Source: a virus | Length of the DNA: 64,000 nucleotides | IMG/VR virus record: IMGVR_UViG_3300045988_174698 | Reading direction: 5' to 3' (one strand) | In this document: piece by piece, positions 1-64,000 of the stretch | How positions within the stretch are numbered: position 1 is the stretch's first letter | How the letters are laid out: every line of letters starts with the position of its first letter | Translations under genes and position numbers: made by a program | The notes under the pieces: generated by a model | Databases searched by the model: none | What the model was told of the DNA's origin: nothing | The model's input: only the letters and a program-made list of their open reading frames with translations

Positions 1-160
1 TTTAGATTACCTAGTTCAGCAGTAATAATAGTACCTGTTTGTAAAAATTTTATTATTACATTATATGAATCAATATATTCTAGAATGATAAAATCTCCAG
101 AACTATTTGAAGTCATAATTTTATTTTCATAAATTTGTTTGTTATTTGTCATATATCATA
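1..160 (-). CDS. hypothetical protein, N-terminal part only (gene continues past window start)
   Basis: ATG at 160..158 on minus strand; frame open to position 1 (about 53 codons, MTNNKQIYENKIMTSNSSGDF...). Below the ORF-track length cutoff. Confidence 0.25.
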
Positions 161-327
161 ATATTTTAATTAAACATAGTACAAATATACAAATTCTTTT
201 TCAGACTCACAAACAAATTAGGTTCAAAACCTATGCGTTACACTGACTTAATATATTACTATTAAGTTTAGCACGGTATTAGCATCTCAGCCTTCACCGT
301 TTTTGATTTATTCTATTCTACTTATTT

Positions 328-816
328 CTAAGCAGACAGGCAGAATTCTACCTGCTCGTTCACTAACATTCCTGTCTCTTTATCATGCCCGTTCAACCAG
401 TTGAAAGTAGCCCAATCACCCTCATTAGCTGCCTGATCAACAATTTCATTAATCATTTGAGTAGTTTCAATTTCAAGATCTACGGTAATCTTAAAAGGAT
501 CTACCATATCTTCTACTTTCTTATCAAACTGCTCAATAGTAGGATAAATATACTCTGCATCGTTTTCATTTAAATATTTACGAATCCAGGAATGATGTAA
601 GTATTCTTCATCTGCTCTTTGTTTGTAATACTCTTCAAGAATAACAAATCCTCTAACACCAAAGTAATTTGCAAAATTCATATACGCATTATGATTTTGC
701 AATTCATGCTTAAGCTGACGAAGAAGTAGTTTTTGAATTTCAGCACTTAAAGTGCATTCACGCCTACTAACATCCTTTTTTTCTACAGGATCATTTGCCT
801 CATTTTTAATTATCAT
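328..816 (-). CDS. ferritin-like diiron-carboxylate protein (putative)
   Basis: 162-aa ORF from track. The segment LRQLKHELQNHNAYMNFANYF...EEYYKQRADEEYLHHSW resembles ferritin helix A/B (ExxY...YF...EEHA-like). TAG stop. Confidence 0.45.
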   Translation of the reverse strand: MIIKNEANDPVEKKDVSRRECTLSAEIQKLLLRQLKHELQNHNAYMNFANYFGVRGFVILEEYYKQRADEEYLHHSWIRKYLNENDAEYIYPTIEQFDKKVEDMVDPFKITVDLEIETTQMINEIVDQAANEGDWATFNWLNGHDKETGMLVNEQVEFCLSA

Positions 817-853
817 AAATTAGGTAATTTAAAGTATAAAACATTTCTGCTAT

Positions 854-1216
854 CTAGTAAATATGGATCCTATAACTCTCCTTATGAAAGTTAAAGTTAA
901 ATTGATTTTCTAATAACCAGTAAATATCAGAATATATTGTGAATTCATGATTATTAATTACAAATCTAAGATAAAAACTATCATAAGTAGTTAAATACCT
1001 AGTAATATCTTGTTCATTAAAATAGATAATATTTATACCCTCAAGTTCAATACCTAGATTCTCAAACTCTACTGTAAGTTCTTCACTTCCACAAACATCA
1101 ATGATAGATAAGTACCTGTCAGTTTTTTTGTCAAATCCATCAATATACCCTCTCATGTGATTAACACAAGGATACCAATGATTACCAACTCTTTTCAAAG
1201 TTAATTTCTTTTCCAT
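854..1216 (-). CDS. hypothetical protein
   Basis: 120-aa ORF from track, same strand and spacing as neighbours. Confidence 0.5.
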   Translation of the reverse strand: MEKKLTLKRVGNHWYPCVNHMRGYIDGFDKKTDRYLSIIDVCGSEELTVEFENLGIELEGINIIYFNEQDITRYLTTYDSFYLRFVINNHEFTIYSDIYWLLENQFNFNFHKESYRIHIY

Positions 1217-1218
1217 AG

Positions 1219-1689
1219 TTAATTCTGTTTAATATCTTCCTTTGGATTGATTACTGTTGCAGCAATATTAGCATAACAATCTGCAAGTTCATTAAATTTA
1301 TTATTATTGTGGCCTTTTAATCAAAAGAACTTTACTTTATGAAAGTGTAATAGATTAACTATTTTAACTCATAGATCCATATTCTTCTTTGAATTATCTT
1401 GCTCTGCAATTCATCTATATACATGACCATTGTTAATACTACTAACAATATAACTTGAATCAGAATATATTTCTAAATTCCTAGGTTCCTTAAAATATTC
1501 TAAGGAGTATAGAACTCCCATTAATTCTGCTCTATTGTTAGTAGTATGTATATAACCTTGATATAAAATCTTAATTACTTTGTTGTCCTCAGTAATTATA
1601 GAGGCATAACCCCCTTGGTCTGTTGTTGGTTTGTAACTTCCATCAGTATAGATTCTAATCATCAATAATTTCAGCATCGTCAAACTCAA
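1219..1689 (-). CDS. rnhA: ribonuclease HI, with three in-frame TGA codons read as Trp
   Basis: Track ORF 1411..1689 has DGS...GGY...TNNRAEL (RNase H motifs) and ends at TGA. Reading through TGA continues to TAA at 1219 and recovers the conserved C-terminus FFW(TGA)LKGHNNNKFNELADCYANIAA (W-V/L-K-G-H...NE.AD.LA of RNase HI). Confidence 0.7.
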
Positions 1690-1812
1690 TAACTCTTATA
1701 GTTCCCTTAAAGGCAGCCTCTCTAGAAACTAGAAAGTTATTAAAATCTTCTATAAATGCATCTTTGTTTTTATCTTCTATACTAATATAACCATTAAAAA
1801 TGATGTCAACCA

Positions 1813-2193
1813 TTACTCAACAAAATAATTGGAATTAAAAAGCTTAGGATTATGTCTTTTTAAAAGTTTCTTCTCCTTTTCTATCATAATACTCATGACT
1901 TCATCAGCATAGTCATTTCTACGACCTCCAAAGTTTTCAATAACATGAAACGGATTCTCTAAAGCATTACGCTCAGCAATCTTTCGACCAATAGCTTTAT
2001 TAAAGTTATCTACAGGCTGACATACTGCAAGTCCAAACTTAATAGTATGACTATTATCATCATAAACTGCAGCTATAGTATACCTACGACATGGTTTAAC
2101 ATCATAAACAACAGTTTTCTCAATAATAGGATTCACAGAAACAGTGCCTTGATATACAGGAGCACTGTAATAATACTTAACTACTCTACTCAT
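1813..2193 (-). CDS. hypothetical protein
   Basis: 126-aa ORF from track. Confidence 0.5.
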   Translation of the reverse strand: MSRVVKYYYSAPVYQGTVSVNPIIEKTVVYDVKPCRRYTIAAVYDDNSHTIKFGLAVCQPVDNFNKAIGRKIAERNALENPFHVIENFGGRRNDYADEVMSIMIEKEKKLLKRHNPKLFNSNYFVE

Positions 2194-2230
2194 ATCTTTC
2201 TTATTTTTTTATGATTTACATTTTAAATTG

Positions 2231-2479
2231 TTACTTCCTAGAAAGCTTACACCTCCATTTTTCTAGATTTTTACCAAATCTAGCATCAAATATATAATCA
2301 CAGTAACTATAATCATTAACTATTGTTCTAGGATTAGGAATATTACAATCAAAGTCTTTATCTTGAAGTTTAAAAAAATTACTTTTTAAGTAATTCTTTA
2401 TTCTTCTTTTAACAATTCGATGATAAATATTCTTTATACCTTTATCCTTGTAAACTGGAACCTTATAACTCTTTGACAT
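2231..2479 (-). CDS. hypothetical small basic protein
   Basis: 82-aa ORF, Lys/Arg rich. Confidence 0.4.
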   Translation of the reverse strand: MSKSYKVPVYKDKGIKNIYHRIVKRRIKNYLKSNFFKLQDKDFDCNIPNPRTIVNDYSYCDYIFDARFGKNLEKWRCKLSRK

Positions 2480-2501
2480 ATTAAGATAATATTAAATATA
2501 A

Positions 2502-3050
2502 TTAAGTTACTATATTTTTCATAAATGATATTCTAGCAATGTTTCGTAAATCACTAGATAATACTTTAACAACTATATCTTGTCGGCCATTTCTTTGATA
2601 ATAAGTATATAAAGACCTAGACTTATCTATACTCTTATTTGTTACCTTAGAATCAATTAGTTTAATTATGTCAGTTCGTCTACATACAATTCAATCTTTC
2701 TCTCCTTCAAATGCTATATAATCAGCCTTTCCAAATAGTCATCCAGGATTTCCTCGAACATTTTTTAGTTCTACTCAGTTGATATTATAATCTGGAGTAT
2801 TATCAGCTCTACGATTTTTTTTTGCGCTCTTGATGTCAAATGTAAAAGTTCTATTATTATATGTTCATATAATATCAATATGATCATACATATCTTGATA
2901 CTTAGATGGAATCTGAACAGTTCCTCCAACCTGAGATAGTAACAATTCAGAAAACTCAGATTCTTTTATCTTTCCTAATTTAGAGCAATCTATATATTTA
3001 TTCATAATTGTGACCCCATTTTTCAGCTTCTTCAAATGTACTAAAAACAA
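2502..3050 (-). CDS. hypothetical Trp-rich protein, TGA-recoded
   Basis: Track ORF 2865..3050 terminates at TGA. The frame continues through about 7 TGA codons to TAA at 2502..2504 (about 182 aa; ...SRKSWMTIWKGWLYSIW... uses both TGG and TGA). Confidence 0.45.
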
Positions 3051-3261
3051 GATATTCTGGAATCATTGTTACTATATCTTCAAAAGCATAAAATATATGA
3101 GGACCAGAATCTAAATATGAGACTATAATATCCTTAACTGTTCTAGGAGTAGTATCTACAGTATAAGTATCTACAAAAACTCCTGCTTCAAATTGATGGG
3201 TCTTTTGACAAATAAATACTGTCTGCCCAATATCAAATTTGGTTTCTATACTAATTTTCAT
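2998..3261 (-). CDS. hypothetical protein
   Basis: 87-aa ORF, TAA stop; start overlaps the downstream gene. Confidence 0.45.
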   Translation of the reverse strand: MKISIETKFDIGQTVFICQKTHQFEAGVFVDTYTVDTTPRTVKDIIVSYLDSGPHIFYAFEDIVTMIPEYLVFSTFEEAEKWGHNYE

Positions 3262-3262
3262 T

Positions 3263-3871
3263 TTAGTTATCTATTATTTCAATATATCTCTGTTTAGGAG
3301 TAGTAACGTAAGGATTTTGATCTATAATAATAACTTCTATAACAGTATGTTTTCTAGTAAACCATCGTGGTAGAAACCATTTTCGTGGTTTAATAGGTTC
3401 TTTATGAGAACTTAGAGTTATATACTTTTCATTATTATACTCATTACTTAAAGCTATTGTTCCTGGATAGGAAAGGTGTAGACAACTTCTGTTTCATTTA
3501 TCTACAATACAAGTATCTAACACAAACCCAGGTTCTCTAAATATTGTATCTCTAATAACAATAGTATCTTTCTTAGAAAAATGTTCTAATTGATATTGTA
3601 ACGCTTTAATTTTATTATCCTTAACTTTGTTCTCATTAGCTACTTTTTTCATTTTAAGCATTAAAGAATCGCTAAAGTATTCTAATTGCTCAATTGAAAG
3701 CTTAAATACACGATTACTTTCTTTTAATCATGAATTTTCCGCAGCATATGCTTTTTCATTATTTATAGAATTATCTAACGCAATATTCAGATTTCTAATT
3801 TTATTGGTCATAAAAATTATAGCCAATACAAGTAAAGTATAACTTAATATTCTTAAAATTATTTTTTTCAT
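3263..3871 (-). CDS. hypothetical membrane-anchored protein, TGA-recoded
   Basis: ATG at 3871 overlaps the TAA of the upstream gene (TAATG). N-terminal hydrophobic helix MKKIILRILSYTLLVLAIIF. Two in-frame TGA. TAA at 3263. About 202 aa. Plus-strand ORF 3627..3842 is its shadow. Confidence 0.5.
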
Positions 3872-4224
3872 TATATTAATTCTCTGTTAAAAGTTGAAAC
3901 TACAAAACTTCGGAATAGAATTAAATCTTCTAGAGCATTATCTAACGATGCTACTTGTTTTTTAACTCTTAAATATTTTTCAGTAATAATTTGTATAATA
4001 TTTTTAATATCTCTAATAGAACAAGGATCGTATTCAAACATACATAATCTTCTATTTAAAACACCAATAGGCTCATTTGTTAAAATTATAGGAATTCTCT
4101 TGTTAGATTGAATTTTTATAACAAAAGGAATAGATCCAAGGTCTACTAATAATTTTAGATATCTTATATCTACATTATTTGGAAATATAAATCCTGCCTG
4201 TTTAAGATTTCTAGTAATTAACAT
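3871..4224 (-). CDS. hypothetical protein
   Basis: 117-aa ORF from track. Confidence 0.5.
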   Translation of the reverse strand: MLITRNLKQAGFIFPNNVDIRYLKLLVDLGSIPFVIKIQSNKRIPIILTNEPIGVLNRRLCMFEYDPCSIRDIKNIIQIITEKYLRVKKQVASLDNALEDLILFRSFVVSTFNRELI

Positions 4225-4267
4225 AGTATTAAAAAATAAGGCATTAGAAAACTAATGCCTTAATATT

Positions 4268-4837
4268 TTATTGTTTATTAACAGTGTATCCATGATGTTC
4301 TAAAACTAGTTTACATAAGTTTAAGTACTCTTCTACAGTTAAATCACTTTTAGAATAATTAGCTGCAGGAGTTGTAATACCTAAATTTGATAAATCATTC
4401 GACCCGCCTTTAGAAACTGGTATTATATGATCAAAACAATAATCATCTTTTTCTAAATCAATAGGAGTGCCTGTTAAATAGCACTTTGTTTTTGTGCCAA
4501 ATTTATTAATAATATCTAAAGTCTTAATTTTATTTAAACTCTTCATTCCTCTATTTTGAAAATGTTCAATATATCTCCTTAAACGTTTACGTCATGTTCT
4601 ATTAGAGATTCTTCTACATCCATGAGAGATTCTAGCACAAAAAGTACATAGTCTAGATTTAATTCTCCCCTTAAGTGTATTACGTCATAATGAAGTAGAT
4701 TTTCGTTGTTTACTATTAGTTATATCATTACAATAATATCCAACAATACTTTTGCTACATCCAAGTATCTTAGCAATTTCATTATAACTTTTATTATCAC
4801 TTCTTAAAATAAGAATTTGTTCCTTTAACTTACTCAT
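4268..4837 (-). CDS. HNH homing-endonuclease-like protein with N-terminal HTH, TGA-recoded
   Basis: ATG at 4837; two in-frame TGA (W); TAA at 4268 (189 aa). N-terminus SYNEIAKILGCSKSIVGYY is an HTH. C-terminus CYLTGTPID...DHIIPVSKGGSNDLSNL is an HNH motif. Lies immediately 3' of the intron-containing tRNA. Confidence 0.65.
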
Positions 4838-4851
4838 AATCAACTTATTAG

Positions 4852-5289
4852 CACGAGCTCTCCGATTCGAACAGAGACCGTAGGGTTTGGAGCCCTACAA
4901 TACGGTTTTGCTTACCACTATAGTTTTCACTACCAGTTTTACTGTTTGTAGTCTGGACTATATCAGCTTGATATACAAGTGTGGCATTTAGTCTCTACAC
5001 ATTTATAGAGTAAAGTAGGATACATAGAGAAGTGTACGGCTTTAATTTTCGACCTACTAAGCACTCCGCCTATTTTACACGGCATAAACAGCCTATGTTC
5101 TCTACTGTATTTTACTCTAATTTAGCTCGGTATTATCAGCTATCCATATTTCAGGACCTTAGACTTTCTTAGAAAGCTGATTCGCATGATTTTTATCATC
5201 TTATTTCGCTTTTACCGAATTTGCCACAATTTTCACGCCAAGCGTGCTCCAATTCGAAGACCGCTGTGCTACCATTACACTAAGCTCGC
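4852..5289 (-). tRNA. tRNA gene interrupted by a group I intron; spliced product predicted about 92 nt with anticodon UCA (opal-reading, Trp-type candidate) and a long extra arm
   Basis: 5' exon 5257..5289: GCGAGCT-TA-GTGT-AATGGTA-GCAC-A-GCGGT-CTT. 3' exon 4852..4910: CAAA-ACCGT-[ATTGTAGGGCTCCAAACCCTACGGT]-CTCTG-TTCGAAT-CGGAG-AGCTCGT-G. The only junction satisfying group I rules (5' exon ends in U, intron ends in G) gives anticodon loop CUUCAAA. Anticodon stem GCGGU/ACCGU is formed exon-to-exon. Alternative reading of the extra arm as a CCA anticodon arm is noted in findings. Confidence 0.55.
4911..5256 (-). mobile_element. group I intron (ORF-less, about 346 nt) inside tRNA gene at anticodon position 34/35
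   Basis: Minus-strand core elements: R-like GTGTAGAGACTAAATG (plus 4985..5000) and S-like GATATAGTCCAGAC (plus 4951..4964) in the correct order, pairing GACTA/TAGTC (P7). No ORF in either orientation. Flanked by tRNA halves. Confidence 0.6.
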
Positions 5290-5358
5290 ATTTATTATCT
5301 TTAGTTATACAGCAAAGATAACAAAAATCTGTGAACAATCAAAAATTTAATTAACAAA

Positions 5359-6564
5359 TTATAAAGAAAATTTGCGAATTTTGGTTAAATAAATCTCTTT
5401 ACGATATTGGTTAACTCCACCATAGTCACCATAACTCATCTGCACTTTACGAAGATGGTATAGCTTACCTCCCTCTAATTTTAATTTATCTGCTATATCC
5501 TTTGGAAAAGTAAAATCAATAACCTTGTCAACTGTTATTTTTTTATAGTTACTATCCTTTGAATTTATAACATATATTAAGAAAGCACTTAATATAAGCA
5601 GGTACCACTTAATTTCAGAGTAATCTGTAGTGGGTCTTAAAAATCTGAATTCTACAGTTTTATGGGCATCACCTGAAATTAAATGCATTATATTCATATT
5701 AAAATATCTACCGTGCACTTCCCACTTACGCTCCTCTGTTGAATCATATGAATTAGGTAAATAAAAACTTTGGTCATCATTATACTTATTACCAGTGAAC
5801 CTTTTGTAGAATGTAGGGAGAGATGCAATACTCGGAAAAGGTTTATTGTAAGCTTTACCATTACTTTTATAGCGTTCTGTATAGTAACTATATCTTGGTA
5901 TGTACATACTAATAGACCATTGAAAATGGCACCAGAACTTACACAGACGATTAATATAACTATTATTAATTGGAAAGTTACCAAAATGAATATGCAAAGA
6001 GCAGTTTTTATCGTAAAACGTGTATCTTTCAAGCAGTTTCAAATGCTGTTTAATAATAGGTAAATCTATATGTGTTAATGGAAAAGTTACATATTCATGC
6101 CCATTAATTGAACCATCATACAGTGGTACTAGATTTGTATCAATACAACTTAACCAAGGTATGTTTCCTGCGGATGTTTCATATTCAAGGCCAAAGGTAA
6201 AGTCTTCAATATATGTAAATTCTTTATCAGGTATTAATTTAATATACTTAGGTTTTAAAGATAGTTTTGAAAAATTGTAACATCTATCTATTGGATAATT
6301 AAACACATATTTAGAATCTGTAATGATATTATTAGATAGTTTTAAATCTATCGTATAGCAACAAATATTATTTACCCAATATAATGGTATTTTGCAGTTC
6401 TCGCGTCTTTCCAAATAGGTAATTTTCCCTTCTATTACTAGAGGAATATTTAGTGGGTCTATTTCAAAATAACCATATTCTATATATGCGTAATCAATAT
6501 AGATCACACCTCTTAGTAAGGTATCTCCAGTTTCCCACCTTTTTTTAGTATTATTGTACAGCAT
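5359..6564 (-). CDS. COOH-NH2 amidoligase (glutamine-synthetase-fold, amidoligase_2-like)
   Basis: 401-aa ORF. Motifs GLEYETS, SLHIHFG and VEFRFL match the GxExE...HxH...EFR pattern of phage amidoligases. All Trp encoded by TGG, no TGA. Confidence 0.55.
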   Translation of the reverse strand: MLYNNTKKRWETGDTLLRGVIYIDYAYIEYGYFEIDPLNIPLVIEGKITYLERRENCKIPLYWVNNICCYTIDLKLSNNIITDSKYVFNYPIDRCYNFSKLSLKPKYIKLIPDKEFTYIEDFTFGLEYETSAGNIPWLSCIDTNLVPLYDGSINGHEYVTFPLTHIDLPIIKQHLKLLERYTFYDKNCSLHIHFGNFPINNSYINRLCKFWCHFQWSISMYIPRYSYYTERYKSNGKAYNKPFPSIASLPTFYKRFTGNKYNDDQSFYLPNSYDSTEERKWEVHGRYFNMNIMHLISGDAHKTVEFRFLRPTTDYSEIKWYLLILSAFLIYVINSKDSNYKKITVDKVIDFTFPKDIADKLKLEGGKLYHLRKVQMSYGDYGGVNQYRKEIYLTKIRKFSL

Positions 6565-7873
6565 CTAAATTAACAAGTCTATTAGTTATAAACTGTAAAA
6601 TCTGTGTTTCTAGTACTTCAAAATCGAATGTTGTATTTTCTGCATTATTCTTGAAAATTTCAAAAGCGCTAGGAGCATAGGTATATGTTGTAGAACTTAC
6701 TCCATCTTTTACATTAACTTTATCAGGAGCATTAAATAGAGTAACATATGATCCTTCCATGTACTTCATATAATTGAAGTCTTTGTCAACAGTAGTTAAG
6801 ACACCATTAATAATTCGAGGATTATATGCAAAGTAATCAATAACTTCGGGACAATAAACAGAAAGAACATCATTTGTAAAAAGGTCATCTATATTTTCAA
6901 GGAAATCATAACTTTCTTTATTGGGTAACAATCGCCCATAGAAGAAGTAGAAAGTATGTCTATATGCGTTAGAGCTGGCATATGCTTCGGGTACTAAATG
7001 CCCAGAAGGATAAGCTAGATACATACCGTGTGCTGGAATTTCATTTAACATATACGTACCTGTAGTTTGACTGTAATATAAGTTATTAGAGGTATATGCT
7101 GGGGAATTATCCTTATAAGAAGCACCATATACTGGTATGCAAAGGGTTCTCCTTAATTTTTCACGATTAATATTTCTAATACAGTAAACCTTGTTATCCT
7201 TAATTCGGCATAACTTATTTACAGGAAATTCATAGATTGTTTTTTTACAGTTGATGGAATATAGAGAAGCATACATCGACGAAAAATAAAGTTTACCCTC
7301 GTTAATCATATAAACTAAAGGTCGCTCAGATTTTGTTTTGTTTTCATTATAACAAGAGCTCCCTTTGAACATGAGTACTTCTGGAGTCAAAGATCTATAA
7401 TCTACCATTATAAGAACAGCACAACCTGTATATTCTTCTAGAACATCATATCCATGTTCATAAATAATTTCTGCCAAAATTTGAGAATCAGACATACCAA
7501 GAGTATTAGGTTCTGGAAGATATTTATTAGATAATTCTCCAATATTAAGAATAGTACCATTATGCATTAGTACAAACTCAATTTTGTTACCACGTCTAAT
7601 AACAACTGGCTGAGCCTGATCTAAATTCACAGGATATCCAGGAGAGGCCTTTCGACAATGTAATAAAGCAATAGAAGCTGACTTTGGATAATTTATACTA
7701 GTAGTAAAGTTCCTAAATAATTTTCTGTCACTGACTCCATATTCTACCTTACCATCAATAAAAATACCACAACTATCTCCCCCTCTTTCATCGTTTAGGG
7801 TTCCAAGTATATTAAAGTGGTTTATGTTAAATTCAGTCTTTTCAGTAGAAATTATTCCAGCTAGTCCGCACAT
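6551..7873 (-). CDS. class II (Ntn) glutamine amidotransferase domain protein with long C-terminal extension
   Basis: 440-aa ORF beginning MCGLAGI (catalytic Cys2 of GAT-II/Ntn hydrolases). Contains no Trp codon at all. Confidence 0.55.
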   Translation of the reverse strand: MCGLAGIISTEKTEFNINHFNILGTLNDERGGDSCGIFIDGKVEYGVSDRKLFRNFTTSINYPKSASIALLHCRKASPGYPVNLDQAQPVVIRRGNKIEFVLMHNGTILNIGELSNKYLPEPNTLGMSDSQILAEIIYEHGYDVLEEYTGCAVLIMVDYRSLTPEVLMFKGSSCYNENKTKSERPLVYMINEGKLYFSSMYASLYSINCKKTIYEFPVNKLCRIKDNKVYCIRNINREKLRRTLCIPVYGASYKDNSPAYTSNNLYYSQTTGTYMLNEIPAHGMYLAYPSGHLVPEAYASSNAYRHTFYFFYGRLLPNKESYDFLENIDDLFTNDVLSVYCPEVIDYFAYNPRIINGVLTTVDKDFNYMKYMEGSYVTLFNAPDKVNVKDGVSSTTYTYAPSAFEIFKNNAENTTFDFEVLETQILQFITNRLVNLDAVQ

Positions 7874-8652
7874 ATTCCATAAAGTTTAATTAGATGTTCT
7901 GCCAGTACTTTATTAGATGTATTAATACACTTTTGAACTAAATCTCCTTCTGGCAAAGGAAATCCTTCATTAAACATATCTACAGCTAACATAGTTTGTT
8001 TATAAATCATTGGAAGGTATTTGTCATTAAGCATAAAGCTACTTAGACATCTTGCTTCTACTCCCCACTCAGGACAACGGAAACTTCCTGCTTGACCATA
8101 TAGAGTTCTTCTAAAAGTATCTCTATCATATAATACAGAAGGAACTCCACAGCATAGATCAAAGAACTTAATAAGCTTAACAGATGTATCAAAATTAGGG
8201 TTATCATATCCTATGTGAATGTGTGAACCTGCCACTCTTCTATTATCAGGATAACCTTGTGGCTTATCGTTTTCACACTCTGTATAAGCATCATAATCAC
8301 TAGAACATCCAATTTCATTTGCTTTAGGATCAAGTAATTGATCTTCAGGCACGGGCATAGATGCACTACAACAAATATCAAGATTGTTATCGAATTGTTT
8401 AACCCAATTACGAATCCAATCTTTCATATATTTAATAGAATCTACAAATTCATTACTAGAAGTACAAGGTGGGATATTAAATTCTCCTAAAATACAGTCA
8501 ATCTCCACACCAAATCCTTTTGGCATGCCTTTAGTATATGGTTTACCTTTTTCTCCTGGAATTATTCCAATTGCAGATACTACTTGGTTTGTTTTTGTAT
8601 TAAAAATAAATAACTCGGGGTCTGCTCCAACTGTAATATTTTTAATTTTCAT
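7861..8652 (-). CDS. hypothetical protein, possible second amidoligase/GCS2-like enzyme
   Basis: 263-aa ORF. N-terminal GADPELF and internal GSHIHIGYD are loosely amidoligase-like. Overlaps neighbours by a few nt, consistent with an operon. Confidence 0.4.
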   Translation of the reverse strand: MKIKNITVGADPELFIFNTKTNQVVSAIGIIPGEKGKPYTKGMPKGFGVEIDCILGEFNIPPCTSSNEFVDSIKYMKDWIRNWVKQFDNNLDICCSASMPVPEDQLLDPKANEIGCSSDYDAYTECENDKPQGYPDNRRVAGSHIHIGYDNPNFDTSVKLIKFFDLCCGVPSVLYDRDTFRRTLYGQAGSFRCPEWGVEARCLSSFMLNDKYLPMIYKQTMLAVDMFNEGFPLPEGDLVQKCINTSNKVLAEHLIKLYGICAD

Positions 8653-9289
8653 CTGCTATTAATTTATCAATTATTTCATTTATTCTTATAACAATTGGTG
8701 ATTCAGGTCTCATATATTCAGGATGTCCTTGGATAGCCAAACACTTTGGAAGATTTGGTCTGTCATACAAAACAATTTCAGGTTCACAAGGAGGAGACAT
8801 AACATTATCTCCCTCATATATACTTGACCGATGACTAGTTGAATAAAACAAACATGTCCAATACTTATATGGTATTATAAATGGATACTGCATTTGATGG
8901 TGTGTACTGGTAATTTCATACATTTTATTCGTACTTATCTCTGTAATAGAGTGAGTTATTCGAATAGCATGATTTTCCACATTCTGAATAAGTATGCCAC
9001 CATTCATAATACATAAATATTGACTGCCTCGGCAGATCCCCACAGCTAACTGATCAGGTCTGATTTTCTCAAATTCTTTCTTTTCTGCGAGATCCCTTTG
9101 TAAATTAGCACAAGTAGTAGGATGAGGTTTACAGTTATACAAAGAAGGGTGTACATCTTCTCCACCTGTAAAAATAACAATATCTGCATCGTTAATATCA
9201 TCTACTAGCTCACGCTTAGTAATAAAATTAGCATAGTGTACTTGATTACCAACGACATATACTTTTTTTGTTTTTAGCATAGTATTCAT
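8642..9289 (-). CDS. class I glutamine amidotransferase-like / gamma-glutamyl hydrolase-like protein (putative)
   Basis: 215-aa ORF. ADIVIFTGGEDVHPSLY resembles GATase1/peptidase C26 nucleophile-elbow context. Weak. Confidence 0.4.
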   Translation of the reverse strand: MNTMLKTKKVYVVGNQVHYANFITKRELVDDINDADIVIFTGGEDVHPSLYNCKPHPTTCANLQRDLAEKKEFEKIRPDQLAVGICRGSQYLCIMNGGILIQNVENHAIRITHSITEISTNKMYEITSTHHQMQYPFIIPYKYWTCLFYSTSHRSSIYEGDNVMSPPCEPEIVLYDRPNLPKCLAIQGHPEYMRPESPIVIRINEIIDKLIADEN

Positions 9290-9944
9290 TCGCTATAAAA
9301 TTAATTCCCTTGACAATTTGAGGTAATTGCTTCGAGTTAAATACTCGAAGCAAATGGCACAAACTATTATGTTCAGCCATAATCCTACAAAAACTTTCAC
9401 TATAGTTAAAGTCCCTTCTAATTAAATTAAACTGGCACTTAGGATTAATGTTATAAAATGTTAGGTTATCTAATCCTGGGCAATGACATCTTCTTCCATC
9501 ATGAAACAATGTAATATAAAGTTGCATAATTTGAGTAATATCCAATTCTGGAAAGTTTGCTCTATTTTGCCATGCAGAGTATAATAATAACCAAAACGGA
9601 TTTTCGTATACATATCTAATATACATAGCACTATAGACAAAGAATCTATTGTCAGGAGCACACCTAATTTGTAATTTGTATGAATGTGTACTCTTTACAA
9701 GTGATATTAATGTAAACCCCAGTAGTCTTGAGATTTCCTTAAAGTACTCAATTAATGTTTTCGTATCAAATGTACAGTAGTTAAGCTGAACTTGTCTACT
9801 TCGAGGCCATATAATAGTAGCATAATAATAACCATTAAATTCACCTTGAGAACATCCCCTACTAAAACAAGCCATATTTTCATAAAAGTAATTACCAGCA
9901 TAGTAATTACATTTATATTCTTTTCCTCTAAAATCTAGTATCAT
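9246..9944 (-). CDS. hypothetical protein
   Basis: 232-aa ORF, Cys/Tyr-rich. Confidence 0.45.
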   Translation of the reverse strand: MILDFRGKEYKCNYYAGNYFYENMACFSRGCSQGEFNGYYYATIIWPRSRQVQLNYCTFDTKTLIEYFKEISRLLGFTLISLVKSTHSYKLQIRCAPDNRFFVYSAMYIRYVYENPFWLLLYSAWQNRANFPELDITQIMQLYITLFHDGRRCHCPGLDNLTFYNINPKCQFNLIRRDFNYSESFCRIMAEHNSLCHLLRVFNSKQLPQIVKGINFIANEYYAKNKKSICRW

Positions 9945-10671
9945 AGTACTTTTTTAAATGATTCCCATAATAAGTTATCCCAAAAGAAGCCAGAGAAGGA
10001 GCTGTATTACTTTCAACAATGATATAACTATTATCACTACACAATATATCAAAGCAGGCAATTGTGAGGTCCATTTGTTTTAATGCCTTAATACAATCAC
10101 TAATTATATTTTCCCAACATACAGGTAATTTGTGTTCCTCTGTTACTAAAACAAATATTGAATTATCAGCATGTTTATGCCATTGTACTTCAGCGTCTTG
10201 TTTCAGCACTTTTTTACAAGCATAAAAACAACCATGATGAACATCAATATGTACTCTATATTCATTTGGGAAGAAGTAATACTTTTCAAACACGAAATCC
10301 CTTATATTAACATTATTACATAGATCGTCTAAAGATTTGGGATTATCAATATAATAAATATTCTTCCCTTTCGATGAATGTTTATGTTTTGCTATAAGAA
10401 TTTTGTGCTGCATAAAAAACTTATAAATGCTTGCTTTGTTAGAAGAACTAATCCATTCACTATGAGATACACCCGCTTTGTCAAAGGCACGCTTCATTAA
10501 TATTTTATTCCCAGAAGTTTTAACTCCCTCTATAGTATTAATTTCCAAATATTTATATTTAGAAATTAAAGGAGTTGTGCTCCCTAAACGTAGTAGTACT
10601 CTTTGATTAAAAGGTATACTACGTAAAGGAGCACAACTTGTATTTGGACTGAAAACTCGAAGTTTTAACAT
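9928..10671 (-). CDS. ATP-grasp-like ligase (putative)
   Basis: 247-aa ORF. C-terminal ...FDILCSDNSYIIVESNTAPSL resembles the ATP-grasp E-x-N Mg-binding loop. Confidence 0.4.
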   Translation of the reverse strand: MLKLRVFSPNTSCAPLRSIPFNQRVLLRLGSTTPLISKYKYLEINTIEGVKTSGNKILMKRAFDKAGVSHSEWISSSNKASIYKFFMQHKILIAKHKHSSKGKNIYYIDNPKSLDDLCNNVNIRDFVFEKYYFFPNEYRVHIDVHHGCFYACKKVLKQDAEVQWHKHADNSIFVLVTEEHKLPVCWENIISDCIKALKQMDLTIACFDILCSDNSYIIVESNTAPSLASFGITYYGNHLKKYYDTRF

Positions 10672-10672
10672 A

Positions 10673-11215
10673 CTATAGTTCTAATGCCTTATTATAGCAG
10701 TACACAGCCAGTTCCTTCTGGGTTAACTTATTATAATCAGCAAATTCAGCCCCATGGTCCTGTAAAAGCTTTGCAATATACTGTAGTTCGTGTTTTTTTA
10801 GTTTGCTAAATTGAGTGGCCGAGAATTCTGCGACCTTCTTATCAAGAGCAATTAATTTGAGGAATACTTTTCCAAATGGTTTATTATTAAATTTATTAAT
10901 ATATACCTTTTGGTCAATATTATCCTCTACTGGGATAGCTTTAGGTTCAGGGTTAGGAACAACCTCGTCATATGGGATAATCATAAATTCAGGTACCCAT
11001 ATGCCTATAGATAGAAAATATGGAATATCTGGGTCATTCTTATCTACATCCTCAATAACAGCAACATTACCAAAATAGGGAAAATCAGAAAATAAGACAT
11101 ATTTCATGTCTTTGTTACAATAAACACCTTCTAAGTCAGGTGCTTCCTTGAGTAGATTATCCTTAAGTAAACAATCAAGATTTTTAATGATAACTTTGTC
11201 TCCTTGTTCAAACAT
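10673..11215 (-). CDS. hypothetical protein
   Basis: 180-aa ORF. Confidence 0.5.
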   Translation of the reverse strand: MFEQGDKVIIKNLDCLLKDNLLKEAPDLEGVYCNKDMKYVLFSDFPYFGNVAVIEDVDKNDPDIPYFLSIGIWVPEFMIIPYDEVVPNPEPKAIPVEDNIDQKVYINKFNNKPFGKVFLKLIALDKKVAEFSATQFSKLKKHELQYIAKLLQDHGAEFADYNKLTQKELAVYCYNKALEL

Positions 11216-11229
11216 AACTATTTTTATTT

Positions 11230-12306
11230 TTATTTGAAAAATGATAAATATTCTAATGGACTAACAATTCTATATTTAGTCTTTCTAAACTCTAAAAGGT
11301 CAAAAGAATCTGAATAACTCATCATTGACCTTAAGTAGTCAACGAAATTTTCACACCAATCTTGTAACTTATACAAAACTGGAACTGTGGTTTCAATACC
11401 CTCAGCAGTTTTGAGTTTTTGGTTTCCTATTTCTATCTGTGCTTTTTTAGTAGACATACCATAGTATTTACGTCTGAGTCCTAGATTTGGATCTGTAACA
11501 GGTAGTAACTCTCCACAGGCTTCTTGAGATTGTGCAAAGAGTTTTCCAACCATTACATAATCAGCTCCAAGAGCTAGTGCTTTAATAATCTTATCATAAT
11601 TATCAAATCCTCCGTCCGCAATAATAAATGGAACACTTTTGTATGGATGAGTTATTGAGTTACAACCCAAGTAAAAACCAGAGTCACCCGCTATATTAAC
11701 TACTTTTGTTTCTTCAATACATTTTTCTATAGCCCGCTTTTTATCAACAACTTCCTTAATTAAGGAAGCCATTGCATAGTGTATTCCACCATTAGCAGAA
11801 GTAGTACATACAGAACCTCCCCCTACACCTATCCGTACAAAATCAATTCCTGCTAGTGAATAATCAGCATAAGTATCAGGGTTAGCAATATTGCCCGCCA
11901 TTAATGACAATCGACCTCCAAATATAGACTTTGCTTGTGAGCATAAATCAATTAACTTTAACATGTGGCCATTAGCAATATCAACACACACATAACGAAT
12001 ATCATTGGTGGTATCATATATATTTTCAAAATCTGTAATAAATCTTTCAAACTCAGATAAGCCAAGTGCAACAAACGTACTTGTAGACAACTCCCATCGT
12101 TTATCATAATCTACTCCTCTTGGAATAATTGTATTGATCTTATTTCTAAGAAAAACTTCATAATTATTCTCATTAATAACAGAATTCATAGGAGCAGTAA
12201 ATAACGGCAGCATACCATCAAAGTTATATGGATTACAGTCTGCACGATGTTCTATTCTACTGGTTCTAGCTGGTACTAAACAAATATCATTTAACCCATA
12301 TGTCAT
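11230..12306 (-). CDS. IMP dehydrogenase / GMP reductase family TIM-barrel oxidoreductase (GMP-reductase-like, no CBS insert)
   Basis: 358-aa ORF. GVGGGSVCTTSANGG (catalytic Cys loop) and IADGGF...GADYVMVG motifs of the IMPDH/GuaC family. Confidence 0.6.
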   Translation of the reverse strand: MTYGLNDICLVPARTSRIEHRADCNPYNFDGMLPLFTAPMNSVINENNYEVFLRNKINTIIPRGVDYDKRWELSTSTFVALGLSEFERFITDFENIYDTTNDIRYVCVDIANGHMLKLIDLCSQAKSIFGGRLSLMAGNIANPDTYADYSLAGIDFVRIGVGGGSVCTTSANGGIHYAMASLIKEVVDKKRAIEKCIEETKVVNIAGDSGFYLGCNSITHPYKSVPFIIADGGFDNYDKIIKALALGADYVMVGKLFAQSQEACGELLPVTDPNLGLRRKYYGMSTKKAQIEIGNQKLKTAEGIETTVPVLYKLQDWCENFVDYLRSMMSYSDSFDLLEFRKTKYRIVSPLEYLSFFK

Positions 12307-12479
12307 TTTTAATCTCTCTTAATTAGTTTATTTTTCTGTTCCTCAGTATCCCTAAATTTTTTTATTTTTCTTTTCTTATTTAGACGAGCAATCTCTTCCT
12401 CGTACCTATTATATTTATCCAATTGATTACCTCGAATAAATTTACCCATGATAAAAAACAGAATTTCAATTTTGATTTA

Positions 12480-13262
12480 CTATTGAATCTCTAAAGTACC
12501 TGGTTCCAGTCCAAGTTCTTTCTCGACTTCTGCGATTGTTTTCTTTACAACCTTATTCTTTACTTTTGGCCAAGCAACATCCATTTTTGTGTAATCACTA
12601 AGTTTAAAACAGTGTGGTGTTGGAACAAAAATCTTCTTAACTTGGTAGAAACTCCCATTTTTAGGGGAATTAAAGCATCCACTTAAATAACCCTTAATTT
12701 CTCCTTTATTGTTAACATAAACAATAGCTTTAGAAGAAATAATAAATCCAAAATACTCTTGATCTTTAACTATTAACTGTACTATTCGCCCAGGTAAAAA
12801 CTCAGACTTAAAATCATTATTAAGATTAGAATCTACCTTATTATCCTCAACCTTATTTTTTTCTTTACCTAGAATCTTTTCAAACTGGTCTATAATAGAT
12901 ATGTCATTTGATTTTAATTCAGGTGATTCAAGTAATTTTAATAGATTCTTTTCTGATTTTAAAATAATATCACTATATAGAGCAAGTTTATTCTCTTCTA
13001 TATCATTAATACCTAACTCTTTAAGGATAGTGTTGTCATCATCTGAACAGAAGATATCACTATCTCCAGTAAGGTAATGAATATTCTGATTATATGTAAC
13101 AACATAATAAGATCTTTTATCTGTATCAATTAAGATCTTATAAGGGTGTCCTGAAAGTAATAAAGATATACTTACCTTAGGATAGTTTAATGTATATCCG
13201 TATCTACTTAAGATAAACAAAATGGTATTTAAACTGTTACCATTATATAATAAATAACGCAT
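12480..13262 (-). CDS. hypothetical protein
   Basis: 260-aa ORF. Confidence 0.5.
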   Translation of the reverse strand: MRYLLYNGNSLNTILFILSRYGYTLNYPKVSISLLLSGHPYKILIDTDKRSYYVVTYNQNIHYLTGDSDIFCSDDDNTILKELGINDIEENKLALYSDIILKSEKNLLKLLESPELKSNDISIIDQFEKILGKEKNKVEDNKVDSNLNNDFKSEFLPGRIVQLIVKDQEYFGFIISSKAIVYVNNKGEIKGYLSGCFNSPKNGSFYQVKKIFVPTPHCFKLSDYTKMDVAWPKVKNKVVKKTIAEVEKELGLEPGTLEIQ

Positions 13263-13315
13263 AATTTGATTTTTTTGTTCTTTTTAGTTAAAAAACAGTA
13301 ACAAGTGAAGGCTCA

Positions 13316-14248
13316 CTATTCTTTTACTTCTATAATTTTATATACAGAATTTTGAGTATGAAAATGATTTTTATCTACGATTTTAGTTACAGGTGAGGTT
13401 GAGAAGCGAAATCCAAGACAAGCTCGAAACCCTACAGTTATAGGTAGACTTAAATATCCTTGAGTAAGGTACCCTTTATTGATTCCATTTGGATGATGAC
13501 CTGGCTTATAATTACAAGTATCAGTATCTTCTAACTTTTCAATCTGAACTTTAGTTTGTGCAGGATAACTACACACCTCATAATATAATTCACGTACACT
13601 CCTCAAAGTTTCCTCATGGTGATCATCTGATTCAGGTATTGATCCTTCACAATCACATTTCTTTAATAGTAGTAATGCTTCGAAGTCAATACACTCTAGA
13701 TTATTAGCTAACCTTAGAATAGCCGACTTGATATCTCTTTGTTTTAAAATATAAAGAGGTTGCATGTGACACCTTACCAAAGAAAGAATAGCTCTTTTGT
13801 ACTGAGGTTTAATATCAGAAATATATGTATCTAAAATATGTTCAGCAATTGGAACTCCTTTAATTGCATGGTCCTTACAGTGGTAAAGTCCATCTTCTCC
13901 CTTTTTTGTAGTAACTGGTTTACCTATATCATGTAATAGAGCAGCAAAGATTAGAATATTTCGATAGTCCATGTCTTGAAAAAGTACTTCATTACTGTTT
14001 TCAATATGCTTCAACATACATTTTGTAACCATACAAGTATGGGTGAAAGCGTCTCCCTCTTTATGCCAAAGTATATTCTGAGGAGTTTCTGACAACGCTT
14101 TAAATTCAGGAATTTTTAAAAGTTCATCCCAAAAGACAATATTAGTTTTTGGATCATAAATCATATTATATAATAAGATTATAAGAGATAATAGTAGTAA
14201 CAAATAAAATAGCTGAAGATTTTGCAAAATGTATAAAAGTTGAATCAT
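13316..14248 (-). CDS. HD-domain phosphohydrolase with N-terminal transmembrane segment
   Basis: 310-aa ORF. AALLHDIGKP and HCKDHAIKG are the H...HD...D metal-binding motifs. Hydrophobic N-terminus. Confidence 0.55.
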   Translation of the reverse strand: MIQLLYILQNLQLFYLLLLLSLIILLYNMIYDPKTNIVFWDELLKIPEFKALSETPQNILWHKEGDAFTHTCMVTKCMLKHIENSNEVLFQDMDYRNILIFAALLHDIGKPVTTKKGEDGLYHCKDHAIKGVPIAEHILDTYISDIKPQYKRAILSLVRCHMQPLYILKQRDIKSAILRLANNLECIDFEALLLLKKCDCEGSIPESDDHHEETLRSVRELYYEVCSYPAQTKVQIEKLEDTDTCNYKPGHHPNGINKGYLTQGYLSLPITVGFRACLGFRFSTSPVTKIVDKNHFHTQNSVYKIIEVKE

Positions 14249-14645
14249 AATCCGACATTATTAGAGATCCTATAGTAATTGCAAATAAAAGGGCAATTGA
14301 CACTATAAAAATATCTCTATACACTTTGTATGTTTTGTTATTAGATACTACCCACCCTTTAAGTTTATATGTTAATATAACACCAGGTTTGTTATGGTAT
14401 ATATGGTAATCTTCTGGAGTAGCCTCAAAACTAAGTATTTTATTAGTTTTTATATCTTTTGCAATAAGATACATCTTACCATTAGTTTTATAGCCTCCAG
14501 ATATCTTTTCTCCTCCTATAATCTCACATTGATATGGATTAGTATTTACATAGTTACTAAATTCAGAGTAATGTAGATTCAAACTTATAAGTATAACTAC
14601 TATAGAAGGAACCCAATAAGCTAAAATTTTAGAAGGTATATCCAT
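14166..14645 (-). CDS. hypothetical membrane protein
   Basis: 159-aa ORF with N- and C-terminal hydrophobic helices. Overlaps the HD gene start by about 80 nt. Confidence 0.4.
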   Translation of the reverse strand: MDIPSKILAYWVPSIVVILISLNLHYSEFSNYVNTNPYQCEIIGGEKISGGYKTNGKMYLIAKDIKTNKILSFEATPEDYHIYHNKPGVILTYKLKGWVVSNNKTYKVYRDIFIVSIALLFAITIGSLIMSDYDSTFIHFAKSSAILFVTTIISYNLII

Positions 14646-14646
14646 T

Positions 14647-15069
14647 TTATATCCATGTCTTTAAAGCTTCCAAAAAAGCTGATTCTAAAGCTTCTTCATA
14701 TGTATTATAATCTACTCCACTTGCATCTATACTATGAGGAGGTCTTACAATTTTCTTAGAAGGATCTATCTGAATATCAACGATTTTATATGTCCAATAT
14801 CCATGAATAGTGGGAACTATTATAATATGTATCTTATGAATATCTCTTAACCATTTTTGAAGTTTAGATTGAGTTGGAGCTAAATAATAATTATCTGTAG
14901 GATCATAAAACTTACAATTCCAAAGCACTCCTTTTTCATCATAACAAGGGCTACAATTTACATATCCTAATTTTGGAAATAGTTTAGATATTCTATTTCC
15001 ATCCATATAATGTTTTTCCTTTGCAAGTTTAGCAGTATCAAAAGTAATATGTGATTCCATTATTCCCAA
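14647..15069 (-). CDS. hypothetical protein (paralog family with 32750..33118)
   Basis: 140-aa ORF. N-terminus HITFDTAKLAKEKHY matches HYNTAKLAKEKGY of ORF 32750..33118. Confidence 0.5.
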   Translation of the reverse strand: MGIMESHITFDTAKLAKEKHYMDGNRISKLFPKLGYVNCSPCYDEKGVLWNCKFYDPTDNYYLAPTQSKLQKWLRDIHKIHIIIVPTIHGYWTYKIVDIQIDPSKKIVRPPHSIDASGVDYNTYEEALESAFLEALKTWI

Positions 15070-15407
15070 GGTAAAATTTTCTGAGTTATTCTTTTATAGT
15101 TATTTAATATTCCTAAGATGTTTGCTCGACCTACAGGATTTGCAGATTGACTTGCAAACTGTGGAAGGACATATCCTTCATCTATACATTTATCTACAAT
15201 ATACTTGGCTATATCGTATCCAGATTTTTCCTCTCCTAAATCATGATCGAGACAAATTGCATAAGGTCATTCTTTTTCAAGGAAGTCAATAGCTTCTTGA
15301 TAAGACTGAGCCCATACAACTTTACAATTTCTGCCAATTGGACTAAAATTCATCCAATCATCTTCCATTGGATTACGAGCATCATCTATCCAAAAAAGTG
15401 TTTTCAT
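15060..15407 (-). CDS. hypothetical receiver/CPR-like small protein, one in-frame TGA
   Basis: ATG 15407, TAA 15060, 115 aa: MKTLFWIDDARNP...EW(TGA)PYAICLDHDLGEEKSGYD.... Not in the track because of the TGA. Confidence 0.4.
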
Positions 15408-15409
15408 AA

Positions 15410-15655
15410 TCATCTAATTCTTAAATGAGAAAGTAAATTAAAAACTATTAATATAATACAAGCCATAGTTGGAATAAAGTTTAAAGGAGTCCAAATGAGT
15501 ATTATAAAGACAAAGCTACTAATATATTTATCCTCAGTATAGTATAAATACATATCTCCTAGAGTAGTTCCTTCTTTAGATTTTATCCTCCAATAAACGT
15601 AGAGAATAATATGATTAATAATTATACATACAAACCAGCAATATACAAATTCCAT
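15410..15655 (-). CDS. small membrane protein (paralog of 17183..17590 C-terminal region)
   Basis: 81 aa. LGDMYLYYTEDKY...IILIWTPLN matches GDLYSFYVDQDNDW...LLIWVPVVN. Confidence 0.4.
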   Translation of the reverse strand: MEFVYCWFVCIIINHIILYVYWRIKSKEGTTLGDMYLYYTEDKYISSFVFIILIWTPLNFIPTMACIILIVFNLLSHLRIR

Positions 15656-15705
15656 AATTATATTTTATTTAAATGAAATTTTCACTACCTAATTATTTAT
15701 AAAAG

Positions 15706-15777
15706 TATCCCCACCTTGATTCGAACAAGGACCTTTCGGGTAGAAGCCGAAGATTCTCTCCATTGAACTATGGGGAC
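15706..15777 (-). tRNA. tRNA-Arg (anticodon TCT)
   Basis: Manual cloverleaf: acceptor GTCCCCA/TGGGGAT, anticodon arm TTCGG-CTTCTAC-CCGAA, T arm CCTTG-TTCGAAT-CAAGG. Confidence 0.7.
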
Positions 15778-15818
15778 TAAATAAATAGTTTATCTTACTA
15801 TTTATATAAATATTATTA

Positions 15819-16148
15819 TTAAAGTTTTTGAATATTCTTCATAAAAACTCTAGTAATAATATCTATATTCATCTTACATTGCTCAAATATATCTATTTTA
15901 TAAGAATCTTTCAGTGGGCTATCCTCTTTGTATGGCCAATGTGCAATTATAAATTCATATTCACATCTAGCCCAGTATTGATACATTAATTTTCTCGTTA
16001 CAAAATCCTTACACTGCTCAAAATTTTCTTTAGAAGGTTTATCTGCTTTATAAGCATCATTATACTTTCTAACTAGGTAAGGCATTATATCATAATAGGT
16101 TGGTTTATTTTTATTATATTCTAACCATAATACTTTGAATGGTATCAT
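15819..16148 (-). CDS. hypothetical protein
   Basis: 109-aa ORF. Confidence 0.45.
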   Translation of the reverse strand: MIPFKVLWLEYNKNKPTYYDIMPYLVRKYNDAYKADKPSKENFEQCKDFVTRKLMYQYWARCEYEFIIAHWPYKEDSPLKDSYKIDIFEQCKMNIDIITRVFMKNIQKL

Positions 16149-16159
16149 AAATTTTACTA

Positions 16160-16357
16160 TTACAATTTTTCACCTAAATAATTAACTTCTATAACATTTA
16201 AATAGTTAACTTTAAATGGATAATCATCAACTATAGTATTATACTGTATACAAACACTTCTTTTATCTGTATCATGAAAGCAAGATACAACATGATTGAA
16301 ATTGATATTACAGTTATATCCTTCACCTATAATATTAATAATATTTATCTTTTTCAT
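16160..16357 (-). CDS. hypothetical small protein
   Basis: 65-aa ORF. Confidence 0.3.
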   Translation of the reverse strand: MKKINIINIIGEGYNCNINFNHVVSCFHDTDKRSVCIQYNTIVDDYPFKVNYLNVIEVNYLGEKL

Positions 16358-16397
16358 ATTGTATTTATGTAAAAGCTCTTAGTAATAAAATCTTAAC

Positions 16398-16682
16398 TTA
16401 AAATTCTAAGTGGTTTTTATACTTGGCAGCACATCGAAGAAACCTATATGGATCCTTTATAAAAATGCGTTTTATATTAGGATTTAAATGGCTAAGATCT
16501 GGGTAAAAACAAAAAAAGCCAAACTTACCTGTATCATCTAAAACAACAACAGAGCTCTGGATTTTATTACCTTTCATGTATATCTGAACGTCGAAATATG
16601 GCCTATACCCAAGTTTAACTAGACTGCTGTAAAATAAAAGGAATTGTTTAGATAATATTATAGTATATGGATATTCTTTCAT
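16398..16682 (-). CDS. hypothetical protein
   Basis: 94-aa ORF; ATG overlaps the TAA of the upstream fragment (TAATG). Confidence 0.4.
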   Translation of the reverse strand: MKEYPYTIILSKQFLLFYSSLVKLGYRPYFDVQIYMKGNKIQSSVVVLDDTGKFGFFCFYPDLSHLNPNIKRIFIKDPYRFLRCAAKYKNHLEF

Positions 16683-16861
16683 TATAGTAGTGAATTAATT
16701 ATTAAGATAGCTTTTTTACTGTCATAACGACCCTTGTAATCAGATTTAGGTATAATATTCAATACCTTATTGACAATATTCTCACCACTAGTAGCATATA
16801 ATGCTCCACTTGGATGATAAAAATCATGTCGTAAATCTACAACAATTAATGTACGCTTCAT
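16682..16861 (-). pseudogene. isochorismatase/cysteine-hydrolase-like N-terminal fragment (59 aa); truncated gene or frameshift
   Basis: MKRTLIVVDLRHDFYHPSGALYA matches the isochorismatase-family N-terminal motif (VIDMQNDF..G.L). The family is normally 170 aa or longer; here TAA occurs after 59 codons. Confidence 0.3.
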
Positions 16862-16865
16862 ATAG

Positions 16866-17183
16866 TTAAATTAAGCATAATAAAATTTGAATAAAGTGTA
16901 GACTTTGATCAATATAATATGAAGTAAAATCCTTCATATACTTTTTATAAAGTCCTCTACACTTCCAGTAATCAATAGCATAATGTCCAACTAGTAACAT
17001 TATTAATTTCCAAATTGCAGCTAATCCCAAAAAGTGTAATGCAATATAAATACCTAACGCCCAAATTGCACAATGTACAAACAAGACATAATTATTTTCA
17101 CATTTATACTTCTTACAAAACTCATCTTGCAACGGATAGTCTAAAACTAAATTTAGAAAGTAAAGTATAATAAAATTTATCAT
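16866..17183 (-). CDS. multi-pass membrane protein
   Basis: 105-aa hydrophobic ORF. Confidence 0.4.
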   Translation of the reverse strand: MINFIILYFLNLVLDYPLQDEFCKKYKCENNYVLFVHCAIWALGIYIALHFLGLAAIWKLIMLLVGHYAIDYWKCRGLYKKYMKDFTSYYIDQSLHFIQILLCLI

Positions 17184-17590
17184 TATCTAATCTTTATTTT
17201 TGAGAACAAACTTCCAATATCTAAGAAGATTTGTATTATCAATACAATAGTATTTACTACAGGAACCCATATTAAAAGGAAGATCCAATCATTATCTTGA
17301 TCTACATAAAAAGAATAAAGATCACCTATTGTGCTTCCACACTTGTCTTCTTCAATCCAATCAAAATACAGGGAAACGTGTAAATAAACAACTCCTATTA
17401 GATAAATACCTAAAATAATTAAAAATGTATACATATTAATCCAGTTTTTCCCAGCATTCTTGATCAAAATTCCAATGTCTAATATCACAAATATTAAACT
17501 CGAAACATAATCCAAGAATGCCGATATTAAAACAAAAGCCTGCATGATCCCCTTTATTATTATAACTAATATGGAAATCAAGCAAGCCAA
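17183..17590 (-). CDS. multi-pass membrane protein
   Basis: 135-aa ORF, several hydrophobic helices. Overlapping ORF 17436..17762 is judged less likely. Confidence 0.4.
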   Translation of the reverse strand: MACLISILVIIIKGIMQAFVLISAFLDYVSSLIFVILDIGILIKNAGKNWINMYTFLIILGIYLIGVVYLHVSLYFDWIEEDKCGSTIGDLYSFYVDQDNDWIFLLIWVPVVNTIVLIIQIFLDIGSLFSKIKIR

Positions 17591-17988
17591 ATGTATTGAT
17601 GTTTATAAACAAATAATAACAAATACCAAATAGTTGAATATCAAAGTCAAAAAATTTTGATAACTTAAAGATTTTAAATCTAATAGACATTTCTAATGAT
17701 TTAAACTCTCCTATAGGGTGCACAAACACCCACCACAAAAAATCTAATTTACAAAGCTTCATATTTTTCTTAAATTAGAGTAATAAGCGGTTATAGACTA
17801 TACTTCTAATTTGGGTTAATAACTAATATTATTGTAATACTTTATATCTTCAATATAAGTTTTCTGTGTATCTCCAGTAGGCCCTATCATAATATTAGGT
17901 TTTATTGTTCCGCATGATATATTAAGTATTACTAAGACTATTATAACTATTTTTACTATTGTTTTCATCTTTATGTTATTAATGTTTA

Positions 17989-18061
17989 GAGTAGGTAACA
18001 GGATTCGAACCTGTGATATAGCTTTTGCAGAGCTGGGCCTTAACCAACTTGGCGATACCTA
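17989..18061 (-). tRNA. tRNA-Cys (anticodon GCA)
   Basis: Acceptor GTAGGTA/TACCTAC, anticodon arm AGCT-CTGCAAA-AGCT, T arm ACAGG-TTCGAAT-CCTGT. Confidence 0.65.
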
Positions 18062-18066
18062 CATGT

Positions 18067-18157
18067 GCGGTAAGGGTGGGATTCCAACCCACGCAGCGAT
18101 TTCTATACGCTCTAATGCATTTCAAGTGCATCCTCTTAAAGCTCTTGAGTACCTTAC
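18067..18157 (-). tRNA. tRNA-Ser (anticodon TGA, reads UCA; class II)
   Basis: Acceptor GGTAAGG/CCTTACC, anticodon arm ATGCA-CTTGAAA-TGCAT, long variable arm, T arm GTGGG-TTGGAAT-CCCAC, 91 nt. Confidence 0.65.
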
Positions 18158-18195
18158 CAAATTTATCTATCTATAAACTTTCTAGTAAGTTATTT

Positions 18196-18268
18196 GCTGG
18201 ACCGATAGGATTCGAACCCACGTTACCCAAATTAACAGTTTGGTGCTTAAACCACTCAGCCACAGTCC
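18196..18268 (-). tRNA. tRNA-Asn (anticodon GTT)
   Basis: Acceptor TGGACTG/CGGTCCA, anticodon arm CCAAA-CTGTTAA-TTTGG, T arm GTGGG-TTCGAAT-CCTAT (two G-U pairs), discriminator G. Confidence 0.6.
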
Positions 18269-18421
18269 AGTACATTTTATATATTTATTACAGATAACTC
18301 TGCAAAAGTATTTGCAGAAATATTATAAATTAATTAGTCGAGAATGATAGTAATGCTCTATCCCCTAGAAATCCCAAATTTCTCGTGCTACTTCCACACC
18401 CCATTCTCGATAAACTATCCT

Positions 18422-18655
18422 TTATTCAAGGATAGCGTTTAATTTTGCAAGAACACCTTCGTTTTTCTTACGAATGTTTTCAAGAGCTTCTTTTTCAGCT
18501 TGAGCTGCTTTGATTTCCTCGTCTCTTGCTGCAATTTCTAATTCTGCAGAAGCATTTACTTCTTTAAGACCATCAATTGCAGTTTTGAAAGCATTTAAAA
18601 CATTGTCTACTTTCTTAGACAGATCTACAGATGTTTTACTTTTTGAATTAAACAT
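18422..18655 (-). CDS. hypothetical coiled-coil protein
   Basis: 77-aa ORF, EIAARDEEIKAAQAEKEALEN heptads. Confidence 0.4.
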   Translation of the reverse strand: MFNSKSKTSVDLSKKVDNVLNAFKTAIDGLKEVNASAELEIAARDEEIKAAQAEKEALENIRKKNEGVLAKLNAILE

Positions 18656-18712
18656 GTTTAATAGTTTTTTAAATTAATGCTGTGAGGAGATTTTTGGGAC
18701 CCCCAATAATAG

Positions 18713-18784
18713 TGAACCATATGAGACTCGAACCCCTCTATTTCCTTGCAAAGGAAATGTGCTCGCCTTTACACTACATGGCCC
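18713..18784 (-). tRNA. tRNA-Ala (anticodon TGC), slightly irregular T stem
   Basis: Acceptor GGGCCAT/ATGGTTC including G3-U70 and A73 (Ala identity), anticodon arm TTTCC-TTTGCAA-GGAAA, T loop TTCGAGT with one mismatch in the stem. Confidence 0.5.
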
Positions 18785-18791
18785 AAAATAC

Positions 18792-18977
18792 TTAAAGTTT
18801 AATACGAAATTGTCTTATTTTATTACATATTTTACAACGCTGTATATAAACTTTTTCAACTTTAACTGGGCGACTTTGATAGTCATTTTCAAACACCTTT
18901 TTTAATTTTTCTTCAACTGTCTCCCAATCATGTACATGAAATTTCAATTCAAACCATTTCTTTATAAGTTCTAACAT
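18792..18977 (-). CDS. hypothetical small protein
   Basis: 61-aa ORF with CxxC near the C-terminus. Confidence 0.3.
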   Translation of the reverse strand: MLELIKKWFELKFHVHDWETVEEKLKKVFENDYQSRPVKVEKVYIQRCKICNKIRQFRIKL

Positions 18978-19004
18978 ATTATAAAGTTTTTAATAAAATT
19001 TTAG

Positions 19005-19086
19005 AGCCTCCTGTCGGACTCGAACCGACGCGTTCAAATGAAGACGGATTACAAAACCGTTGCAGTCGCCGCTGTGCCAAGGAGGC
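19005..19086 (-). tRNA. class II tRNA, Tyr-like architecture; anticodon GTA (Tyr) or TGT ambiguous
   Basis: Acceptor GCCTCCT/AGGAGGC, D loop CAGCGGCGAC, 14-nt variable arm, T arm GTCGG-TTCGAGT-CCGAC. Anticodon region ACGG-TTTTGTAAT-CCGT has a 9-nt loop. Confidence 0.5.
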
Positions 19087-19202
19087 TTATAAACACTATC
19101 GTAGTTTGCACGTCTGATTTTTATTGCCACAGAAACTCCATACAAATGATCAATTTATATGTTAAGAGTTGTTACGCCGCTAATGTCAAATTTAGAAATA
19201 AC

Positions 19203-20081
19203 TTATAATGACATAAATTGGTTATAGTTATCCTTGTATCCTATAGAAGTATTCACAAGAAGCTCGCCATGCATGCTTCTACCAGGCATTGGCACCATAA
19301 AGTCATTTCCATATATGTTAGTTAAAACACTTAAATATACTTCTGGAGCAGGAAACATTCCTCACTCAAATTTAAGGTAAACCTTATTGTTATAGTCTCT
19401 AGCGTTTCTAAGACTTTGTATCTTATTTGGAAATGTAAGATTACCAAATGACTCTGTGGAGAGTACATTATATCGTTGTCGTAGCTCTTGATATTTTTCT
19501 CTAAGATATAAAAGTCTAGATGTGTTTTCCTTAGAAGAATCATAACATTGTATTCTTGTTTTTACAGCCAGTGCTTCTAGTTTAATTAAGTGAAGCTGGT
19601 GCATAAACTTTTGTCTCTCAACTAGATCATCTGGAACATTATCAAAAGGACATATATCTATAAAGATCCCTTGGTTAAAGGTAAAATGACCTTCTAAATC
19701 CTTTTTGTGAATACATGTTGTGTCACTTCTTCTTAACTTCGTACAGCAATAAAAGGTACTGTCTGTTCAGTCATTTTGAACAAAATATGGATAATTCAAC
19801 TCTTTAACTGCACACTCTAAAAATCTATCATAGTCTGTTCTAGGCATAGCAATATCAATATCATCGTCCCATGGAATAAATCCACCATGTCTGACAGCAC
19901 CAAGTAATGTTCCTCCATCTAAATAGTGCTTCAAATGATATTTATCACAGATATTTTTAAACTGTCATAGCAAATCTAGCTCAACTCCTCAAAGTTCTTT
20001 TCTTTCTTTAGACACCAAGAATCCATTTTTTACTTCTGCTTCAAAAAAGTTATCTGGTAATTTAATATTTAAGTTTACCAT
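19203..20081 (-). CDS. LicD-family phosphotransferase (phosphocholine / phosphopolyol transferase), four in-frame TGA
   Basis: ATG 20081, TAA 19203, 292 aa. [28 protein letters not shown] is the LicD signature. Start overlaps the upstream cytidylyltransferase gene by 20 nt. Confidence 0.65.
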
Positions 20082-20742
20082 TAAATAAAAATTTAGCCAA
20101 CTCTAAATCATCAGGACTTGTAATTTTAAAATTCATAAGTTCTCCCGAGATATATAAGCATTTATTTCCATTATGCTCATATAAGTCAGGTAAAGTCTGA
20201 TAATTATCTATATTTTTAATCTTTGTAATTATATTATAAAGGCTTCTAAGCATAAAAGTTTCAGGAGTCTGTAAGATAGCAATTGGCTCCGTTCTTACTC
20301 CAGGAACATGTAACGAACTAAGATCTTTTAAAGTGCTAACTGTTGGAATGTATGGAACAACAGCCGAATTATTAGAATCACAAGAAGACAAACATCTTGT
20401 AATTAAATTTGAAGTGAAAAAAGGTCTAACAGAATCATGAAACATAATTTTTTCAATAGAAGGATAGTAAGTCATTATGTATTCAAGACCAGCAATTCTA
20501 GATCTTAAGCATGAGTACCCTCCTTCTATAATTTTGATATAAGAAAATGGAAAAAGCTTTCGAAGAATAGGAATATATTCAGGTAGAGTAACTATAACAA
20601 TTATGTTAAACAGTCTTAACCTAACAAACTTTTCAACAGTCAAATATACTATAGGATGTCCATTAATATCTATAAACTGCTTAGGAATATTCATTCCTAC
20701 CCTAGTTCCTTTTCCAGCAGCATTAATAACTAAGGCATTCAT
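20062..20742 (-). CDS. nucleotidyltransferase of the IspD/TarI family (CDP-alcohol-forming cytidylyltransferase)
   Basis: 226-aa ORF. N-terminal INAAGKGTRVGMNIPKQFIDINGHPIVYLTVEKF matches AAGxGxRxG...PKQ(Y/F)..L.G.P(I/L) of IspD/TarI. Confidence 0.6.
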   Translation of the reverse strand: MNALVINAAGKGTRVGMNIPKQFIDINGHPIVYLTVEKFVRLRLFNIIVIVTLPEYIPILRKLFPFSYIKIIEGGYSCLRSRIAGLEYIMTYYPSIEKIMFHDSVRPFFTSNLITRCLSSCDSNNSAVVPYIPTVSTLKDLSSLHVPGVRTEPIAILQTPETFMLRSLYNIITKIKNIDNYQTLPDLYEHNGNKCLYISGELMNFKITSPDDLELAKFLFNGKLKY

Positions 20743-20946
20743 ACACTTAATCTTATACTCTTTTTCTTTTAATACTAGTTAATACACTAAAATAAAGATT
20801 CATTTCTATTCCTAAAGTAAAGGATAGTACATAGTACTATTACCACAAACCAGATAAAAAGAAATAGTAATATTAGACAGTTAATTAGTACTGTTGCCAT
20901 AGTATTATTTATTATATGTGAGAAATATTTATTTAATTTTAATAGT

Positions 20947-21019
20947 TGCTCGTTAAAGATTCGAACTTTAACTTTCACGTTCAAAGCGTGACGTGCACAA
21001 ACCAAGTACACCAACGAGC
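20947..21019 (-). tRNA. tRNA-Gln (anticodon TTG)
   Basis: Acceptor GCTCGTT/AACGAGC, anticodon arm TCACG-CTTTGAA-CGTGA, T arm TAAAG-TTCGAAT-CTTTA. Track ORF 20787..21038 overlapping it is spurious. Confidence 0.6.
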
Positions 21020-21148
21020 AGAAGCAAATCCGCAGCAAGAATCCACCACAAATATAAAGATAAAAGTCAATATAACCAAATATTTGTACACTTATTTCTA
21101 TAATTTGTACAAATTTTTGAGATTACTATTCAGTATAATAACTAACAC

Positions 21149-21508
21149 TTACTTTTGCTTCTCTTTTAAATAAGTATAGATAATAATGATCATTAAAGTG
21201 ATAACAATCATCACGAAGAAATATGTTAATACTGTAACAAAGAAGTTTATCCCTAATATGTTATTAACAAAGTGTAATAAATAGCACACTAGAACACAAT
21301 ACAACAAAATTCTATGATAAATACAAAATTTGAATGTAAGAGATAAAACAATGAGACCTATTAGTACTACCATAACTGTTACCAAATCTACACAACTAAT
21401 AATTACTGTAGAAATTGTATAGTAACGTAGTAGTATTTTAAATAATATGTTTAGTGCTAGTAAGAAAGGTGCAAAACGAATGAATATTAAACTAAGTTTC
21501 TTTAACAT
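21149..21508 (-). CDS. multi-pass membrane protein
   Basis: 119-aa very hydrophobic ORF. Confidence 0.4.
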   Translation of the reverse strand: MLKKLSLIFIRFAPFLLALNILFKILLRYYTISTVIISCVDLVTVMVVLIGLIVLSLTFKFCIYHRILLYCVLVCYLLHFVNNILGINFFVTVLTYFFVMIVITLMIIIIYTYLKEKQK

Positions 21509-21626
21509 TCTATAAAATAAAATATCAAATTAATAATTAATATAATAATCACCCAGCTAATTATTGTTAATAATCTCGATAAACACCCTAATCTAGTAAG
21601 AATATCATGTGATGTAAGTTTCATTA

Positions 21627-21887
21627 TTAAAATTCAGGTTCAAACATACTAGACGCCCATGACCAATAGCCACCATCTTCTTCTATAGAATACAAATAGC
21701 CATCATCAGGAAGTCTACCGTCTTGCATTTTATGCCAATATTTAGCTTTACTAATAGTGCATACTCTTCCTCCATATTCTGTAAGCATATTTTCTGCAAA
21801 CCAGTACGAATAATCGAGATCCTTACATCCTGGATCATACTTTTCCTTTATTAAAACATTATCTCCAATTTTGTATAATGATTCCAT
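21627..21887 (-). CDS. hypothetical protein
   Basis: 86-aa ORF. Confidence 0.4.
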   Translation of the reverse strand: MESLYKIGDNVLIKEKYDPGCKDLDYSYWFAENMLTEYGGRVCTISKAKYWHKMQDGRLPDDGYLYSIEEDGGYWSWASSMFEPEF

Positions 21888-21907
21888 AAGTTAAAAAGAT
21901 TTTTGTG

Positions 21908-21950
21908 TGGCTGATGAGAATTGAACTCATGTCCATTCAACTATTAATAA
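21908..21950 (-). pseudogene. orphan tRNA 3' fragment (T arm plus acceptor 3' strand)
   Basis: Minus-strand ATGAG-TTCAATT-CTCAT-CAGCCAC-A. No complementary 5' acceptor (GTGGYTG) within 700 nt upstream. Confidence 0.35.
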
Positions 21951-22643
21951 TAATTTTATTTACATGCTAGGTTATTTTATTCTCCTATTCCGAAAAATAA
22001 CAAAACGTATCAGATAGTTTTTATCTTATCTCCTACAACTTATCTGAAATAACTCGGTTCTATAATAGTAGTTAGTAATGATTAACTTACATCATCTGCA
22101 TTAATCTATACAGAAAATCTTTGTCTATTATTTCTCCAGACTTGGATAGCTTAAGCTGCAAAAGCTACTTGAGCACGCATAGGAGTTGCAAGAGGCATAA
22201 CCTTGTTAGCCATCTTACGTACAGTGTTCTTAGCGTTTATTTTTTGGTCCAGTTGTTAAAGAAGTTATACCAGCTCCTGCATGAATTGTTATCAACTATC
22301 TTGAATGTCAAAAACCTGGCAGGCCCAAAGACAGGGCAGTTTATACTTATACCCTAGAAGTGGTCCATAATAGCTAAAGTGTTTAATGCTCTAATTATAT
22401 AGCAGCGACTAGTATACTGTTATACTTTTCTTGTAACTTCAAGAACTATTACTAAAACTTCAATGTGAAGTTCCTAAAAGCCACTTGAGTATTTTTTGGG
22501 TTCACTCAAGAATACCGTGTTTTATTGTCGGGATCAAACAACCAAACTACCACCTTTCTATATACAAAGGCAAACTCATACTATCTGGCGTAACCCGTTA
22601 CTATTATTTATATACCGCTAAGTAACCTAATGCGGTTTACTTT

Positions 22644-23234
22644 TTATCCTTTAAAGTATAATAATGTTGGATTATTCTTATGCACATCAATATTCGGATA
22701 TCGTTTTGCAAAAGTTGACATATCAAAAGGAGTTGTAATTAAATGAAAACCATTTTTAGTAGGAATCAAAGCCTTAAACTTTGAACCAATAGGTTGACAT
22801 TCTCGTTCAATAAACAGTAAGATATTATTTACCGCACGATTATCTGTAGGTCCATCAATATCAACAACCCATGTTTTATCGTCTTTATTACATGTTGATC
22901 CACAAGCATGATCATAACAACGATAAACTTCTTCCATCTGATCATATCGTATTCGTTCAGCAAGATTCTCTAAACAAACTAACGCTACATCTTTATAGCT
23001 TCGCTTGTTTAAATGAATATAAGCACGTGCTTTAAATATAGAACACATTTGCTTAATTTCCTTTTTCTTGCCTTCGAAATATTCAAGAGAACGTATACAA
23101 TAGGAACGAACTAAACGGTTATTTACTCCTATATCGGGATTATCCTTTGATCTTTGTATAATCTGAAGATAATAAAAATCATCTTTAGATTCAAATTTCA
23201 AAAGACTTTTAATTAAGTCAAAATTATCTACCAT
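22644..23234 (-). CDS. hypothetical protein
   Basis: 196-aa ORF. Confidence 0.5.
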   Translation of the reverse strand: MVDNFDLIKSLLKFESKDDFYYLQIIQRSKDNPDIGVNNRLVRSYCIRSLEYFEGKKKEIKQMCSIFKARAYIHLNKRSYKDVALVCLENLAERIRYDQMEEVYRCYDHACGSTCNKDDKTWVVDIDGPTDNRAVNNILLFIERECQPIGSKFKALIPTKNGFHLITTPFDMSTFAKRYPNIDVHKNNPTLLYFKG

Positions 23235-23313
23235 TTTCTTTAATAAGTAAATTTAATTTGCATATACAAAATATTTTTATTATATTTGATTTAATTATTA
23301 AATCAAATAAATC

Positions 23314-23691
23314 ATGAATATATTAATAAAAACATGTACGGTTTGTAAAGAATCAAAAGCCTTAGATGAGTTTCCAAAGCATCCACAGCATAAAGATGGA
23401 TACAATAGTGTTTGTAAAAAATGTATGCAAAAAAGCAATAAAAAATGTAGATCAAATAAAAAGATTCATTTTATAAAGAAAATAGGAGGAGAATGTACAA
23501 ATTGTAAAATAAAATTGACTGAAAATAATTGACCAATATTTGATTTTCATCATATAGATCCTTCCCAAAAAGAAGTTTCTTGATCAACATTAAGAAATTG
23601 AAGTAATGATAAAATTGAAAAAGAATTAAACAAATGCACTTTACTATGTGCTAATTGTCATAGACTTTTACACGCAAAGACTAAAGATTAA
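23314..23691 (+). CDS. free-standing HNH endonuclease, TGA-recoded, opposite orientation to neighbours
   Basis: Track ORF 23314..23532 ends at TGA. Read-through (3 TGA) to TAA at 23689..23691 gives FDFHHIDPSQKEVSW...NKCTLLCANCHRLLH (HNH H-N-H with zinc-binding Cys pairs CTVC and CKKC). Confidence 0.6.
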
Positions 23692-23710
23692 CTTTAGTCT
23701 TTTATTTTTA
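23677..23710 (+). terminator. rho-independent terminator
   Basis: GACTAAAG-ATTAA-CTTTAGTC hairpin followed by TTTTATTTTT, directly after the HNH stop. Confidence 0.5.
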
Positions 23711-23896
23711 TCTATTACTATTATTCTAGTCAATAAAAAATAGAGCCTACACCTCCGATCAAGGAGATGTAGGCAATGTTTATCGTCTTTTAAGAGCTTC
23801 ATAATTTTTATATGGGCCCCTCCTCTTAGTAAAGGTTTTTCCTTTACCGTGTTAGAGGAAACTATAGTGTTCTACTATAGAGACTACACCTTTGAT

Positions 23897-24076
23897 TTAG
23901 CAGGTAGGCTTTTCTGCTTTGTAATTAGGTAAGTATAGAGCATTATGCCTTACTCTACGGTAAACAGTTCTATACGAAAGTTCTCCTGTCTTTTTATCAA
24001 AAACAGGGTTGCCTTCTTCATCTACTTTAACTTCTTTAAAGGGCATTGTAATAGCCTTCATTTTAGGATGTGCCAT
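23897..24076 (-). CDS. hypothetical small protein
   Basis: 59 aa, ATG 24076, TAA 23897; immediately downstream of the SPFH gene. Below track cutoff. Confidence 0.25.
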   Translation of the reverse strand: MAHPKMKAITMPFKEVKVDEEGNPVFDKKTGELSYRTVYRRVRHNALYLPNYKAEKPTC

Positions 24077-24085
24077 CTGTGTTAT

Positions 24086-25279
24086 TTAATTATTTTTACC
24101 TTGTTTTTTAGCAATATCAAGGAGCATATTCAGTCCTACAGCATCCATAGGATTAGCAGATGCTCCTTCTTTACCTCCAATAATCATTACTTCAGGAACC
24201 CAACGAACATTTGAGTTTGCTAATGCCTGAGCTACACCAATTGTGGTTTCTTTATCAATTGTTGCTCTTTGCAATGGGTCCAATCCAGCAAGTACTTTAG
24301 CTCGTGCTGCTGCAGCTTCTGCCATGCCCTGAGCTTCAATACGTTTTGCATCTTCCTTTGCCTTTAAAGCAGAAAGACGAGCTACTTCATATTCCTGTTC
24401 AGCCTTAGTAACCTCTACAGCCTTAATTTTCTCCTGTTCCCACTTAGCCTTCATAGCAAGTGCCTTACCCTCCTCTTCAGCACGAATTGCCTCTTGAGCA
24501 GCAGCAGCTGACTTCGCACGACTAGTTTGAATAAGCATATTTGCTTCCTGTTGCTGAGCAATCTGCCTATTTACTTTATCAGAATATGCAATCTTTGATA
24601 CAGCTACCTGACCAATCTCTAGTCCATAATAAGCAAATGGGGAGGATTCACTACGCTTGTAACCTCCTGCTGCTAATGAGTCAGGAATTAGTGTAGCTAC
24701 ATTAATAACTTTCTTTTCTCCAGTAATTGCATCAAGTACTTCGCTACGCTTGATTGCAGTTTTGTAGACACCATTATTTAACTGATCAGTAATATATTCA
24801 ATCAAGTCATTCTTCTTCTCTGCATACGATTCAAAAGCAGACATCAGAGGACCTGAAGCATAAATTACCTTAGTAACAGTCGGACGAACAAGATCATTCA
24901 TTAGACGATCCATACCATTATAATCAGTCTGAATACGAGCGAGGTATTTAGGGTCAGTAGGAAGTTTTACACGAAGTGATCCATAAATCATACCATCTGA
25001 AGCATCATTGAAGATTACAGGAATAGGTTTTCCCTGCTGATCGCCAGCCTCAGAGTCAGATCCGAACCACAACTGTTGAGTTTTATAGTAAGTAGTGGTT
25101 TTGCCCCACCACTGCCAGTGAAAACCAGGACTAGTCCAGTATTCCATGTTACCAGTAAACGGATACTGATTGACTACAATCGTCTCATTCTTTACATCTT
25201 CCCCGATTTTACCCAGAGAAACAACACAGAAAATAGCAAATACTACTACAAGAGCAGCAACAATTTTTTTGAAATTCAT
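24086..25279 (-). CDS. SPFH / band-7 (flotillin or HflK/C-like) membrane protein
   Basis: 397-aa ORF with N-terminal TM helix and C-terminal Ala/Glu-rich coiled region (KAKWEQEKIKAVE...AQGMAEAAAARAKVLAG) typical of SPFH proteins. Confidence 0.55.
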   Translation of the reverse strand: MNFKKIVAALVVVFAIFCVVSLGKIGEDVKNETIVVNQYPFTGNMEYWTSPGFHWQWWGKTTTYYKTQQLWFGSDSEAGDQQGKPIPVIFNDASDGMIYGSLRVKLPTDPKYLARIQTDYNGMDRLMNDLVRPTVTKVIYASGPLMSAFESYAEKKNDLIEYITDQLNNGVYKTAIKRSEVLDAITGEKKVINVATLIPDSLAAGGYKRSESSPFAYYGLEIGQVAVSKIAYSDKVNRQIAQQQEANMLIQTSRAKSAAAAQEAIRAEEEGKALAMKAKWEQEKIKAVEVTKAEQEYEVARLSALKAKEDAKRIEAQGMAEAAAARAKVLAGLDPLQRATIDKETTIGVAQALANSNVRWVPEVMIIGGKEGASANPMDAVGLNMLLDIAKKQGKNN

Positions 25280-25457
25280 CTTTAGATTTTTAAATTACAC
25301 AATTACCTTTTAAAAAAATAATAAAATGGAATTATTACCTTCCATGTAATTTTACGATTAGTAATTTTACATGTATCTAATAACTGAAGAGTCATTAGAG
25401 TATAGTAAAGAATAAAGGAAATACTAACTAATAGTATAACAAAACGATAAAACCACA

Positions 25458-25739
25458 TTACTTTAAATTACTTTTAATGTTATCTCTTGTATCACAGTAG
25501 ATTTTAATTTCTTGGGGGAAAACATGAATGATAGTAGTATCTTTCATTTCCTTAAATGTAGAATTAATAATCCTCTCTAGGGAGTCTATCTGTAAAACTA
25601 GAGATTTTATATTCTCTTGGTTCTGTCTAAAAAAGGTTTCACTGCGTGTATTATCTATACAAAAAAATGCAAAACTTATTAGGAAAGAAGTTCCAAGAAG
25701 AAGTAAGACAACTCCAATTTTTATAGATTTATCTGTCAT
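25458..25739 (-). CDS. hypothetical membrane-anchored protein
   Basis: 93-aa ORF, N-terminal hydrophobic helix. Confidence 0.4.
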   Translation of the reverse strand: MTDKSIKIGVVLLLLGTSFLISFAFFCIDNTRSETFFRQNQENIKSLVLQIDSLERIINSTFKEMKDTTIIHVFPQEIKIYCDTRDNIKSNLK

Positions 25740-25965
25740 AACTAAGAATTAGCATATTAACTATTTAAGTTAAGATAAGGATTAGATTTTTATTACAAAA
25801 ATATATACCAGCTGTGTAACACAATTTTTGCCTGATTGGTACTAGCATTTACCATACACTTCCTTAACCAATATCAGAAACTATATGTACAGGTATATAA
25901 ACAATAAATAGCTTCTGTAAGTGTACAACCTATTGCACAGATACTTTCACTATCTTATTATTGTG

Positions 25966-26040
25966 ATTGGATAGGATTCAAACCTAATGTTTCCCTATTG
26001 TACAACAAGGCGAGTTTCATCACATTCTCCTCTCAATCAA
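25966..26040 (-). other. degenerate tRNA-like element (Asn-tRNA 3'-end-like GGTTTGAATCCTATCC)
   Basis: T-arm/acceptor-like segment shares 15/16 nt with the 3' end of tRNA-Asn at 18196..18268, but no acceptable full cloverleaf. Confidence 0.25.
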
Positions 26041-26391
26041 CCCCCAATCTTATTGAAAACAATAAGACGCCCTTGTCTTGTCTGGGAGACTTTCATAAGG
26101 GTACTTTTTAAATAAAAAGAGGTAATCCCATAAGTATTATTCTACCTCCGCCTCATCTATAAAATCATAGATTATCAGCAGCCTCTGCCAAGGCATCCCT
26201 GTTTTTCTATGAACTGGCAGATTCATAAATTATCAGGATAAACAGATTATTAAATTTCTTTAATATTTCCGTTTTTATATTTCTTCTGAGTAGCAATCTT
26301 TATTATTCCATCCTCGTTTACTAGTTTCTCTTTTCATTCTTAGCTATAACTTTATTAGTATATTACTAATATAATGCAGAAAGTAGTGTCA

Positions 26392-26685
26392 TTACTTCTC
26401 TAATCCAAATTCATTAATAAAATCAATATTCCTCTTACATAAACTTTTTACAGTAGCAACTTTATGAGTTACATTTCCCGCGGTAACCTCAGAAGCTATC
26501 TCTGCAATATGCGTAAGATTATTGTATGCCATGATCTCACCATATTGTTTCTTTATTTTATCTGTATAATTAAATGCTAATGCTTTAATTAGAGCAACAT
26601 TATGAGAGTAATTTTCAGTAGTTACTCTATCACATTTATTATTTATACGTGTAAACCATAATATAACATCCTCTTTTGTTATCAT
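26392..26685 (-). CDS. hypothetical protein
   Basis: 97-aa ORF. Confidence 0.4.
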   Translation of the reverse strand: MITKEDVILWFTRINNKCDRVTTENYSHNVALIKALAFNYTDKIKKQYGEIMAYNNLTHIAEIASEVTAGNVTHKVATVKSLCKRNIDFINEFGLEK

Positions 26686-26711
26686 AGTGTTATGTGCTTA
26701 TTGTTAGGTTT

Positions 26712-26969
26712 CTAAGAATGAATTTGTTTCCCTTTATATATAGACCAGCCTTTATCTTCTGCTATTCTAACACAACGAGACTCCATTTGGCTATGTATTG
26801 TTTGAATGTTTTGATTTAAGGAGTACGTTATAGTATCTTCTTTACCATTAATAAGAATTTTGCCATTTTCATAGTCAAAAAGAATCTTATCTTTAAAGAT
26901 TTCTATAACTAACAAATAAAGGGTTTCCGCATAGCAAGTTGTATAAATAGGATGAATAGCAAAGTACAT
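26712..26969 (-). CDS. hypothetical protein
   Basis: 85-aa ORF. Confidence 0.35.
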   Translation of the reverse strand: MYFAIHPIYTTCYAETLYLLVIEIFKDKILFDYENGKILINGKEDTITYSLNQNIQTIHSQMESRCVRIAEDKGWSIYKGKQIHS

Positions 26970-27883
26970 ATTGGGTTTGAATCTAATTATAAAAAAATAC
27001 TCCTCTGTAACGCATGCCCTTGCAGGAGTATCAATTCACTATAATAATACTGGCTCCCTATAATAGTTTCTGAACTCAAGACTACAGAATCTCAAAAGTA
27101 AAGTTATTCAATCAGAAACTTCTTGTTGTACCTATCGTATCTAACACATTCACAAATCTGGGGATATTGTTTATGCTGACTAAATACTCCTGGCCTGGAC
27201 TCAAGTTTTTCTACTCCTTCCCTCTAAACTTATAACGAGTGAACTCCCTTAGTAGACAAAGGACTCATTGACAGTTTAACTACTACTATCAACCTGCAGT
27301 TTAACTCCCCGAATTTACGGAGTAATCCATGCAACTGTACATAGAACTTGCTCTTTTGTTACACAACACAAGTTATTGTGAAAGATTTACGACTTCCTTA
27401 AACGATTTACCTTAGAACATTGCAGAACTTATTCCTTTAACATATGATTATTTCTACTAATACGCATAATAATCTAGAATAAAAACCTCTGTTAAAGTTA
27501 AGATACACTAGGTTAATATTATCCTCTAATCCCCGCTATTAGAGTATTCTTTTTTTAGTTTAACTCCCCTTCTACTATTGGGGTTTATCTACAATGCTTA
27601 AGTTTATATTAGAATTCTTTTTATCTGCGTTTGAATTCTGTAATATCCTCTTCATCATAGCCAATTAAGGCTTCAAGAGGAACATCATCAACCATCTCGT
27701 CAATAATAGATGTATCTTCAATTTCCATACCCCCCCCTCTTTAAGTTTATAGGCTACTATAAATAGTATAGTTGAGACTAAGATAATTAATATAAAAAAT
27801 GATACTTTTTTAGTTTTGCTTGAGGTAAGTATCTAGATGAAACGTTATAATCTAATCAGTCATTTCCTACTCATCTATTTTTA

Positions 27884-28282
27884 TTATATTCCTAAAGGTT
27901 TATCCTTTAGCAAGTTTAATGCTGTTTGTAAACCATCTTCTAAACAAGCAGAATAGTGTCTCTGCCGTACTTTACCAGGTCCAGAATATTCCTCAAGTGT
28001 AACTCCCAAGTTTAATTTTGTGATTGTCCAAAAATAGGATAGTGTTTGATCTAAGTGAACTAGTACAACTGTTCCACACTCGTTTCTGAGCCAGTATTGT
28101 AATTCTGTTTGATAGAGAGCTGGGATTAAATTGTCATACAGTTCACAGGTTCTTTTTGAATAATGATAACTAATATTGTTCTCTGAACTTAAACTGTATT
28201 GTGACATATAATACTGTTGCTGACAGGTAGGATATCCTTTTCTAACAGCTATTTTAACAGTTTCAAAACTAATTCTTTTCAT
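27884..28282 (-). CDS. hypothetical protein
   Basis: 132-aa ORF. Confidence 0.45.
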   Translation of the reverse strand: MKRISFETVKIAVRKGYPTCQQQYYMSQYSLSSENNISYHYSKRTCELYDNLIPALYQTELQYWLRNECGTVVLVHLDQTLSYFWTITKLNLGVTLEEYSGPGKVRQRHYSACLEDGLQTALNLLKDKPLGI

Positions 28283-28291
28283 AAAAGTGAT

Positions 28292-28549
28292 TCAATGAGC
28301 AGAAAGATAAATTACAGAGTCATCAGATAGAATTACTTTAGCTTTCGTATTCCTAGGTACATCCCACTTTTGAAGTTTTCTAACTAATGCTTTTAGAGAT
28401 CCACACTTTCCTCTATAACAAGAGGAATATTCTGGATAATTAGGACATTCCTTAAACGGTACCCATGAGTCAATACTACTAACATACCAAAGGGACTTAC
28501 CAGAGTAACTTAAATAAATTAAAATATTATGAGGTTTAGGAAAATACAT
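28292..28549 (-). CDS. hypothetical protein
   Basis: 85-aa ORF. Confidence 0.4.
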   Translation of the reverse strand: MYFPKPHNILIYLSYSGKSLWYVSSIDSWVPFKECPNYPEYSSCYRGKCGSLKALVRKLQKWDVPRNTKAKVILSDDSVIYLSAH

Positions 28550-28560
28550 ACATTTAATTA

Positions 28561-28809
28561 TTATTTATAGTAAATCCATTTATATGTTGTATCTTGCTCT
28601 ACAATTGTATACTCTTTTTTTATTTTTCCTTGTTCATACTTATTCATTATATAATTAACAGTAAAGTCCCCGACTAGACAATTAATAGATAAAAGAACTA
28701 TTATTATAGAGAGTAAAACTCTTGATCCTAAAAGTACAAGATTGTCATCATCATAACTTATTACGTTGATTAAAAATAATGATGTAACAATGAGTATAAC
28801 AGATAACAT
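28561..28809 (-). CDS. small membrane protein
   Basis: 82-aa ORF with two hydrophobic helices. Confidence 0.4.
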   Translation of the reverse strand: MLSVILIVTSLFLINVISYDDDNLVLLGSRVLLSIIIVLLSINCLVGDFTVNYIMNKYEQGKIKKEYTIVEQDTTYKWIYYK

Positions 28810-28819
28810 AGTTTATCGA

Positions 28820-29116
28820 TTAGTTGCTGACAGTGTTTAAATACTTAATAAAAGTCTTATTCTTGATATTGTTTAAAAACCCACTGAAGTTTTTATTAAA
28901 AGATATACTATCATAAGTAAACTCAGATTCCCATACATCTGGATAACTAAGTTTAGTAATATACTTACGTTTTATCTCGTCTGAGAACCATGATTTATAT
29001 TCTTTTCGAAAGATGTATACAAATATACTAATATCTTTACCAAAAATAGGATCACAATAAGTATATTCTTTATGATATACTATCTTATCACTAATAGTTT
29101 TAGGAAATATATTCAT
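28820..29116 (-). CDS. hypothetical protein
   Basis: 98-aa ORF. Confidence 0.4.
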   Translation of the reverse strand: MNIFPKTISDKIVYHKEYTYCDPIFGKDISIFVYIFRKEYKSWFSDEIKRKYITKLSYPDVWESEFTYDSISFNKNFSGFLNNIKNKTFIKYLNTVSN

Positions 29117-29593
29117 AGAAGATAGATTAAAAATTCTAGGATTTGGGCGTTAAGCAGTCCATATGCTCGGTTACATGACCACACTTTCAACTTCCGTATG
29201 TTTCAGCTATTAAGTTAGTTCCCCTCATTTAAAGATATACGAGCCTAATCGAATATCTTCCTAGAATAAATAGAAACTTTCTTGTAAATGAAAGCTGTAA
29301 TGGGCTGAGATAGTGACCCTTACTCAGTCTGCGTTCATAATAGATTCTGAGATCATGGCAATACATTAAGTGCTCGCTCCCTACAAATTCTATTTAATCA
29401 CACGAATAAAAACTCGTAGCAGACATAGAATAATTATATTCTATTAACTTTTGAAACTTTAAATTAAAATGAAGGTTACTTCATTCTCTTAAGGTTTCAG
29501 GTAAATAATACTAAGCTGTAGCTGTGCTGCTTGTTAACAGTATCCTTCCTCTACTATTAGTTTAACAGAATTAACAATCCTATATCACTAAGC

Positions 29594-30310
29594 TCAGTAT
29601 TCAGTGAAATTATTATAACAGAGTCTATAGGCTTTTAACCATTCTGTTTTTGTATGTTTGTGAGGCATTTGAAAATTACGAAGAGACTTATAAAAACGAG
29701 GTGCATCATTAACCTCATCACATATTACATAGAAAGCTTGTATAATATCTCTCTTAAATACCTCTGATGTTTTTAGAATTTTACTAACTCTACGAAGAGC
29801 TTTGAGTCTCTCAAGAGCATACGCTATTAGTATACCATCAACATGAAGCTTACCACTCTGAAAATCCTCAGTATTATACCTACCCAAAATTAACTGTATC
29901 GCAGATCTAATTTCAAGTTCTGGATTGTCTTTTAAAAAGTCCCTTAAAAGACAGTAGGAATTTTTACCTGTTTCACAGTAAGCATAAAGGTAATCCTTAG
30001 TTAACCATCTTTTATGTCCTGAATTAAACCTAATAGCTAAGCTAATTGGGTCTTCTTTTGAGTTTATTTTTAACATTCCTAACTCATAATGACGACTAGT
30101 ATCAATGGAACATAATGTACAGAACGCTTTATAACGATGCTGTCCGTCTACTATATAATTATCCTTTACAAAGATTGGTGGAATCCAATCTCCCCTTTTC
30201 ATAGACTGCATAATCTCCCTCACATGAGCAGGATTAGTTAGTCTGTTTGCAGATAAAAATTCGAGTGAAGGACTAGGTTTGTCCAAAATAATAATTTCTT
30301 CGGTTTTCAT
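29594..30310 (-). CDS. ParB/Srx-like nuclease domain protein
   Basis: 238-aa ORF. IPPIFVKDNYIVDGQHRYKAF matches the ParB N-terminal nuclease motif (V.DG.HR..A). Confidence 0.5.
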   Translation of the reverse strand: MKTEEIIILDKPSPSLEFLSANRLTNPAHVREIMQSMKRGDWIPPIFVKDNYIVDGQHRYKAFCTLCSIDTSRHYELGMLKINSKEDPISLAIRFNSGHKRWLTKDYLYAYCETGKNSYCLLRDFLKDNPELEIRSAIQLILGRYNTEDFQSGKLHVDGILIAYALERLKALRRVSKILKTSEVFKRDIIQAFYVICDEVNDAPRFYKSLRNFQMPHKHTKTEWLKAYRLCYNNFTEY

Positions 30311-30311
30311 A

Positions 30312-30884
30312 TCAATTCCATATTATAAGACCTGAAAGCATTTGAGAACTGTCTTTATAACAATAAAGCTTAGAGATTGTATATAAGGACTGAGTATGTT
30401 GTATAAATTGAACATATCTAGACCCTATTCCAATTTCTTCAGTAGATAACTTCTCAGCTTTTAAAGTATTTTTATAAAGAGTCTTGTTAAGAGTATCAAT
30501 TGTTTTCTCCCTACCTCTAGAACCCCGAGTAGATACAGTAAAAAGTAAAGCCTTAGTACCTGACAGCATAGTATTCATTCTGTAGAATACATTCATTATA
30601 GAATACTGACCATATAAAATAGTCTCTTCAAGATCAACGTCCATAACATGAGTAGGGAAAACATCATCAATATAAGCTCTAACAATCCAGTTTTCAACTG
30701 GATGAATATCAACTAAAGTAATATTGTCTGGTAAAAAATACTTCTGATATTGCTGTAAAGCTACTTTAGGACTATTTCCAGCTAAAGCTGTTAACTTTTT
30801 ATTTTCAAATTTCTTAAGACAACCAAATAATTTGTTTTGGACATATCTCTTTGCTTGAGTAGAATCTAAATCGTAGCTTTTCAT
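30312..30884 (-). CDS. hypothetical protein, translationally coupled partner of the ParB-like gene
   Basis: 190-aa ORF ending 1 nt before the ParB-like start. Confidence 0.45.
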   Translation of the reverse strand: MKSYDLDSTQAKRYVQNKLFGCLKKFENKKLTALAGNSPKVALQQYQKYFLPDNITLVDIHPVENWIVRAYIDDVFPTHVMDVDLEETILYGQYSIMNVFYRMNTMLSGTKALLFTVSTRGSRGREKTIDTLNKTLYKNTLKAEKLSTEEIGIGSRYVQFIQHTQSLYTISKLYCYKDSSQMLSGLIIWN

Positions 30885-30908
30885 CTGTATTAGTATTTTT
30901 TAATTATG

Positions 30909-30981
30909 TGGGCCCTACAGGACTTGAACCTGTAATCTCTTGATTATGAGTCAATTGCTTCAACCATTAAGCTAAGGGCCC
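30909..30981 (-). tRNA. tRNA-Met or tRNA-Ile2 (anticodon CAT), elongator type
   Basis: Acceptor GGGCCCT/AGGGCCC, anticodon arm TTGA-CTCATAA-TCAA, T arm ACAGG-TTCAAGT-CCTGT. No initiator features. Confidence 0.65.
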
Positions 30982-32322
30982 TTGCGGATATTTAATAGTG
31001 CTTACAGCAAACGTCTTTACACACTAATAGTAAGCTCCCCTTTCGGTATATTTGCCACTAATAATTAAATATCCTTAAAAAAGACTATAACATTTTCTTA
31101 TTGGGAGGCCAGGATCTATAATATACCTCCAGTTATCCAAATATATTGCGCAATAGTTGGTCCTTAGAGTTGTATCCCTTCATTCAGGCCAAGTGAAACA
31201 TCTTGGGAAATGTGTACTGTTCTATGATCACTCAAACAGTCGCTTATAGTCTTTTGAAAACATAAATTCTATATAAGTAGATAGTCTACTAACTTCCACT
31301 TATCAGCAGATAAAACTGGTAAATTATTTTATTTGGTAATGAATGTATATTAGTGACTATAAGAGTGGTCAAACTCTTATAGTCTAGATATTACTAAAGC
31401 GTGTTGTTACACCTAAAGAAGTACTATAAGTATTGCTAGTTATAGTACCGTAAGTCATTAACTTACCTTCATTGTAGGGAATCCAGCTGCGGCTTTTCAG
31501 GTTCTTAACTTGACTTCACTAGCTACTTACTCTTATATTTCAGATTCCTGACTTCGAGTCTAGTCTTTCACCATTATTTAAGTATACCTACAGTTTTTAT
31601 TTGAGGAGTAAACTGTGAAACTTATACCTCACCACATACTGCTACTCATCTACTCATTAAAGATAGCTACCTCCAAGCTCACTACTTTAGTAATAAAAAT
31701 CTCCTCTCTTACCAAGTCATTGAGGAGATGAAAAATATGACTCTTGATTTGGGCAAGTACTTAATGATCCAGGTTATATCATTACAATTCGTAGCATCAT
31801 CTGTTGTAGGAATTTCACCTAACTCACCTGGTAGCATCGTTACTCATTTAATGCTTTGGCTGAGCTGCTTTGTAATAATCATTACTCACTAAGATTCACT
31901 TGGTCTTTTACTTAAGCCTAAAAGCCTCTCTATATAAGAAAACATATAGATGTTTTTGTAGATAATCTCTATCTACCGAGACAGCCTTTATTTATACTCC
32001 CTGCTTATACTGGAGTATAATAATAAACTAAGAAGAGGTTTTACCGAGTTCCGCGGTTTTTTATTTAGAGCGCCCTGAAGTCGTTACCTTCACCTTGGGG
32101 TCCCTCTAAGCTATAGCAAAGTATAGCAAATAGGTATCATTTAGTTTTCCTAACTACATTTCCTATTGATACATCTTATAGTATCCTACCTCTCTATACC
32201 TTTCTATGTATATCCTTAATTAGTCATGTAACCATTAAGATCTTAGTTTATAAAGGTTATCTGCTTTTGTTATATCTATACATTGGAGTCCTAATAACAG
32301 GTTACAGCCCGTGTATTAAAAA

Positions 32323-32691
32323 CTAGTTTCCTTCTTTTTTATCTTCCGAAGCAATAGAATCTAAAAGTCTATTAATAACTTCAAAAGACTTTTCAGGGAG
32401 CTCCTGTAATGCCTCAGAATTTTTAATTACTTCTGTTGCAATTGTAACTCCAAAAATTTGGTAACAGGTAGATCTTGAAGGAACCAAAATAGTTAACACC
32501 ATGGAAATTATCCCAGCGATACCAGTATATTTCCACCATCTCTTGGCTGTCTTCAATTCACATTCATCACAATAATACGCAGTAGATACGATCATAAAAA
32601 TACTCAGGCATACAATAAAAGTTGCTAATGCAATGATATATACTCCTCCAAAAACAGAACATAAATATAACCACCAAGCTAGATTTTCCAT
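32323..32691 (-). CDS. membrane protein
   Basis: 122-aa ORF with several hydrophobic helices. Confidence 0.45.
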   Translation of the reverse strand: MENLAWWLYLCSVFGGVYIIALATFIVCLSIFMIVSTAYYCDECELKTAKRWWKYTGIAGIISMVLTILVPSRSTCYQIFGVTIATEVIKNSEALQELPEKSFEVINRLLDSIASEDKKEGN

Positions 32692-32749
32692 TATTTATTA
32701 ATTATGTTGATTATTATTAAAGTTTCGGATTTCTAAGGCATTTGAATTT

Positions 32750-33118
32750 TTATTCTAGTAAATTTAACGCTATTATTAAAGCTTCTCCCAAAGCATTTTC
32801 ATACAACATGAAAAGCTCTTCCGTAAGTTTAGTGTCACTATTGATTACTGAATTTGGAGTATAAATGATATAGGCATAGTATCTGATTTGGTCTTTATAA
32901 ACAGCAATAATAGAGATATGAATCCCTTTATCATCTCTTAACCACTCACTAAGTTCTTCCTGTAAAGGAGCATAGCAGCTAAAATTGGGAATGTACCCAA
33001 TACCTTCACTATAAGTTTGGGTATATAAACTGCCCGTAGTATCATAGTAAACTCTGCTTGTTCCATTATAGCCTTTTTCCTTCGCAAGTTTGGCAGTGTT
33101 ATAATGTACAAATTCCAT
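32750..33118 (-). CDS. hypothetical protein (paralog of 14647..15069)
   Basis: 122-aa ORF; N-terminal NTAKLAKEKGY motif shared with 14647..15069. Confidence 0.5.
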   Translation of the reverse strand: MEFVHYNTAKLAKEKGYNGTSRVYYDTTGSLYTQTYSEGIGYIPNFSCYAPLQEELSEWLRDDKGIHISIIAVYKDQIRYYAYIIYTPNSVINSDTKLTEELFMLYENALGEALIIALNLLE

Positions 33119-33205
33119 AAGATGTATTTTTTAATTTTAAAAGTCCTCAGCTTAAAAATGAATATGAGTTACCACCCTGTGTTGTAGTGAAAACCACATA
33201 TAGTC

Positions 33206-33397
33206 TTAATTGTTGTTGAACTTGAACTTAGCTAGTGTGTTAACAACAACACGTACTGCTACTACAGTATTGATAACAGGGATCATTATTAGTACAAAAG
33301 CTGTTGTTGCATCTATATCTTCCCGCTCGACTAAATATACACCTGTTACTAAAGCACTAAATCCATAAATAATGGTGAAAAGTATCAAAAAAATCAT
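33206..33397 (-). CDS. small membrane protein
   Basis: 63-aa hydrophobic ORF. Confidence 0.35.
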   Translation of the reverse strand: MIFLILFTIIYGFSALVTGVYLVEREDIDATTAFVLIMIPVINTVVAVRVVVNTLAKFKFNNN

Positions 33398-33420
33398 TGG
33401 TTTAATATATTAGTTGAATG

Positions 33421-33503
33421 TGCAGGTAGAGGGACTCGAACCCCCACTTCTTTCGAAATATCGTCCTAAGCGATACGTGGCTGCCTAATTTCACCATACC
33501 TGC
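33421..33503 (-). tRNA. tRNA-Leu (anticodon TAG; class II)
   Basis: Acceptor GCAGGTA/TACCTGC, anticodon arm TATCG-CTTAGGA-CGATA, 13-nt variable arm, T arm GGGGG-TTCGAGT-CCCTC, A73. Confidence 0.65.
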
Positions 33504-33586
33504 AAAATATAATAACTAAGTTGCAACGTATATTCTATTATTTCTTTTTGTTGTTGAATCGAACTTTCATATTTTGTATTATATGT

Positions 33587-33790
33587 TTAAACGAGGCTAA
33601 CTAAGCTCCCACAAATACCACAATATCTTAGATACCAACCACAGTAACTAGATTCATCATAAATGTAAATACAATCACATTCACCTGTCTTAGCATACTT
33701 TTCTTTAGCAGCTTTGACTTCTTCCTCAGAAACTTCTATAAGTTTAGTTCCTACACCATCATTTACTTCTCTATACAATTGTTGTTTCAT
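33587..33790 (-). CDS. small Cys-rich protein
   Basis: 67-aa ORF, C-terminal CDCIYIYDESSYCGWYLRYCGICG. Confidence 0.35.
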   Translation of the reverse strand: MKQQLYREVNDGVGTKLIEVSEEEVKAAKEKYAKTGECDCIYIYDESSYCGWYLRYCGICGSLVSLV

Positions 33791-33987
33791 TATGAAATTC
33801 CTTTAATAAATATTTCTCCTATAGCATTAGGTTTATAGATAGGTTTAGCATTAGGCCATGTTCCTACAAATATTACACGAACTAAAACTCTCCAATCTGA
33901 TTCCCATACAGATCCTCTTGATATTTCTTTTACCTTATTGTATATCTTAATACAATCTTCAGCTTCCTTCTTATGCTCAGTCTTCAA
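33790..33987 (-). CDS. hypothetical small protein
   Basis: 65-aa ORF. Confidence 0.35.
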   Translation of the reverse strand: MKTEHKKEAEDCIKIYNKVKEISRGSVWESDWRVLVRVIFVGTWPNAKPIYKPNAIGEIFIKGIS

Positions 33988-34270
33988 CCGATTTTGAAGG
34001 ACATCGTATAACTTGCTCGTAGATTAAATCTTTTTATGATATCTTCCCAGATAGTGAATGCAATTATGACAATACATGATATCTACATGAGAACATGACA
34101 AACATGGATAGTCATACCTTATTTTTGAAAAATTTATCTTCATAATATTATTTAGCTAAAAATTACTCACTCTAGCATTTTCTAACTAGTAATATAAGAT
34201 AGCCTGTATGCCTACAGGAAGAGTACCTAACTAGTAGTCTCTTCCTTAGTTGATGTGTACACCATCAGAG

Positions 34271-34489
34271 CTAAAGTTTTCTGCCGCACATTGGACAATA
34301 TCTTATTTCCATTGAAAAAGACTCATCTTCTGATTCATAATCTAATGTAAATTCCCCGTTATCATATTTACTAATTGTAAATTTCCGATAAATTCCTATA
34401 TAATCGGTTTCACAAATAATATTTTCTATATATGATTTGTTTATTTCTTTTAAATCAGTATTCACTATTTTATTACAATGTATACACAT
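34271..34489 (-). CDS. zinc-ribbon small protein
   Basis: 72 aa with CIHCN ... CPMCG pairs. Confidence 0.4.
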   Translation of the reverse strand: MCIHCNKIVNTDLKEINKSYIENIICETDYIGIYRKFTISKYDNGEFTLDYESEDESFSMEIRYCPMCGRKL

Positions 34490-34527
34490 AATAATATAAT
34501 ATTACTTATTCTTCTATTAAATAATTG

Positions 34528-34613
34528 TACTCGGAGCGGGAATCGAACCCGCACGGCCATTACTGGCCAAGGGATTTTAAGTCCCTCGTGTCTACCTATT
34601 CCACCATCCGAGC
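34528..34613 (-). tRNA. tRNA-Leu (anticodon TAA; class II)
   Basis: Acceptor GCTCGGA/TCCGAGT, anticodon arm AGGGA-CTTAAAA-TCCCT, variable arm TGGCCAGTAATGGCCGT, T arm GCGGG-TTCGATT-CCCGC, A73. Confidence 0.65.
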
Positions 34614-34635
34614 AAATCAAATAAAATGATTAATG

Positions 34636-34709
34636 TGGACCCTACAGGGCTTGAACCTGTAACCTACTGATTATGAGTCAGTTGCTCTAACCAACTGAGC
34701 TAAGGGTCC
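34636..34709 (-). tRNA. tRNA-Met or tRNA-Ile2 (anticodon CAT), second copy
   Basis: Acceptor GGACCCT/AGGGTCC, anticodon arm ACTGA-CTCATAA-TCAGT, T arm ACAGG-TTCAAGC-CCTGT. Confidence 0.65.
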
Positions 34710-34734
34710 GTAAAATAAATTTGTCTAATTGACA

Positions 34735-34857
34735 GGATTCGAACCTGCAGATGTTTTGATTAACACCACATATTGTTTCAATACAGCCAAATTAGTTTTC
34801 ATTTGACGAAGGGATATTAGTCCCTAGCGTATACCAATTCCGCCACAATTAAACAAA
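34735..34857 (-). other. aberrant tRNA-like locus (about 123 nt): tRNA ends with about 55 extra nt between anticodon-like arm and T arm
   Basis: 5' TTAATTG-TG-GCGG..., anticodon-like arm AGGGA-CTAATA-TCCCT (6-nt loop), then about 55 nt, then GCAGG-TTCGAAT-CCTGT and acceptor CAATTAG. No clean cloverleaf. Confidence 0.3.
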
Positions 34858-34989
34858 CTTATCTTTAACTTTAAAATGAAGGAGTGGGTGACTGTCACTC
34901 TAACAGTTACTAATACTAGTATAATGGCCTAGCAGCTCAGTGCCACAGTCTTCCGACACATTAGTAATGTATTTTTACTTCATCTTGCA

Positions 34990-35100
34990 GGTGTAACGGG
35001 ATTCGAACCAGACATACGATTCCCTCAAGAGTTCTCTCTTAGCGTATCTCCGAAGTTGCCACCTCGGTGTTTTACCATTAAACTATACACCTAAAACAAG
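34990..35100 (-). other. aberrant tRNA-like locus (about 110 nt) with about 40-nt nested-hairpin insertion in the variable region
   Basis: Acceptor AGGTGTA/TACACCT, D arm GTTT-AATGGTA-AAAC, hairpin CCGAGG-TGGCAA-CTTCGG, extra stem AGATACG...CGTATGTCT enclosing AAGAG-AGAA-CTCTT, weak T stem around TTCGAAT. Confidence 0.3.
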
Positions 35101-35135
35101 TTGCAAATATAGCACTTAATTATTGAATATGCAAA

Positions 35136-35465
35136 TTATTTACAACTATGATAAACATGAAAAGGTCCACAATGAATTTTACCATTTACAGAAGTTTCTC
35201 TTCTATAAATAATTTGAAAAACATTTGGATGATCCTTTATATAGTCTTCGACTTGCTGAACTGAAGAGAATGTTGCCAATATTTCCCATTTGTTAGAAAT
35301 CGCATAATATTTACAATCTTTAGCAAATTTCAACAAACTTTTAGTCACTTCTTTATCAAGAAATGCTTTACACTCTTCAGCACTTTTACTTGACTGACAC
35401 TGATCAAAATGAGGGCAATGATGACAATTATCTCGCCAATTTTCTTTCTTAGGAATCATAATCAA
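35136..35465 (-). CDS. Cys/His-rich hypothetical protein
   Basis: 109-aa ORF (CHHCPHFDQC...HCGPFHVYHSC). Confidence 0.45.
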   Translation of the reverse strand: MIMIPKKENWRDNCHHCPHFDQCQSSKSAEECKAFLDKEVTKSLLKFAKDCKYYAISNKWEILATFSSVQQVEDYIKDHPNVFQIIYRRETSVNGKIHCGPFHVYHSCK

Positions 35466-35658
35466 GGATTTTTAACTCTACAGGTTCGTCTTCCCACTTT
35501 AATTCTCTTCCAATCAGCTTTTTAGCAGATCCTTTAGGTAAAGGAAGAGTCATACTATATGAATACAAAGGAAGAAACCTTTCTAAAATTTCTGATCTAA
35601 CTGGACGAAATTGAAAAATAGCTTCCATCCCATTCTTATCTACTGCTATCCATGGCAT
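35449..35658 (-). CDS. hypothetical small protein
   Basis: 69-aa ORF. Confidence 0.35.
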   Translation of the reverse strand: MPWIAVDKNGMEAIFQFRPVRSEILERFLPLYSYSMTLPLPKGSAKKLIGRELKWEDEPVELKILDYDS

Positions 35659-35674
35659 ATCTTTATATTTTTAG

Positions 35675-35748
35675 TGATCCCAGAGAGGTTCGAACTCTCG
35701 ACCCCTACATTAAAAGTGTAGTGCTCTAACCAACTGAGCTACGGGATC
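35675..35748 (-). tRNA. tRNA-Lys (anticodon TTT)
   Basis: Acceptor GATCCCG/TGGGATC, D arm GCTC-AGTTGGTTA-GAGC, anticodon arm CTACA-CTTTTAA-TGTAG, T arm GAGAG-TTCGAAC-CTCTC. Confidence 0.7.
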
Positions 35749-35754
35749 TATTTT

Positions 35755-35988
35755 TTATAACTTTTCTTCTTTTAAAATTTTATTTGATGCTTTGTCGACT
35801 AGTTGAACAGAAGAATATTTCTTTGAAAAACTTTTAAATATTCCCAAACCATTATCTTCTCTACACATACACACAGAAGATTCAAATTCTTTGTGCATCA
35901 TATTTTTGAATTTAATAGGAAATACTAAATTGTATTGTTTTGTAACTCCTATAATTCTGATTTCATATCGTATATTATTATTTTTCAT
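35755..35988 (-). CDS. hypothetical small protein
   Basis: 77-aa ORF. Confidence 0.35.
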   Translation of the reverse strand: MKNNNIRYEIRIIGVTKQYNLVFPIKFKNMMHKEFESSVCMCREDNGLGIFKSFSKKYSSVQLVDKASNKILKEEKL

Positions 35989-36369
35989 ACTTAAATTTGT
36001 GTTTTACACCTAAAACTTATTACCAGATTTTGACGCTATAAAATAGGTACTCATGCTGTGATATAAGAAACTGGTGCCCTCAACATCTTGGGAAGTTATT
36101 GAGTTTTTTAAACCTATCCAGCATTTTCCAACTGGTAAAGATTTGGCCCATATGCCTATGGGATTATACCACAACTCAATGCGGCAGTGAAAGGTTCAAC
36201 ATATCCTGTACTCTTTAATCTACAATACTTAACAACTGTGGAATCAGTTTTACAATGTCACATACTTATAGTCATTTCAACTCCTTCCTGTCCGTCCTTA
36301 GCAGAAGTACGTTACTTCTCCCCCATTATATAACATTGTATAAGTATCTTCGAAATAGGTAATATAGTG

Positions 36370-36612
36370 TTAGAGATCTACAAATTTCACGTAATAGGCT
36401 CTTAAATCTCTGTCTAAATATCGGTTATTTAATGTATCTTCAAAATCTTTTAAAGATTTAAAGATATGAGCCGATTCTTTATCAGCAATTATAAGCTCTT
36501 TTGCAAATTCATATAATTCTTTGTCTGTTTTTGATTCAATTTCATCATAGAAATTATCTATACTGAAAATTGAAATTAAAAGTACTTTCATAGGAAATAT
36601 TAATCTGTCCAA
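36370..36612 (-). CDS. hypothetical small acidic protein
   Basis: 80-aa ORF. Confidence 0.35.
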   Translation of the reverse strand: MDRLIFPMKVLLISIFSIDNFYDEIESKTDKELYEFAKELIIADKESAHIFKSLKDFEDTLNNRYLDRDLRAYYVKFVDL

Positions 36613-37704
36613 TCAATACAGGCTACTGCAAATTCTTCAGAAAGTTGACACAACCAATCGTTGTACTCTTCATCTGTTGAATTTTTACGTTTATTTTCTG
36701 CAGCTTTTGTCATTACATCGCCGAATGTTTCTTCCATATTATATTAATGTTAGAATTCTAAAAGAAAATTTTTCTCTTGCCCACACAACTTATTCGACCT
36801 TTATATCTAACTATACAAAGGAACTAAATTACGAACACAACTGGTTTTCGTCTGTGGGTAAATTTCGACCCTATTGAGAAAAATTCTTGACAATTCTGCC
36901 ATTTGCCTTTGCTCCATGTTGACGTACATGAACTCACGCTATCCCGCAAAATCTTTATATTACTATAAAGCTTTATCCTTAAAAGACCGCTAGGTAGATC
37001 GACGCCTAATAAGTATTCACCTTCCTTTGCTCACTTTCTTAAGGACGTTAGGTTCCTAATTATACTCTTAAAAGTGGAAGAGTTTATTTAAAAAAAGATA
37101 AACGAGCTTATTTAGTTCATAATGATAGTATACTTCCATTATTTATCAGAATCTAGTATAAAGGGTCTACTGATTCTATATTTTGCTCTAATTATGGTAT
37201 ACCCTTTACTTATACTATAATGTTCATATCTTTGTATATAAGAAATGTGTAGTCAAAAATAGAGGAGGTACTATACTTCACTCCTCTATCTTACGATTTC
37301 CAGTTTTCGGCTCTTATTTATACTCGTTTAAGCCTACTTACATTAGATAAAACTAATCATAGTAAATCCAGACATTAATTTCTGGTAATCGTCAGGCACG
37401 ATTTCGAGTTTTAAAAACAAATATACCTACTATCATGATATTCCTCAGTTACATAATCCTATCATGAGGTGCCTCCACGATAAGTGACTAACTAAAGAGA
37501 ACTGAGAGTCTTTAAGTTAGTATTATTTCTCCTCCTCGGTATATTTGAAAATACACAACCATACTTAGTGCTATGAGCTTCCCAAAAACTACTCGCGCGT
37601 TTTCATTTAAGAGATTCTAAACTAAGTGATCCTACTCTATGGTAGATTAATTATGGCTGCTACTTAATAGCAGAATTTAACCCTTAGGTTTTATGTGTAT
37701 CTTT

Positions 37705-37989
37705 TTAAAGTATTGTATATACTACAATGATACTGTATTCATTTTCTACTTCTATGAAGTATAACTCTATTATTTCATCATCAAATTTAAATAGACAGTA
37801 GTCACCACTCTCTTCTGTTGGTATTCCCAAAAGGAGAGAGTAGATTTCCTTGAACCGTCGGAAAGACTCTTTCCCCAATTCTTTATCGGTATAAACACCA
37901 AAAGACCCGATAATACCACATATGTTAGAATTGCTCGAATTTGTATCATTATATAAAATGTTTATGTATGCTGGAAATAATTTGTCCAC
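37705..37989 (-). CDS. hypothetical protein
   Basis: 94-aa ORF. Confidence 0.4.
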   Translation of the reverse strand: MDKLFPAYINILYNDTNSSNSNICGIIGSFGVYTDKELGKESFRRFKEIYSLLLGIPTEESGDYCLFKFDDEIIELYFIEVENEYSIIVVYTIL

Positions 37990-38242
37990 TCTCTTCTGTT
38001 GGTATAAATCAATAAAATCTTATCAAACGCTTACTCAAACTTTAAATTATTAATTTATAAATTATTAATTAAAGAGTAACTCGCTGAGTGTGAGAAGTTT
38101 ATTGATTATAATATGTGAAAATTGTTTCTGAATTTTTTAAAAAATAAAAGAATAGAGTGTGGTTTAGAGATTGATAATCAAGCACTTAGCATCATTTATA
38201 AAAATATTTAATAATATATATTAAAAATATTTATAAATAATA

Positions 38243-38273
38243 TTAAAAAAGAGACTGCCTCTGCTCAGTCTCT
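38243..38273 (-). terminator. rho-independent terminator (minus strand)
   Basis: Plus-strand AAAAAA-GAGACTG-CCTCTGCT-CAGTCTC reads on minus as an 8-bp GC-containing hairpin followed by TTTTTT. Confidence 0.5.
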
Positions 38274-38425
38274 ATCAATCACAGACAAAGGCACTTAATG
38301 TGCAGAGGGAGGGCTCTGCTTCACAGCAGTGCAAATTCAATTATTAACTATTAACCCTTGTTAATTCTGTTTCAGAACAGTATTTAGTGTTTGTAGGGAA
38401 GTTTATTTTCCTACAAACAGAGTAG

Positions 38426-38590
38426 TTATTCAAGGAATGATGCTCCAGCAGCGATAGCATAAGATATTACAGTACTTACTACAGGTGAATATCCTAATAC
38501 TTCTGCACCACCGAATGCAAAAGCAGCGAGGAGAGTACCCCAGAAGATAGTACTAAATAGTCTTTCAGAAAAAGAACCTTTATTTTCCAT
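38426..38590 (-). CDS. small membrane protein
   Basis: 54 aa, MENKGSFSERLFSTIFWGTLLAAFAFGGAEVLGYSPVVSTVISYAIAAGASFLE; below track cutoff. Confidence 0.3.
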   Translation of the reverse strand: MENKGSFSERLFSTIFWGTLLAAFAFGGAEVLGYSPVVSTVISYAIAAGASFLE

Positions 38591-38776
38591 TTAGTTGAAT
38601 AACTTTTTGGATATAGAATTCGTTGTTTTTAGTTGCTTTGATTACGTAGAAAGCGAGTTTATTGTGTATTCAGCCTCTTCAGTTGTATACTACATAATCG
38701 CCGCAATTGGTAGTTAAGATGTTAAAAGGGAGTTTTCACTCCCCTTTAACAGTTAACTGGCCGTTACGAGCAGGTT

Positions 38777-39259
38777 TTAGGCTTTCCATACGAGGTTAGC
38801 CGTTTCCTTCTCGGTGGTGGTATCGAGAGGCAGCCCGTTGTCGAAGTCCCGTTGCTTGAACTTGACGGTTCCCTGAGCTACGATCGTCTTACCGAGGCAA
38901 GCTTCGAGGCGATCATAGTCGGTTTCGAGATTGCAGAGGTCAGCAGATACAGGATGAACGGGCTGCATATCTGCGTCACGACGGCGGAGGTTTGCCAACG
39001 AGAAGTTAGCCAGCTTGCCGTTCTTGAGGCCCATGACGAGCACTTCGACGTTCTTGGAGTCTTTCCGCACCTGACGGGTAGTGATTACGGCGTCTTCAAG
39101 AGTGTCAGGGAATTCAAAGACATCGCCATTGGAAAGGCCATAGCTGACGAGGCCGATACCAGTGCTCTTCAGAAAGTCTACTGCGACCTGCTTTACTTCG
39201 AGGCCGTTTCGAGTAGGAATAATAGGAAACTCTTCCTTCTTGAATTGATTAATCTTCAT
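38777..39259 (-). CDS. hypothetical protein encoded in a GC-rich compositional island
   Basis: 160-aa ORF whose DNA is visibly far more GC-rich than the rest of the window, with GC-rich third positions (ccgttgtcgaagtcccgttgcttgaacttgacggttccctgagctacgatcg...). Standard stop TAA. Confidence 0.55.
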   Translation of the reverse strand: MKINQFKKEEFPIIPTRNGLEVKQVAVDFLKSTGIGLVSYGLSNGDVFEFPDTLEDAVITTRQVRKDSKNVEVLVMGLKNGKLANFSLANLRRRDADMQPVHPVSADLCNLETDYDRLEACLGKTIVAQGTVKFKQRDFDNGLPLDTTTEKETANLVWKA

Positions 39260-39478
39260 AGTATAAATATTTAATTAATTGTTATAAATCTCGACATTTG
39301 TTGTCGTAATAATTTGTTGGAAGCTTTTGTTTATGTTCTTCCTAGTTATTAGTTGGAAGCTTTGGTAAATGTTAGTTGTTTTGGTTTACATTGATTTCAA
39401 ATAAAAACAGTTTGAGGGCAGTTCGAAGAACTGGGCTATTAAGTATAGTTCTTTAAGTATAGGTATTAAGTATAGTTA

Positions 39479-39562
39479 GGGTTTAAAAATGCAATTGATC
39501 GGTTTAAAAATACAACACCTTATAGTTTAAAAATACAATTGATTAGTTTAAAAATACAATCG
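39479..39562. repeat. four iteron-like direct repeats (GGTTTAAAAATRCAA, 21 to 23 bp period) upstream of wHTH gene 1
   Basis: Copies start near 39481, 39503, 39526, 39547. Preceded by three AAGTATAG repeats (39441 to 39476) and two 26-bp TTGGAAGCTTTKGT direct repeats (39310 to 39370). Confidence 0.6.
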
Positions 39563-39619
39563 TTATTAAATTTTATGGTAAAAAATTACCAATTATTTGC
39601 ACAATTAAAGTTAATTATG

Positions 39620-39627
39620 TATCTTTG
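39620..39627 (+). promoter_or_regulatory. Bacteroidota-type -7 promoter element TAnnTTTG (TATCTTTG)
   Basis: Match to the published Bacteroides sigma-A -7 consensus, 33 nt upstream of ATG 39660. Confidence 0.3.
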
Positions 39628-39659
39628 TGTTTAGATAATTAATTTAATATAAGAATAAG

Positions 39660-40421
39660 ATGAATCAGTATGTAATATTACCGAAAAAAGAGAATGGGGA
39701 GCTACTCCAAAAGTATGAGATTCTAATATATGTGTGTATACGTAGGTATATGAATAAGGATACTATGGAGGCATTTCCATCCTTAGATAGAATTGCTAAG
39801 GATTCTGGGTGTAGTAAGCCCACCGTTATAAAAACACTAAAAGAGATTAGAAGAAAAGGCTATATTACCTGGAAGTCTTGTGGTAGAGCTACGGTGTATA
39901 CTTTTAATAATGAGAAATCTTTTGAGCCGTTCAGTTATGAGTTTTTAGATAAGAAAGACTTATCTAAATCTGAGAAGCTTCAGATACTCTGTACCCAGCA
40001 ATATATGTATAAAGATAATGGTATCGGAAAGATGTCATTTTCAGATAGAGAGTTATGTGAAATGACAGGTCTTAATTGGAGAACTCTTAATAAAAACACA
40101 CAGTCATTAATACAAAAAAATTATGTAAATCAAGTTTCTCTTCAGATTCGTGATAAAGAATCAGGTTGTTTTAAAAAAGAAACTATTTATAATCTTAATG
40201 ATCTGGGTCAGGCTATTGTATTTGCATTTCAAAATCATGAAAATAGAATACAACGAAATGAGGATTCTATTGAAGAATTAAGAAATCAGGTTCAAAAACT
40301 TGAAGAGAGAGATCAGAAGAGATCAAAGGATGTTGAGTTGTTATTAAGTGAAGTAAGAAGACTTCAGAAGGAGAACAGTCAACTTAAGAACGGAGAAATT
40401 CCAGAAGTATTTGAGATGTAA
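39660..40421 (+). CDS. winged-HTH / coiled-coil protein, candidate replication initiator or switch regulator (paralog 1)
   Basis: 253-aa ORF. N-terminal RRYMNKDTMEAFPSLDRIAKDSGCSKPTVIKTLKEIRRKGYI is wHTH-like. C-terminal heptad coiled coil. Homologous over its length to 42969..43751. Confidence 0.55.
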   Translation: MNQYVILPKKENGELLQKYEILIYVCIRRYMNKDTMEAFPSLDRIAKDSGCSKPTVIKTLKEIRRKGYITWKSCGRATVYTFNNEKSFEPFSYEFLDKKDLSKSEKLQILCTQQYMYKDNGIGKMSFSDRELCEMTGLNWRTLNKNTQSLIQKNYVNQVSLQIRDKESGCFKKETIYNLNDLGQAIVFAFQNHENRIQRNEDSIEELRNQVQKLEERDQKRSKDVELLLSEVRRLQKENSQLKNGEIPEVFEM

Positions 40422-40623
40422 ATAAAAGGAGTAGCCACAAACTACTCCTTTACTTGTTCCATATCTATTCCTGTTTCTTCTTTGATGTAGTTGGTTAGTA
40501 CATAAACAGGAATATTAGTGAATTGGATAGATCTCTGAGTATTCTCAAGAGCTTCCATCAGATGTTCGATCTTCTTGTTGAGTTCTTCTCGTGTCATAGC
40601 AGATAATAATAAGAAGGGAGATA

Positions 40624-40956
40624 TTACTCTCCCTTCATTTGTTTGATAGCTTCTCTGACGATATCTGTGATAATATCATCTTCCTTCAGAGATTTGCACT
40701 TCTTCCTAGGATAAACAACTCTGTGTCGTCTAACCTCTACTTGCATGTGAATCTCTGTAACCGTTTCGACCTCTACAAGGAGACCATTAACAACGATATA
40801 CACCATACTCGAAGAAATTTTCAAGGGCTCTGGAAACTCCACAGCCCAGATTTTGGGTACTAGAGATAGATGATTGAAAATGATATTCATTTTCCTCAAA
40901 CTTAGGAACGTTACGTTTCTCTCGTAATTCCTTGAATGCTTGAGAGTTGGTAACAC
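40624..40956 (-). CDS. hypothetical protein
   Basis: 110-aa ORF. Overlaps 40787..41062 in another frame; only one of the two is likely real. Confidence 0.3.
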   Translation of the reverse strand: MLPTLKHSRNYERNVTFLSLRKMNIIFNHLSLVPKIWAVEFPEPLKISSSMVYIVVNGLLVEVETVTEIHMQVEVRRHRVVYPRKKCKSLKEDDIITDIVREAIKQMKGE

Positions 40957-41062
40957 GACTTACAAGAATAGGATCTTTCTCTTCTAAGAAAGCTTGTAAT
41001 GCAAGAGCAGTCATATAGCAGAATTTTAAATTTAAATAAACTACTGTATCTTTGGTATCCAT
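40787..41062 (-). CDS. hypothetical protein (overlaps 40624..40956)
   Basis: 91-aa ORF with genuine TAA stop. Confidence 0.3.
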   Translation of the reverse strand: MDTKDTVVYLNLKFCYMTALALQAFLEEKDPILVSRVTNSQAFKELREKRNVPKFEENEYHFQSSISSTQNLGCGVSRALENFFEYGVYRC

Positions 41063-41220
41063 ATGGGAGTAAAACTACTCCCCATCAATATATCTGACAA
41101 TCCTTCCAAGATACAAATAATTGTACACTATAAAAGGAATCCAGCATATAATTAATGGCAAGTAGTCCACCCCAACAACAAGAAACAAGATCACAAAGAT
41201 CTCACCAACGATGAGCTTTT

Positions 41221-41430
41221 TCATTGCATAATCTTAAATGAATAGATAGTTCCTTTGAAGATATGTTCTTGCTCATCAGTTTTAAATCCGATAAGGTTCT
41301 CCGTATCATAAATAGGAGAAATCTTACGAGTGTCTTTAATGGACACTGTAATTCTTTTACCCTCTACTAATAAATAAACACGAAGAGTCATAACATTACC
41401 AGTCTGTGCTGTTTCTACGAACCCAAGCAC
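41221..41430 (-). CDS. hypothetical small protein
   Basis: 69-aa ORF. Confidence 0.35.
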   Translation of the reverse strand: MLGFVETAQTGNVMTLRVYLLVEGKRITVSIKDTRKISPIYDTENLIGFKTDEQEHIFKGTIYSFKIMQ

Positions 41431-41563
41431 CAGTGATAGTGCTGATCTTTGCTATAGCAATAACTGCTACGATAAGAATAATAACTTCCATAATAGTATA
41501 GAGTTAAAGTTAAACTTAACAACCTTTTGTAAGTTTTAGTTACCTATAAAAAGAGATAGAGGA

Positions 41564-42007
41564 TTACTCCTCTATCTCAATGAGGCTATACTCTTCACTA
41601 ACCCTCTTATAACCAGAAGATTTCTTGAGTATAACCATATCCCAACCCTGTTTCTTAAGGGCTAGTAATGCTAACTCGAAGGAAGGCAGACGTTGTACCT
41701 TCTTTTCAACCTTAACTCTGCTCTTAACGTCTTTCGTGTAAGTACGATATACTTCGGTTAGCAATGCAGGGTTAGGTGCACATTTTGACGTATTCCAGTA
41801 GCACTTCTGCTGAGCACGTTCTCCTTCAATAATAATCTGTTGCATTTCTGCAAGAATATTACGAACTTTCATGAGAACGTTGGCAGATGTGTTGCAATCT
41901 GCAGCAAGTTTATTGACATTTTTCTGGTCAATTTTAGCCTTGCTATAGTTACGGTAGATACCGTCAATGATAATGCCAATCTCAGGCATTGTGTAAATCT
42001 TAGCCAT
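41564..42007 (-). CDS. hypothetical protein
   Basis: 147-aa ORF. Confidence 0.45.
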   Translation of the reverse strand: MAKIYTMPEIGIIIDGIYRNYSKAKIDQKNVNKLAADCNTSANVLMKVRNILAEMQQIIIEGERAQQKCYWNTSKCAPNPALLTEVYRTYTKDVKSRVKVEKKVQRLPSFELALLALKKQGWDMVILKKSSGYKRVSEEYSLIEIEE

Positions 42008-42306
42008 GGATATATGAGTTAAGGTAAATAGATTGCAAAAAAAAACAACAGCCTAACTTATAAACCATCTACGCATCGGTAGGCCACACTGGTATAGTAC
42101 TGTTGTTAAATTAAAGATCCTATTTTTGAAACCAAGAATCAACGTAACTGTCCAATTGCTCTTCAGCAATATCTTCTTGATAACATATCTCATTCAGCTC
42201 CTCAGGAGTATAGTCAGTAATATCAAGGTTAATCATGACTCCACGTTTTTTGAAATTATCCTACAGATATGTTTAAAGCTTTGATTACTAGAGAATAAAG
42301 TTATCC

Positions 42307-42456
42307 CTACTTAGTAGGGATAATTGTAAGTGCTCCAGTAATCAGCAGCATGGTAGCTGCATATGAAAATGCTTCGTGATGAGAAACTGAGTAGAACAGT
42401 AAACCAATAGCTATTATGGCAGCAACAGCTATTAGAACATTAACGGTTCGTTTCAT
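42307..42456 (-). CDS. small membrane protein
   Basis: 49 aa, MKRTVNVLIAVAAIIAIGLLFYSV...; below track cutoff. Confidence 0.25.
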   Translation of the reverse strand: MKRTVNVLIAVAAIIAIGLLFYSVSHHEAFSYAATMLLITGALTIIPTK

Positions 42457-42789
42457 AGTAAACAGTGTTAAGGTTATGAAAAGGTTATATGCTTTGGTAA
42501 ATTTAATTCAATTTTTTATGGGAATTTTTGTCTTAAAATAAATCGTTTTCCCATTGGTGGTGGGAGGGGGCTAAAATACTATGTAACCGTATTTGTGCAT
42601 TATATACCCACATTTTATTTAGAGAATTGAAAATTTTTAGGAACCTATGAATTAGGTTCCATTTCGTTTAAAGGAGGGGGGGGCTTTTAGTGCTCAGCCT
42701 TAAATCTAGTTCCATCCGAGCGCCTCCGCGAAGCGAGGATGCATATAGTATATAGATAGATATCAAATTAACATCACTTATGTATTAAC

Positions 42790-42851
42790 CTAACATCAGT
42801 ATGTATCGTGTCAATGTATCAATCTGACATCGGTATGTATCAATCTGACAT
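42790..42851. repeat. imperfect ~21-bp direct repeats (GTATGTATCAATCTGACATC x3) plus AT-rich palindromes upstream of wHTH gene 2
   Basis: catcagtatgtatc / catcggtatgtatc and tgtatcaatctgacatc x2, followed by ATACAAATATTTTGTAT palindrome (42903 to 42920) and a very AT-rich tract. Confidence 0.5.
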
Positions 42852-42968
42852 CACATGCTGTATTACAATATTAATAATTATTTATACAAATTATATAAAA
42901 TAATATACAAATATTTTGTATATTGTAATATTATTCATATTTTTGTACTATAATTAAAATAACTAATT

Positions 42969-43751
42969 ATGGAAGAGAAAAAAATATCAAAACAACATAT
43001 TCAAGTTCCACATAATCTAGGAGAAAGAAATGAGGAAATAAAAATAAAAATGAATCCAACAGATTATCTTGTATATGGTTATTTACGTAAATTTATGAAT
43101 AAAGATACTTATCAAACGCTTGTGTCTTTAAGAAAGTTAGCCAATTTAGTAGATGTATCTATTAACACTGTACAAGCTAGTATTAAAAAGTTAAAAGAAG
43201 CAGGAGAGATTAAGGTTTTGGAAGAAAAAAATGGTAGAAGTAATATATATGAAATACAGAAAGGCAGTAAATATTTTGAACGATTTACTTTTGAATTTTT
43301 AGATTTAGATGATAATATTCTTAAACCTGAAGATAAGGGAGTTCTGTTAGCGATGCAACAATATAGTGATACTTCTAGCGGAACATTTGCCATTAATACT
43401 AGTTCTAATAGAGAGTTATCTAAAAAGTTACATATTGGGACTAGAGCCTTATCAAGTGTATTTCAGAGACTTGAAGATAGAGGCATTTTAACTACAAAAC
43501 CTCTTACTACCAGAGATTCTATCACAGGATTAAATAAAACTGCTAAATATATAGATTTATCTATTATTTGCCAAGCTATATTATTTATCAATAAAAAAGT
43601 AGATGAACAAGGTGAACAGATTAATGAGCATGATAAGAGGCTACATACTGTAGATAAAAATATTCTTAAAATGCAAGAAGAGATAAACAGACTAAAAGAA
43701 ATTATTGAAAAGAGTAATTTAAAAGAGTCATCAGGCTTTAAATTTGAATAA
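42969..43751 (+). CDS. winged-HTH / coiled-coil protein (paralog 2 of 39660..40421)
   Basis: 260-aa ORF. RKFMNKDTYQTLVSLRKLANLVDVSINTVQASIKKLKEAGEI aligns with paralog 1. C-terminal coiled coil. Confidence 0.55.
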   Translation: MEEKKISKQHIQVPHNLGERNEEIKIKMNPTDYLVYGYLRKFMNKDTYQTLVSLRKLANLVDVSINTVQASIKKLKEAGEIKVLEEKNGRSNIYEIQKGSKYFERFTFEFLDLDDNILKPEDKGVLLAMQQYSDTSSGTFAINTSSNRELSKKLHIGTRALSSVFQRLEDRGILTTKPLTTRDSITGLNKTAKYIDLSIICQAILFINKKVDEQGEQINEHDKRLHTVDKNILKMQEEINRLKEIIEKSNLKESSGFKFE

Positions 43752-43965
43752 AAATATGGATCAACAGAAAAACTTACCATTTAGTTTTAATCCTATTAGT
43801 TTAGAAGGTATAGGAGACGATTACAGTATTATCATAGATACAGGTAGAGATCATTTAGATAGATTTAAAACAAGGGAAGAGGAGAGATTAGATGAGCTCT
43901 ACGATAGAGTAGAGAAGTTAGAATATAGGATTGTAGAACTAGAAAACAGGTTAAGGAATAGATAA
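43744..43965 (+). CDS. small coiled-coil protein
   Basis: 73-aa ORF, overlaps the end of the preceding gene. Confidence 0.4.
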   Translation: MNKNMDQQKNLPFSFNPISLEGIGDDYSIIIDTGRDHLDRFKTREEERLDELYDRVEKLEYRIVELENRLRNR

Positions 43966-44017
43966 GTTATTATTACTGAATAGTAGAATATTATTTGTTT
44001 TTGTTAAAAAAAAATGT

Positions 44018-44025
44018 TATATTTG
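44018..44025 (+). promoter_or_regulatory. Bacteroidota-type -7 promoter element (TATATTTG)
   Basis: 26 nt upstream of ATG 44051, the first gene of the late arm. Confidence 0.3.
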
Positions 44026-44050
44026 CGAAATAAAAAGTAAATATACTAAT

Positions 44051-46303
44051 ATGGATATAACCTACAAACCGTATATTAGAGATTCTTCATTTAAAGAATT
44101 ATCTATTAAAAGTCCTACTATTAATATTAAAGGATACAAACCTAAATATACTATTAAACAAGATAAAGAGGAGACAATTACTCCAGTAGAGTCTCCAATA
44201 GAAGAGATACAAATGCATAAGAAACCTAAGATTAAAGAGGCAACTGCAAAAGCCATAAGATTTGAATCTAAAGAGGAGTTTAAGGATACTATGATTCCAA
44301 TATATGAGTCTCTCTTAGTTAAGAGGGGTTTAAATCCAGTATTTGCCAAAGCTTTAGTAGCTCAGGATGGATTAGAGTCTGCTTGAGGGTCTAAACCATC
44401 TGGAAATTTTAATTTTGGGGGGATTAAAGGTAAAGGGGCTATTAAAAGAACTAGAGAGGTTATTAATGGTAAAGATGTCTATATAAATGATAGTTTTAGA
44501 GATTTTAATTCTCTAGAAGACTATGCTAATTTTAAGATTGACCTACTTAATAGTAATCGTTATAATGCTTTCTCAGGGAATATTTCAGAGTTTGCAGATA
44601 GGGTTCAAAAAGGAGGATATGCCACAGATCCAAACTATTCTAGGACTTTAAACAAGGTAATTGCTACTGCTAAGTATGGTGGTACTCTTAAACTTCAACT
44701 AGGAGGTGTTGTTCAAGGCAAACAATGAGTTAAAAATTGATATAAAAATCGTACATTTCAGATAAAAAGAAATATACAACAACATCAATTAATACCTATA
44801 CCAGTTACAGGTGCCTTAGGGTATAATATTCTTGCGCATAATATAGATCTTACTACTGCCTCCATAGATCCTTCTAGAGTTCCTACGGATTCTAAAGGTG
44901 TATATTCCTATGGAGGTCGTAAAATATATCTAAGAGATGACTCTCCTTCTACTGCTGTTCATGAATGAGTGCATAGTAGCAGGCCTGATCCTCAAGTTAA
45001 AGAGATAGCTAGAATTAAGAATTTACTAGGGGATGCTTTTTATGACCAAAACTCAGTTATACCTGATGATTATCTAGATGATCCACAAGAGATATATGCA
45101 AGATTAATGCAGTTTAGGTATGCCTTAGGAGTAGATCCGAATCATAAGTTCACTAATGAAGAAATTGAAGACCTTAAAAAGAAGCATGTAAAACAAATAA
45201 CTCTAACAAATAGACTTAAAGGGAAAGATCATAATAGTTTTTCTACTACGGTGTTTGATAATGAAGGTAATGTTATCAGTACAGAGCCTTATCAACCTGA
45301 GTATAAGTATATTCCAGAAGAATCTACTGTTCATAGAGAATATGATACAAATAATACTTTTCAGTTCTTAGATAGATATAGTACTGATAGTATTCGTAGG
45401 ATGTTAAATGATGTTGCACAAGTTCCTAATAAAAAGAAAAATTCTACTTTATATATAAAATTAGGATTAAAGATACCTAAATATCAACATTCTGGAGTTT
45501 TAAGAAATGCTTATAATGACCCAGAACATTATTATGATTATTCTAAAGGATCATATGATCCTGATACAGAACATTGATCAGGTAGAGATCCTGTAACTGG
45601 AATGGAATTAAAAAATCCAAACCATCCTACTGCATTTATGCACCATGAAGTAGAACAACAATTAGGGAATAAAAGATATCAAGATAGTAATGGTAGATAC
45701 TATACATTTCCAAATGGTGAAGCTCCGATCTGAAGAAACGTATATGGCCCACTTTCTGAGACTCCAGGACTCAAAGAGGTAAAATATCCGAGTTATGGAA
45801 AAGGAAAAGCCAGTGTGGAAGAAGCTATAAAAGACAATCTCCCAAGAGTACAATGAATTTGAGATCAATTAATTAGTGCAGGAGCATCTAAAGAGCAAGC
45901 AGCTGCTATATTGGGAAATTTCTGAAAAGAAAATCAAATTCAACCTTACGGTAAACCTTCAAGTAAAGGTGCTATGGGGCTTGCGCAACTTAAAGAAGGC
46001 AGATACGATAGATATATAGAATTTTTAAATAAAAATAAATTAATAGATAGTACTGAGTCTCAAATAAAATATTTGTTACCTATTATTTTTACAGATGAAG
46101 TAAATCCTCATAATTTAGATAATTATAACTCTTTTTGAAATGATTGAACAAAATCACAAAGAGAGGCTTTTAGAACTGCGAAAGGTCTAGATGATCTTAC
46201 AGTATCGTTTGCAGATAACTTTGAAAGAATGGGTAAAAAGGAAGCAGATTATGAGACTCGTATAAATGCCGCGAGATATATTTACAACTTAATGGTAAAA
46301 TAA
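44051..46303 (+). CDS. multidomain peptidoglycan hydrolase (N-terminal glucosaminidase, central HExxH zincin-like segment, C-terminal lysozyme/transglycosylase-like segment); about 750 codons, 9 in-frame TGA
   Basis: Track fragments 44051..44386 and 44969..45577 are in one frame with no TAA/TAG from 44051 to TAA 46301..46303. TGA codons fall at conserved Trp positions: DGLESAW(TGA)G...FGGIKG...GYATDPNY (glucosaminidase), AVHEW(TGA)VH, AAILGNFW(TGA)KENQIQPYGKPSSKGAMGLAQL. Confidence 0.6.
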
Positions 46304-46330
46304 TTATAAATAAATTTAATAAATACATAT

Positions 46331-46579
46331 ATGTTTGCATTAAGAAAAATTACAAATGACGGTTTAGAAATGAATTTTAGTTTAGGAGACTCTTATACTT
46401 TAGTTATAAAAGAACGTTCTCCGAAAGAATTTGAAGATAAGATGAAAGATCATCCTTTTTATGATAAAACTTATGCTTTTATTTATTGAAAAGATGAGAT
46501 ATTACCGTTATATAAAAATCAAAAAAACTATATTGTTTCTGAAAATGGGACAACTTATAGTAACTTAACATATAAATAA
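46331..46579 (+). CDS. hypothetical small protein (one TGA)
   Basis: ATG 46331, TAA 46577..46579, 82 aa. Confidence 0.4.
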
Positions 46580-46580
46580 T

Positions 46581-46772
46581 ATGACAACAATGACTTGGAA
46601 AACAAAATTAATTATTGCCACAATCGTAATTGCTTTAGTATTAGCAGGTTGTGGCATTGTGTCAGCTATGAGCTTTGGAAGTTTGTTGCTTGCATTAGTA
46701 AGTTTAGCAGTAGGAGCGGGTTGTGGTTGGTATGCTAAGCATATCTATGATAAATATTTTAAAGGTAAGTAA
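46581..46772 (+). CDS. holin-like two-TM small protein
   Basis: 63 aa, two hydrophobic helices and charged C-terminus (KHIYDKYFKGK). Adjacent to the hydrolase. Confidence 0.45.
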   Translation: MTTMTWKTKLIIATIVIALVLAGCGIVSAMSFGSLLLALVSLAVGAGCGWYAKHIYDKYFKGK

Positions 46773-46775
46773 TAA

Positions 46776-47825
46776 ATGAATACAATATTTTTTGGGCAGA
46801 ATGTTCCTATACAATCAGCAACAAAGGTTAAAATATATTATATCAATAAAACTAAACTTCCTATTAAAGTCAGTATTCGTTGAAGAGATAGAGATGTTCT
46901 AAATTATACTACTGAAACTTTAAATCTACTAGCTGCGGGAATAGTTGAACAAACAGTAGCATTAAAAGAATTTGAATCAACCTCTGGAAAGGGTCTAGTA
47001 GTTGAGCCAATAACGAATGCAATTATCCAGTCTAGTACAACCTATCCTAATTTATTTATTAAAGCTACAGTAAAAGAGGTAGCAACAGGAGATACTATAG
47101 GGACATTTAACAAGGGAGGAACTATTAGTCCTATAATGGCTACAAAAGAGTATCAAGCAACTGTTACTTTTGAATATAATTCTGGAATTTATATCAATAG
47201 TACTGCTGCTAGTTATGTTCCTTCTGTTACCAGCAATCGCCCTACAATAACTGTATTTAGTGATGCTGATTCATATGGTATTACTGGAATATTTACACAA
47301 GACACAGCAGTAACTTATGCTGATATAGAAGGAGATGGTTATACTCATTATATTAAAGTAAATAACTGTAAGAATATTGCATTAGATAGATATATTAGTG
47401 GAACTAATTCTGGATCTAACTCTAGTATTAGTTATTCAGATTTATATCCAACGGATATAGGAACAATAGATATCGGCAAAACTTTATTTTTATGAGTAAA
47501 ATCATTTACATATGAAAAAGAATCTACTCCTACTCCTGATCCTTCAATTAGTTGTGATGTTTATGTATGTAGTCGCAATAATTTAAATAACACAGAATGT
47601 AGTATAGATATATATGAGGGGTATGGAACAACAGGAGTTCGTTTAGCCAATCTATCACTGGCCCCTGGGGAAGGAAATTGAGTTTCATATCAAGGTGGAT
47701 ATAGAACATTCAGTTCCATACGTTTAAATTCGATTTTAAAGGGAACCCAGATAACTATCGCATTAAATGGGTCTCAAGTAAGTGATTGAGTAAATGAAAC
47801 AACTAAATATGTTTGAATTAATTAA
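46776..47825 (+). CDS. hypothetical Ser/Thr/Asn-rich protein (possible virion or lysis accessory), 4 in-frame TGA
   Basis: ATG 46776; track fragment 47136..47495 in the same frame; no TAA/TAG until 47823..47825 (349 aa). Confidence 0.5.
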
Positions 47826-47866
47826 AAATAAAAAGGGAGCTACTTAGCTCCCTTTTTATTTTCATA
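47826..47866 (+). terminator. rho-independent terminator
   Basis: AAAAAGGGAGCTA-CTT-AGCTCCCTTTTTATTTTC immediately after the stop of 46776..47825. Confidence 0.6.
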
Positions 47867-48004
47867 TTGTTTTGCGCTTATAATAAAGCATACTAGACTT
47901 AGTAATATATATATAGGTTGCAGTACTTTAGTACTTGTTATAAAAAATATTCCCATAAATATCAATCCTATAACATATCAAAATTTATACATTTCCAAAT
48001 TTTT

Positions 48005-48040
48005 TTAAAAAATCTCATAATGTGAGATTTGAATTTTTTA
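48005..48040 (-). terminator. rho-independent terminator (minus strand; palindromic, may act both ways)
   Basis: AAATCTCA-CATTA-TGAGATTT hairpin flanked by A/T runs, downstream of minus-strand gene 48067..48453. Convergent with the plus-strand terminator. Confidence 0.45.
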
Positions 48041-48066
48041 TTGCATTTTGTTTTAAAGCATCCATA

Positions 48067-48453
48067 CTATCTTTTAGGTACACCTCCAAGTTTATCAGCT
48101 CATCTCTCTGAGAAAAACGAGTAATAAGATCTTTTAGACTTTGGGGTATGGACAGCTGCTCAAATAATACTAGGCAGTCCTATAATTAGTAAATAGAGGG
48201 GGCCTAAATATAAAGATTGTCGAGTATGTCCTCATTCATGTTCTTTTGTGTAATTTCTGTTATATTTCCAACTTGATTCTCCCATTAAGATATATAATCC
48301 TAATGAAATACCTCCAGGAAAGTCTCCCGCATAAATTGGAATTTCCCTAAAAGTTTCTTTGTACTCTACATTATAGCACCAAGTTAAAATAAGACCGAGA
48401 AGACACTGTGGAAATTCCCATATCCATCTCAGTATTTTAATATACCATTTCAT
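48067..48453 (-). CDS. hydrophobic protein with HEWGH motif, TGA-recoded
   Basis: Track ORF 48232..48453 ends at TGA; read-through (4 TGA) to TAG at 48067 gives 128 aa including ...TKEHEW(TGA)GHTRQ... and hydrophobic stretches. Confidence 0.4.
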
Positions 48454-48468
48454 ATAATATTTAATTTA

Positions 48469-48948
48469 TTATTTATAGTAAATTTGTTTAAATTGTTTTC
48501 AAAGTGAGTATTGAGCATCTATTGCTTCTTGTTCTCAAGGTCTTAACATATAATCCAATGAAGAATCAAACTGCTGTCCCTTTCATAAGAATACTAGTTT
48601 AGAGTCTTTTTTCACAAGTTCAAGATCTCTCCTTTCGTATTGATCAAAATGTTGCATTTCATGACATATAATAGTACTAAGACTATCAGATAACTTAGTT
48701 TTTAATAATAGATTATATGTATGAGGCACTGGTGTTTTATCTAATAGAGCTTGTAGTTCACATTCCTCAGTTGAAAATTTATTTAAGATTTTATCATTAT
48801 ATTGTACTAAGATATTTGCATTAGTATAGTCAAATATTTTAGTTCCTATGACTTTAATTAATTCCTCCACATCATATTGTTTTGGAGATTCAATTAATGA
48901 GGTTACTTTAAATGTCTCAGGGAACTCTAATTTAGATCTTTCCTTCAT
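48469..48948 (-). CDS. hypothetical protein with HEMQH zinc-motif, TGA-recoded
   Basis: Track ORF 48583..48948 ends at TGA; read-through (3 TGA) to TAA at 48469, about 159 aa. Confidence 0.4.
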
Positions 48949-48979
48949 ATTATTTAAAAACTAGTTATTATAACCTCTA

Positions 48980-49417
48980 TTAAACTCGTAGTTCTCCATA
49001 TTGGTTTCTCATTCTTGGAGATATTCCTAAATGTACCCATGTAGTAGACCCACTTTTTTCAATAAAGCATTGATCTATAATGACTTTATTTCTAGTAAAA
49101 TAATCTTTAATAAAGTTAAAGAAGTTTTCTACTCCTTTAACAGAAGTATCTTCAGGTTGTAAATCTACTGCTTCATAGTATTGATGAGAGCTATTACTTA
49201 CGCCCCCCACAGCTTTATTAAGGCTTGGCGATCTATATCCAGAAGTAATAGTAATAGCAGAGCCTCATGCTTCTCTTAATGGATCTAAATATTCTATAGC
49301 TAGTTTACTTAGTTTTTCTATTCCCTCTCATGTAGGTAGATTTTCTATTTTTTTACTAATAGCTGTATCACTTCTTAAAAGTTCACTTAATTCAAAATAT
49401 TTAGGGGTATTTATCAT
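48980..49417 (-). CDS. peptidase M15-family (VanY / L-Ala-D-Glu peptidase-like) cell-wall hydrolase, two in-frame TGA
   Basis: ATG 49417; the frame passes two TGA (LPTW, REAW) into track ORF 48980..49210. Contains ITITSGYRSP and SNSSHQYYEAVDLQ (SGxRS...S.H..G.AVD of the M15 family). Confidence 0.6.
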
Positions 49418-49518
49418 AATTTAATCTATAATATATAATTTACCAAATTTCTCTAAAATCATATAAATATTTATTTGCGCTTTGATTTTCTTCCATGTCG
49501 TCATTTTTATACACCTCC

Positions 49519-49797
49519 TTACTTCTTATTTCATTTACGGCTATTGGCAGCAAATGTTGCTCGTTTTCTAATTGCTGGATCGGGGGATCTTTTGCCTTTA
49601 GCTATACACTCACTAGTTACTTTCCCACCACAATATTCTGTAAACTTACCTCTATTTTTCTTTTTAATATGAATCTTAGAACCTTTTTTCATCATTTCTA
49701 TGTACCCACTTGTAATATTATCTAGTCCGAGATTGTTATGATACTCTGTACTATATACCTCTACAATTTTGTTTAAAATGTCATTGTTATATTTCAT
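49519..49797 (-). CDS. hypothetical basic small protein
   Basis: Track ORF 49531..49797 ends at TGA; four more codons to TAA at 49519. Confidence 0.35.
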
Positions 49798-49917
49798 ACT
49801 TTATAAAATAATTAATAGGATTATTATCTAGTAATATATGTTTTTGCAAAAATAATTATTTATTTAGATATTTGCAAGTATTTGGATAAATTATTTGGAT
49901 ATCAGAAAGATTTATTA

Positions 49918-49925
49918 TATATTTG
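49918..49925 (+). promoter_or_regulatory. Bacteroidota-type -7 promoter element (TATATTTG)
   Basis: 41 nt upstream of ATG 49966. Confidence 0.3.
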
Positions 49926-49965
49926 CATCATTCAAGTAAAATTATAAAGAGTTATATATATAAAT

Positions 49966-50658
49966 ATGGCAAAAACAAAACCTGATATAGATTCTGGACT
50001 TTCATGACTAGAAAGAATCCTACAATTATGTAAAGAGTATGGAGTATTTAATATTTTGAAGGGGTTATTTATTCTAATTATGTTAAGTTTAACACTTAGG
50101 ATTTGTTACAATCCTAGTTTTTTATTTGACAAATATACTGACTACATGACTCAAAGACATGCGAAAGAGTTACATAAAAGGACAGAATATGATCAACAAA
50201 TAAAAAGTCTCCTGCCTGTATATTTATATAAATATCATGCAGATAGGATATGAATTATTCAGTACCATAATGGTATTATGGACTGACAACATGGAACTAT
50301 GAGATTTGAATTATGTAATGATGAAGTTGAATCAATTAAAAATCAATATAATGATTTTAATCTAACCTGGATTAATCTTCCTTATTATTTAAAGACGAAC
50401 GAAGTATTTATAGGGGATATGGTTAAATTAGATAGTATTGATTCAACTCTTTATACACAACTCAAAAAAAATAATGTACAATATTTAGCCTGTACAATTA
50501 TAAAAGATAATAGTGGTTATCCAATTGGTATTTTAGGAGTGACTTGGAAAAATATTCCACCAAATATTGATAGATTACAAAATAAAATACATAACTATCT
50601 TATAGATGATAGAGCAGATATTAAAACTCTTATCCAATCTAATTATAATAAAGAATAA
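49966..50658 (+). CDS. hypothetical protein (230 aa), in-frame TGA codons
   Basis: ATG 49966; track fragments 50056..50253 and 50299..50658 share its frame; no TAA/TAG until 50656..50658. Confidence 0.5.
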
Positions 50659-50667
50659 AAGTATAAT

Positions 50668-51606
50668 ATGCCTAAACTTAGAGGGAGTAAATTAAAATAT
50701 GTTAATGGGTATGCAGTAGATAAAGAAAATGATAATATTATATACTCTGATGAAAAGCATATTTATATGGATAAGACCGATAATTCGAAATATGAATCTG
50801 TAACGACAATAATAGGACAGTACTGTCAAAAATTTGATTCAGACTTTTGGTCATCATATAAAGCTTGTGAGGCGTTATTAGACCCCACAGTGTTTTACCC
50901 ATTAAAATCAAAACTTCTTTCTTCTAAAAAATGAAAGGAGTCTTATATTGAAGAATATGGATTAGATCCTGTTGAATTTCTAAATAAGAAATCTGAAATC
51001 CTACAAAGTTATGAAGATAAGAGGAATGCTAGTACGGAACGTGGTACTAAAATTCATGCTATGATGGAAGATCTATTTTATCAAGGGGATAAAAAGGCAA
51101 TAAGCAAATATGCAGGAGGAGGAACTTTTGAGGTAAAGAAGGGATATTATAAACTAGATATTGACAGGGCAATTTATCCTGAGTTTCTTATAAGTTATGA
51201 ATTTGACGAATACTTAAAGATTGCTGGTCAAATAGATTATTTACAGATAAGTGATAATGAGATAGTTTTGTTAGATTGAAAGACTAACGGTAAGATTGAT
51301 AAAGAGTCTTATTTTGATAGAACTACTAAGAAAAGACAGATGATGCTCTCACCATTAGAAAATATTATGGATTGTAATCTATGTCACTATCAGTTACAAC
51401 TTAGTATGTACGCATATCTTCTTCAGAAGATTAATCCTAAATTCAAAATAAAAAAGCTAGCAATTGTTCATTTTGATCACGACGGTAATGAAACTGAATA
51501 TGAAGTAAAATATTTAAAAGATGATATTGCCAGACTTCTTTTATATCATAGGAAGAAGAATAAAATAAAAGCAGAACTTGATAGAGACAAACCAATAGTA
51601 TTTTAA
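50668..51606 (+). CDS. PD-(D/E)xK nuclease (YqaJ / lambda-exonuclease / Cas4-like fold), two in-frame TGA
   Basis: One frame from ATG 50668 through track fragments 51061..51279 and 51340..51606 (312 aa). Motifs TKIHAMMED ... GQIDYLQISDNEIVLLDW(TGA)KTNGKI (D...E.K core with the Trp at the recoded codon). Confidence 0.55.
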
Positions 51607-51612
51607 AATATA

Positions 51613-51852
51613 ATGATTATGGAAAATGTAGATGATTTATATGAAAATAGAATGAAGATTTGCAAAGAATGTCCTCTATATCTAGATAGTCCTATGGGAG
51701 CTAGATGTAATTCTAGGCTATATTTATCCGAAGCTGATAAAAAGACAGTAAGTGATAGACCCAAATTAGGATATAAAAGAGGTTGTAACTGCATGTTACA
51801 GAGAAAATTACGTATGCCCGCTGCAAAATGTGTTGTAGGGAAATGATAAGAT
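51613..51852 (+). CDS. zinc-ribbon small protein
   Basis: Track ORF plus one terminal TGA codon then TAA; CKECP...C..C...CNC cysteine pairs. Confidence 0.4.
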
Positions 51853-51854
51853 TT

Positions 51855-52073
51855 ATGAGAAAAATATTACATACAATTAAAAATATTATAATAGGGTGAT
51901 ATCGTAGATTCTTTAAACCTATCCCTGATTGAGCTGAAAGAAGATATAAGGTATGTTTAAACTGTCCTCATAAAGAAAAATTATTTGGAGAATACTGATG
52001 TACTTTATGTGGATGTAATTGCTATAGTAAATCATTAGTAGAAGATGAACAATGTTATGATAATAGATGATAA
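51855..52073 (+). CDS. zinc-ribbon small protein, TGA-recoded
   Basis: ATG 51855, 4 TGA, TAA 52071..52073; CLNCPH...CTLCGCNC. Confidence 0.35.
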
Positions 52074-52100
52074 TGTATAATTTTAAAATAATAATGAATT

Positions 52101-52625
52101 ATGAGTAAAGAAAAGTATCTAGGAACTGATTACTATCAGTTAACAGGAAAACATTTAATGGGCAATAATATTAAACGTGAAATTGATCCTGAAGCACTTA
52201 AAAGGGCACAAGAAAAATCAGAAAGAGATCAAATGGAGTATGTAGCTAATTTAATGGCAAAAGATAAAGATTGCAAACCATATGAGAATAAGAAAATTGT
52301 TCCTACGGCAGGTAGAGTAGTTGTATTACCTTACGAAAAGAATCCTTATCGTTTACCATTACATGAAACCACCTCTGGACTTATCTTAGGTGATTTTGAA
52401 ACATCTGCAACATATAAATCACAGGAAACTGGAGAACAAGAAGCCTCACAGCGTGGTATTTGGTGTTGTAAAGTTATTGCTGTTGGTAATGAATGTAAAA
52501 GTGTATTAGAAGGGGAAGATGTATATATTAATTTTACATTAGCTGCGCCACTCCCCTTTGGTGGAAAAGGATACTATACAATCAGTGAAAATAATATTAT
52601 TTGTAGTATAAGAGATAATGAATAA
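52101..52625 (+). CDS. hypothetical protein
   Basis: 174-aa ORF with standard TAA stop and no TGA. Confidence 0.5.
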   Translation: MSKEKYLGTDYYQLTGKHLMGNNIKREIDPEALKRAQEKSERDQMEYVANLMAKDKDCKPYENKKIVPTAGRVVVLPYEKNPYRLPLHETTSGLILGDFETSATYKSQETGEQEASQRGIWCCKVIAVGNECKSVLEGEDVYINFTLAAPLPFGGKGYYTISENNIICSIRDNE

Positions 52626-52653
52626 GATGCACTAAAGGTGAATATAAAAAGTT

Positions 52654-52905
52654 ATGGATATGAATGAAAATTTGAATAAAGAAGGTAACTCATACCTATT
52701 TTACACCCCTGGTCAGCTTGTAACCTTAAAACATAAGGAGCTAAATTCTCCAATAATGCTTATTCAAGAGAAAGTTACAAGGCAGTTTAAACAGGGAGAT
52801 CAGATGTATAATATCTTCAAGGGTATGAAATGTATTTGATTTGATAAAAATAATGTGCTGCAAGAAGCAGTATTTTCAACAAAAGATTTGGAATTATATA
52901 AATAA
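52654..52905 (+). CDS. hypothetical small protein (one TGA)
   Basis: Track ORF 52654..52839 extended through TGA to TAA 52903..52905 (83 aa). Confidence 0.4.
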
Positions 52906-52913
52906 ACAATCAT

Positions 52914-53138
52914 ATGACTTTACAAATTGATGGATTTATAGTTACAGGGACGCCTGATGAGGTAAATACTTTTATTAAACTGTATCAGGTAAAACAATAT
53001 ACCATTGTTAATTCCCAACAACCAATTATACCATTATATTATTCCCCTGATACTGATATTAAAAAGTGAGAGATAACTTGTAAAGATAGTAGTAATATTA
53101 GTAGTAATATTAATGGTAGTGTAGTTAAACCAGAATAA
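52914..53138 (+). CDS. hypothetical small protein (one TGA)
   Basis: ATG 52914, TAA 53136..53138, 74 aa. Confidence 0.35.
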
Positions 53139-53140
53139 GT

Positions 53141-54001
53141 ATGAATAAAGAAGACTTAACTCAGTTTATAGAGTGACTCCCAGTTAATATTAATGAGTTT
53201 AAAGATAAAACTCCTGATGAAGTAGTCACTATTCTAAATAAATTAGCCCAAACAGAAGAGGGGTTAAATGAAATATCTGGTCTTATTAGTCAATTTAAAC
53301 AAAAACAGATGTTTAAATTTGGGGGTAAATTAGGGCAACTTATTAATAAATTTCAACAAGGAGGAAAATCTGATCAGAGAAAATCTGATAAAGTAAGAAA
53401 AAATTTTCATGGAGTTAGTTTATTTGAATATGGTCCTAATAAATATAAAACTGCAAGAGGCACTTTAGTTAGAGATTTAAAACCAGGAGTTCATCAAGAA
53501 ACTCTTCCTAATGGTATAGGTCTAAGACAGATTACTAGAAATAATACTACAACATCAGAATTAGTATCTCCAGATAAAAGGGATACATTATATATTAATA
53601 ATGCAGATGCTGGAAGAATTGACAGTAATATTAATGATGCTGGTATATTAGGTAAATTAGGATTACGGACACCAACCCCTGTAAGTTCTAATTTTAGAAG
53701 ATTACAAGGTATTTTTAATGCCAAAAAATTTAATACAGGAGGAGAGGTAACTAAAGATGGATACAAGTCTAGTTCTGTAACAAATCCTGATGGTTCTATA
53801 AAACAAACTTTAAGATATCCTTCTGGGAAAGAAGAATATAGAACTATAAGTAGAGACAAACAAGATACTATATATACTAATAGTGTCAATGGTATTACTA
53901 GAAGAAATAATCCTAAATGATACCACTTTGTTGACAAAGAAGCTAATAAAAAAGGCTATGCAGAAAGACAAAGACGATTTAATGAACATTACAAAGAATA
54001 A
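53141..54001 (+). CDS. hypothetical virion-module protein (286 aa), two in-frame TGA
   Basis: ATG 53141; track fragment 53309..53920 in the same frame; TAA 53999..54001. Confidence 0.5.
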
Positions 54002-54585
54002 TGACAGATATATTCCTTTATAATAATACTACAGGATCTCTTGAACTTAATGTTCATGAGATCCTACTTGTAAAGGAGTTTGAGGCATTATGAGACTTAG
54101 ATAGAAATAAATGTAGTGAAGATCCTACAGGTAAAAAGAGACTACGAGCATGAAAAGAATTTAAATATATTTGATTATTTGCTGATTGGAAGAGTCCATA
54201 TCAACAATATTTAGAGATGGAAAAACACAAAGCAGCTATGGAAGATTCAGGACTATCTGATGAAGAATGAAATGATCCCACTTTTAGAGCTGCCGTTAGA
54301 AAATATATTGAAATTAAAGATTCTTCTCGTATTCTAAGTCTTATAAAAACTGCCTTCAGAACTCTTGAAAAGATGAGAGTATCATTAGACAATATTGACC
54401 TTGAAGAAAGAGATCCTGTAAATAACAAACCAATCTGAAAAGCTAAAGATATTCTTGATAGTATTGGTTCTATCGGCACTATGACTGATAAGTTAAAGGA
54501 ACTAGAACTAAACTATAAGAAAGATCAAATTGAAAGTAGTTCTAAAGTTAGAGGTGGTTTGGAGCGAGGATTTATGGATGAGTAA
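54001..54585 (+). CDS. hypothetical protein, possible terminase small subunit by position; 6 in-frame TGA
   Basis: ATG 54001 overlaps the previous TAA. Codon-by-codon read shows no TAA/TAG until 54583..54585 (194 aa). Immediately precedes the TerL gene. Confidence 0.4.
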
Positions 54586-54591
54586 TGAACT

Positions 54592-56910
54592 ATGGCGAAA
54601 AAACTAAGTATTGAAGCTGAAATGAGAGCTGCTCAGAGAGATATGAAGAAGAAGTTGAGTGGTGAAGATAAGGAAGAGGTAAAGAAGGTTAAAAAGAAAG
54701 CTAAACCAGTAAAAGAACAATATAAGGAAATAAAAGAATCTCTTAAAGAAAAAGAGGCTCCTAAGGAAATTGCTTTTAAAGATAATTATGAAGAGGAATT
54801 AATTAGGGAATTATTTAAAGGTGATATTACTGTTTCCCAAGCTCTGGGTAAAGAAGATGAGCCTGAACAACCTAAAAGAGAGAAAAGTGGATTGTGGGAT
54901 TATGTTCTCGAAGATGAAATAGAATTCTTTGACCCTGAATGTAGTTATGAATTGACTGGTTATAGACCTATAGATGAAACTCATGGATTAGATTTTGATC
55001 CAGCACCTTTTTGTGAAGCGGGAAGAGTCTATACTGAAACTGGTCACTATACTGAATATCCGTCTGGATCTAAACCATATGCTGATTTCTGACAAGAACA
55101 ATTAGATAGATGCATTAATGGTTATACGATTGGTAAGTATAGAATTACTGGAGATAATTATTTCTTCCTTAATTTTTATAGGATGCCTGTTGTAGACGAT
55201 TCTAAAAAACTGGCGGAAGCTTCTGGAGAAGGATTTCCAAAATTTGTAGCAGAGCAATATAAATTCTTTCATTATTTTGAAATGTGCGAACTACTTAAAA
55301 AAGACTGCGTTGCACTAAAAAGCCGAGGCATAGGCTGAAGTGAGATAGGAGCTTGTTTAGGAGTTCGTCCATTTATAACAGGAAGAAATTTTAATTCAAC
55401 ATATATTACTTCTTCACTAAACTATCTGGAGCCGACATTAAATAAATGTTGAGCCCAGCTTCATTTTTTAAATGGAAACACCAACGGTGGATTTAGAAGA
55501 CCTATGATGAAGATTAACAATGCTCTTCATAAAAGAACTTCTCTTACTGATAATGAAAATCGCGAATGAGGCAGATTAAATAATATAGAAGGAATTGTAG
55601 CAGATAATATTAACAAAGTCCGTGGTATTCGTTCTAATAGACTTTTCTGAGAGGAGGGAGGGTCCTTCAAAAATCTAGAGACTGCTTGAATTAAAGGAGA
55701 GGCATTAGTAACAGTTGCGGGTGCTAGAAAAGGCATTATGAGTGTCTGAGGTACAGGAGGTGATTCAGATGCTTCTGCACTAGAGGGTCTATCTAAAATG
55801 TTTAATAGTCCAAAAGAATACAATGTACTTCCATATAAAAATAATTACTCTGAGGATGGTGAAGTTCAATATACTGGTTATTTTATACCCGCTTTTAATA
55901 TTATGCTTAAAAAAGGTTTCTATGATAATAGAGGAGTTACAGATAGGAAAAAAGCAAGAGAACATTATGAAACTGAAAGAAAAAAGAAGTCTGGGCAAAA
56001 TTTATTAGATTATTGTGCAGAATTTTGTTTCACCCCTAGTGAGGCATTATTAAAACAAGGTGATGGTATTTTTGATCCAGTACTTATAGCAGATCGTTTA
56101 ACTCAACTTCGTATACAAAAAGTAGGGGTAAAACCACAACAAGTTGATTTGTTATGAGATGTTCCAAAAGGGTCAGAAAATAATCCAAGAAATAAAGTTA
56201 AACTTATTCCTAATCCACAAGGAAAAGTATTTATATATGAACCTCCTCTTAGAGACGGAGAAGGGAATCTTTATAAAAATCTCTATGTTGCAGGAATTGA
56301 CTCTATTGATCAAGGTACTGCAGATTCCTCAACAAACAATGATGTGTCTGATTTTTGTATAGTAATTAAGAAAAGAACATTAGGTTCTAGTTCTCCAAAT
56401 TATGTTGCAATTTATAAAGATAGACCTAGAGACATTGCTACGGCTTATGAAAATGCTATGAAATTATGTATCTATTATAATTGCAAAGCGATGTTAGAGC
56501 ATACAAAAATTAGTATTATTATGTATTTTCGTTCTAAAAAGAAAGATAATCTTTTTATGAAGAGGCCAAAATCAACGATGCCTGATATTCGAAAAGGTAA
56601 CTCTGGAATGATTGGATACCCCGCAACTGAAACGTATCTACGTCACGGACTTGAATTAATTAGTAGATTTGTAGATGAATCTTGTTATTCTATGCAGATT
56701 GATGAAATGCTGGAACAATTACTTAAATATTCCTGGGAACATAAACGTAAATTTGATATTGTTGCAGCTATGGTAGCTGCTGAATTAGGGGATGAAGACC
56801 TTTTAGGATTTACTCCAAAGGCTCAAGATGAAGTAAGAAATTCATGAAAGGATTTTGGATGATATTATGATTTAAATGGGCAAAAACGATATGGAATTAT
56901 ACCTTCGTAA
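54592..56910 (+). CDS. terL: terminase large subunit, about 772 aa, about 12 in-frame TGA
   Basis: Track fragments 54592..55092, 55798..56157 and 56344..56847 are one frame with no TAA/TAG from 54592 to TAA 56908..56910. Contains the deviant Walker-A-like KSRGIGW(TGA)SEIGA (TerL K/R-S-R-x-x-G pattern) and a C-terminal nuclease-like YVAGIDSIDQGTADS. Size and position fit TerL. Confidence 0.65.
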
Positions 56911-57199
56911 AGAAAGTAATCTTGAGTGTAGAGTTAGAGAACTAATTAACCAAGTTACACAGTCTAAGTATATTTCTCCTATTGATGTTAAGTATGAAGA
57001 TGGGATATATACATTAAGACTTGGATTAAATTGTAAAGATGCAGCTCCAATATCTTTTGGGTATCAAGGTAGTGAAGAAGGATTTTTAAAATTTTTAGAA
57101 AAAGAATTTAGAAAGAGAAAACTTCAAAATATTAATTATACTACAGGAGTACTTATAAATGGAGATAGTAATTTGCATTTTCCAATAATAGAGTTATAA
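56876..57199 (+). CDS. hypothetical small protein
   Basis: 107-aa standard ORF overlapping the TerL 3' end by 35 nt in another frame. Confidence 0.35.
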   Translation: MGKNDMELYLRKESNLECRVRELINQVTQSKYISPIDVKYEDGIYTLRLGLNCKDAAPISFGYQGSEEGFLKFLEKEFRKRKLQNINYTTGVLINGDSNLHFPIIEL

Positions 57200-57201
57200 A
57201 A

Positions 57202-59768
57202 ATGAATGTTGATAGAGAAATAAAACAAATTGACAAAGCTATAAGTGAGTTAATATACCCTAAGATAGCACTTCAAAAAGCTTATAATTACTATCACAGT
57301 AGACGAGATGCAGATCAGTTTAGGCATATTGAAGAAAATTATGGTATTGGTGTACCCACTGGAATTACATTTAATCCTCTTGTTCGCCCTCATATAGATA
57401 GGTTAATTGGAGAATATTTAGGATTAAATCAAGATTTAAAAATAACATGTAAAGATGAGGAAACAGTTTCTAATATTATGAGAGAAAAACAATTATTAAT
57501 TAGTAAAGAACTGTTTAATTATCTAAAAAAATATTTAGAAAATAATATAATATCTTCTATTATTAACAATGAAGAAGTTTCAACGGATCCATTTATTGAG
57601 AAACAATTAAATAAAATTAGTAATAGCATTAATGATTCTTTTGTATCTCAATATGAAATTGCAGCTCAGAATATTCTTGACTATTTAAAGCAGTCAAAAA
57701 ATATAGATTTAACAAATAAAATGCATAGTCTGCTTACAGATTTATGTATTACTGGTACATGTTATTATAGAGTAAGACCTTCTAACAGTGGAGATAATAT
57801 ACAATTTGAGGTATTGAACCCTATTAATACATTTGTAGAAAAAAATCCAAATTCAGACTATTTAGCAGATTCATACCGTGTAGTGGTTAGAAGGTATATG
57901 TCTGTAGAAGATGTTTTACTAGAATATCGTAAAGATCTAAAGGAGGAACACATAAAACTTCTAAAGGAAGAGAATAACAGCACAATTGAGTCAGACGGTC
58001 CTTCTTATTATATTAGAGCCACATCTCCTGAAATAGCTGGAGTTTGAAACAGTACTCATACTGGAATTTTAGGGGGACTAGAAACACATCCTATATGACC
58101 AGGTGAAACTAGCAGAACTAATAGGTACACTTACCCAAAAATGTGAACTGTTTATGATGTAGAATGAATTGAAGTTGATTATAAAACAGGAAAACAGACT
58201 AGACATGAAGGTACACGTATTGGAGAAGAAATTTATATAACTAGGGGGGAATCTGAAAATATTATTAGAACAAAAGATAATCCGAATAAATGTAGATTAA
58301 GTGTTAATGGTTTATTTTTCCTAGATAAGAATGGAGATCCAAACTCCTTGATTATCAAGACAATGGATCAACAGGATTAAGATTATATGAGTCCTGTCTA
58401 AACCTCGTGAATTGCTGGAAACTCTTAAATTGAATGAAAGTAAATCTAAGACAATCAGCAGCCAAGCTCGTAAGAGAAGGTTCAACGACTATCCTGAAAG
58501 GGAGTACACTCAAGTGAGTGGAAGTGCGGGGGCAAATTTGATTTAAACTAATTATAAGTAGTTATGAAATATAACGAAATAGAATTTAAAAATCTAGTAG
58601 CTACAGAATGTTTTTCAACAGATTTATTTGAATTAGTTTTAGAACAAATTTGTATGATATAGTCTAATCTATATGGTGACATATAGCAGTCGCAAGACGG
58701 GTGTAAATTAACGACTTACACTGAATAAAAATGAAATATGACTTATTAGTATTTTATCGAGATAACTTAATTTCTAGTTCAGGTACTGTTGGAGATTGAG
58801 TTGACTTAGCTTATGTACCACAGGTTTTAGGAGTAGATTTACCAGAACGATTACAAAAATGATTAGCTTATAAAAAGCAAGGTATGGGCTTAATTGATAG
58901 TAGTCAAGAAGGAGCTCAAACAATGAATACGATATTTAATGGTTATGATGATACTATTAAAGCACAAAGTATCCAGGCAATTAATTTAGCTATACAATCA
59001 ATTCAACAACAGGTTTCTATGGTCACTGGTGTTTTACCTGAGGCTCTAGCTCAGTATGAACAACGTGATGCTGTTTCAAATGTTAAGTTGGGAGTACAAA
59101 CTACAATGCTTTTAACTAAGCAAATTTTCAATGCTATGGATACTGTATATCAAGAAGCAAATTATGATATGCTTAACCTTGCGAAACTAGTTTGACCAAA
59201 AGGAATAACAGGCACAATTGTTTTAGGTAATTATTCCAAAATATTTACAGCCCTTCCCCAATATTATACCTTAACTGATTTTGATATTCATATTGAAGAT
59301 AGTACTAAATCTTATCAGAACGTACAATCATTAATTGCAATCAGTGGAGAGCTTGTTAAGAGCGGAGTAGCAGATTTAGGAGATATTACAAATATTATAA
59401 CTGCATCTTCTATTACTGAATTAAAGCGATATATTGATCGCTCTATAGCTCGTAAAAAAGAGGAAAATGATACTATTGAACAGTTACAACAACAAATTCA
59501 ACAGTATGAACAAAATTCTAAAGAACTTCAAAAAGTTAATCAACAATTACAAGAACAAATTCAACAGCTACAGAATCAATTACAAGCTAATAATCAAACT
59601 AAACTTGAAATTGAAGCAGAAAAGGTTGCAATTGAGAAAGAAAGGATGAGGAATGATAAGGAATATAATGATAAGAGTCTAGAAGTTAAAAATAAACAAA
59701 TTGATGCACAGGTTGCTGAGATATATGATGATAATCCGTATAATAATAAAATAAAAAGTGTAATATAA
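57202..59768 (+). CDS. portal-like protein split by a group I intron (exon 1 57202..about 58380; exon 2 about 58724..59768)
   Basis: Exon 1 frame (392 codons, 4 TGA) runs into a stop at 58378. A different frame opens at 58707 and runs (2 TGA) to TAA 59766..59768 with a Gln-rich coiled-coil tail. A group I core lies between them. Position after TerL and combined size (about 740 aa) fit a portal. Exact splice junctions not determined. Confidence 0.4.
58381..58723 (+). mobile_element. group I intron (ORF-less) in the portal-like gene; boundaries approximate
   Basis: R element GGTTCAACGACTATCC (58479..58494) and S element GATATAGTCTAA (58656..58667) in the correct order and spacing; P9-like hairpin GTGTAA-ATTAACGAC-TTACAC (58701..58721). 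No ORF inside. Confidence 0.5.
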
Positions 59769-60568
59769 TGAGTAACTTAAATGTTCGTTTAATAGTTTAT
59801 CCAAATTGCAAATTGTCTGCTATTGATGATAGTAGTTATACTAATCTGCCAGGTAGATATGGGACATTATTTGAAAATATAGCGGATTATGTCTCTTTAG
59901 AGTTTCTAGTATATTCTAATACAAATGAAATTGAACCCAATACTTTAATTTTTGAAAACTATCAACATAACAGAGATAATTTTTTAACAGATAGTATTTT
60001 TCCAATTATAAAAGATGGAGTTCATCATTATTATAAAATAGTTATTCCCAAACTAGAAACTCTATTTATCAAAGATACTCCTTCAGAAGATTTATACTCT
60101 TTAATATATTTAAAAGATCAGACATTCTACTATAACAATAATTTTTATGTTGCAAAACAGAATTATGAAACTGCTCCTACTTCTAAAGAGGAACTATTAA
60201 ATAAAATTGATCTTATTTTAAAAGAATCTGAAGCAGAAATTGTAACTAATTATATTGATCTTTATAAACTGTGTGGCAGTCAATCTTTTTGCTGCAAAAA
60301 AACAGTATTTACAATTTGCAAATTAACACAATGTTTACTAAATTTACAACGCCAAATTATAGATCATGCTATTTATAATAAGTGTGCTGATTATAAAGAT
60401 ATTATAGAAAAAAGAGACTTTATTCTAAGTACAATTTATGTTCTAGATTATTTAAAGGATATTAATAATTTTCAGGAAGCACAACGTATTGTAGAAAATG
60501 TTCTGGGATGTAATGATATTTGTAATACAGATAATACATTAAATAACAATTGCGGGTGTAATGGATAA
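59768..60568 (+). CDS. hypothetical protein with Cys-rich C-terminus
   Basis: 266-aa standard ORF (TAA stop, no TGA); ATG overlaps the previous TAA. Confidence 0.5.
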   Translation: MSNLNVRLIVYPNCKLSAIDDSSYTNLPGRYGTLFENIADYVSLEFLVYSNTNEIEPNTLIFENYQHNRDNFLTDSIFPIIKDGVHHYYKIVIPKLETLFIKDTPSEDLYSLIYLKDQTFYYNNNFYVAKQNYETAPTSKEELLNKIDLILKESEAEIVTNYIDLYKLCGSQSFCCKKTVFTICKLTQCLLNLQRQIIDHAIYNKCADYKDIIEKRDFILSTIYVLDYLKDINNFQEAQRIVENVLGCNDICNTDNTLNNNCGCNG

Positions 60569-60758
60569 ACTATATGAAACTTTATATATCCTCTATTCTA
60601 CTGAGCTAGTAAATCTAAATATTGGATATTCTTTAGATAGAAAGAAACTAAATCAAATGATAGATATTATAGGAGCAATAGAATATATAAAAAATACTAA
60701 CAATGATCAAGAGGATATTATTAATATAATTAATTACTATAATAAATATATCAACTAA
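60561..60758 (+). CDS. hypothetical small protein
   Basis: 65-aa ORF. Confidence 0.35.
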   Translation: MDKLYETLYILYSTELVNLNIGYSLDRKKLNQMIDIIGAIEYIKNTNNDQEDIINIINYYNKYIN

Positions 60759-60765
60759 ATTAATA

Positions 60766-63700
60766 ATGGTTTCGGATACATATTATAATGCAATGGGTTC
60801 ACGCTCATTTTATAAAGGTACATCTTTTAGATGTACAGAATGATGCTTAGAAACTCACTACTTTAACAATGAGGACTTTATTGATTTTGTATCATATAAA
60901 GGGGCTCTTCTTAGATGTACAAGAAGTCATATTTCCTCTGTTGATAATGAACCATCTCTTGTTATTAATAATAACTTAATTGTTGGAATTAATGACTCTC
61001 CTGTTTGGGAATTTATAATGGGAGGAGGATCAATTGAAACAGGTCAATTAAATATTGATTTCAAACTAGAAGACGGCCATCTTTGAGTTTTTTGTAATGA
61101 AAAATGGAAGGACTTAGGAAATGTTAAAGGAGATCAAGGTGAAACTGGAATACAAGGAATACCAGGAGACCCTGGTAAGGGAGTGCCAAGTGGGGGTAAT
61201 ACAAATCAGGTACTAGTAAAACAGTCCAATTCTGATTATGATACTATTTGAAAAACTATAAATACTTCTGGAGGAGAGCTCCCAACGTTTTCTGCAAAAG
61301 TATTGAGTACTACTAGTACGGAGGATGCTCCAGAAGCTACTGTAACTTTAAGTGACTCTAATGAATTTCAGTTTTCATTTAAATTACAAAAAGGACAAGA
61401 TGGAGTTAATGGTACTCCAGGAATTAATGGAGACGGCTTAAAGTACATATATATTCGAACTACTAAAGCAAATAAGCCAACAACTCCAACTGGTAGCGGA
61501 GAAGATGTAGAGTTGCCTACTGATGTAGAGTGGGGTCTATGAAAGTCTTCCCCTACAGGTGTAGATTCTACATATAGATGGGAATGAGTTAGTGCTAGTG
61601 TTTATATTAACGGTAGTTGAGAGTCTTATAGCGAACCATCTTTATTTGCTTATTATGCTCTTGACGGAGTTAATGGAACTGCTCCAAATTATAAAACTTA
61701 TGTTTATGCTCAATCTAACTCTAAACCAGAGAAACCCGACTTCAATACTCCTCAACCTCCTACAGAATCACAATGAAAAGATTATCCATTAAGTAGTGGA
61801 CAGTGATGGCAATGTATAGGAGTTGTAGATGGGCAAACAAATACAGTTATTCAATGAGGAGAAGTATTACCTGTAAATGGTAAGGACGGAACTGCTCAAG
61901 ATGGTAAATTTACTGAGTTTAGATTTGCGGTAAATAGTAGTAATATTACCCCTCCAAGTCTATCAAATACAGTAAGAACTCCAGAGGGATGGTCTTTAAC
62001 ACCTCCAACTAAGAGTAACTCTCAATACTTATGGATGACAACAGCAGTTATTAATCCTAATGATACTTTATTTAGAAATTGATCTACACCAATATGTATT
62101 AGTGGTGAAAATGGGGAAGCAGGACCTACTGGTGCAACTGGAGCTGCAGGTAATTGAACTTCTTATGTATTTAAAAACAGTTCCTCTACGCCAGATACTC
62201 CTACAGGCACTGATCCTGTCCCCACAGGATGATCTGATGCACCAACATCATCAGATGGTACTTGATGAATGTCTAAAGCATTAATTAGTGGAGTTACTCA
62301 AAAAGTGGTTGGAGAATGATCCGCTCCACAACGAATTACGGGAGAAAAGGGACAAGATGGTGAAGACGGAACTAATGGAACTGATGGGATTTATACAGAT
62401 TATAAATTTGCAAAAAGCTCTTCCAAAAGTGAAGTGCCATCAATTAACAAACAAAGTTCTAATCCTGGTAGTAATTGAAGCGATCAATGGCCCGTAATTA
62501 ATTCTGGAGAATTTCTCTGAATGACTTTTATTAAAAAGAATTCTAAAGATGATTCTATTGTATTAGGGGAAGAATGAGCAACTCCTGTATGTATTACAGG
62601 AGAACAGGGTCCTCAAGGTCCTATTGGATCTACAGGAGCATCAGGTACTCCAGGTGTGGGTATTGTTATGAGATTTTGTAATGGTACTGACACAGAGCCA
62701 AGTAATGCTAAACCAACAAATACATTAGATACTGCAAGTCAAGGATGAACTGTTACTCCTCCCTCAACTACAGAAGATTATCCTAGATTATGATTTATAC
62801 AGGGTAGAATAAAATATTTAAATAATGAGGATCGAGATGGGCAACTTGATGGTAGTTGAAGTGATCCTGCATTGTTTAATGGGCCTGCAGGAGTAAATGG
62901 AGAAGCAGGTAAAAAAGGTCAACTGATTTATCCAGCAGGTGTTTATGATATAAATACTACATATAGTACTACTGAAGAAAGTGCTCCTTATGTCTATGTC
63001 TATAATTCAGAATCTAGTAAATCTGGATACTACTTATTATCAGCAGTTACCAGTTGAACAGGAACTGATCATAATAATTGGTCTCCAGTTGAATCAATTG
63101 ATAATGAAGAGCATTATTGGACTAAATTTAACCACTTTGAGGCAATTTTTGCGGATGTGTCTATTTTCCCCAACTCTCTTGTTGGATCAGCTGTTTTTAA
63201 TGGAGATTATATGTTTAGTCAAACTGGTAAAGAGTCTACAGGAATAACTACAAATTATAATAAGTTTGATCCAGAAGATCTATCCAAATGATACCCTGCT
63301 TACTACATAAATTTGAGAACAGGTGAATGCTCATTAAATTTTGGCCAATGTACATTTAAATATTCAGATTTATTTAATTCAAGAACAGTAATGACTATTG
63401 AAGGAGGGATTAATATAATCCCAGATATGATATCTCCATCTAGATATGGTAGTTATATTTCTACACCTTGTATTTCAATTTTGGCAGATGAAGAAGGATT
63501 AGCAAACGGTAATATATATAAATTTGCCTTGTCAGAAGAGTACCTACCTATTACTAAGGGAGTTATTAAGGGTTCTATTGATAATTGTACATATTTAAAT
63601 GGACTAGAAGAAAATGATGAAGATTATGTTGCAATATCTCCAGCAGAAAGTACAAGTAGTAGTAAGGGAATAATAAACTTTGTGACATATCAAAACGGCA

Positions 63701-64000
63701 CCATACGAACTACAATATCTGAAATATACCTTGGGGCTGGCAGAACTTTATCATATTCATTTGTGCCAATTAAATATTTAGGAGACTCGCTTTATAGCAC
63801 GTATACTTCTATCTTTGATGTTGCAGATACAGAAGATGGAACAGCTGCTTATAGAGGTATATCTGGTATACTAAATATATCTAATGTTAATGATTTTGTA
63901 TTAATTGTTTGCCATCAACCAGGACAGGGTATACAATATGGGGGTCTTACTTTTACAAAAGCTGGGTCTTTCCTAGTTTCTAAAGTTCTTGATGTTAACC
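60766..64000 (+). CDS. tail fibre / receptor-binding protein with collagen-like Gly-X-Y repeats (3' end beyond window), over 20 in-frame TGA
   Basis: ATG 60766. Codon-by-codon reading shows no TAA/TAG through 64000 (more than 1,075 codons); track fragments 61303..61542 and 62872..63057 lie in this frame. Collagen-like runs GDQGETGIQGIPGDPGKGVPSGG, GENGEAGPTGATGAAGN, GEKGQDGEDGTNGTDG, GEQGPQGPIGSTGASGTPGVG, GPAGVNGEAGKKGQ. Confidence 0.65.

Follow-up and report, generated by a model that had tools for sequence, protein, structure and literature searches.

The window analysed here is a 64,000-nucleotide stretch of the IMG/VR virus record IMGVR_UViG_3300045988_174698. Two overlapping genes on its minus strand were studied. 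The upstream gene (positions 20062-20742, minus strand) starts with ATG, ends with TAA and encodes a 226-residue protein of the IspD/TarI cytidylyltransferase family (Pfam PF01128). The downstream gene (19203-20081, minus strand), also with an ATG start and a TAA stop, has 292 codons when TGA is translated as Trp and encodes a phosphotransferase of the LicD/fukutin family (PF04991). According to the ORF coordinates, the 3' end of the first gene and the 5' start of the second share 20 nt (20062-20081, minus strand). A sequence-only reading made beforehand had placed such a pair, with a 20-nt overlap, at 19203-20742 and had recognized the motif AAGxGxR...PKQF in the first protein and a LicD motif of 23 residues in the second; all of this was reproduced, with INAAGKGTR...IPKQF as the residues of the first motif, and its assignment of the pair to a phage was correct. 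The 20-nt overlap recurs in the related loci L003-L010, and lineages that use the standard code show either an 8-nt overlap or a 4-nt gap between the genes. Such an arrangement suggests that the genes are co-transcribed and that their translation may be coupled. Scans for promoters and terminators near the pair gave matches at chance level only. The slot occupied by the pair is bounded upstream by tRNA-Gln(UUG) (20945-21020, minus strand) and downstream by tRNA-Thr(UGU) (19004-19086, minus strand), both located with ARAGORN and Rfam.

Profile matches were computed under genetic code table 4, and both families named by the sequence-only reading were recovered. The IspD-like protein scored 96 bits against PF01128 (cut-off 27, E = 3.6e-27), with residues 4-220 covering profile positions 3-219 of 221. 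The motif set used to recognize IspD/TarI proteins consists of the glycine-rich loop AAGxGxR, the PKQ lysine, HDxxRP, QTP and a C-terminal NxK(I/V)T lysine. The residues found to be invariant or nearly so in two alignments (A4 and A5), namely G10, G12, R14, P20, K21, Q22, H102, D103, R106, Q158, T159, P160, N204, K206 and T208, are all retained in the window protein. The AlphaFold2 model (pLDDT 92.8) superposed with a TM score of 0.86 on Staphylococcus aureus TarI (PDB entries 6XHS and 6XHT) and on Mycobacterium smegmatis IspD (2XWL). The dN/dS ratio was 0.18-0.22 (against L004 and L005), indicating purifying selection. The enzyme is predicted to join CTP and an alcohol phosphate into a CDP-activated alcohol.

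The LicD protein, translated with TGA as Trp, matched PF04991 over its full length (136.3 bits against a cut-off of 22.6, E = 2.3e-39, profile positions 1-227 of 227). The family motif comprises GxLLGAxRHxGxIPWDDDxD and a downstream acidic residue, and it aligns to residues 296-330 of FKRP. The residues that are invariant among 76 sequences (alignment A3) are kept here (G57, L60, G61, R64, P70, W71, D72, D74, D76 and D142). The AlphaFold2 model has a pLDDT of 94.1 and a nucleotidyltransferase-type fold like that of the FKRP catalytic domain. Its 13 best PDB matches were all FKRP chains (E = 4e-6 to 4e-5, probability 1.0), among them 6KAM, the complex with CDP-ribitol (E about 4e-6, probability 1.0), and the next match was the nucleotidyltransferase LnuA. 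Purifying selection extends across the whole frame (dN/dS 0.06-0.09). From these features the second enzyme is predicted to move an alcohol phosphate from a CDP donor to an acceptor hydroxyl.

The dependence of the LicD gene on four TGA codons, also proposed earlier, was verified by counting: exactly four are in frame, all on the minus strand, whereas the IspD-like ORF contains neither TGA nor any Trp codon. Codons 31 (19989-19991) and 105 (19767-19769) are TGA in 8/8 recoded relatives; the column of codon 31 holds Trp in 76/76 LicD sequences of alignment A3, cellular ones included, and that of codon 105 is Trp in L009 by protein alignment. At codon 39 (19965-19967) TGG is found in L009 and L010. 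Codon 240 (19362-19364) is TGA in L003 and L005-L007, and L008-L010 have TGG at codon 241 instead. Alternation between TGA and TGG at the same codons includes the Trp of IPWDDD. TGA is therefore assigned to Trp on the basis of its use at an invariant Trp, the TGA/TGG exchanges among relatives and the low dN/dS of LicD. Under table 11 the gene is broken into five pieces with fragments of at most 80 residues, and no TGA suppressor tRNA is visible in the window; both points would favour a decaying pseudogene with four true stops, or bacterial capsule DNA mis-joined to phage sequence. This explanation can practically be set aside, as selection acts over the full frame (dN/dS 0.06-0.085), TGA falls on invariant Trp and alternates with TGG, the summed length of ORFs of at least 100 residues across the window rises from 37 to 55 kb when TGA is read as sense, eight independent IMG/VR contigs (100-170 kb) share the gene order and flanks of the pair, and the TerL, portal and PD-(D/E)XK nuclease genes point to a crAss-like phage.

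Trp codon usage in LicD is that of a late gene. Its Trp codons (one TGG and four TGA) differ from those of its minus-strand neighbours (32 TGG and one TGA; Fisher p = 3.3e-4). Across the window Trp usage is bimodal, with 47 TGG and three TGA at 5-18 kb versus 14 TGG and 65 TGA at 44-64 kb, and LicD is indistinguishable from the latter, late block. The same mosaic was seen in L009 and L010, and the LicD gene of every recoded relative carries three or four TGA codons. Production of LicD requires TGA to be decoded as Trp, and its Trp codons are of the late type; the transfer step is therefore probably limited to the recoded phase of infection. Neither the 12 tRNAs found by ARAGORN nor the 14 found by Rfam include one with a UCA anticodon, in a window that covers all but about 100 kb of the genome. 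Some 110 phage slices likewise yielded no TGA suppressor tRNA, and only a tRNA(CUA) was found, in L009 and L010. Several opal-recoded Zeta phages also list no such tRNA (PMC12386605, Table 1).

The TerL protein of the window matches phrog_6681 and shares about 30% identity with crAss-like TerLs and 44% with that of MT835470. A PDDEXK_1 domain (PD-(D/E)XK nuclease) lies at 50668-51606, within the structural block. The occurrence of TerL, portal and this nuclease in the structural block points to a crAss-like phage. Zeta-type Crassvirales were defined by a crAss-type TerL and portal, a PD-(D/E)XK nuclease, a genome of 155-190 kb and many tRNAs. Judged from its sequence, the window comes from a TGA-recoded, probably Zeta-type crAss-like gut phage with relatives of 140-176 kb. 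Host calls by iPHoP for Zeta phages are mostly Bacteroidales and include Firmicutes for the opal-recoded group (PMC12386605, Table 1, rows 3-7).

Among 34 relatives anchored on the Band_7 gene, the pair was present in six, all belonging to the window's own clade. Two relatives with 88-89% Band_7 identity (L089 and L098) have tRNAs in its place; in L098 the slot reads tRNA-Gln, then tRNAs Val, Met, Asp, His, Gly and Trp, then tRNA-Thr. The pair of L009 is also set between tRNAs: tRNA-Ile ends 15 nt before it, and tRNA-Gln follows 33 nt after it. The pair is an accessory ('moron'-like) insert in a tRNA array.

Wherever a full-length LicD relative was found in a phage, an IspD-like gene adjoined it (33/33 loci). 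Three gene orders were observed: IspD before LicD with an overlap, LicD before IspD (L083) and convergent (L199-L201). Adjacent pairs occur in at least five gut-phage lineages. In a neighbour-joining tree with 75 cellular LicDs, the phage LicDs of five lineages formed one clade (bootstrap 85/100), and within the tree those of the window, L009, the 'Flandersviridae'-type loci and L002 formed a group at 93/100. Cellular LicD homologues with 33-40% identity were drawn equally from Bacteroidales and Firmicutes. An IspD-like gene is nearby in 18 of 80 cellular LicD loci; ten of these 18 contain an SDR reductase match, which adjoins the IspD-like gene in eight. The two families stand next to each other in cellular loci for surface polysaccharides, for example in a Prevotellaceae capsule-type locus (L080) and in Lactobacillus delbrueckii (L120, L127, L130, L132 and L166). 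The earlier proposal that the two genes form a functional pair is supported by the complete adjacency, the three gene orders, the purifying selection on both genes and the combination of the same families in cellular capsule-type loci.

A partner sugar-phosphate dehydrogenase or reductase, which the sequence-only reading had suggested looking for, did not emerge: the Pfam scan, which covered the immediate neighbours and the unassigned window ORFs from 200 residues upwards, gave no ADH- or SDR-type match. No reductase was detected beside the pair among the neighbours in L021 and L013 (Pfam scan) or in L083 and L199-L205 (precomputed Pfam). The sole oxidoreductase-like gene of the window encodes a homologue of IMPDH/GMP reductase and lies 7 kb from the pair. 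Two other candidates were discarded. The Big_1 Ig-like protein that stands beside the pair in L083 and L201 was considered as a conserved third partner and is missing from the window and its relatives. A 212-residue neighbour of a phage-type IspD in L204, considered as a hidden LicD, proved to be a papain-like peptidase.

Assignment of the first enzyme to TarI, as the earlier label had it, could not be sustained. The protein lies below every NCBIfam equivalog or subfamily cut-off, scoring 98.2 bits for ribitol-5-phosphate cytidylyltransferase (NF001183, cut-off 166) and 122.4 bits for the ispD equivalog (TIGR00453, cut-off 181.3). With custom HMMs it obtained 127 bits on a profile of TarI/SDR-linked enzymes, whose recognized members reach 270-360 bits, and 148 bits on an IspDF profile; for the 'Flandersviridae'-type and L002-type partners the corresponding scores were 105-124 and 99-96 bits. 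The top solved matches in a phmmer search of the PDB were TarI enzymes (4jis, 81 bits), compared with 37 bits for Escherichia coli IspD. Once the phage-type cluster is set aside, genuine IspD-IspF fusions (33-35% identity) are among the best cellular matches of the phage profile, a similarity that signals relatedness only. The phage clade of the IspD neighbour-joining tree had a bootstrap value of only 22/100. TarI and true IspD were separated by none of NCBIfam, phmmer against the PDB, the two custom HMMs, the neighbour-joining tree and Foldseek.

Adjacent ispD and licD genes have already been reported in the 'Flandersviridae', another family of gut phages (Benler et al., 2021, Microbiome 9:78; PMC8008677), a finding of which the sequence-only reading took no account. 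In both cases IspD is followed directly by LicD, only some members carry the genes, as expected for an accessory trait, and the phages come from the human gut. Loci L020-L033 and L001 fit the description of that family and have a thymidylate-synthase-like gene on one side of the pair and PolA on the other; this PolA-adjacent layout was found only there. The 'Flandersviridae' are myoviruses of about 85 kb, whereas the window is from a crAss-like, Zeta-type genome of a podovirus lineage of about 170 kb; the former have the pair in the replication module, and the latter has it in the tRNA array, flanked by tRNA-Gln and tRNA-Thr. Identity between the two is 45% for LicD and 35% for IspD, and LicD is TGA-recoded in the window and written in the standard code in the 'Flandersviridae'. 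The published interpretation assigns the genes separate functions, in isoprenoid synthesis and in teichoic-acid choline decoration (PMC8008677), and the evidence presented here favours a single coupled pathway.

A known parallel is mammalian. ISPD (CRPPA) makes CDP-ribitol, which is used by fukutin and FKRP (PMC5701763), so that an IspD-family enzyme supplies the donor and a fukutin/FKRP-type enzyme transfers the alcohol phosphate to a glycan. Among solved structures only FKRP matches the model of the phage LicD, and the motif GG(S/T)LLGAxRHGxxIPWDxDxD is common to both. The mammalian pathway differs in being eukaryotic and Golgi-localized, FKRP has an additional stem domain and shares only 12-15% sequence identity with the phage LicD, and its acceptor is O-mannosyl alpha-dystroglycan, whereas the donor and acceptor of the phage pair are predictions. 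Bacterial CDP-ribitol modules (TarI/TarJ of Gram-positive wall teichoic acid, Bcs1-type enzymes, and capsule or EPS trios of an IspD-like protein, an SDR and LicD) have both families side by side. In these a reductase often adjoins the cytidylyltransferase, and no reductase accompanies the phage versions in five lineages; the cellular cytidylyltransferases score 270-360 bits on the TarI/SDR-linked profile compared with about 127 for the phage enzyme. Identity of the cellular LicDs does not exceed 40%, and they lie outside the phage clade. Flippase, glycosyltransferase and polymerase genes do not form part of the phage module. The lic operon likewise couples a LicD-family transferase to a CDP-activated donor for the decoration of teichoic acid or LPS. 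There, however, the donor is made by LicC, from another nucleotidyltransferase family, and the LicA kinase and LicB transporter are needed, whereas the phage partner is of the IspD family; no APH/choline-kinase or LicC-type match was obtained among the window proteins scanned.

The coupled CDP-alcohol reading of the pair is supported by these comparisons. On balance we consider it probable, with moderate confidence, that the pair is a self-contained phage two-gene module for CDP-alcohol phosphotransfer that re-decorates the host surface, with the transfer taking place in the recoded phase. We infer the following donor alcohol, acceptor and function. The IspD/TarI-family enzyme would convert CTP and a host-supplied alcohol phosphate to a CDP-alcohol and pyrophosphate. 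A polyol- or pentose-type phosphate such as ribitol 5-phosphate is the likeliest substrate, with glycerol 3-phosphate and 2-C-methylerythritol 4-phosphate (MEP) as alternatives. Against ribitol 5-phosphate counts the lack, among the window ORFs scanned, of a reductase to supply it. The soluble LicD/fukutin-family enzyme would then pass the alcohol phosphate to a hydroxyl group of a glycan that can be reached from the cytoplasm, most likely the lipid-linked precursor from which the host builds a surface polysaccharide (capsule, LPS or another glycoconjugate). The surface of the infected or carrier-state cell may be re-decorated in this way, altering adsorption of the same or competing phages; the receptor masking suggested by the sequence-only reading is likewise conjectural. 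Choline, which had been offered as an alternative donor, is an unlikely one, given that no LicA/LicC-type partner was found. The earlier framing in terms of teichoic acid is doubtful, because crAss-like phages and the pair-bearing 'Flandersviridae' are tied mostly to Gram-negative Bacteroidales. For the 'Flandersviridae'-type orthologue, hosts are known from CRISPR spacers, with Bacteroides and Parabacteroides as candidates.

Late expression would leave a lytic phage little time for surface remodelling, which counts against host-surface re-decoration, and the Ig-like and fibre-type neighbours of the pair in another lineage would fit a virion target equally well. The same chemistry may be directed late in infection at virion proteins or virion-bound glycans (fibres, Ig-like decoration proteins), altering stability, adhesion or immune recognition. 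LicD shares its TGA usage with the structural genes, both enzymes are predicted to be soluble in the cytoplasm, where virions are assembled, and in the L083/L199-L201 lineage LicD directly follows a 600-residue Big_1 Ig-like protein or stands beside Phage_fiber_rpt and DUF285 proteins. We nevertheless regard a virion target as unlikely: we know of no LicD-family enzyme that modifies a viral protein, neither the window nor its relatives encode a Big_1 homologue, close relatives that share the Band_7-side neighbours and lack the pair are evidently viable, and the 'Flandersviridae'-type pair is placed in the replication module, between the thymidylate-synthase-like gene and PolA (PMC8008677). A comparably low probability is given to a donor other than a classical polyol, in which the cytidylyltransferase would take a central metabolite (MEP to give CDP-ME, a pentose or pentulose 5-phosphate, or glycerol 3-phosphate) and LicD would install the resulting group. 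Such a donor would agree with the lack of a reductase beside the pair in five phage lineages, as against an SDR match in 10/18 cellular IspD-LicD loci, with the IspD-IspF fusions among the best cellular matches, with the slightly higher IspDF score of the window protein and with the range of pentose phosphates accepted by human ISPD (PMC5701763). The score order is reversed for the 'Flandersviridae'-type and L002-type partners, though, the best solved matches are to TarI rather than to E. coli IspD, and IspD-LicD pairs without a reductase occur in cells as well (L148 and L182). No LicD enzyme that uses CDP-ME is known to us; transfer of methylerythritol phosphate by LicD, if true, would be an undescribed glycan decoration. 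A more specific and somewhat more doubtful version combines a non-ribitol donor (MEP or a pentose/pentulose phosphate) and an undescribed glycan group, for example phospho-methylerythritol, with TGA recoding as a timer and a late, possibly virion, target: the TGA-free cytidylyltransferase could be made at any time and LicD only after the switch to TGA as Trp.

That the genes act independently, IspD in host isoprenoid (MEP) synthesis and LicD in attaching phosphocholine to teichoic acid or LPS, appears improbable. It is the reading published for the 'Flandersviridae' (PMC8008677), and homologues are automatically named 'MEP cytidylyltransferase' and 'LPS cholinephosphotransferase'. Adjacency and overlap are nevertheless kept across unrelated phage families and three gene orders, the IspD-like protein falls below the ispD equivalog cut-off with neither IspE nor IspF near the pair, and the window ORFs scanned include no choline kinase, transporter or LicC-type partner. 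Teichoic acid is not known from Bacteroidales. In L081, a cellular locus of the phosphocholine type, LicD is paired with an NTP_transferase, an APH kinase and a HAD protein, and not with IspD. LicDs about 38% identical to that of the window are found both in this locus and in the IspD- and SDR-type locus L080, so that similarity of the transferase is no predictor of the donor.

Phage genes that change host surface glycans, adsorption and superinfection include the Gtr/Oac systems of O-antigen conversion and prophage-encoded TarP in S. aureus. Their likeness to the role proposed for the pair would be one of functional analogy: they are glycosyl- or acetyltransferases of temperate phages, whereas the pair would carry out phospho-alcohol transfer, brings its own donor synthase and belongs to a crAss-like phage that apparently does not integrate. 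With a module that is small, mobile and specific to phages, that makes its own activated donor and that attaches a phospho-alcohol to a glycan, phages would be able to rewrite the chemistry of receptors. The present analysis extends the one earlier report in four ways: a single pathway, and not isoprenoid plus choline functions, is the best reading of the two genes; the module is common to at least five unrelated gut-phage lineages with LicDs of one phage clade; the reductase of the cellular versions is missing in every phage lineage examined; and the transferase of recoded phages has late-type TGA codons. As both proteins are small and soluble and have confident AlphaFold models, the donor and acceptor should be directly testable in vitro.

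PHROGs has no family for LicD and gave only a weak match of unknown function for IspD, PADLOC returned no defence-system match for the pair or its neighbours, and a megablast search with 10 kb around the pair found no match among GenBank phages. By tblastn LicD was detected in just 12 of 50,697 records, none of them a complete cultured phage. A protein 99.7% identical to the window LicD (P0001) represents 204 database sequences.

The IspD-like ORF (20062–20742, minus strand; 226 aa) carries the glycine-rich loop INAAGKGTR and the lysine of IPKQF. The LicD frame (19203–20081, minus strand) runs from ATG to TAA over 292 codons, with its ATG positioned 20 nt ahead of the TAA of the IspD-like ORF. 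It contains exactly four in-frame TGA codons (31, 39, 105 and 240) and no further internal stop; with TGA translated as Trp the protein includes [23 protein letters not shown]. The upstream protein matched Pfam IspD PF01128 (96 bits) and the downstream protein Pfam LicD PF04991 (136 bits), both over the full profile. The overlapping pair at these coordinates, its two families and the four TGA codons in LicD, all claimed in the sequence-only reading, were borne out in every particular.

A single coupled CDP-alcohol phosphotransfer pair, as had also been proposed, is the best-supported interpretation: an IspD-like gene immediately adjoins the LicD relative wherever this is full-length, in 33 of 33 phage loci. 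The pair is already known in phages from the 'Flandersviridae' (Benler et al., 2021; PMC8008677), where ispD and licD were read as two separate functions; the coupled reading improves on that interpretation. The best-understood analogue is ISPD, which produces CDP-ribitol, together with the fukutin/FKRP transferases, which attach ribitol-phosphate to a glycan (PMC5701763). For the AF2-modelled phage LicD (pLDDT 94.1), the only solved neighbours were FKRP structures, the CDP-ribitol complex among them. New here are the presence of the pair in a recoded crAss-like phage, its position within a tRNA array, its occurrence in five or more phage lineages whose LicDs form a single clade, the lack throughout of an accompanying reductase and the late-type codon usage of the transferase.

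Several lines of evidence establish TGA in LicD as a sense codon. Codon 31 (TGA) aligns with a Trp invariant across 76 LicD proteins, cellular ones included. TGA and TGG exchange at the same LicD codons among eight related phage contigs; within the catalytic IPWDDD motif, Trp is encoded by TGG in the window and by TGA in the relatives L004–L008. The dN/dS over the whole LicD frame is 0.06–0.085 (against the relatives L004, L005 and L009); that of the IspD-like gene is 0.18–0.22. The Trp-translated LicD has a 99.7%-identical protein, representing 204 sequences, in a metagenome protein collection. Over the whole window, ORFs of 100 aa or more total 55 kb with TGA read as sense, against 37 kb otherwise. 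Trp codons are sharply bimodal, with 47 TGG and 3 TGA in the 5–18 kb block and 14 TGG and 65 TGA in the 44–64 kb block, which contains the terminase, portal and lysin-like genes. This distribution is consistent with a phage that recodes TGA during part of its programme in a standard-code host, a situation reported for gut phages, crAss-like ones among them (PMC7886860, PMC12386605). Neither the window nor the slices of relatives yielded a tRNA with a UCA anticodon; about 100 kb of genome lies beyond the window.

LicD has one TGG and four TGA codons, against 32 TGG and one TGA in 16 minus-strand neighbours (15.8–29.2 kb; Fisher p = 3.3e-4), and its usage is indistinguishable from that of the late block (p = 1). 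L009/L010, a more distant clade (LicD 73%, IspD 51% identity), show a similar mosaic of TGG-only and TGA-using genes, with LicD again a TGA user. Since TGA would be intolerable in genes needed before recoding and LicD tolerates it, LicD is probably translated during the recoded phase of infection. The IspD-like gene lacks Trp codons altogether in the window, L003, L009 and L010 and has one TGG in L004–L008; its Trp usage is uninformative on timing.

The large terminase (54592–56910; 772 aa) matches phrog_6681, with about 30% identity to crAss-like terminases and 44% to that of an uncultured gut phage of 117 kb. A PD-(D/E)XK nuclease lies within the structural block, and the portal is a phrog_6547 match. 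Relatives found through LicD or the neighbouring SPFH/Band_7 gene are IMG/VR contigs of 100–176 kb. At least 12 tRNAs, a tmRNA and about 30% G+C fit the Zeta-type crAss-like phages, to which the window probably belongs; the papers on Zeta, Epsilon and crAss-like diversity mention neither LicD nor IspD.

Some further features of this genome were recorded. The portal occupies two ORFs (57202–58380 and 58731–59768, both plus strand) separated by about 350 nt and matching N-terminal (54–306) and C-terminal (461–768) parts of phrog_6547, which suggests an intron, intein or other interruption. A TGA-free block of peptide-ligase-type genes (5359–10671, minus strand) looks like a small-molecule or peptide-tagging system; it encodes an amidoligase (phrog_2443), a 440-aa class-II glutamine-amidotransferase-like protein, a COOH-NH2 ligase (phrog_3815, 187 bits), a Peptidase_C26 gamma-glutamyl hydrolase-like protein and a weak RimK ATP-grasp match. 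An IMPDH/GMP-reductase-family protein (122 bits) and an HD-domain protein are encoded at 11230–12306 and 13316–14248 (both minus strand); an IMPDH-like gene also lies about 8 kb from the pair on the phage contig L083. A Cys-rich 125-aa ORF (23314–23691, plus strand, opposite to all its neighbours; three TGA, no TGG), found in L003 and L089 and missing from L004, may be a mobile endonuclease-type insert.

The pair is accessory. It was present in six of 34 loci anchored on the Band_7 gene, all six from the window's own clade. L089 and L098 have 88–89% Band_7 identity and share the Band_7-side neighbour genes with the window; downstream, where the window has tRNA-Gln, the pair and tRNA-Thr, they have a tRNA run and no pair (in L098 Gln, Val, Met, Asp, His, Gly, Trp, Thr). 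In L009/L010 the pair sits in a different place, again between tRNAs (tRNA-Ile 15 nt upstream, tRNA-Gln 33 nt downstream), and the tRNA array thus acts like a site at which accessory genes land. The pair would plausibly be co-transcribed with the tRNAs; promoter and terminator scans around the pair gave chance-level results.

The tmRNA (21905–22326, minus strand; Rfam RF00023, 52.3 bits, gathering score 47) lies 1.2 kb upstream of the pair. It was missed by ARAGORN, which calls tmRNAs at the same position in L089, L098 and L097, with tag peptides ending in ...LMAIAA or ...LMAA. Two over-long tRNA-like matches (34724–34852 and 34988–35092, minus strand; 129 and 105 nt, 33–35 bits), with about 55 and 32 extra nucleotides, respectively, inserted where the variable arm lies, were uncalled by ARAGORN and neither has a UCA anticodon; they might be intron- or ribozyme-bearing tRNAs, and theta ribozymes adjoining phage tRNAs have been described (PMC10879173). 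L009 (13703–13783) and L010 (14370–14450) carry a CUA-anticodon tRNA (an amber suppressor, labelled tRNA-Pyl by ARAGORN) although their LicD has three in-frame TGA codons. A TAG suppressor therefore coexists with TGA recoding, as the Zeta crAss paper reports for phage Lera.

Cellular LicDs, from both Bacteroidales and Firmicutes, reach at most about 40% identity. An IspD-like gene lies within 8 kb in 18 of 80 cellular LicD loci; ten of these 18 have an SDR reductase match, directly beside the IspD-like gene in eight. A Prevotellaceae capsule-type locus combines LicD genes with a flippase, glycosyltransferases, an IspD-like gene and an SDR reductase, and a Muribaculaceae LicD locus has NTP_transferase, HAD and APH-type kinase genes, the signature of the phosphocholine route. 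Since the partners differ by locus type, the type of cytidylyltransferase adjoining LicD may be taken as the best available donor indicator. Of the CDP-activated polyol or choline previously suggested, the IspD-family partner of the phage LicD favours a CDP-polyol-like donor over CDP-choline.

The phage cytidylyltransferase reaches the curated cut-off neither of genuine IspD (122 bits; cut-off 181) nor of ribitol-5-P cytidylyltransferase (98 bits; cut-off 166). Among solved structures, TarI enzymes match its sequence best, with Thermotoga IspD only slightly behind, and its model superposes equally on TarI and IspD (TM 0.86 for both). It scored 127 bits on a custom TarI/SDR-linked profile, on which true TarI-like proteins score 270–360 bits, and 148 bits on a custom IspDF profile. 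The partner reductase sought near the pair was found neither in the window nor beside the pair in any phage lineage examined; either ribitol-5-P comes from the host or the enzyme uses a metabolite common to every host. We infer the biological role of the pair, and likewise its acceptor: both proteins are predicted to be soluble, so the acceptor would have to be reachable in the cytoplasm, whether as lipid-linked glycan precursors or as phage proteins still to be assembled.

Besides the window clade and L009/L010, the pair occurs in a standard-code group (L020–L033 and GenBank MT121964) between a thymidylate-synthase-like gene and PolA, with helicase, dUTPase and gp32 nearby, matching the published 'Flandersviridae' insertion (PMC8008677). 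A second standard-code group (L011–L019 and MT836104) has other neighbours. In a lineage with ClpB-like and sigma-factor genes, LicD precedes IspD in L083 and the two are convergent in L199–L201; there the pair adjoins a 600-aa Ig-like protein or fibre-repeat proteins. In a neighbour-joining tree with 75 cellular LicDs from species-representative genomes, phage LicDs were monophyletic (85/100), and those of the window, L009, Flanders-type and L002-type loci clustered at 93/100. Phage IspD-like proteins formed one cluster, yet with support of 22/100; a profile built from them gave at least 243 bits for phage-type proteins and at most 189 bits for all others. Given the shared adjacency, the single LicD clade and this score gap, the pair looks like a lineage peculiar to phages that has passed between unrelated gut phages.

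Another phage lineage (L202–L205; GH108 lysin, papain-like peptidase) has a phage-type IspD-like gene without LicD, and an SDR epimerase and a sugar-1-P nucleotidyltransferase about 4–5 kb upstream of it. In the Flanders-type contig L031 (9121–9967) the LicD match is in two segments, leaving a 212-aa ORF; the break reflects a frameshift, decay of this copy or an error in assembly. Seven IMG/VR contigs of up to 465 kb (L056, L059, L071, L074, L075, L078 and L079), several labelled as GVMAG giant-virus MAGs, carry an IspD-like match on one strand and, about 3.5 kb away on the other, a LicD-like N-terminal match; IspD–LicD pairing may therefore occur in giant viruses also.

Follow-up and report, generated by a model that had tools for sequence, protein, structure and literature searches.

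In the 64,000-nt window, the whole stretch of viral DNA analyzed here, the plus-strand genes from 44 kb onward are broken up by TGA codons when read with the standard code, which raises the question of whether TGA is a sense codon in these genes, which amino acid it would specify, and how it would be decoded. Translated with code 11, positions 44051-64000 fall into 36 ORFs with a mean length of 113 aa and a coding density of 61.4%, while under code 4 they form 26 ORFs that average 249 aa, at a density of 96.8%. A control in which TAG was read as sense gave a mean of 110 aa and a density of 67.6%, which we counted as no gain, and in the 5.3–15.1 kb block density and ORF length were unchanged under code 4. 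Standard gene callers fail on the arm, as the initial annotation had stated; they shred it, and its annotation therefore needs a code 4 or mixed-code caller.

The codon counts point the same way. Sixteen plus-strand ORFs in 44051-64000 reach 80 aa or more (5501 codons); their coding frames contain 74 TGA, 17 TGG, and neither TAA nor TAG, the two off-frames of the same ORFs holding 197 and 405 TAA and 159 and 157 TAG. With TGG alone the Trp content of these ORFs would be 0.31%, and with TGG plus TGA it is 1.65%. The terminators of 73 called ORFs are TAA (58) and TAG (14), and almost never TGA. TGA is a sense codon in the late arm. The initial annotation had described the late plus-strand genes as split by TGA only, with TGG used alongside for Trp, and both statements agree with these counts; its wording that “almost every” such gene is split at TGA holds for 13 of the 16 ORFs, three being free of TGA (52101-52625, 56876-57199 and 59768-60568) and the portal gene being split by an intron as well.

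With TGA as sense, the arm opens with a tail-associated lysin of 750 aa (44051..46303, plus strand; 11 TGA, 0 TGG), in which a profile search places a Glucosaminidase domain at residues 97-207 and a Phage_lysozyme2 domain at residues 602-748, in frame across the TGAs. Two plus-strand ORFs of no assigned function follow (46331..47825; 82 aa with 1 TGA, and 349 aa with 5 TGA and 0 TGG), and then a four-ORF lysis cassette on the minus strand (48067..49797; 3, 3, 2 and 1 in-frame TGA), which includes a TGA-using Peptidase_M15 endolysin (48980-49417). Back on the plus strand are a membrane-anchored ORF of 230 aa (49966..50658; 3 TGA, 2 TGG), a PD-(D/E)xK exonuclease (50668..51606; phrog_298, PF12705) with TGA at codons 89 and 204, the latter within LLDWKT, and five small to medium ORFs (51828..54585; 81, 174, 83, 286 and 194 aa with 4, 0, 1, 2 and 5 TGA), the TGA-free 174-aa product being GroES-like. 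The terminase large subunit (TerL; 54592..56910, plus strand; 772 aa, 10 TGA, 2 TGG) is covered unbroken from residue 139 to 765 by profile phrog_6681 (2.8e-61), its best annotated matches being Crassvirales terminases at ~30% identity. A collagen-repeat tail fibre (60766..64000, plus strand; 23 TGA, 10 TGG) is cut by the window end after 1077 codons; the ORF of the relatives has 1096 codons. The long genes proposed at the outset, a hydrolase of 750 codons, a TerL of 772 and a tail fibre of more than 1,075, are thus each a single frame with TGA-only interruptions.

One gene of the arm does change frame, and the change at 58378-58733 in the portal gene is the one point in favor of a reading in which pseudogenes, assembly errors or frameshifted fragments make up the arm. 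The portal protein (phrog_6547) is encoded by an exon of 392 codons (57202..58377, plus strand; 4 TGA) and one of 344 codons (58734..59768, plus strand; 3 TGA), separated by 356 nt (58378..58733, plus strand) that match the group I self-splicing intron model RF00028 at 67.1 bits, the gathering score being 50. The 5' splice site lies after U58377 and the final intron base is G58733; excision is precise and in frame, with a predicted spliced product of 736 aa, and the intron is missing from precise intron-less alleles of relatives. As judged by these sequence features, the frame change is a group I intron and is unrelated to TGA. All other genes are single-frame, profile matches cross TGA codons in the lysin, TerL and a LicD-family gene, and the same TGA sites are conserved across independent assemblies from many samples. 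The intron, the single frames and the conserved TGA sites refute the reading of the arm as debris, which we consider to have a negligible probability: the recoding involves no frameshifts, an alternative the initial annotation had itself raised, and the sole frame change is the intron. A megablast search of the arm against GenBank phages returned a single match, of 40-55 nt, inside this intron. Rfam scans of the whole window missed the intron and a local scan detected it, so further introns may have escaped detection.

The identity of the amino acid was evaluated from relatives and from standard-code homologues. At the window TGA sites, relatives have TGA 551 times and TGG 111 times, followed by TAT, ATT and TTT with at most 6 each. 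TGG occurs in at least one relative at 42 of 86 window TGA sites and, conversely, TGA occurs in a relative at 14 of 18 window TGG sites; at codon 204 of the exonuclease, for example, relatives have TGA (7), TGG (1) and TAC (1). In X-masked alignments, the TGA positions face W, F or Y, and nowhere G, both in standard-code structures of RNase HI and glucosaminidase and in six crAss-like TerLs. TGA112 of the lysin pairs with the W of the ESGWG motif of PDB 7qfu; at TerL sites 167 and 287, every standard-code crAss TerL aligned has W, the remaining sites being W, F or Y; and for a minus-strand RNase H (1219-1677; 3 in-frame TGA), W is found at TGA103 in all RNase HI structures aligned, at TGA89 in 3h08, and at TGA119 in E. 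coli. The interchange and the alignments support the assignment of TGA to Trp in the recoded genes, as the initial annotation had suggested. Two of the three motifs that it quoted stand, ESAWG (W in 7qfu) and LLDWKT (TGA, TGG or TAC in relatives), but KSRGIGWS does not, the standard-code crAss TerLs having F or Y rather than W at this position.

The same data bear on two other meanings of the codon. Under code 25, TGA would encode glycine, as it does in Absconditabacteria and Gracilibacteria phages, a reading with no support other than in-frame TGA itself; across all relatives and all sites, GGA is found at 1 of the 86 TGA sites, compared with TGG at 42, and the lack of interchange with GGN and of alignment to Gly refutes it, leaving it extremely improbable. 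Context-dependent read-through and selenocysteine insertion, for which we found no point in favor, are refuted just as firmly and we give them practically no weight: the base 3' of TGA is A, C, G or T at frequencies of.39,.10,.31 and.20, the same as after any codon, so that no special read-through context is required, and the 98 in-frame TGAs have no following-base bias; TGA swaps with TGG and not with TGT or TGC, and a tRNA-Sec is absent.

Use of TGA as sense is also seen outside the plus-strand late arm described in the initial annotation. That arm is recoded, but the recoding is not limited to it, because the minus-strand RNase H, an HNH endonuclease gene (4268-4837, 2 in-frame TGA), the LicD-family gene (19203..20081, 4 in-frame TGA, with a full-length Pfam profile match across two of them) and the M15 lysin use TGA, as do two further minus-strand ORFs (2502-3005 with 4 and 3263-3871 with 2 in-frame TGA) and the lysis cassette as a whole. 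RNase H, LicD and HNH contain TGA yet are not clearly late genes. A minus-strand block of 13 genes (5359..15413), by contrast, fits the standard code, with 34 TGG and a lone TGA that is TGG in three relatives; its contents include amidoligase, GATase, COOH-NH2 ligase, Peptidase_C26, IMPDH-like and HD-domain genes. Between the late arm and this early block, the TGA:TGG ratio falls from 74:17 to 1:34 (Fisher p = 7e-17). A region compatible with the standard code therefore stands alongside recoded genes in one genome, and TGA use varies gene by gene. Furthermore, three early genes, all on the minus strand, appear from their context to end at genuine TGA stops, each TGA lying exactly at a gene junction and being backed by TAA or TAG: a probable terminator at 15410..15412 forms an ATGA overlap with the start of the next gene and has a back-up TAG 8 codons downstream, another at 30312..30314 lies in a TGA-T-ATG junction at which the length of the read-through tail varies among relatives, and at 29594..29596 TGA is followed by GCT TAG as a tandem stop.

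Since the early block shuns TGA and a few early genes stop at it, the genome seems to be written for two decoding states. We consider it very probable that the window derives from a Zeta-group crAss-like phage of ~167 kb in which TGA encodes Trp in late and scattered other genes, and in which two decoding states gate the late genes. In the lysis, packaging and virion genes, as in a scattering of others, TGA is an ordinary Trp codon, and these recoded genes are terminated by TAA and TAG only. Early in infection the standard code of the host would apply, such that TGA-free genes would be made and recoded genes truncated; later, UGA would be read as Trp, which would open the genes for lysin, terminase, portal and tail. 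Through early truncation and later UGA reading, the recoding would thus gate late genes at translation, a role already proposed for it in other gut phages. Both the temporal switch and a UGA-reading agent are inferred; the timing of expression is deduced from gene function only, and the presence of TGA in RNase H, LicD and HNH counts against the switch.

A tRNA block spans 15705..35748 on the minus strand and holds 12 canonical tRNAs, a tmRNA and two aberrant tRNA-like genes, with no UCA or CCA anticodon. In the 64-kb window, a UCA-anticodon tRNA was not found by ARAGORN (run with default and with relaxed settings, both allowing and disallowing introns), by the Rfam tRNA models (gathering and E-value cut-offs), or by a custom scan (5-bp stem, YU-UCA-RN loop, T-loop), and it is absent from the tRNA-block loci of 23 relatives. 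Nor was it found in the ~81% of a 167,649-bp relative genome (93-100% identical) that was covered, ~32 kb (~97-129 kb) lying outside this scope; the covered part has no tRNA beyond the tRNA block. The aberrant genes (34724-34852 and 34988-35092) were rejected as hidden suppressors because they have no UCA in the loop and are not conserved in the nearest relatives. Neither a release factor nor a TrpRS turned up among those window proteins that were scanned, and, like the missing UCA tRNA, this counts against the main reading. The window also has no tRNA-Trp and no recognizable factor directed at RF2.

The code resembles translation table 4 of Mycoplasma and Spiroplasma, which is genome-wide and fixed in the host, in that TGA is Trp beside TGG and the stops are TAA and TAG; it differs in its gene-specific use within one genome and in that TGA is still terminator-like for a few early genes. 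A host that is itself code-4-like, which the phage would simply match with no switch, could account for the missing suppressor tRNA (in the window and ~81% of the relative) and for the near absence of TGA terminators noted above. Such a host would not, however, require a 13-gene block with 34 TGG and 1 TGA, nor three early genes that stop at TGA precisely at junctions, and the host predictions published for the clade are standard-code bacteria; we therefore regard a code-4 host as very unlikely.

Somewhat less unlikely, although still improbable, is that no phage suppressor tRNA exists and that RF2 is disabled or outcompeted late in infection, with host tRNA-Trp(CCA) wobble-reading UGA. The missing UCA tRNA in the window and in ~81% of a near-identical genome is consistent with this, and some relatives encode a tRNA-Trp(CCA) with a U11-A24 pair, the arrangement that characterizes the Hirsh UGA suppressor of E. 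coli. A suppressor tRNA is carried by only ~35% of published code-4 phages, and none was detected in four of the five genomes of the opal Zeta clade (PMC12386605, 2025). On the other hand, the window holds neither a tRNA-Trp nor a recognizable anti-RF2 factor (~32 kb of the genome being outside the scope), and wobble is usually inefficient for genes with 10-25 TGA codons. Our best guess for the decoder is a phage-supplied or phage-induced Trp-tRNA activity, either missed by tRNA finders or encoded in the remaining 19% of the genome.

The phage is probably a Zeta-group crAss-like phage, as judged by the genome size of its relatives, its features and its database neighbors. The crAss-like gut phage named in the initial annotation is borne out by the TerL and portal profiles, both of crAss-like type, and can be narrowed to this group. 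Relatives with 93-100% identical proteins have genomes of 164-171 kb, of which the window represents a 64-kb fragment; they carry inteins in TerL, and LAGLIDADG and HNH ORFs are present. Relatives also carry ORFs of 2584, 2064 and 1467 codons, which may or may not belong to a block of giant multidomain proteins (an RNAP-like transcription block) such as marks the Zeta group. Zeta crAss-like phages have genomes of 145-192 kb, TGA reassigned mainly in late genes, self-splicing introns as well as inteins interrupting conserved genes, and suppressor tRNAs that are not always detectable (Yutin et al. 2021, PMC7886860). The present phage shares the TerL and portal, the genome size range, late-gene TGA, introns, inteins and the missing suppressor tRNA, and we find no essential difference; its relatives include ENA human-gut contigs of the kind analyzed in that study. 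With the opal Zeta clade and phage Lera (PMC12386605) it shares a GC content of 30-33%, the tRNA block, the occurrence of TGA in the genes for TerL, structural proteins and lysin, and an assignment of TGA to Trp inferred from homologues. Lera, unlike the window, has tRNA-Sup(TCA) and tRNA-Sup(CTA), the genomes are larger (173-180 kb versus ~167 kb for relatives of the window), and a tmRNA, encoded here, is not mentioned there.

Agate and Jade, code-4 gut phages of other lineages (Borges et al., 10.1101/2021.08.26.457843), likewise have recoded structural and lysis genes, variably recoded replication genes, early functions that fit the standard code and a proposed gate on lytic genes; Jade carries a code-change operon (suppressor tRNA, TrpRS, RF1), none of which was observed in the window. 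The late-gene logic of stop reassignment is also that of the TAG-to-Gln crAss-like phages (Peters et al. 2022, PMC9523058), which differ in codon and amino acid; the published metaproteomic validation is of TAG-to-Gln, not TGA-to-Trp, which is supported here at the sequence level.

Published work on the Zeta group has already described late-gene opal-to-Trp recoding, along with introns, inteins and missing suppressor tRNAs; the finding is therefore correct and not new. It adds another clean example of stop-codon recoding that would gate lysis and virion genes, an idea also already published. It is possible, although doubtful, that roughly 100 UGA codons in every 64 kb are read as Trp with no recognizable suppressor tRNA, release factor or TrpRS, and that this, if genome-wide, is an undescribed route of code switching. 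If true, the candidates would be a non-canonical decoder RNA, RF2 inactivation combined with wobble by tRNA-Trp(CCA), or the clade-conserved phage tmRNA. The lineage is a very common and abundant one among gut phages. UGA decoding with no detectable suppressor tRNA is a known gap, and so abundant a lineage could be used to address it.

The window has a G+C content of 31% and is organized in two divergent arms, one on the minus strand running from about 43 kb down to position 1 and one on the plus strand that starts at 44 kb and continues to the end. Genes of the plus arm specify a tail lysin (44051-46303; Pfam Glucosaminidase and Phage_lysozyme2), a PD-(D/E)xK exonuclease, a GroES-like protein, the terminase large subunit (TerL, 54592-56910; phrog_6681, E = 2.8e-61), a portal protein split into two parts (phrog_6547) and a tail fibre with collagen repeats. 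Among annotated proteins, TerL is best matched by Crassvirales terminases (about 30% identity), and a single unannotated contig from human gut matches it at 44%. Because of these TerL matches, and because many contigs of 164-171 kb in IMG/VR, ENA and Logan encode proteins with 93-100% identity to its own, the window is a 64-kb piece of a common crAss-like gut phage of about 167 kb. Close relatives include IMGVR_UViG_3300045988_159576 and ENA OLVX01000015.1, and the phage's ferritin-like protein turned up in more than 1,400 data blocks. Where the strands switch, two plus-strand paralogues (39660-40421 and 42969-43751) are preceded by iteron-like direct repeats at 39304-39559 and 42780-42852 (plus strand; for example GTTTAAAAATRCAA, in four copies), which may be operators or an origin. 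In L089, a related contig that covers the late arm past the end of the window, the segment 103-14035 holds giant ORFs of 2584 and 2064 codons with 13 in-frame TGA codons each, which probably form the crAss-type transcription or virion block.

From the sequence alone, the initial annotation had proposed that the late arm (44051-64000) is written with TGA as a sense codon, and the ORF, density and codon counts on this arm confirm the observation. The lysin (750 aa), TerL (772 aa) and tail-fibre genes were found at the sizes claimed. In a simple gene call, a change from code 11 to code 4 (TGA read as Trp) turns 36 ORFs with a mean of 113 aa into 26 ORFs with a mean of 249 aa, and coding density rises from 61.4% to 96.8%; with TAG read as sense instead, as a control, the mean is 110 aa and the density 67.6%. 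Sixteen plus-strand ORFs reach 80 aa or more (5501 codons in all); their coding frame contains 74 TGA and 17 TGG codons, with TGA present in 13 of the ORFs, and the remaining two frames of the same ORFs contain TAA, TAG and TGA by the hundreds. With TGG alone, the Trp content of these ORFs is an implausible 0.31%, versus a normal 1.65% with TGA and TGG together. Single-frame profile matches span the TGA codons, and frameshifts or pseudogenes were rejected as the cause of the fragmented arm.

The assignment of TGA to Trp is supported by two lines of evidence. First, a codon-by-codon comparison was made between the window and ten related contigs, with TerL proteins 70-99% identical to its own. 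At TGA sites of the window, the codon in the relatives is TGA in 551 cases and TGG in 111, any other codon appearing at most six times (mostly TAT, TTT and ATT); at TGG sites it is TGA in 48 cases. Counted per site, TGG occurs in at least one relative at 42 of 86 TGA sites, and TGA occurs in a relative at 14 of 18 TGG sites. Since the two codons interchange at homologous sites, they act as synonyms. Second, in an independent test, TGA positions were masked as X and the proteins aligned to standard-code homologues. In RNase H, TGA103 falls on the Trp that is invariant in all RNase HI structures, TGA89 on a Trp in 3h08 and TGA119 on a Trp in E. coli RNase HI; lysin TGA112 falls on the Trp of ESGWG in 7qfu. 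Against six crAss-like terminases, TerL sites 167 and 287 are Trp in all aligned sequences, site 366 is Trp in four of the six, and sites 249, 353 and 386 are Trp, Phe or Tyr; Gly was found at none of the TerL TGA sites in this alignment. The KSRGIGWS site of TerL, which had been taken for a family Trp motif, is Phe or Tyr in standard-code TerLs. Code 25, in which TGA is read as Gly, was rejected on the lack of Gly at the aligned TerL sites and on the interchange of TGA with TGG. The base 3' of in-frame TGA is distributed as after any codon. Neither a read-through context nor a SECIS-type signal plays a part, and selenocysteine was rejected.

The portal gene is split by a change of frame of which TGA is not the cause. 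A local Rfam scan identified a group I intron in this gene (RF00028, 67.1 bits; gathering score 50). Intron-less alleles in six close relatives fix the portal junction as CAACAGGAT|AAATATGAC and thereby the intron bounds at 58378-58733 (356 nt, plus strand); other relatives contain the intron. It is preceded by U, its last base is G, and its in-frame excision yields a portal protein of 736 aa. Because whole-window Rfam scans missed this intron, further introns may be hidden in the window. In many relatives (TerL proteins P0006-P0013, P0041-42 and P0110) the terminase gene is interrupted by an intein with a LAGLIDADG or Hom_end endonuclease domain, the proteins being 1074-1143 aa long; the TerL of the window has no intein.

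The initial interpretation of TGA as Trp is supported, with corrections on the portal break, on the TerL motif and on the extent of recoding, which is not restricted to the plus-strand late arm. On the minus strand, in-frame TGA codons occur in RNase H (1219-1677), two ORFs (2502-3005 and 3263-3871), an HNH endonuclease (4268-4837), a cassette with a Peptidase_M15 endolysin lying within the late arm (48067-49797), and a LicD-family gene (19203-20081), where an end-to-end Pfam profile match spans two of four TGA codons. The LicD-family gene adjoins an IspD/TarI-like cytidylyltransferase gene free of TGA (together 19203-20742, minus strand, within the tRNA block), and the pair may serve in cell-surface modification. 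A 13-gene block on the same strand (5359-15413) is nearly free of TGA: the ratio of TGA to TGG is 1:34, versus 74:17 in the late arm (Fisher p = 7e-17), and its lone TGA is TGG in three relatives. The block encodes an amidoligase, a glutamine amidotransferase (GATase_6/7), a phiEco32-like COOH-NH2 ligase, Peptidase_C26, an IMPDH/GMP-reductase-like protein and an HD-domain protein, and resembles a module for nucleotide or DNA-base modification. A relative's replication module shows a similar division, its individual genes being either TGA-rich or TGA-free.

Three further TGA codons of the minus arm lie exactly at the ends of early genes: in an ATGA stop/start overlap (15410-15412), in a TGA-T-ATG junction (30312-30314), where the length of the read-through tail differs among relatives, and in a TGA GCT TAG tandem (29594-29596). 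Each has a back-up TAA or TAG close by, and the three look like genuine terminators, so that TGA appears to have two meanings in one genome. The gene-end stops and the nearly TGA-free block are at odds with a host whose code permanently assigns UGA to Trp and which the phage simply matches. The dual use of TGA fits an infection that would begin in a standard-code cell, with the reading of UGA altered later.

The RNA genes of the window lie in a minus-strand block (15.7-35.7 kb) and comprise 12 canonical tRNAs, a tmRNA and two aberrant tRNA-like genes. None of the window tRNAs has a UCA or CCA anticodon, tRNA-Trp is absent, a custom anticodon-arm scan of the window found no UCA-type decoder, and the window proteins scanned include neither a release factor nor a TrpRS. 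The aberrant genes (34724-34852 and 34988-35092, minus strand) score over the Rfam tRNA threshold, and have anticodon loops of 6 or 8 nt without UCA and inserts of 57 and 39 nt in place of the variable arm. The first is similar to tRNA-Leu(UAA) in its 5' half; an identical copy of the second occurs in one relative only, the contig L030. Their lack of conservation in the nearest relatives excludes them as an essential UGA decoder, and their loops were a further ground for rejection; they may be pseudo-tRNAs. A search of a 167,649-bp relative and equivalent contigs, covering about 81% of the genome (all but some 32 kb of the late arm), revealed neither tRNAs nor members of other Rfam families beyond the tRNA block.

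Some TGA-recoded relatives do encode a tRNA-Trp(CCA) (L030, 20453-20525; contig L041, 2555-2638). The D stem of the L030 copy contains a U11-A24 pair, the configuration by which E. coli tRNA-Trp reads UGA (the Hirsh suppressor). The tRNA-Thr(UGU) of the window (19004-19086, minus strand) is 83 nt long, and its long extra arm is atypical of Thr tRNAs; its counterpart in several relatives has 72 nt. The tmRNA (21905-22326, minus strand; Rfam 52 bits) is conserved in the clade, where its tag peptides end in AA, such as AKNTVRKMANKVMPLATPMRAQVAFAA. The window copy, about 98% identical to that of a relative, is not called by ARAGORN and lacks two nucleotides (GT) of the 3' acceptor strand, with loss of the G3-U70 pair; the missing bases may reflect a defect or an error in sequencing. 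In a phage with recoded stop codons, a tmRNA may have a bearing on the rescue of ribosomes at UGA.

The window agrees in all tested respects with the published picture of Zeta and code-4 phages. The Zeta group of crAss-like phages was defined by Yutin et al. 2021 (PMC7886860), with genomes of 145-192 kb, plentiful introns and inteins, reassignment of TGA to Trp or TAG to Gln chiefly in late genes, and suppressor tRNAs not detectable in every case. A 2025 study (PMC12386605) describes an opal-recoded Zeta clade whose five genomes have 30-33% GC; in four, no suppressor tRNA was detected. Borges et al. (10.1101/2021.08.26.457843) reported that only 35% of code-4 phages have a TGA suppressor, and put recoding forward as a gate on lytic genes; metaproteomic validation of stop-codon recoding covers TAG to Gln only (PMC9523058). 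Near-identical genomes are already public, including ENA human-gut contigs like those used by Yutin et al. The decoding of UGA without a recognizable suppressor tRNA is a gap already acknowledged in the literature, here narrowed by the search of about 81% of the genome, in which no such tRNA was found. Both TGA recoding and its use by this lineage are already known.
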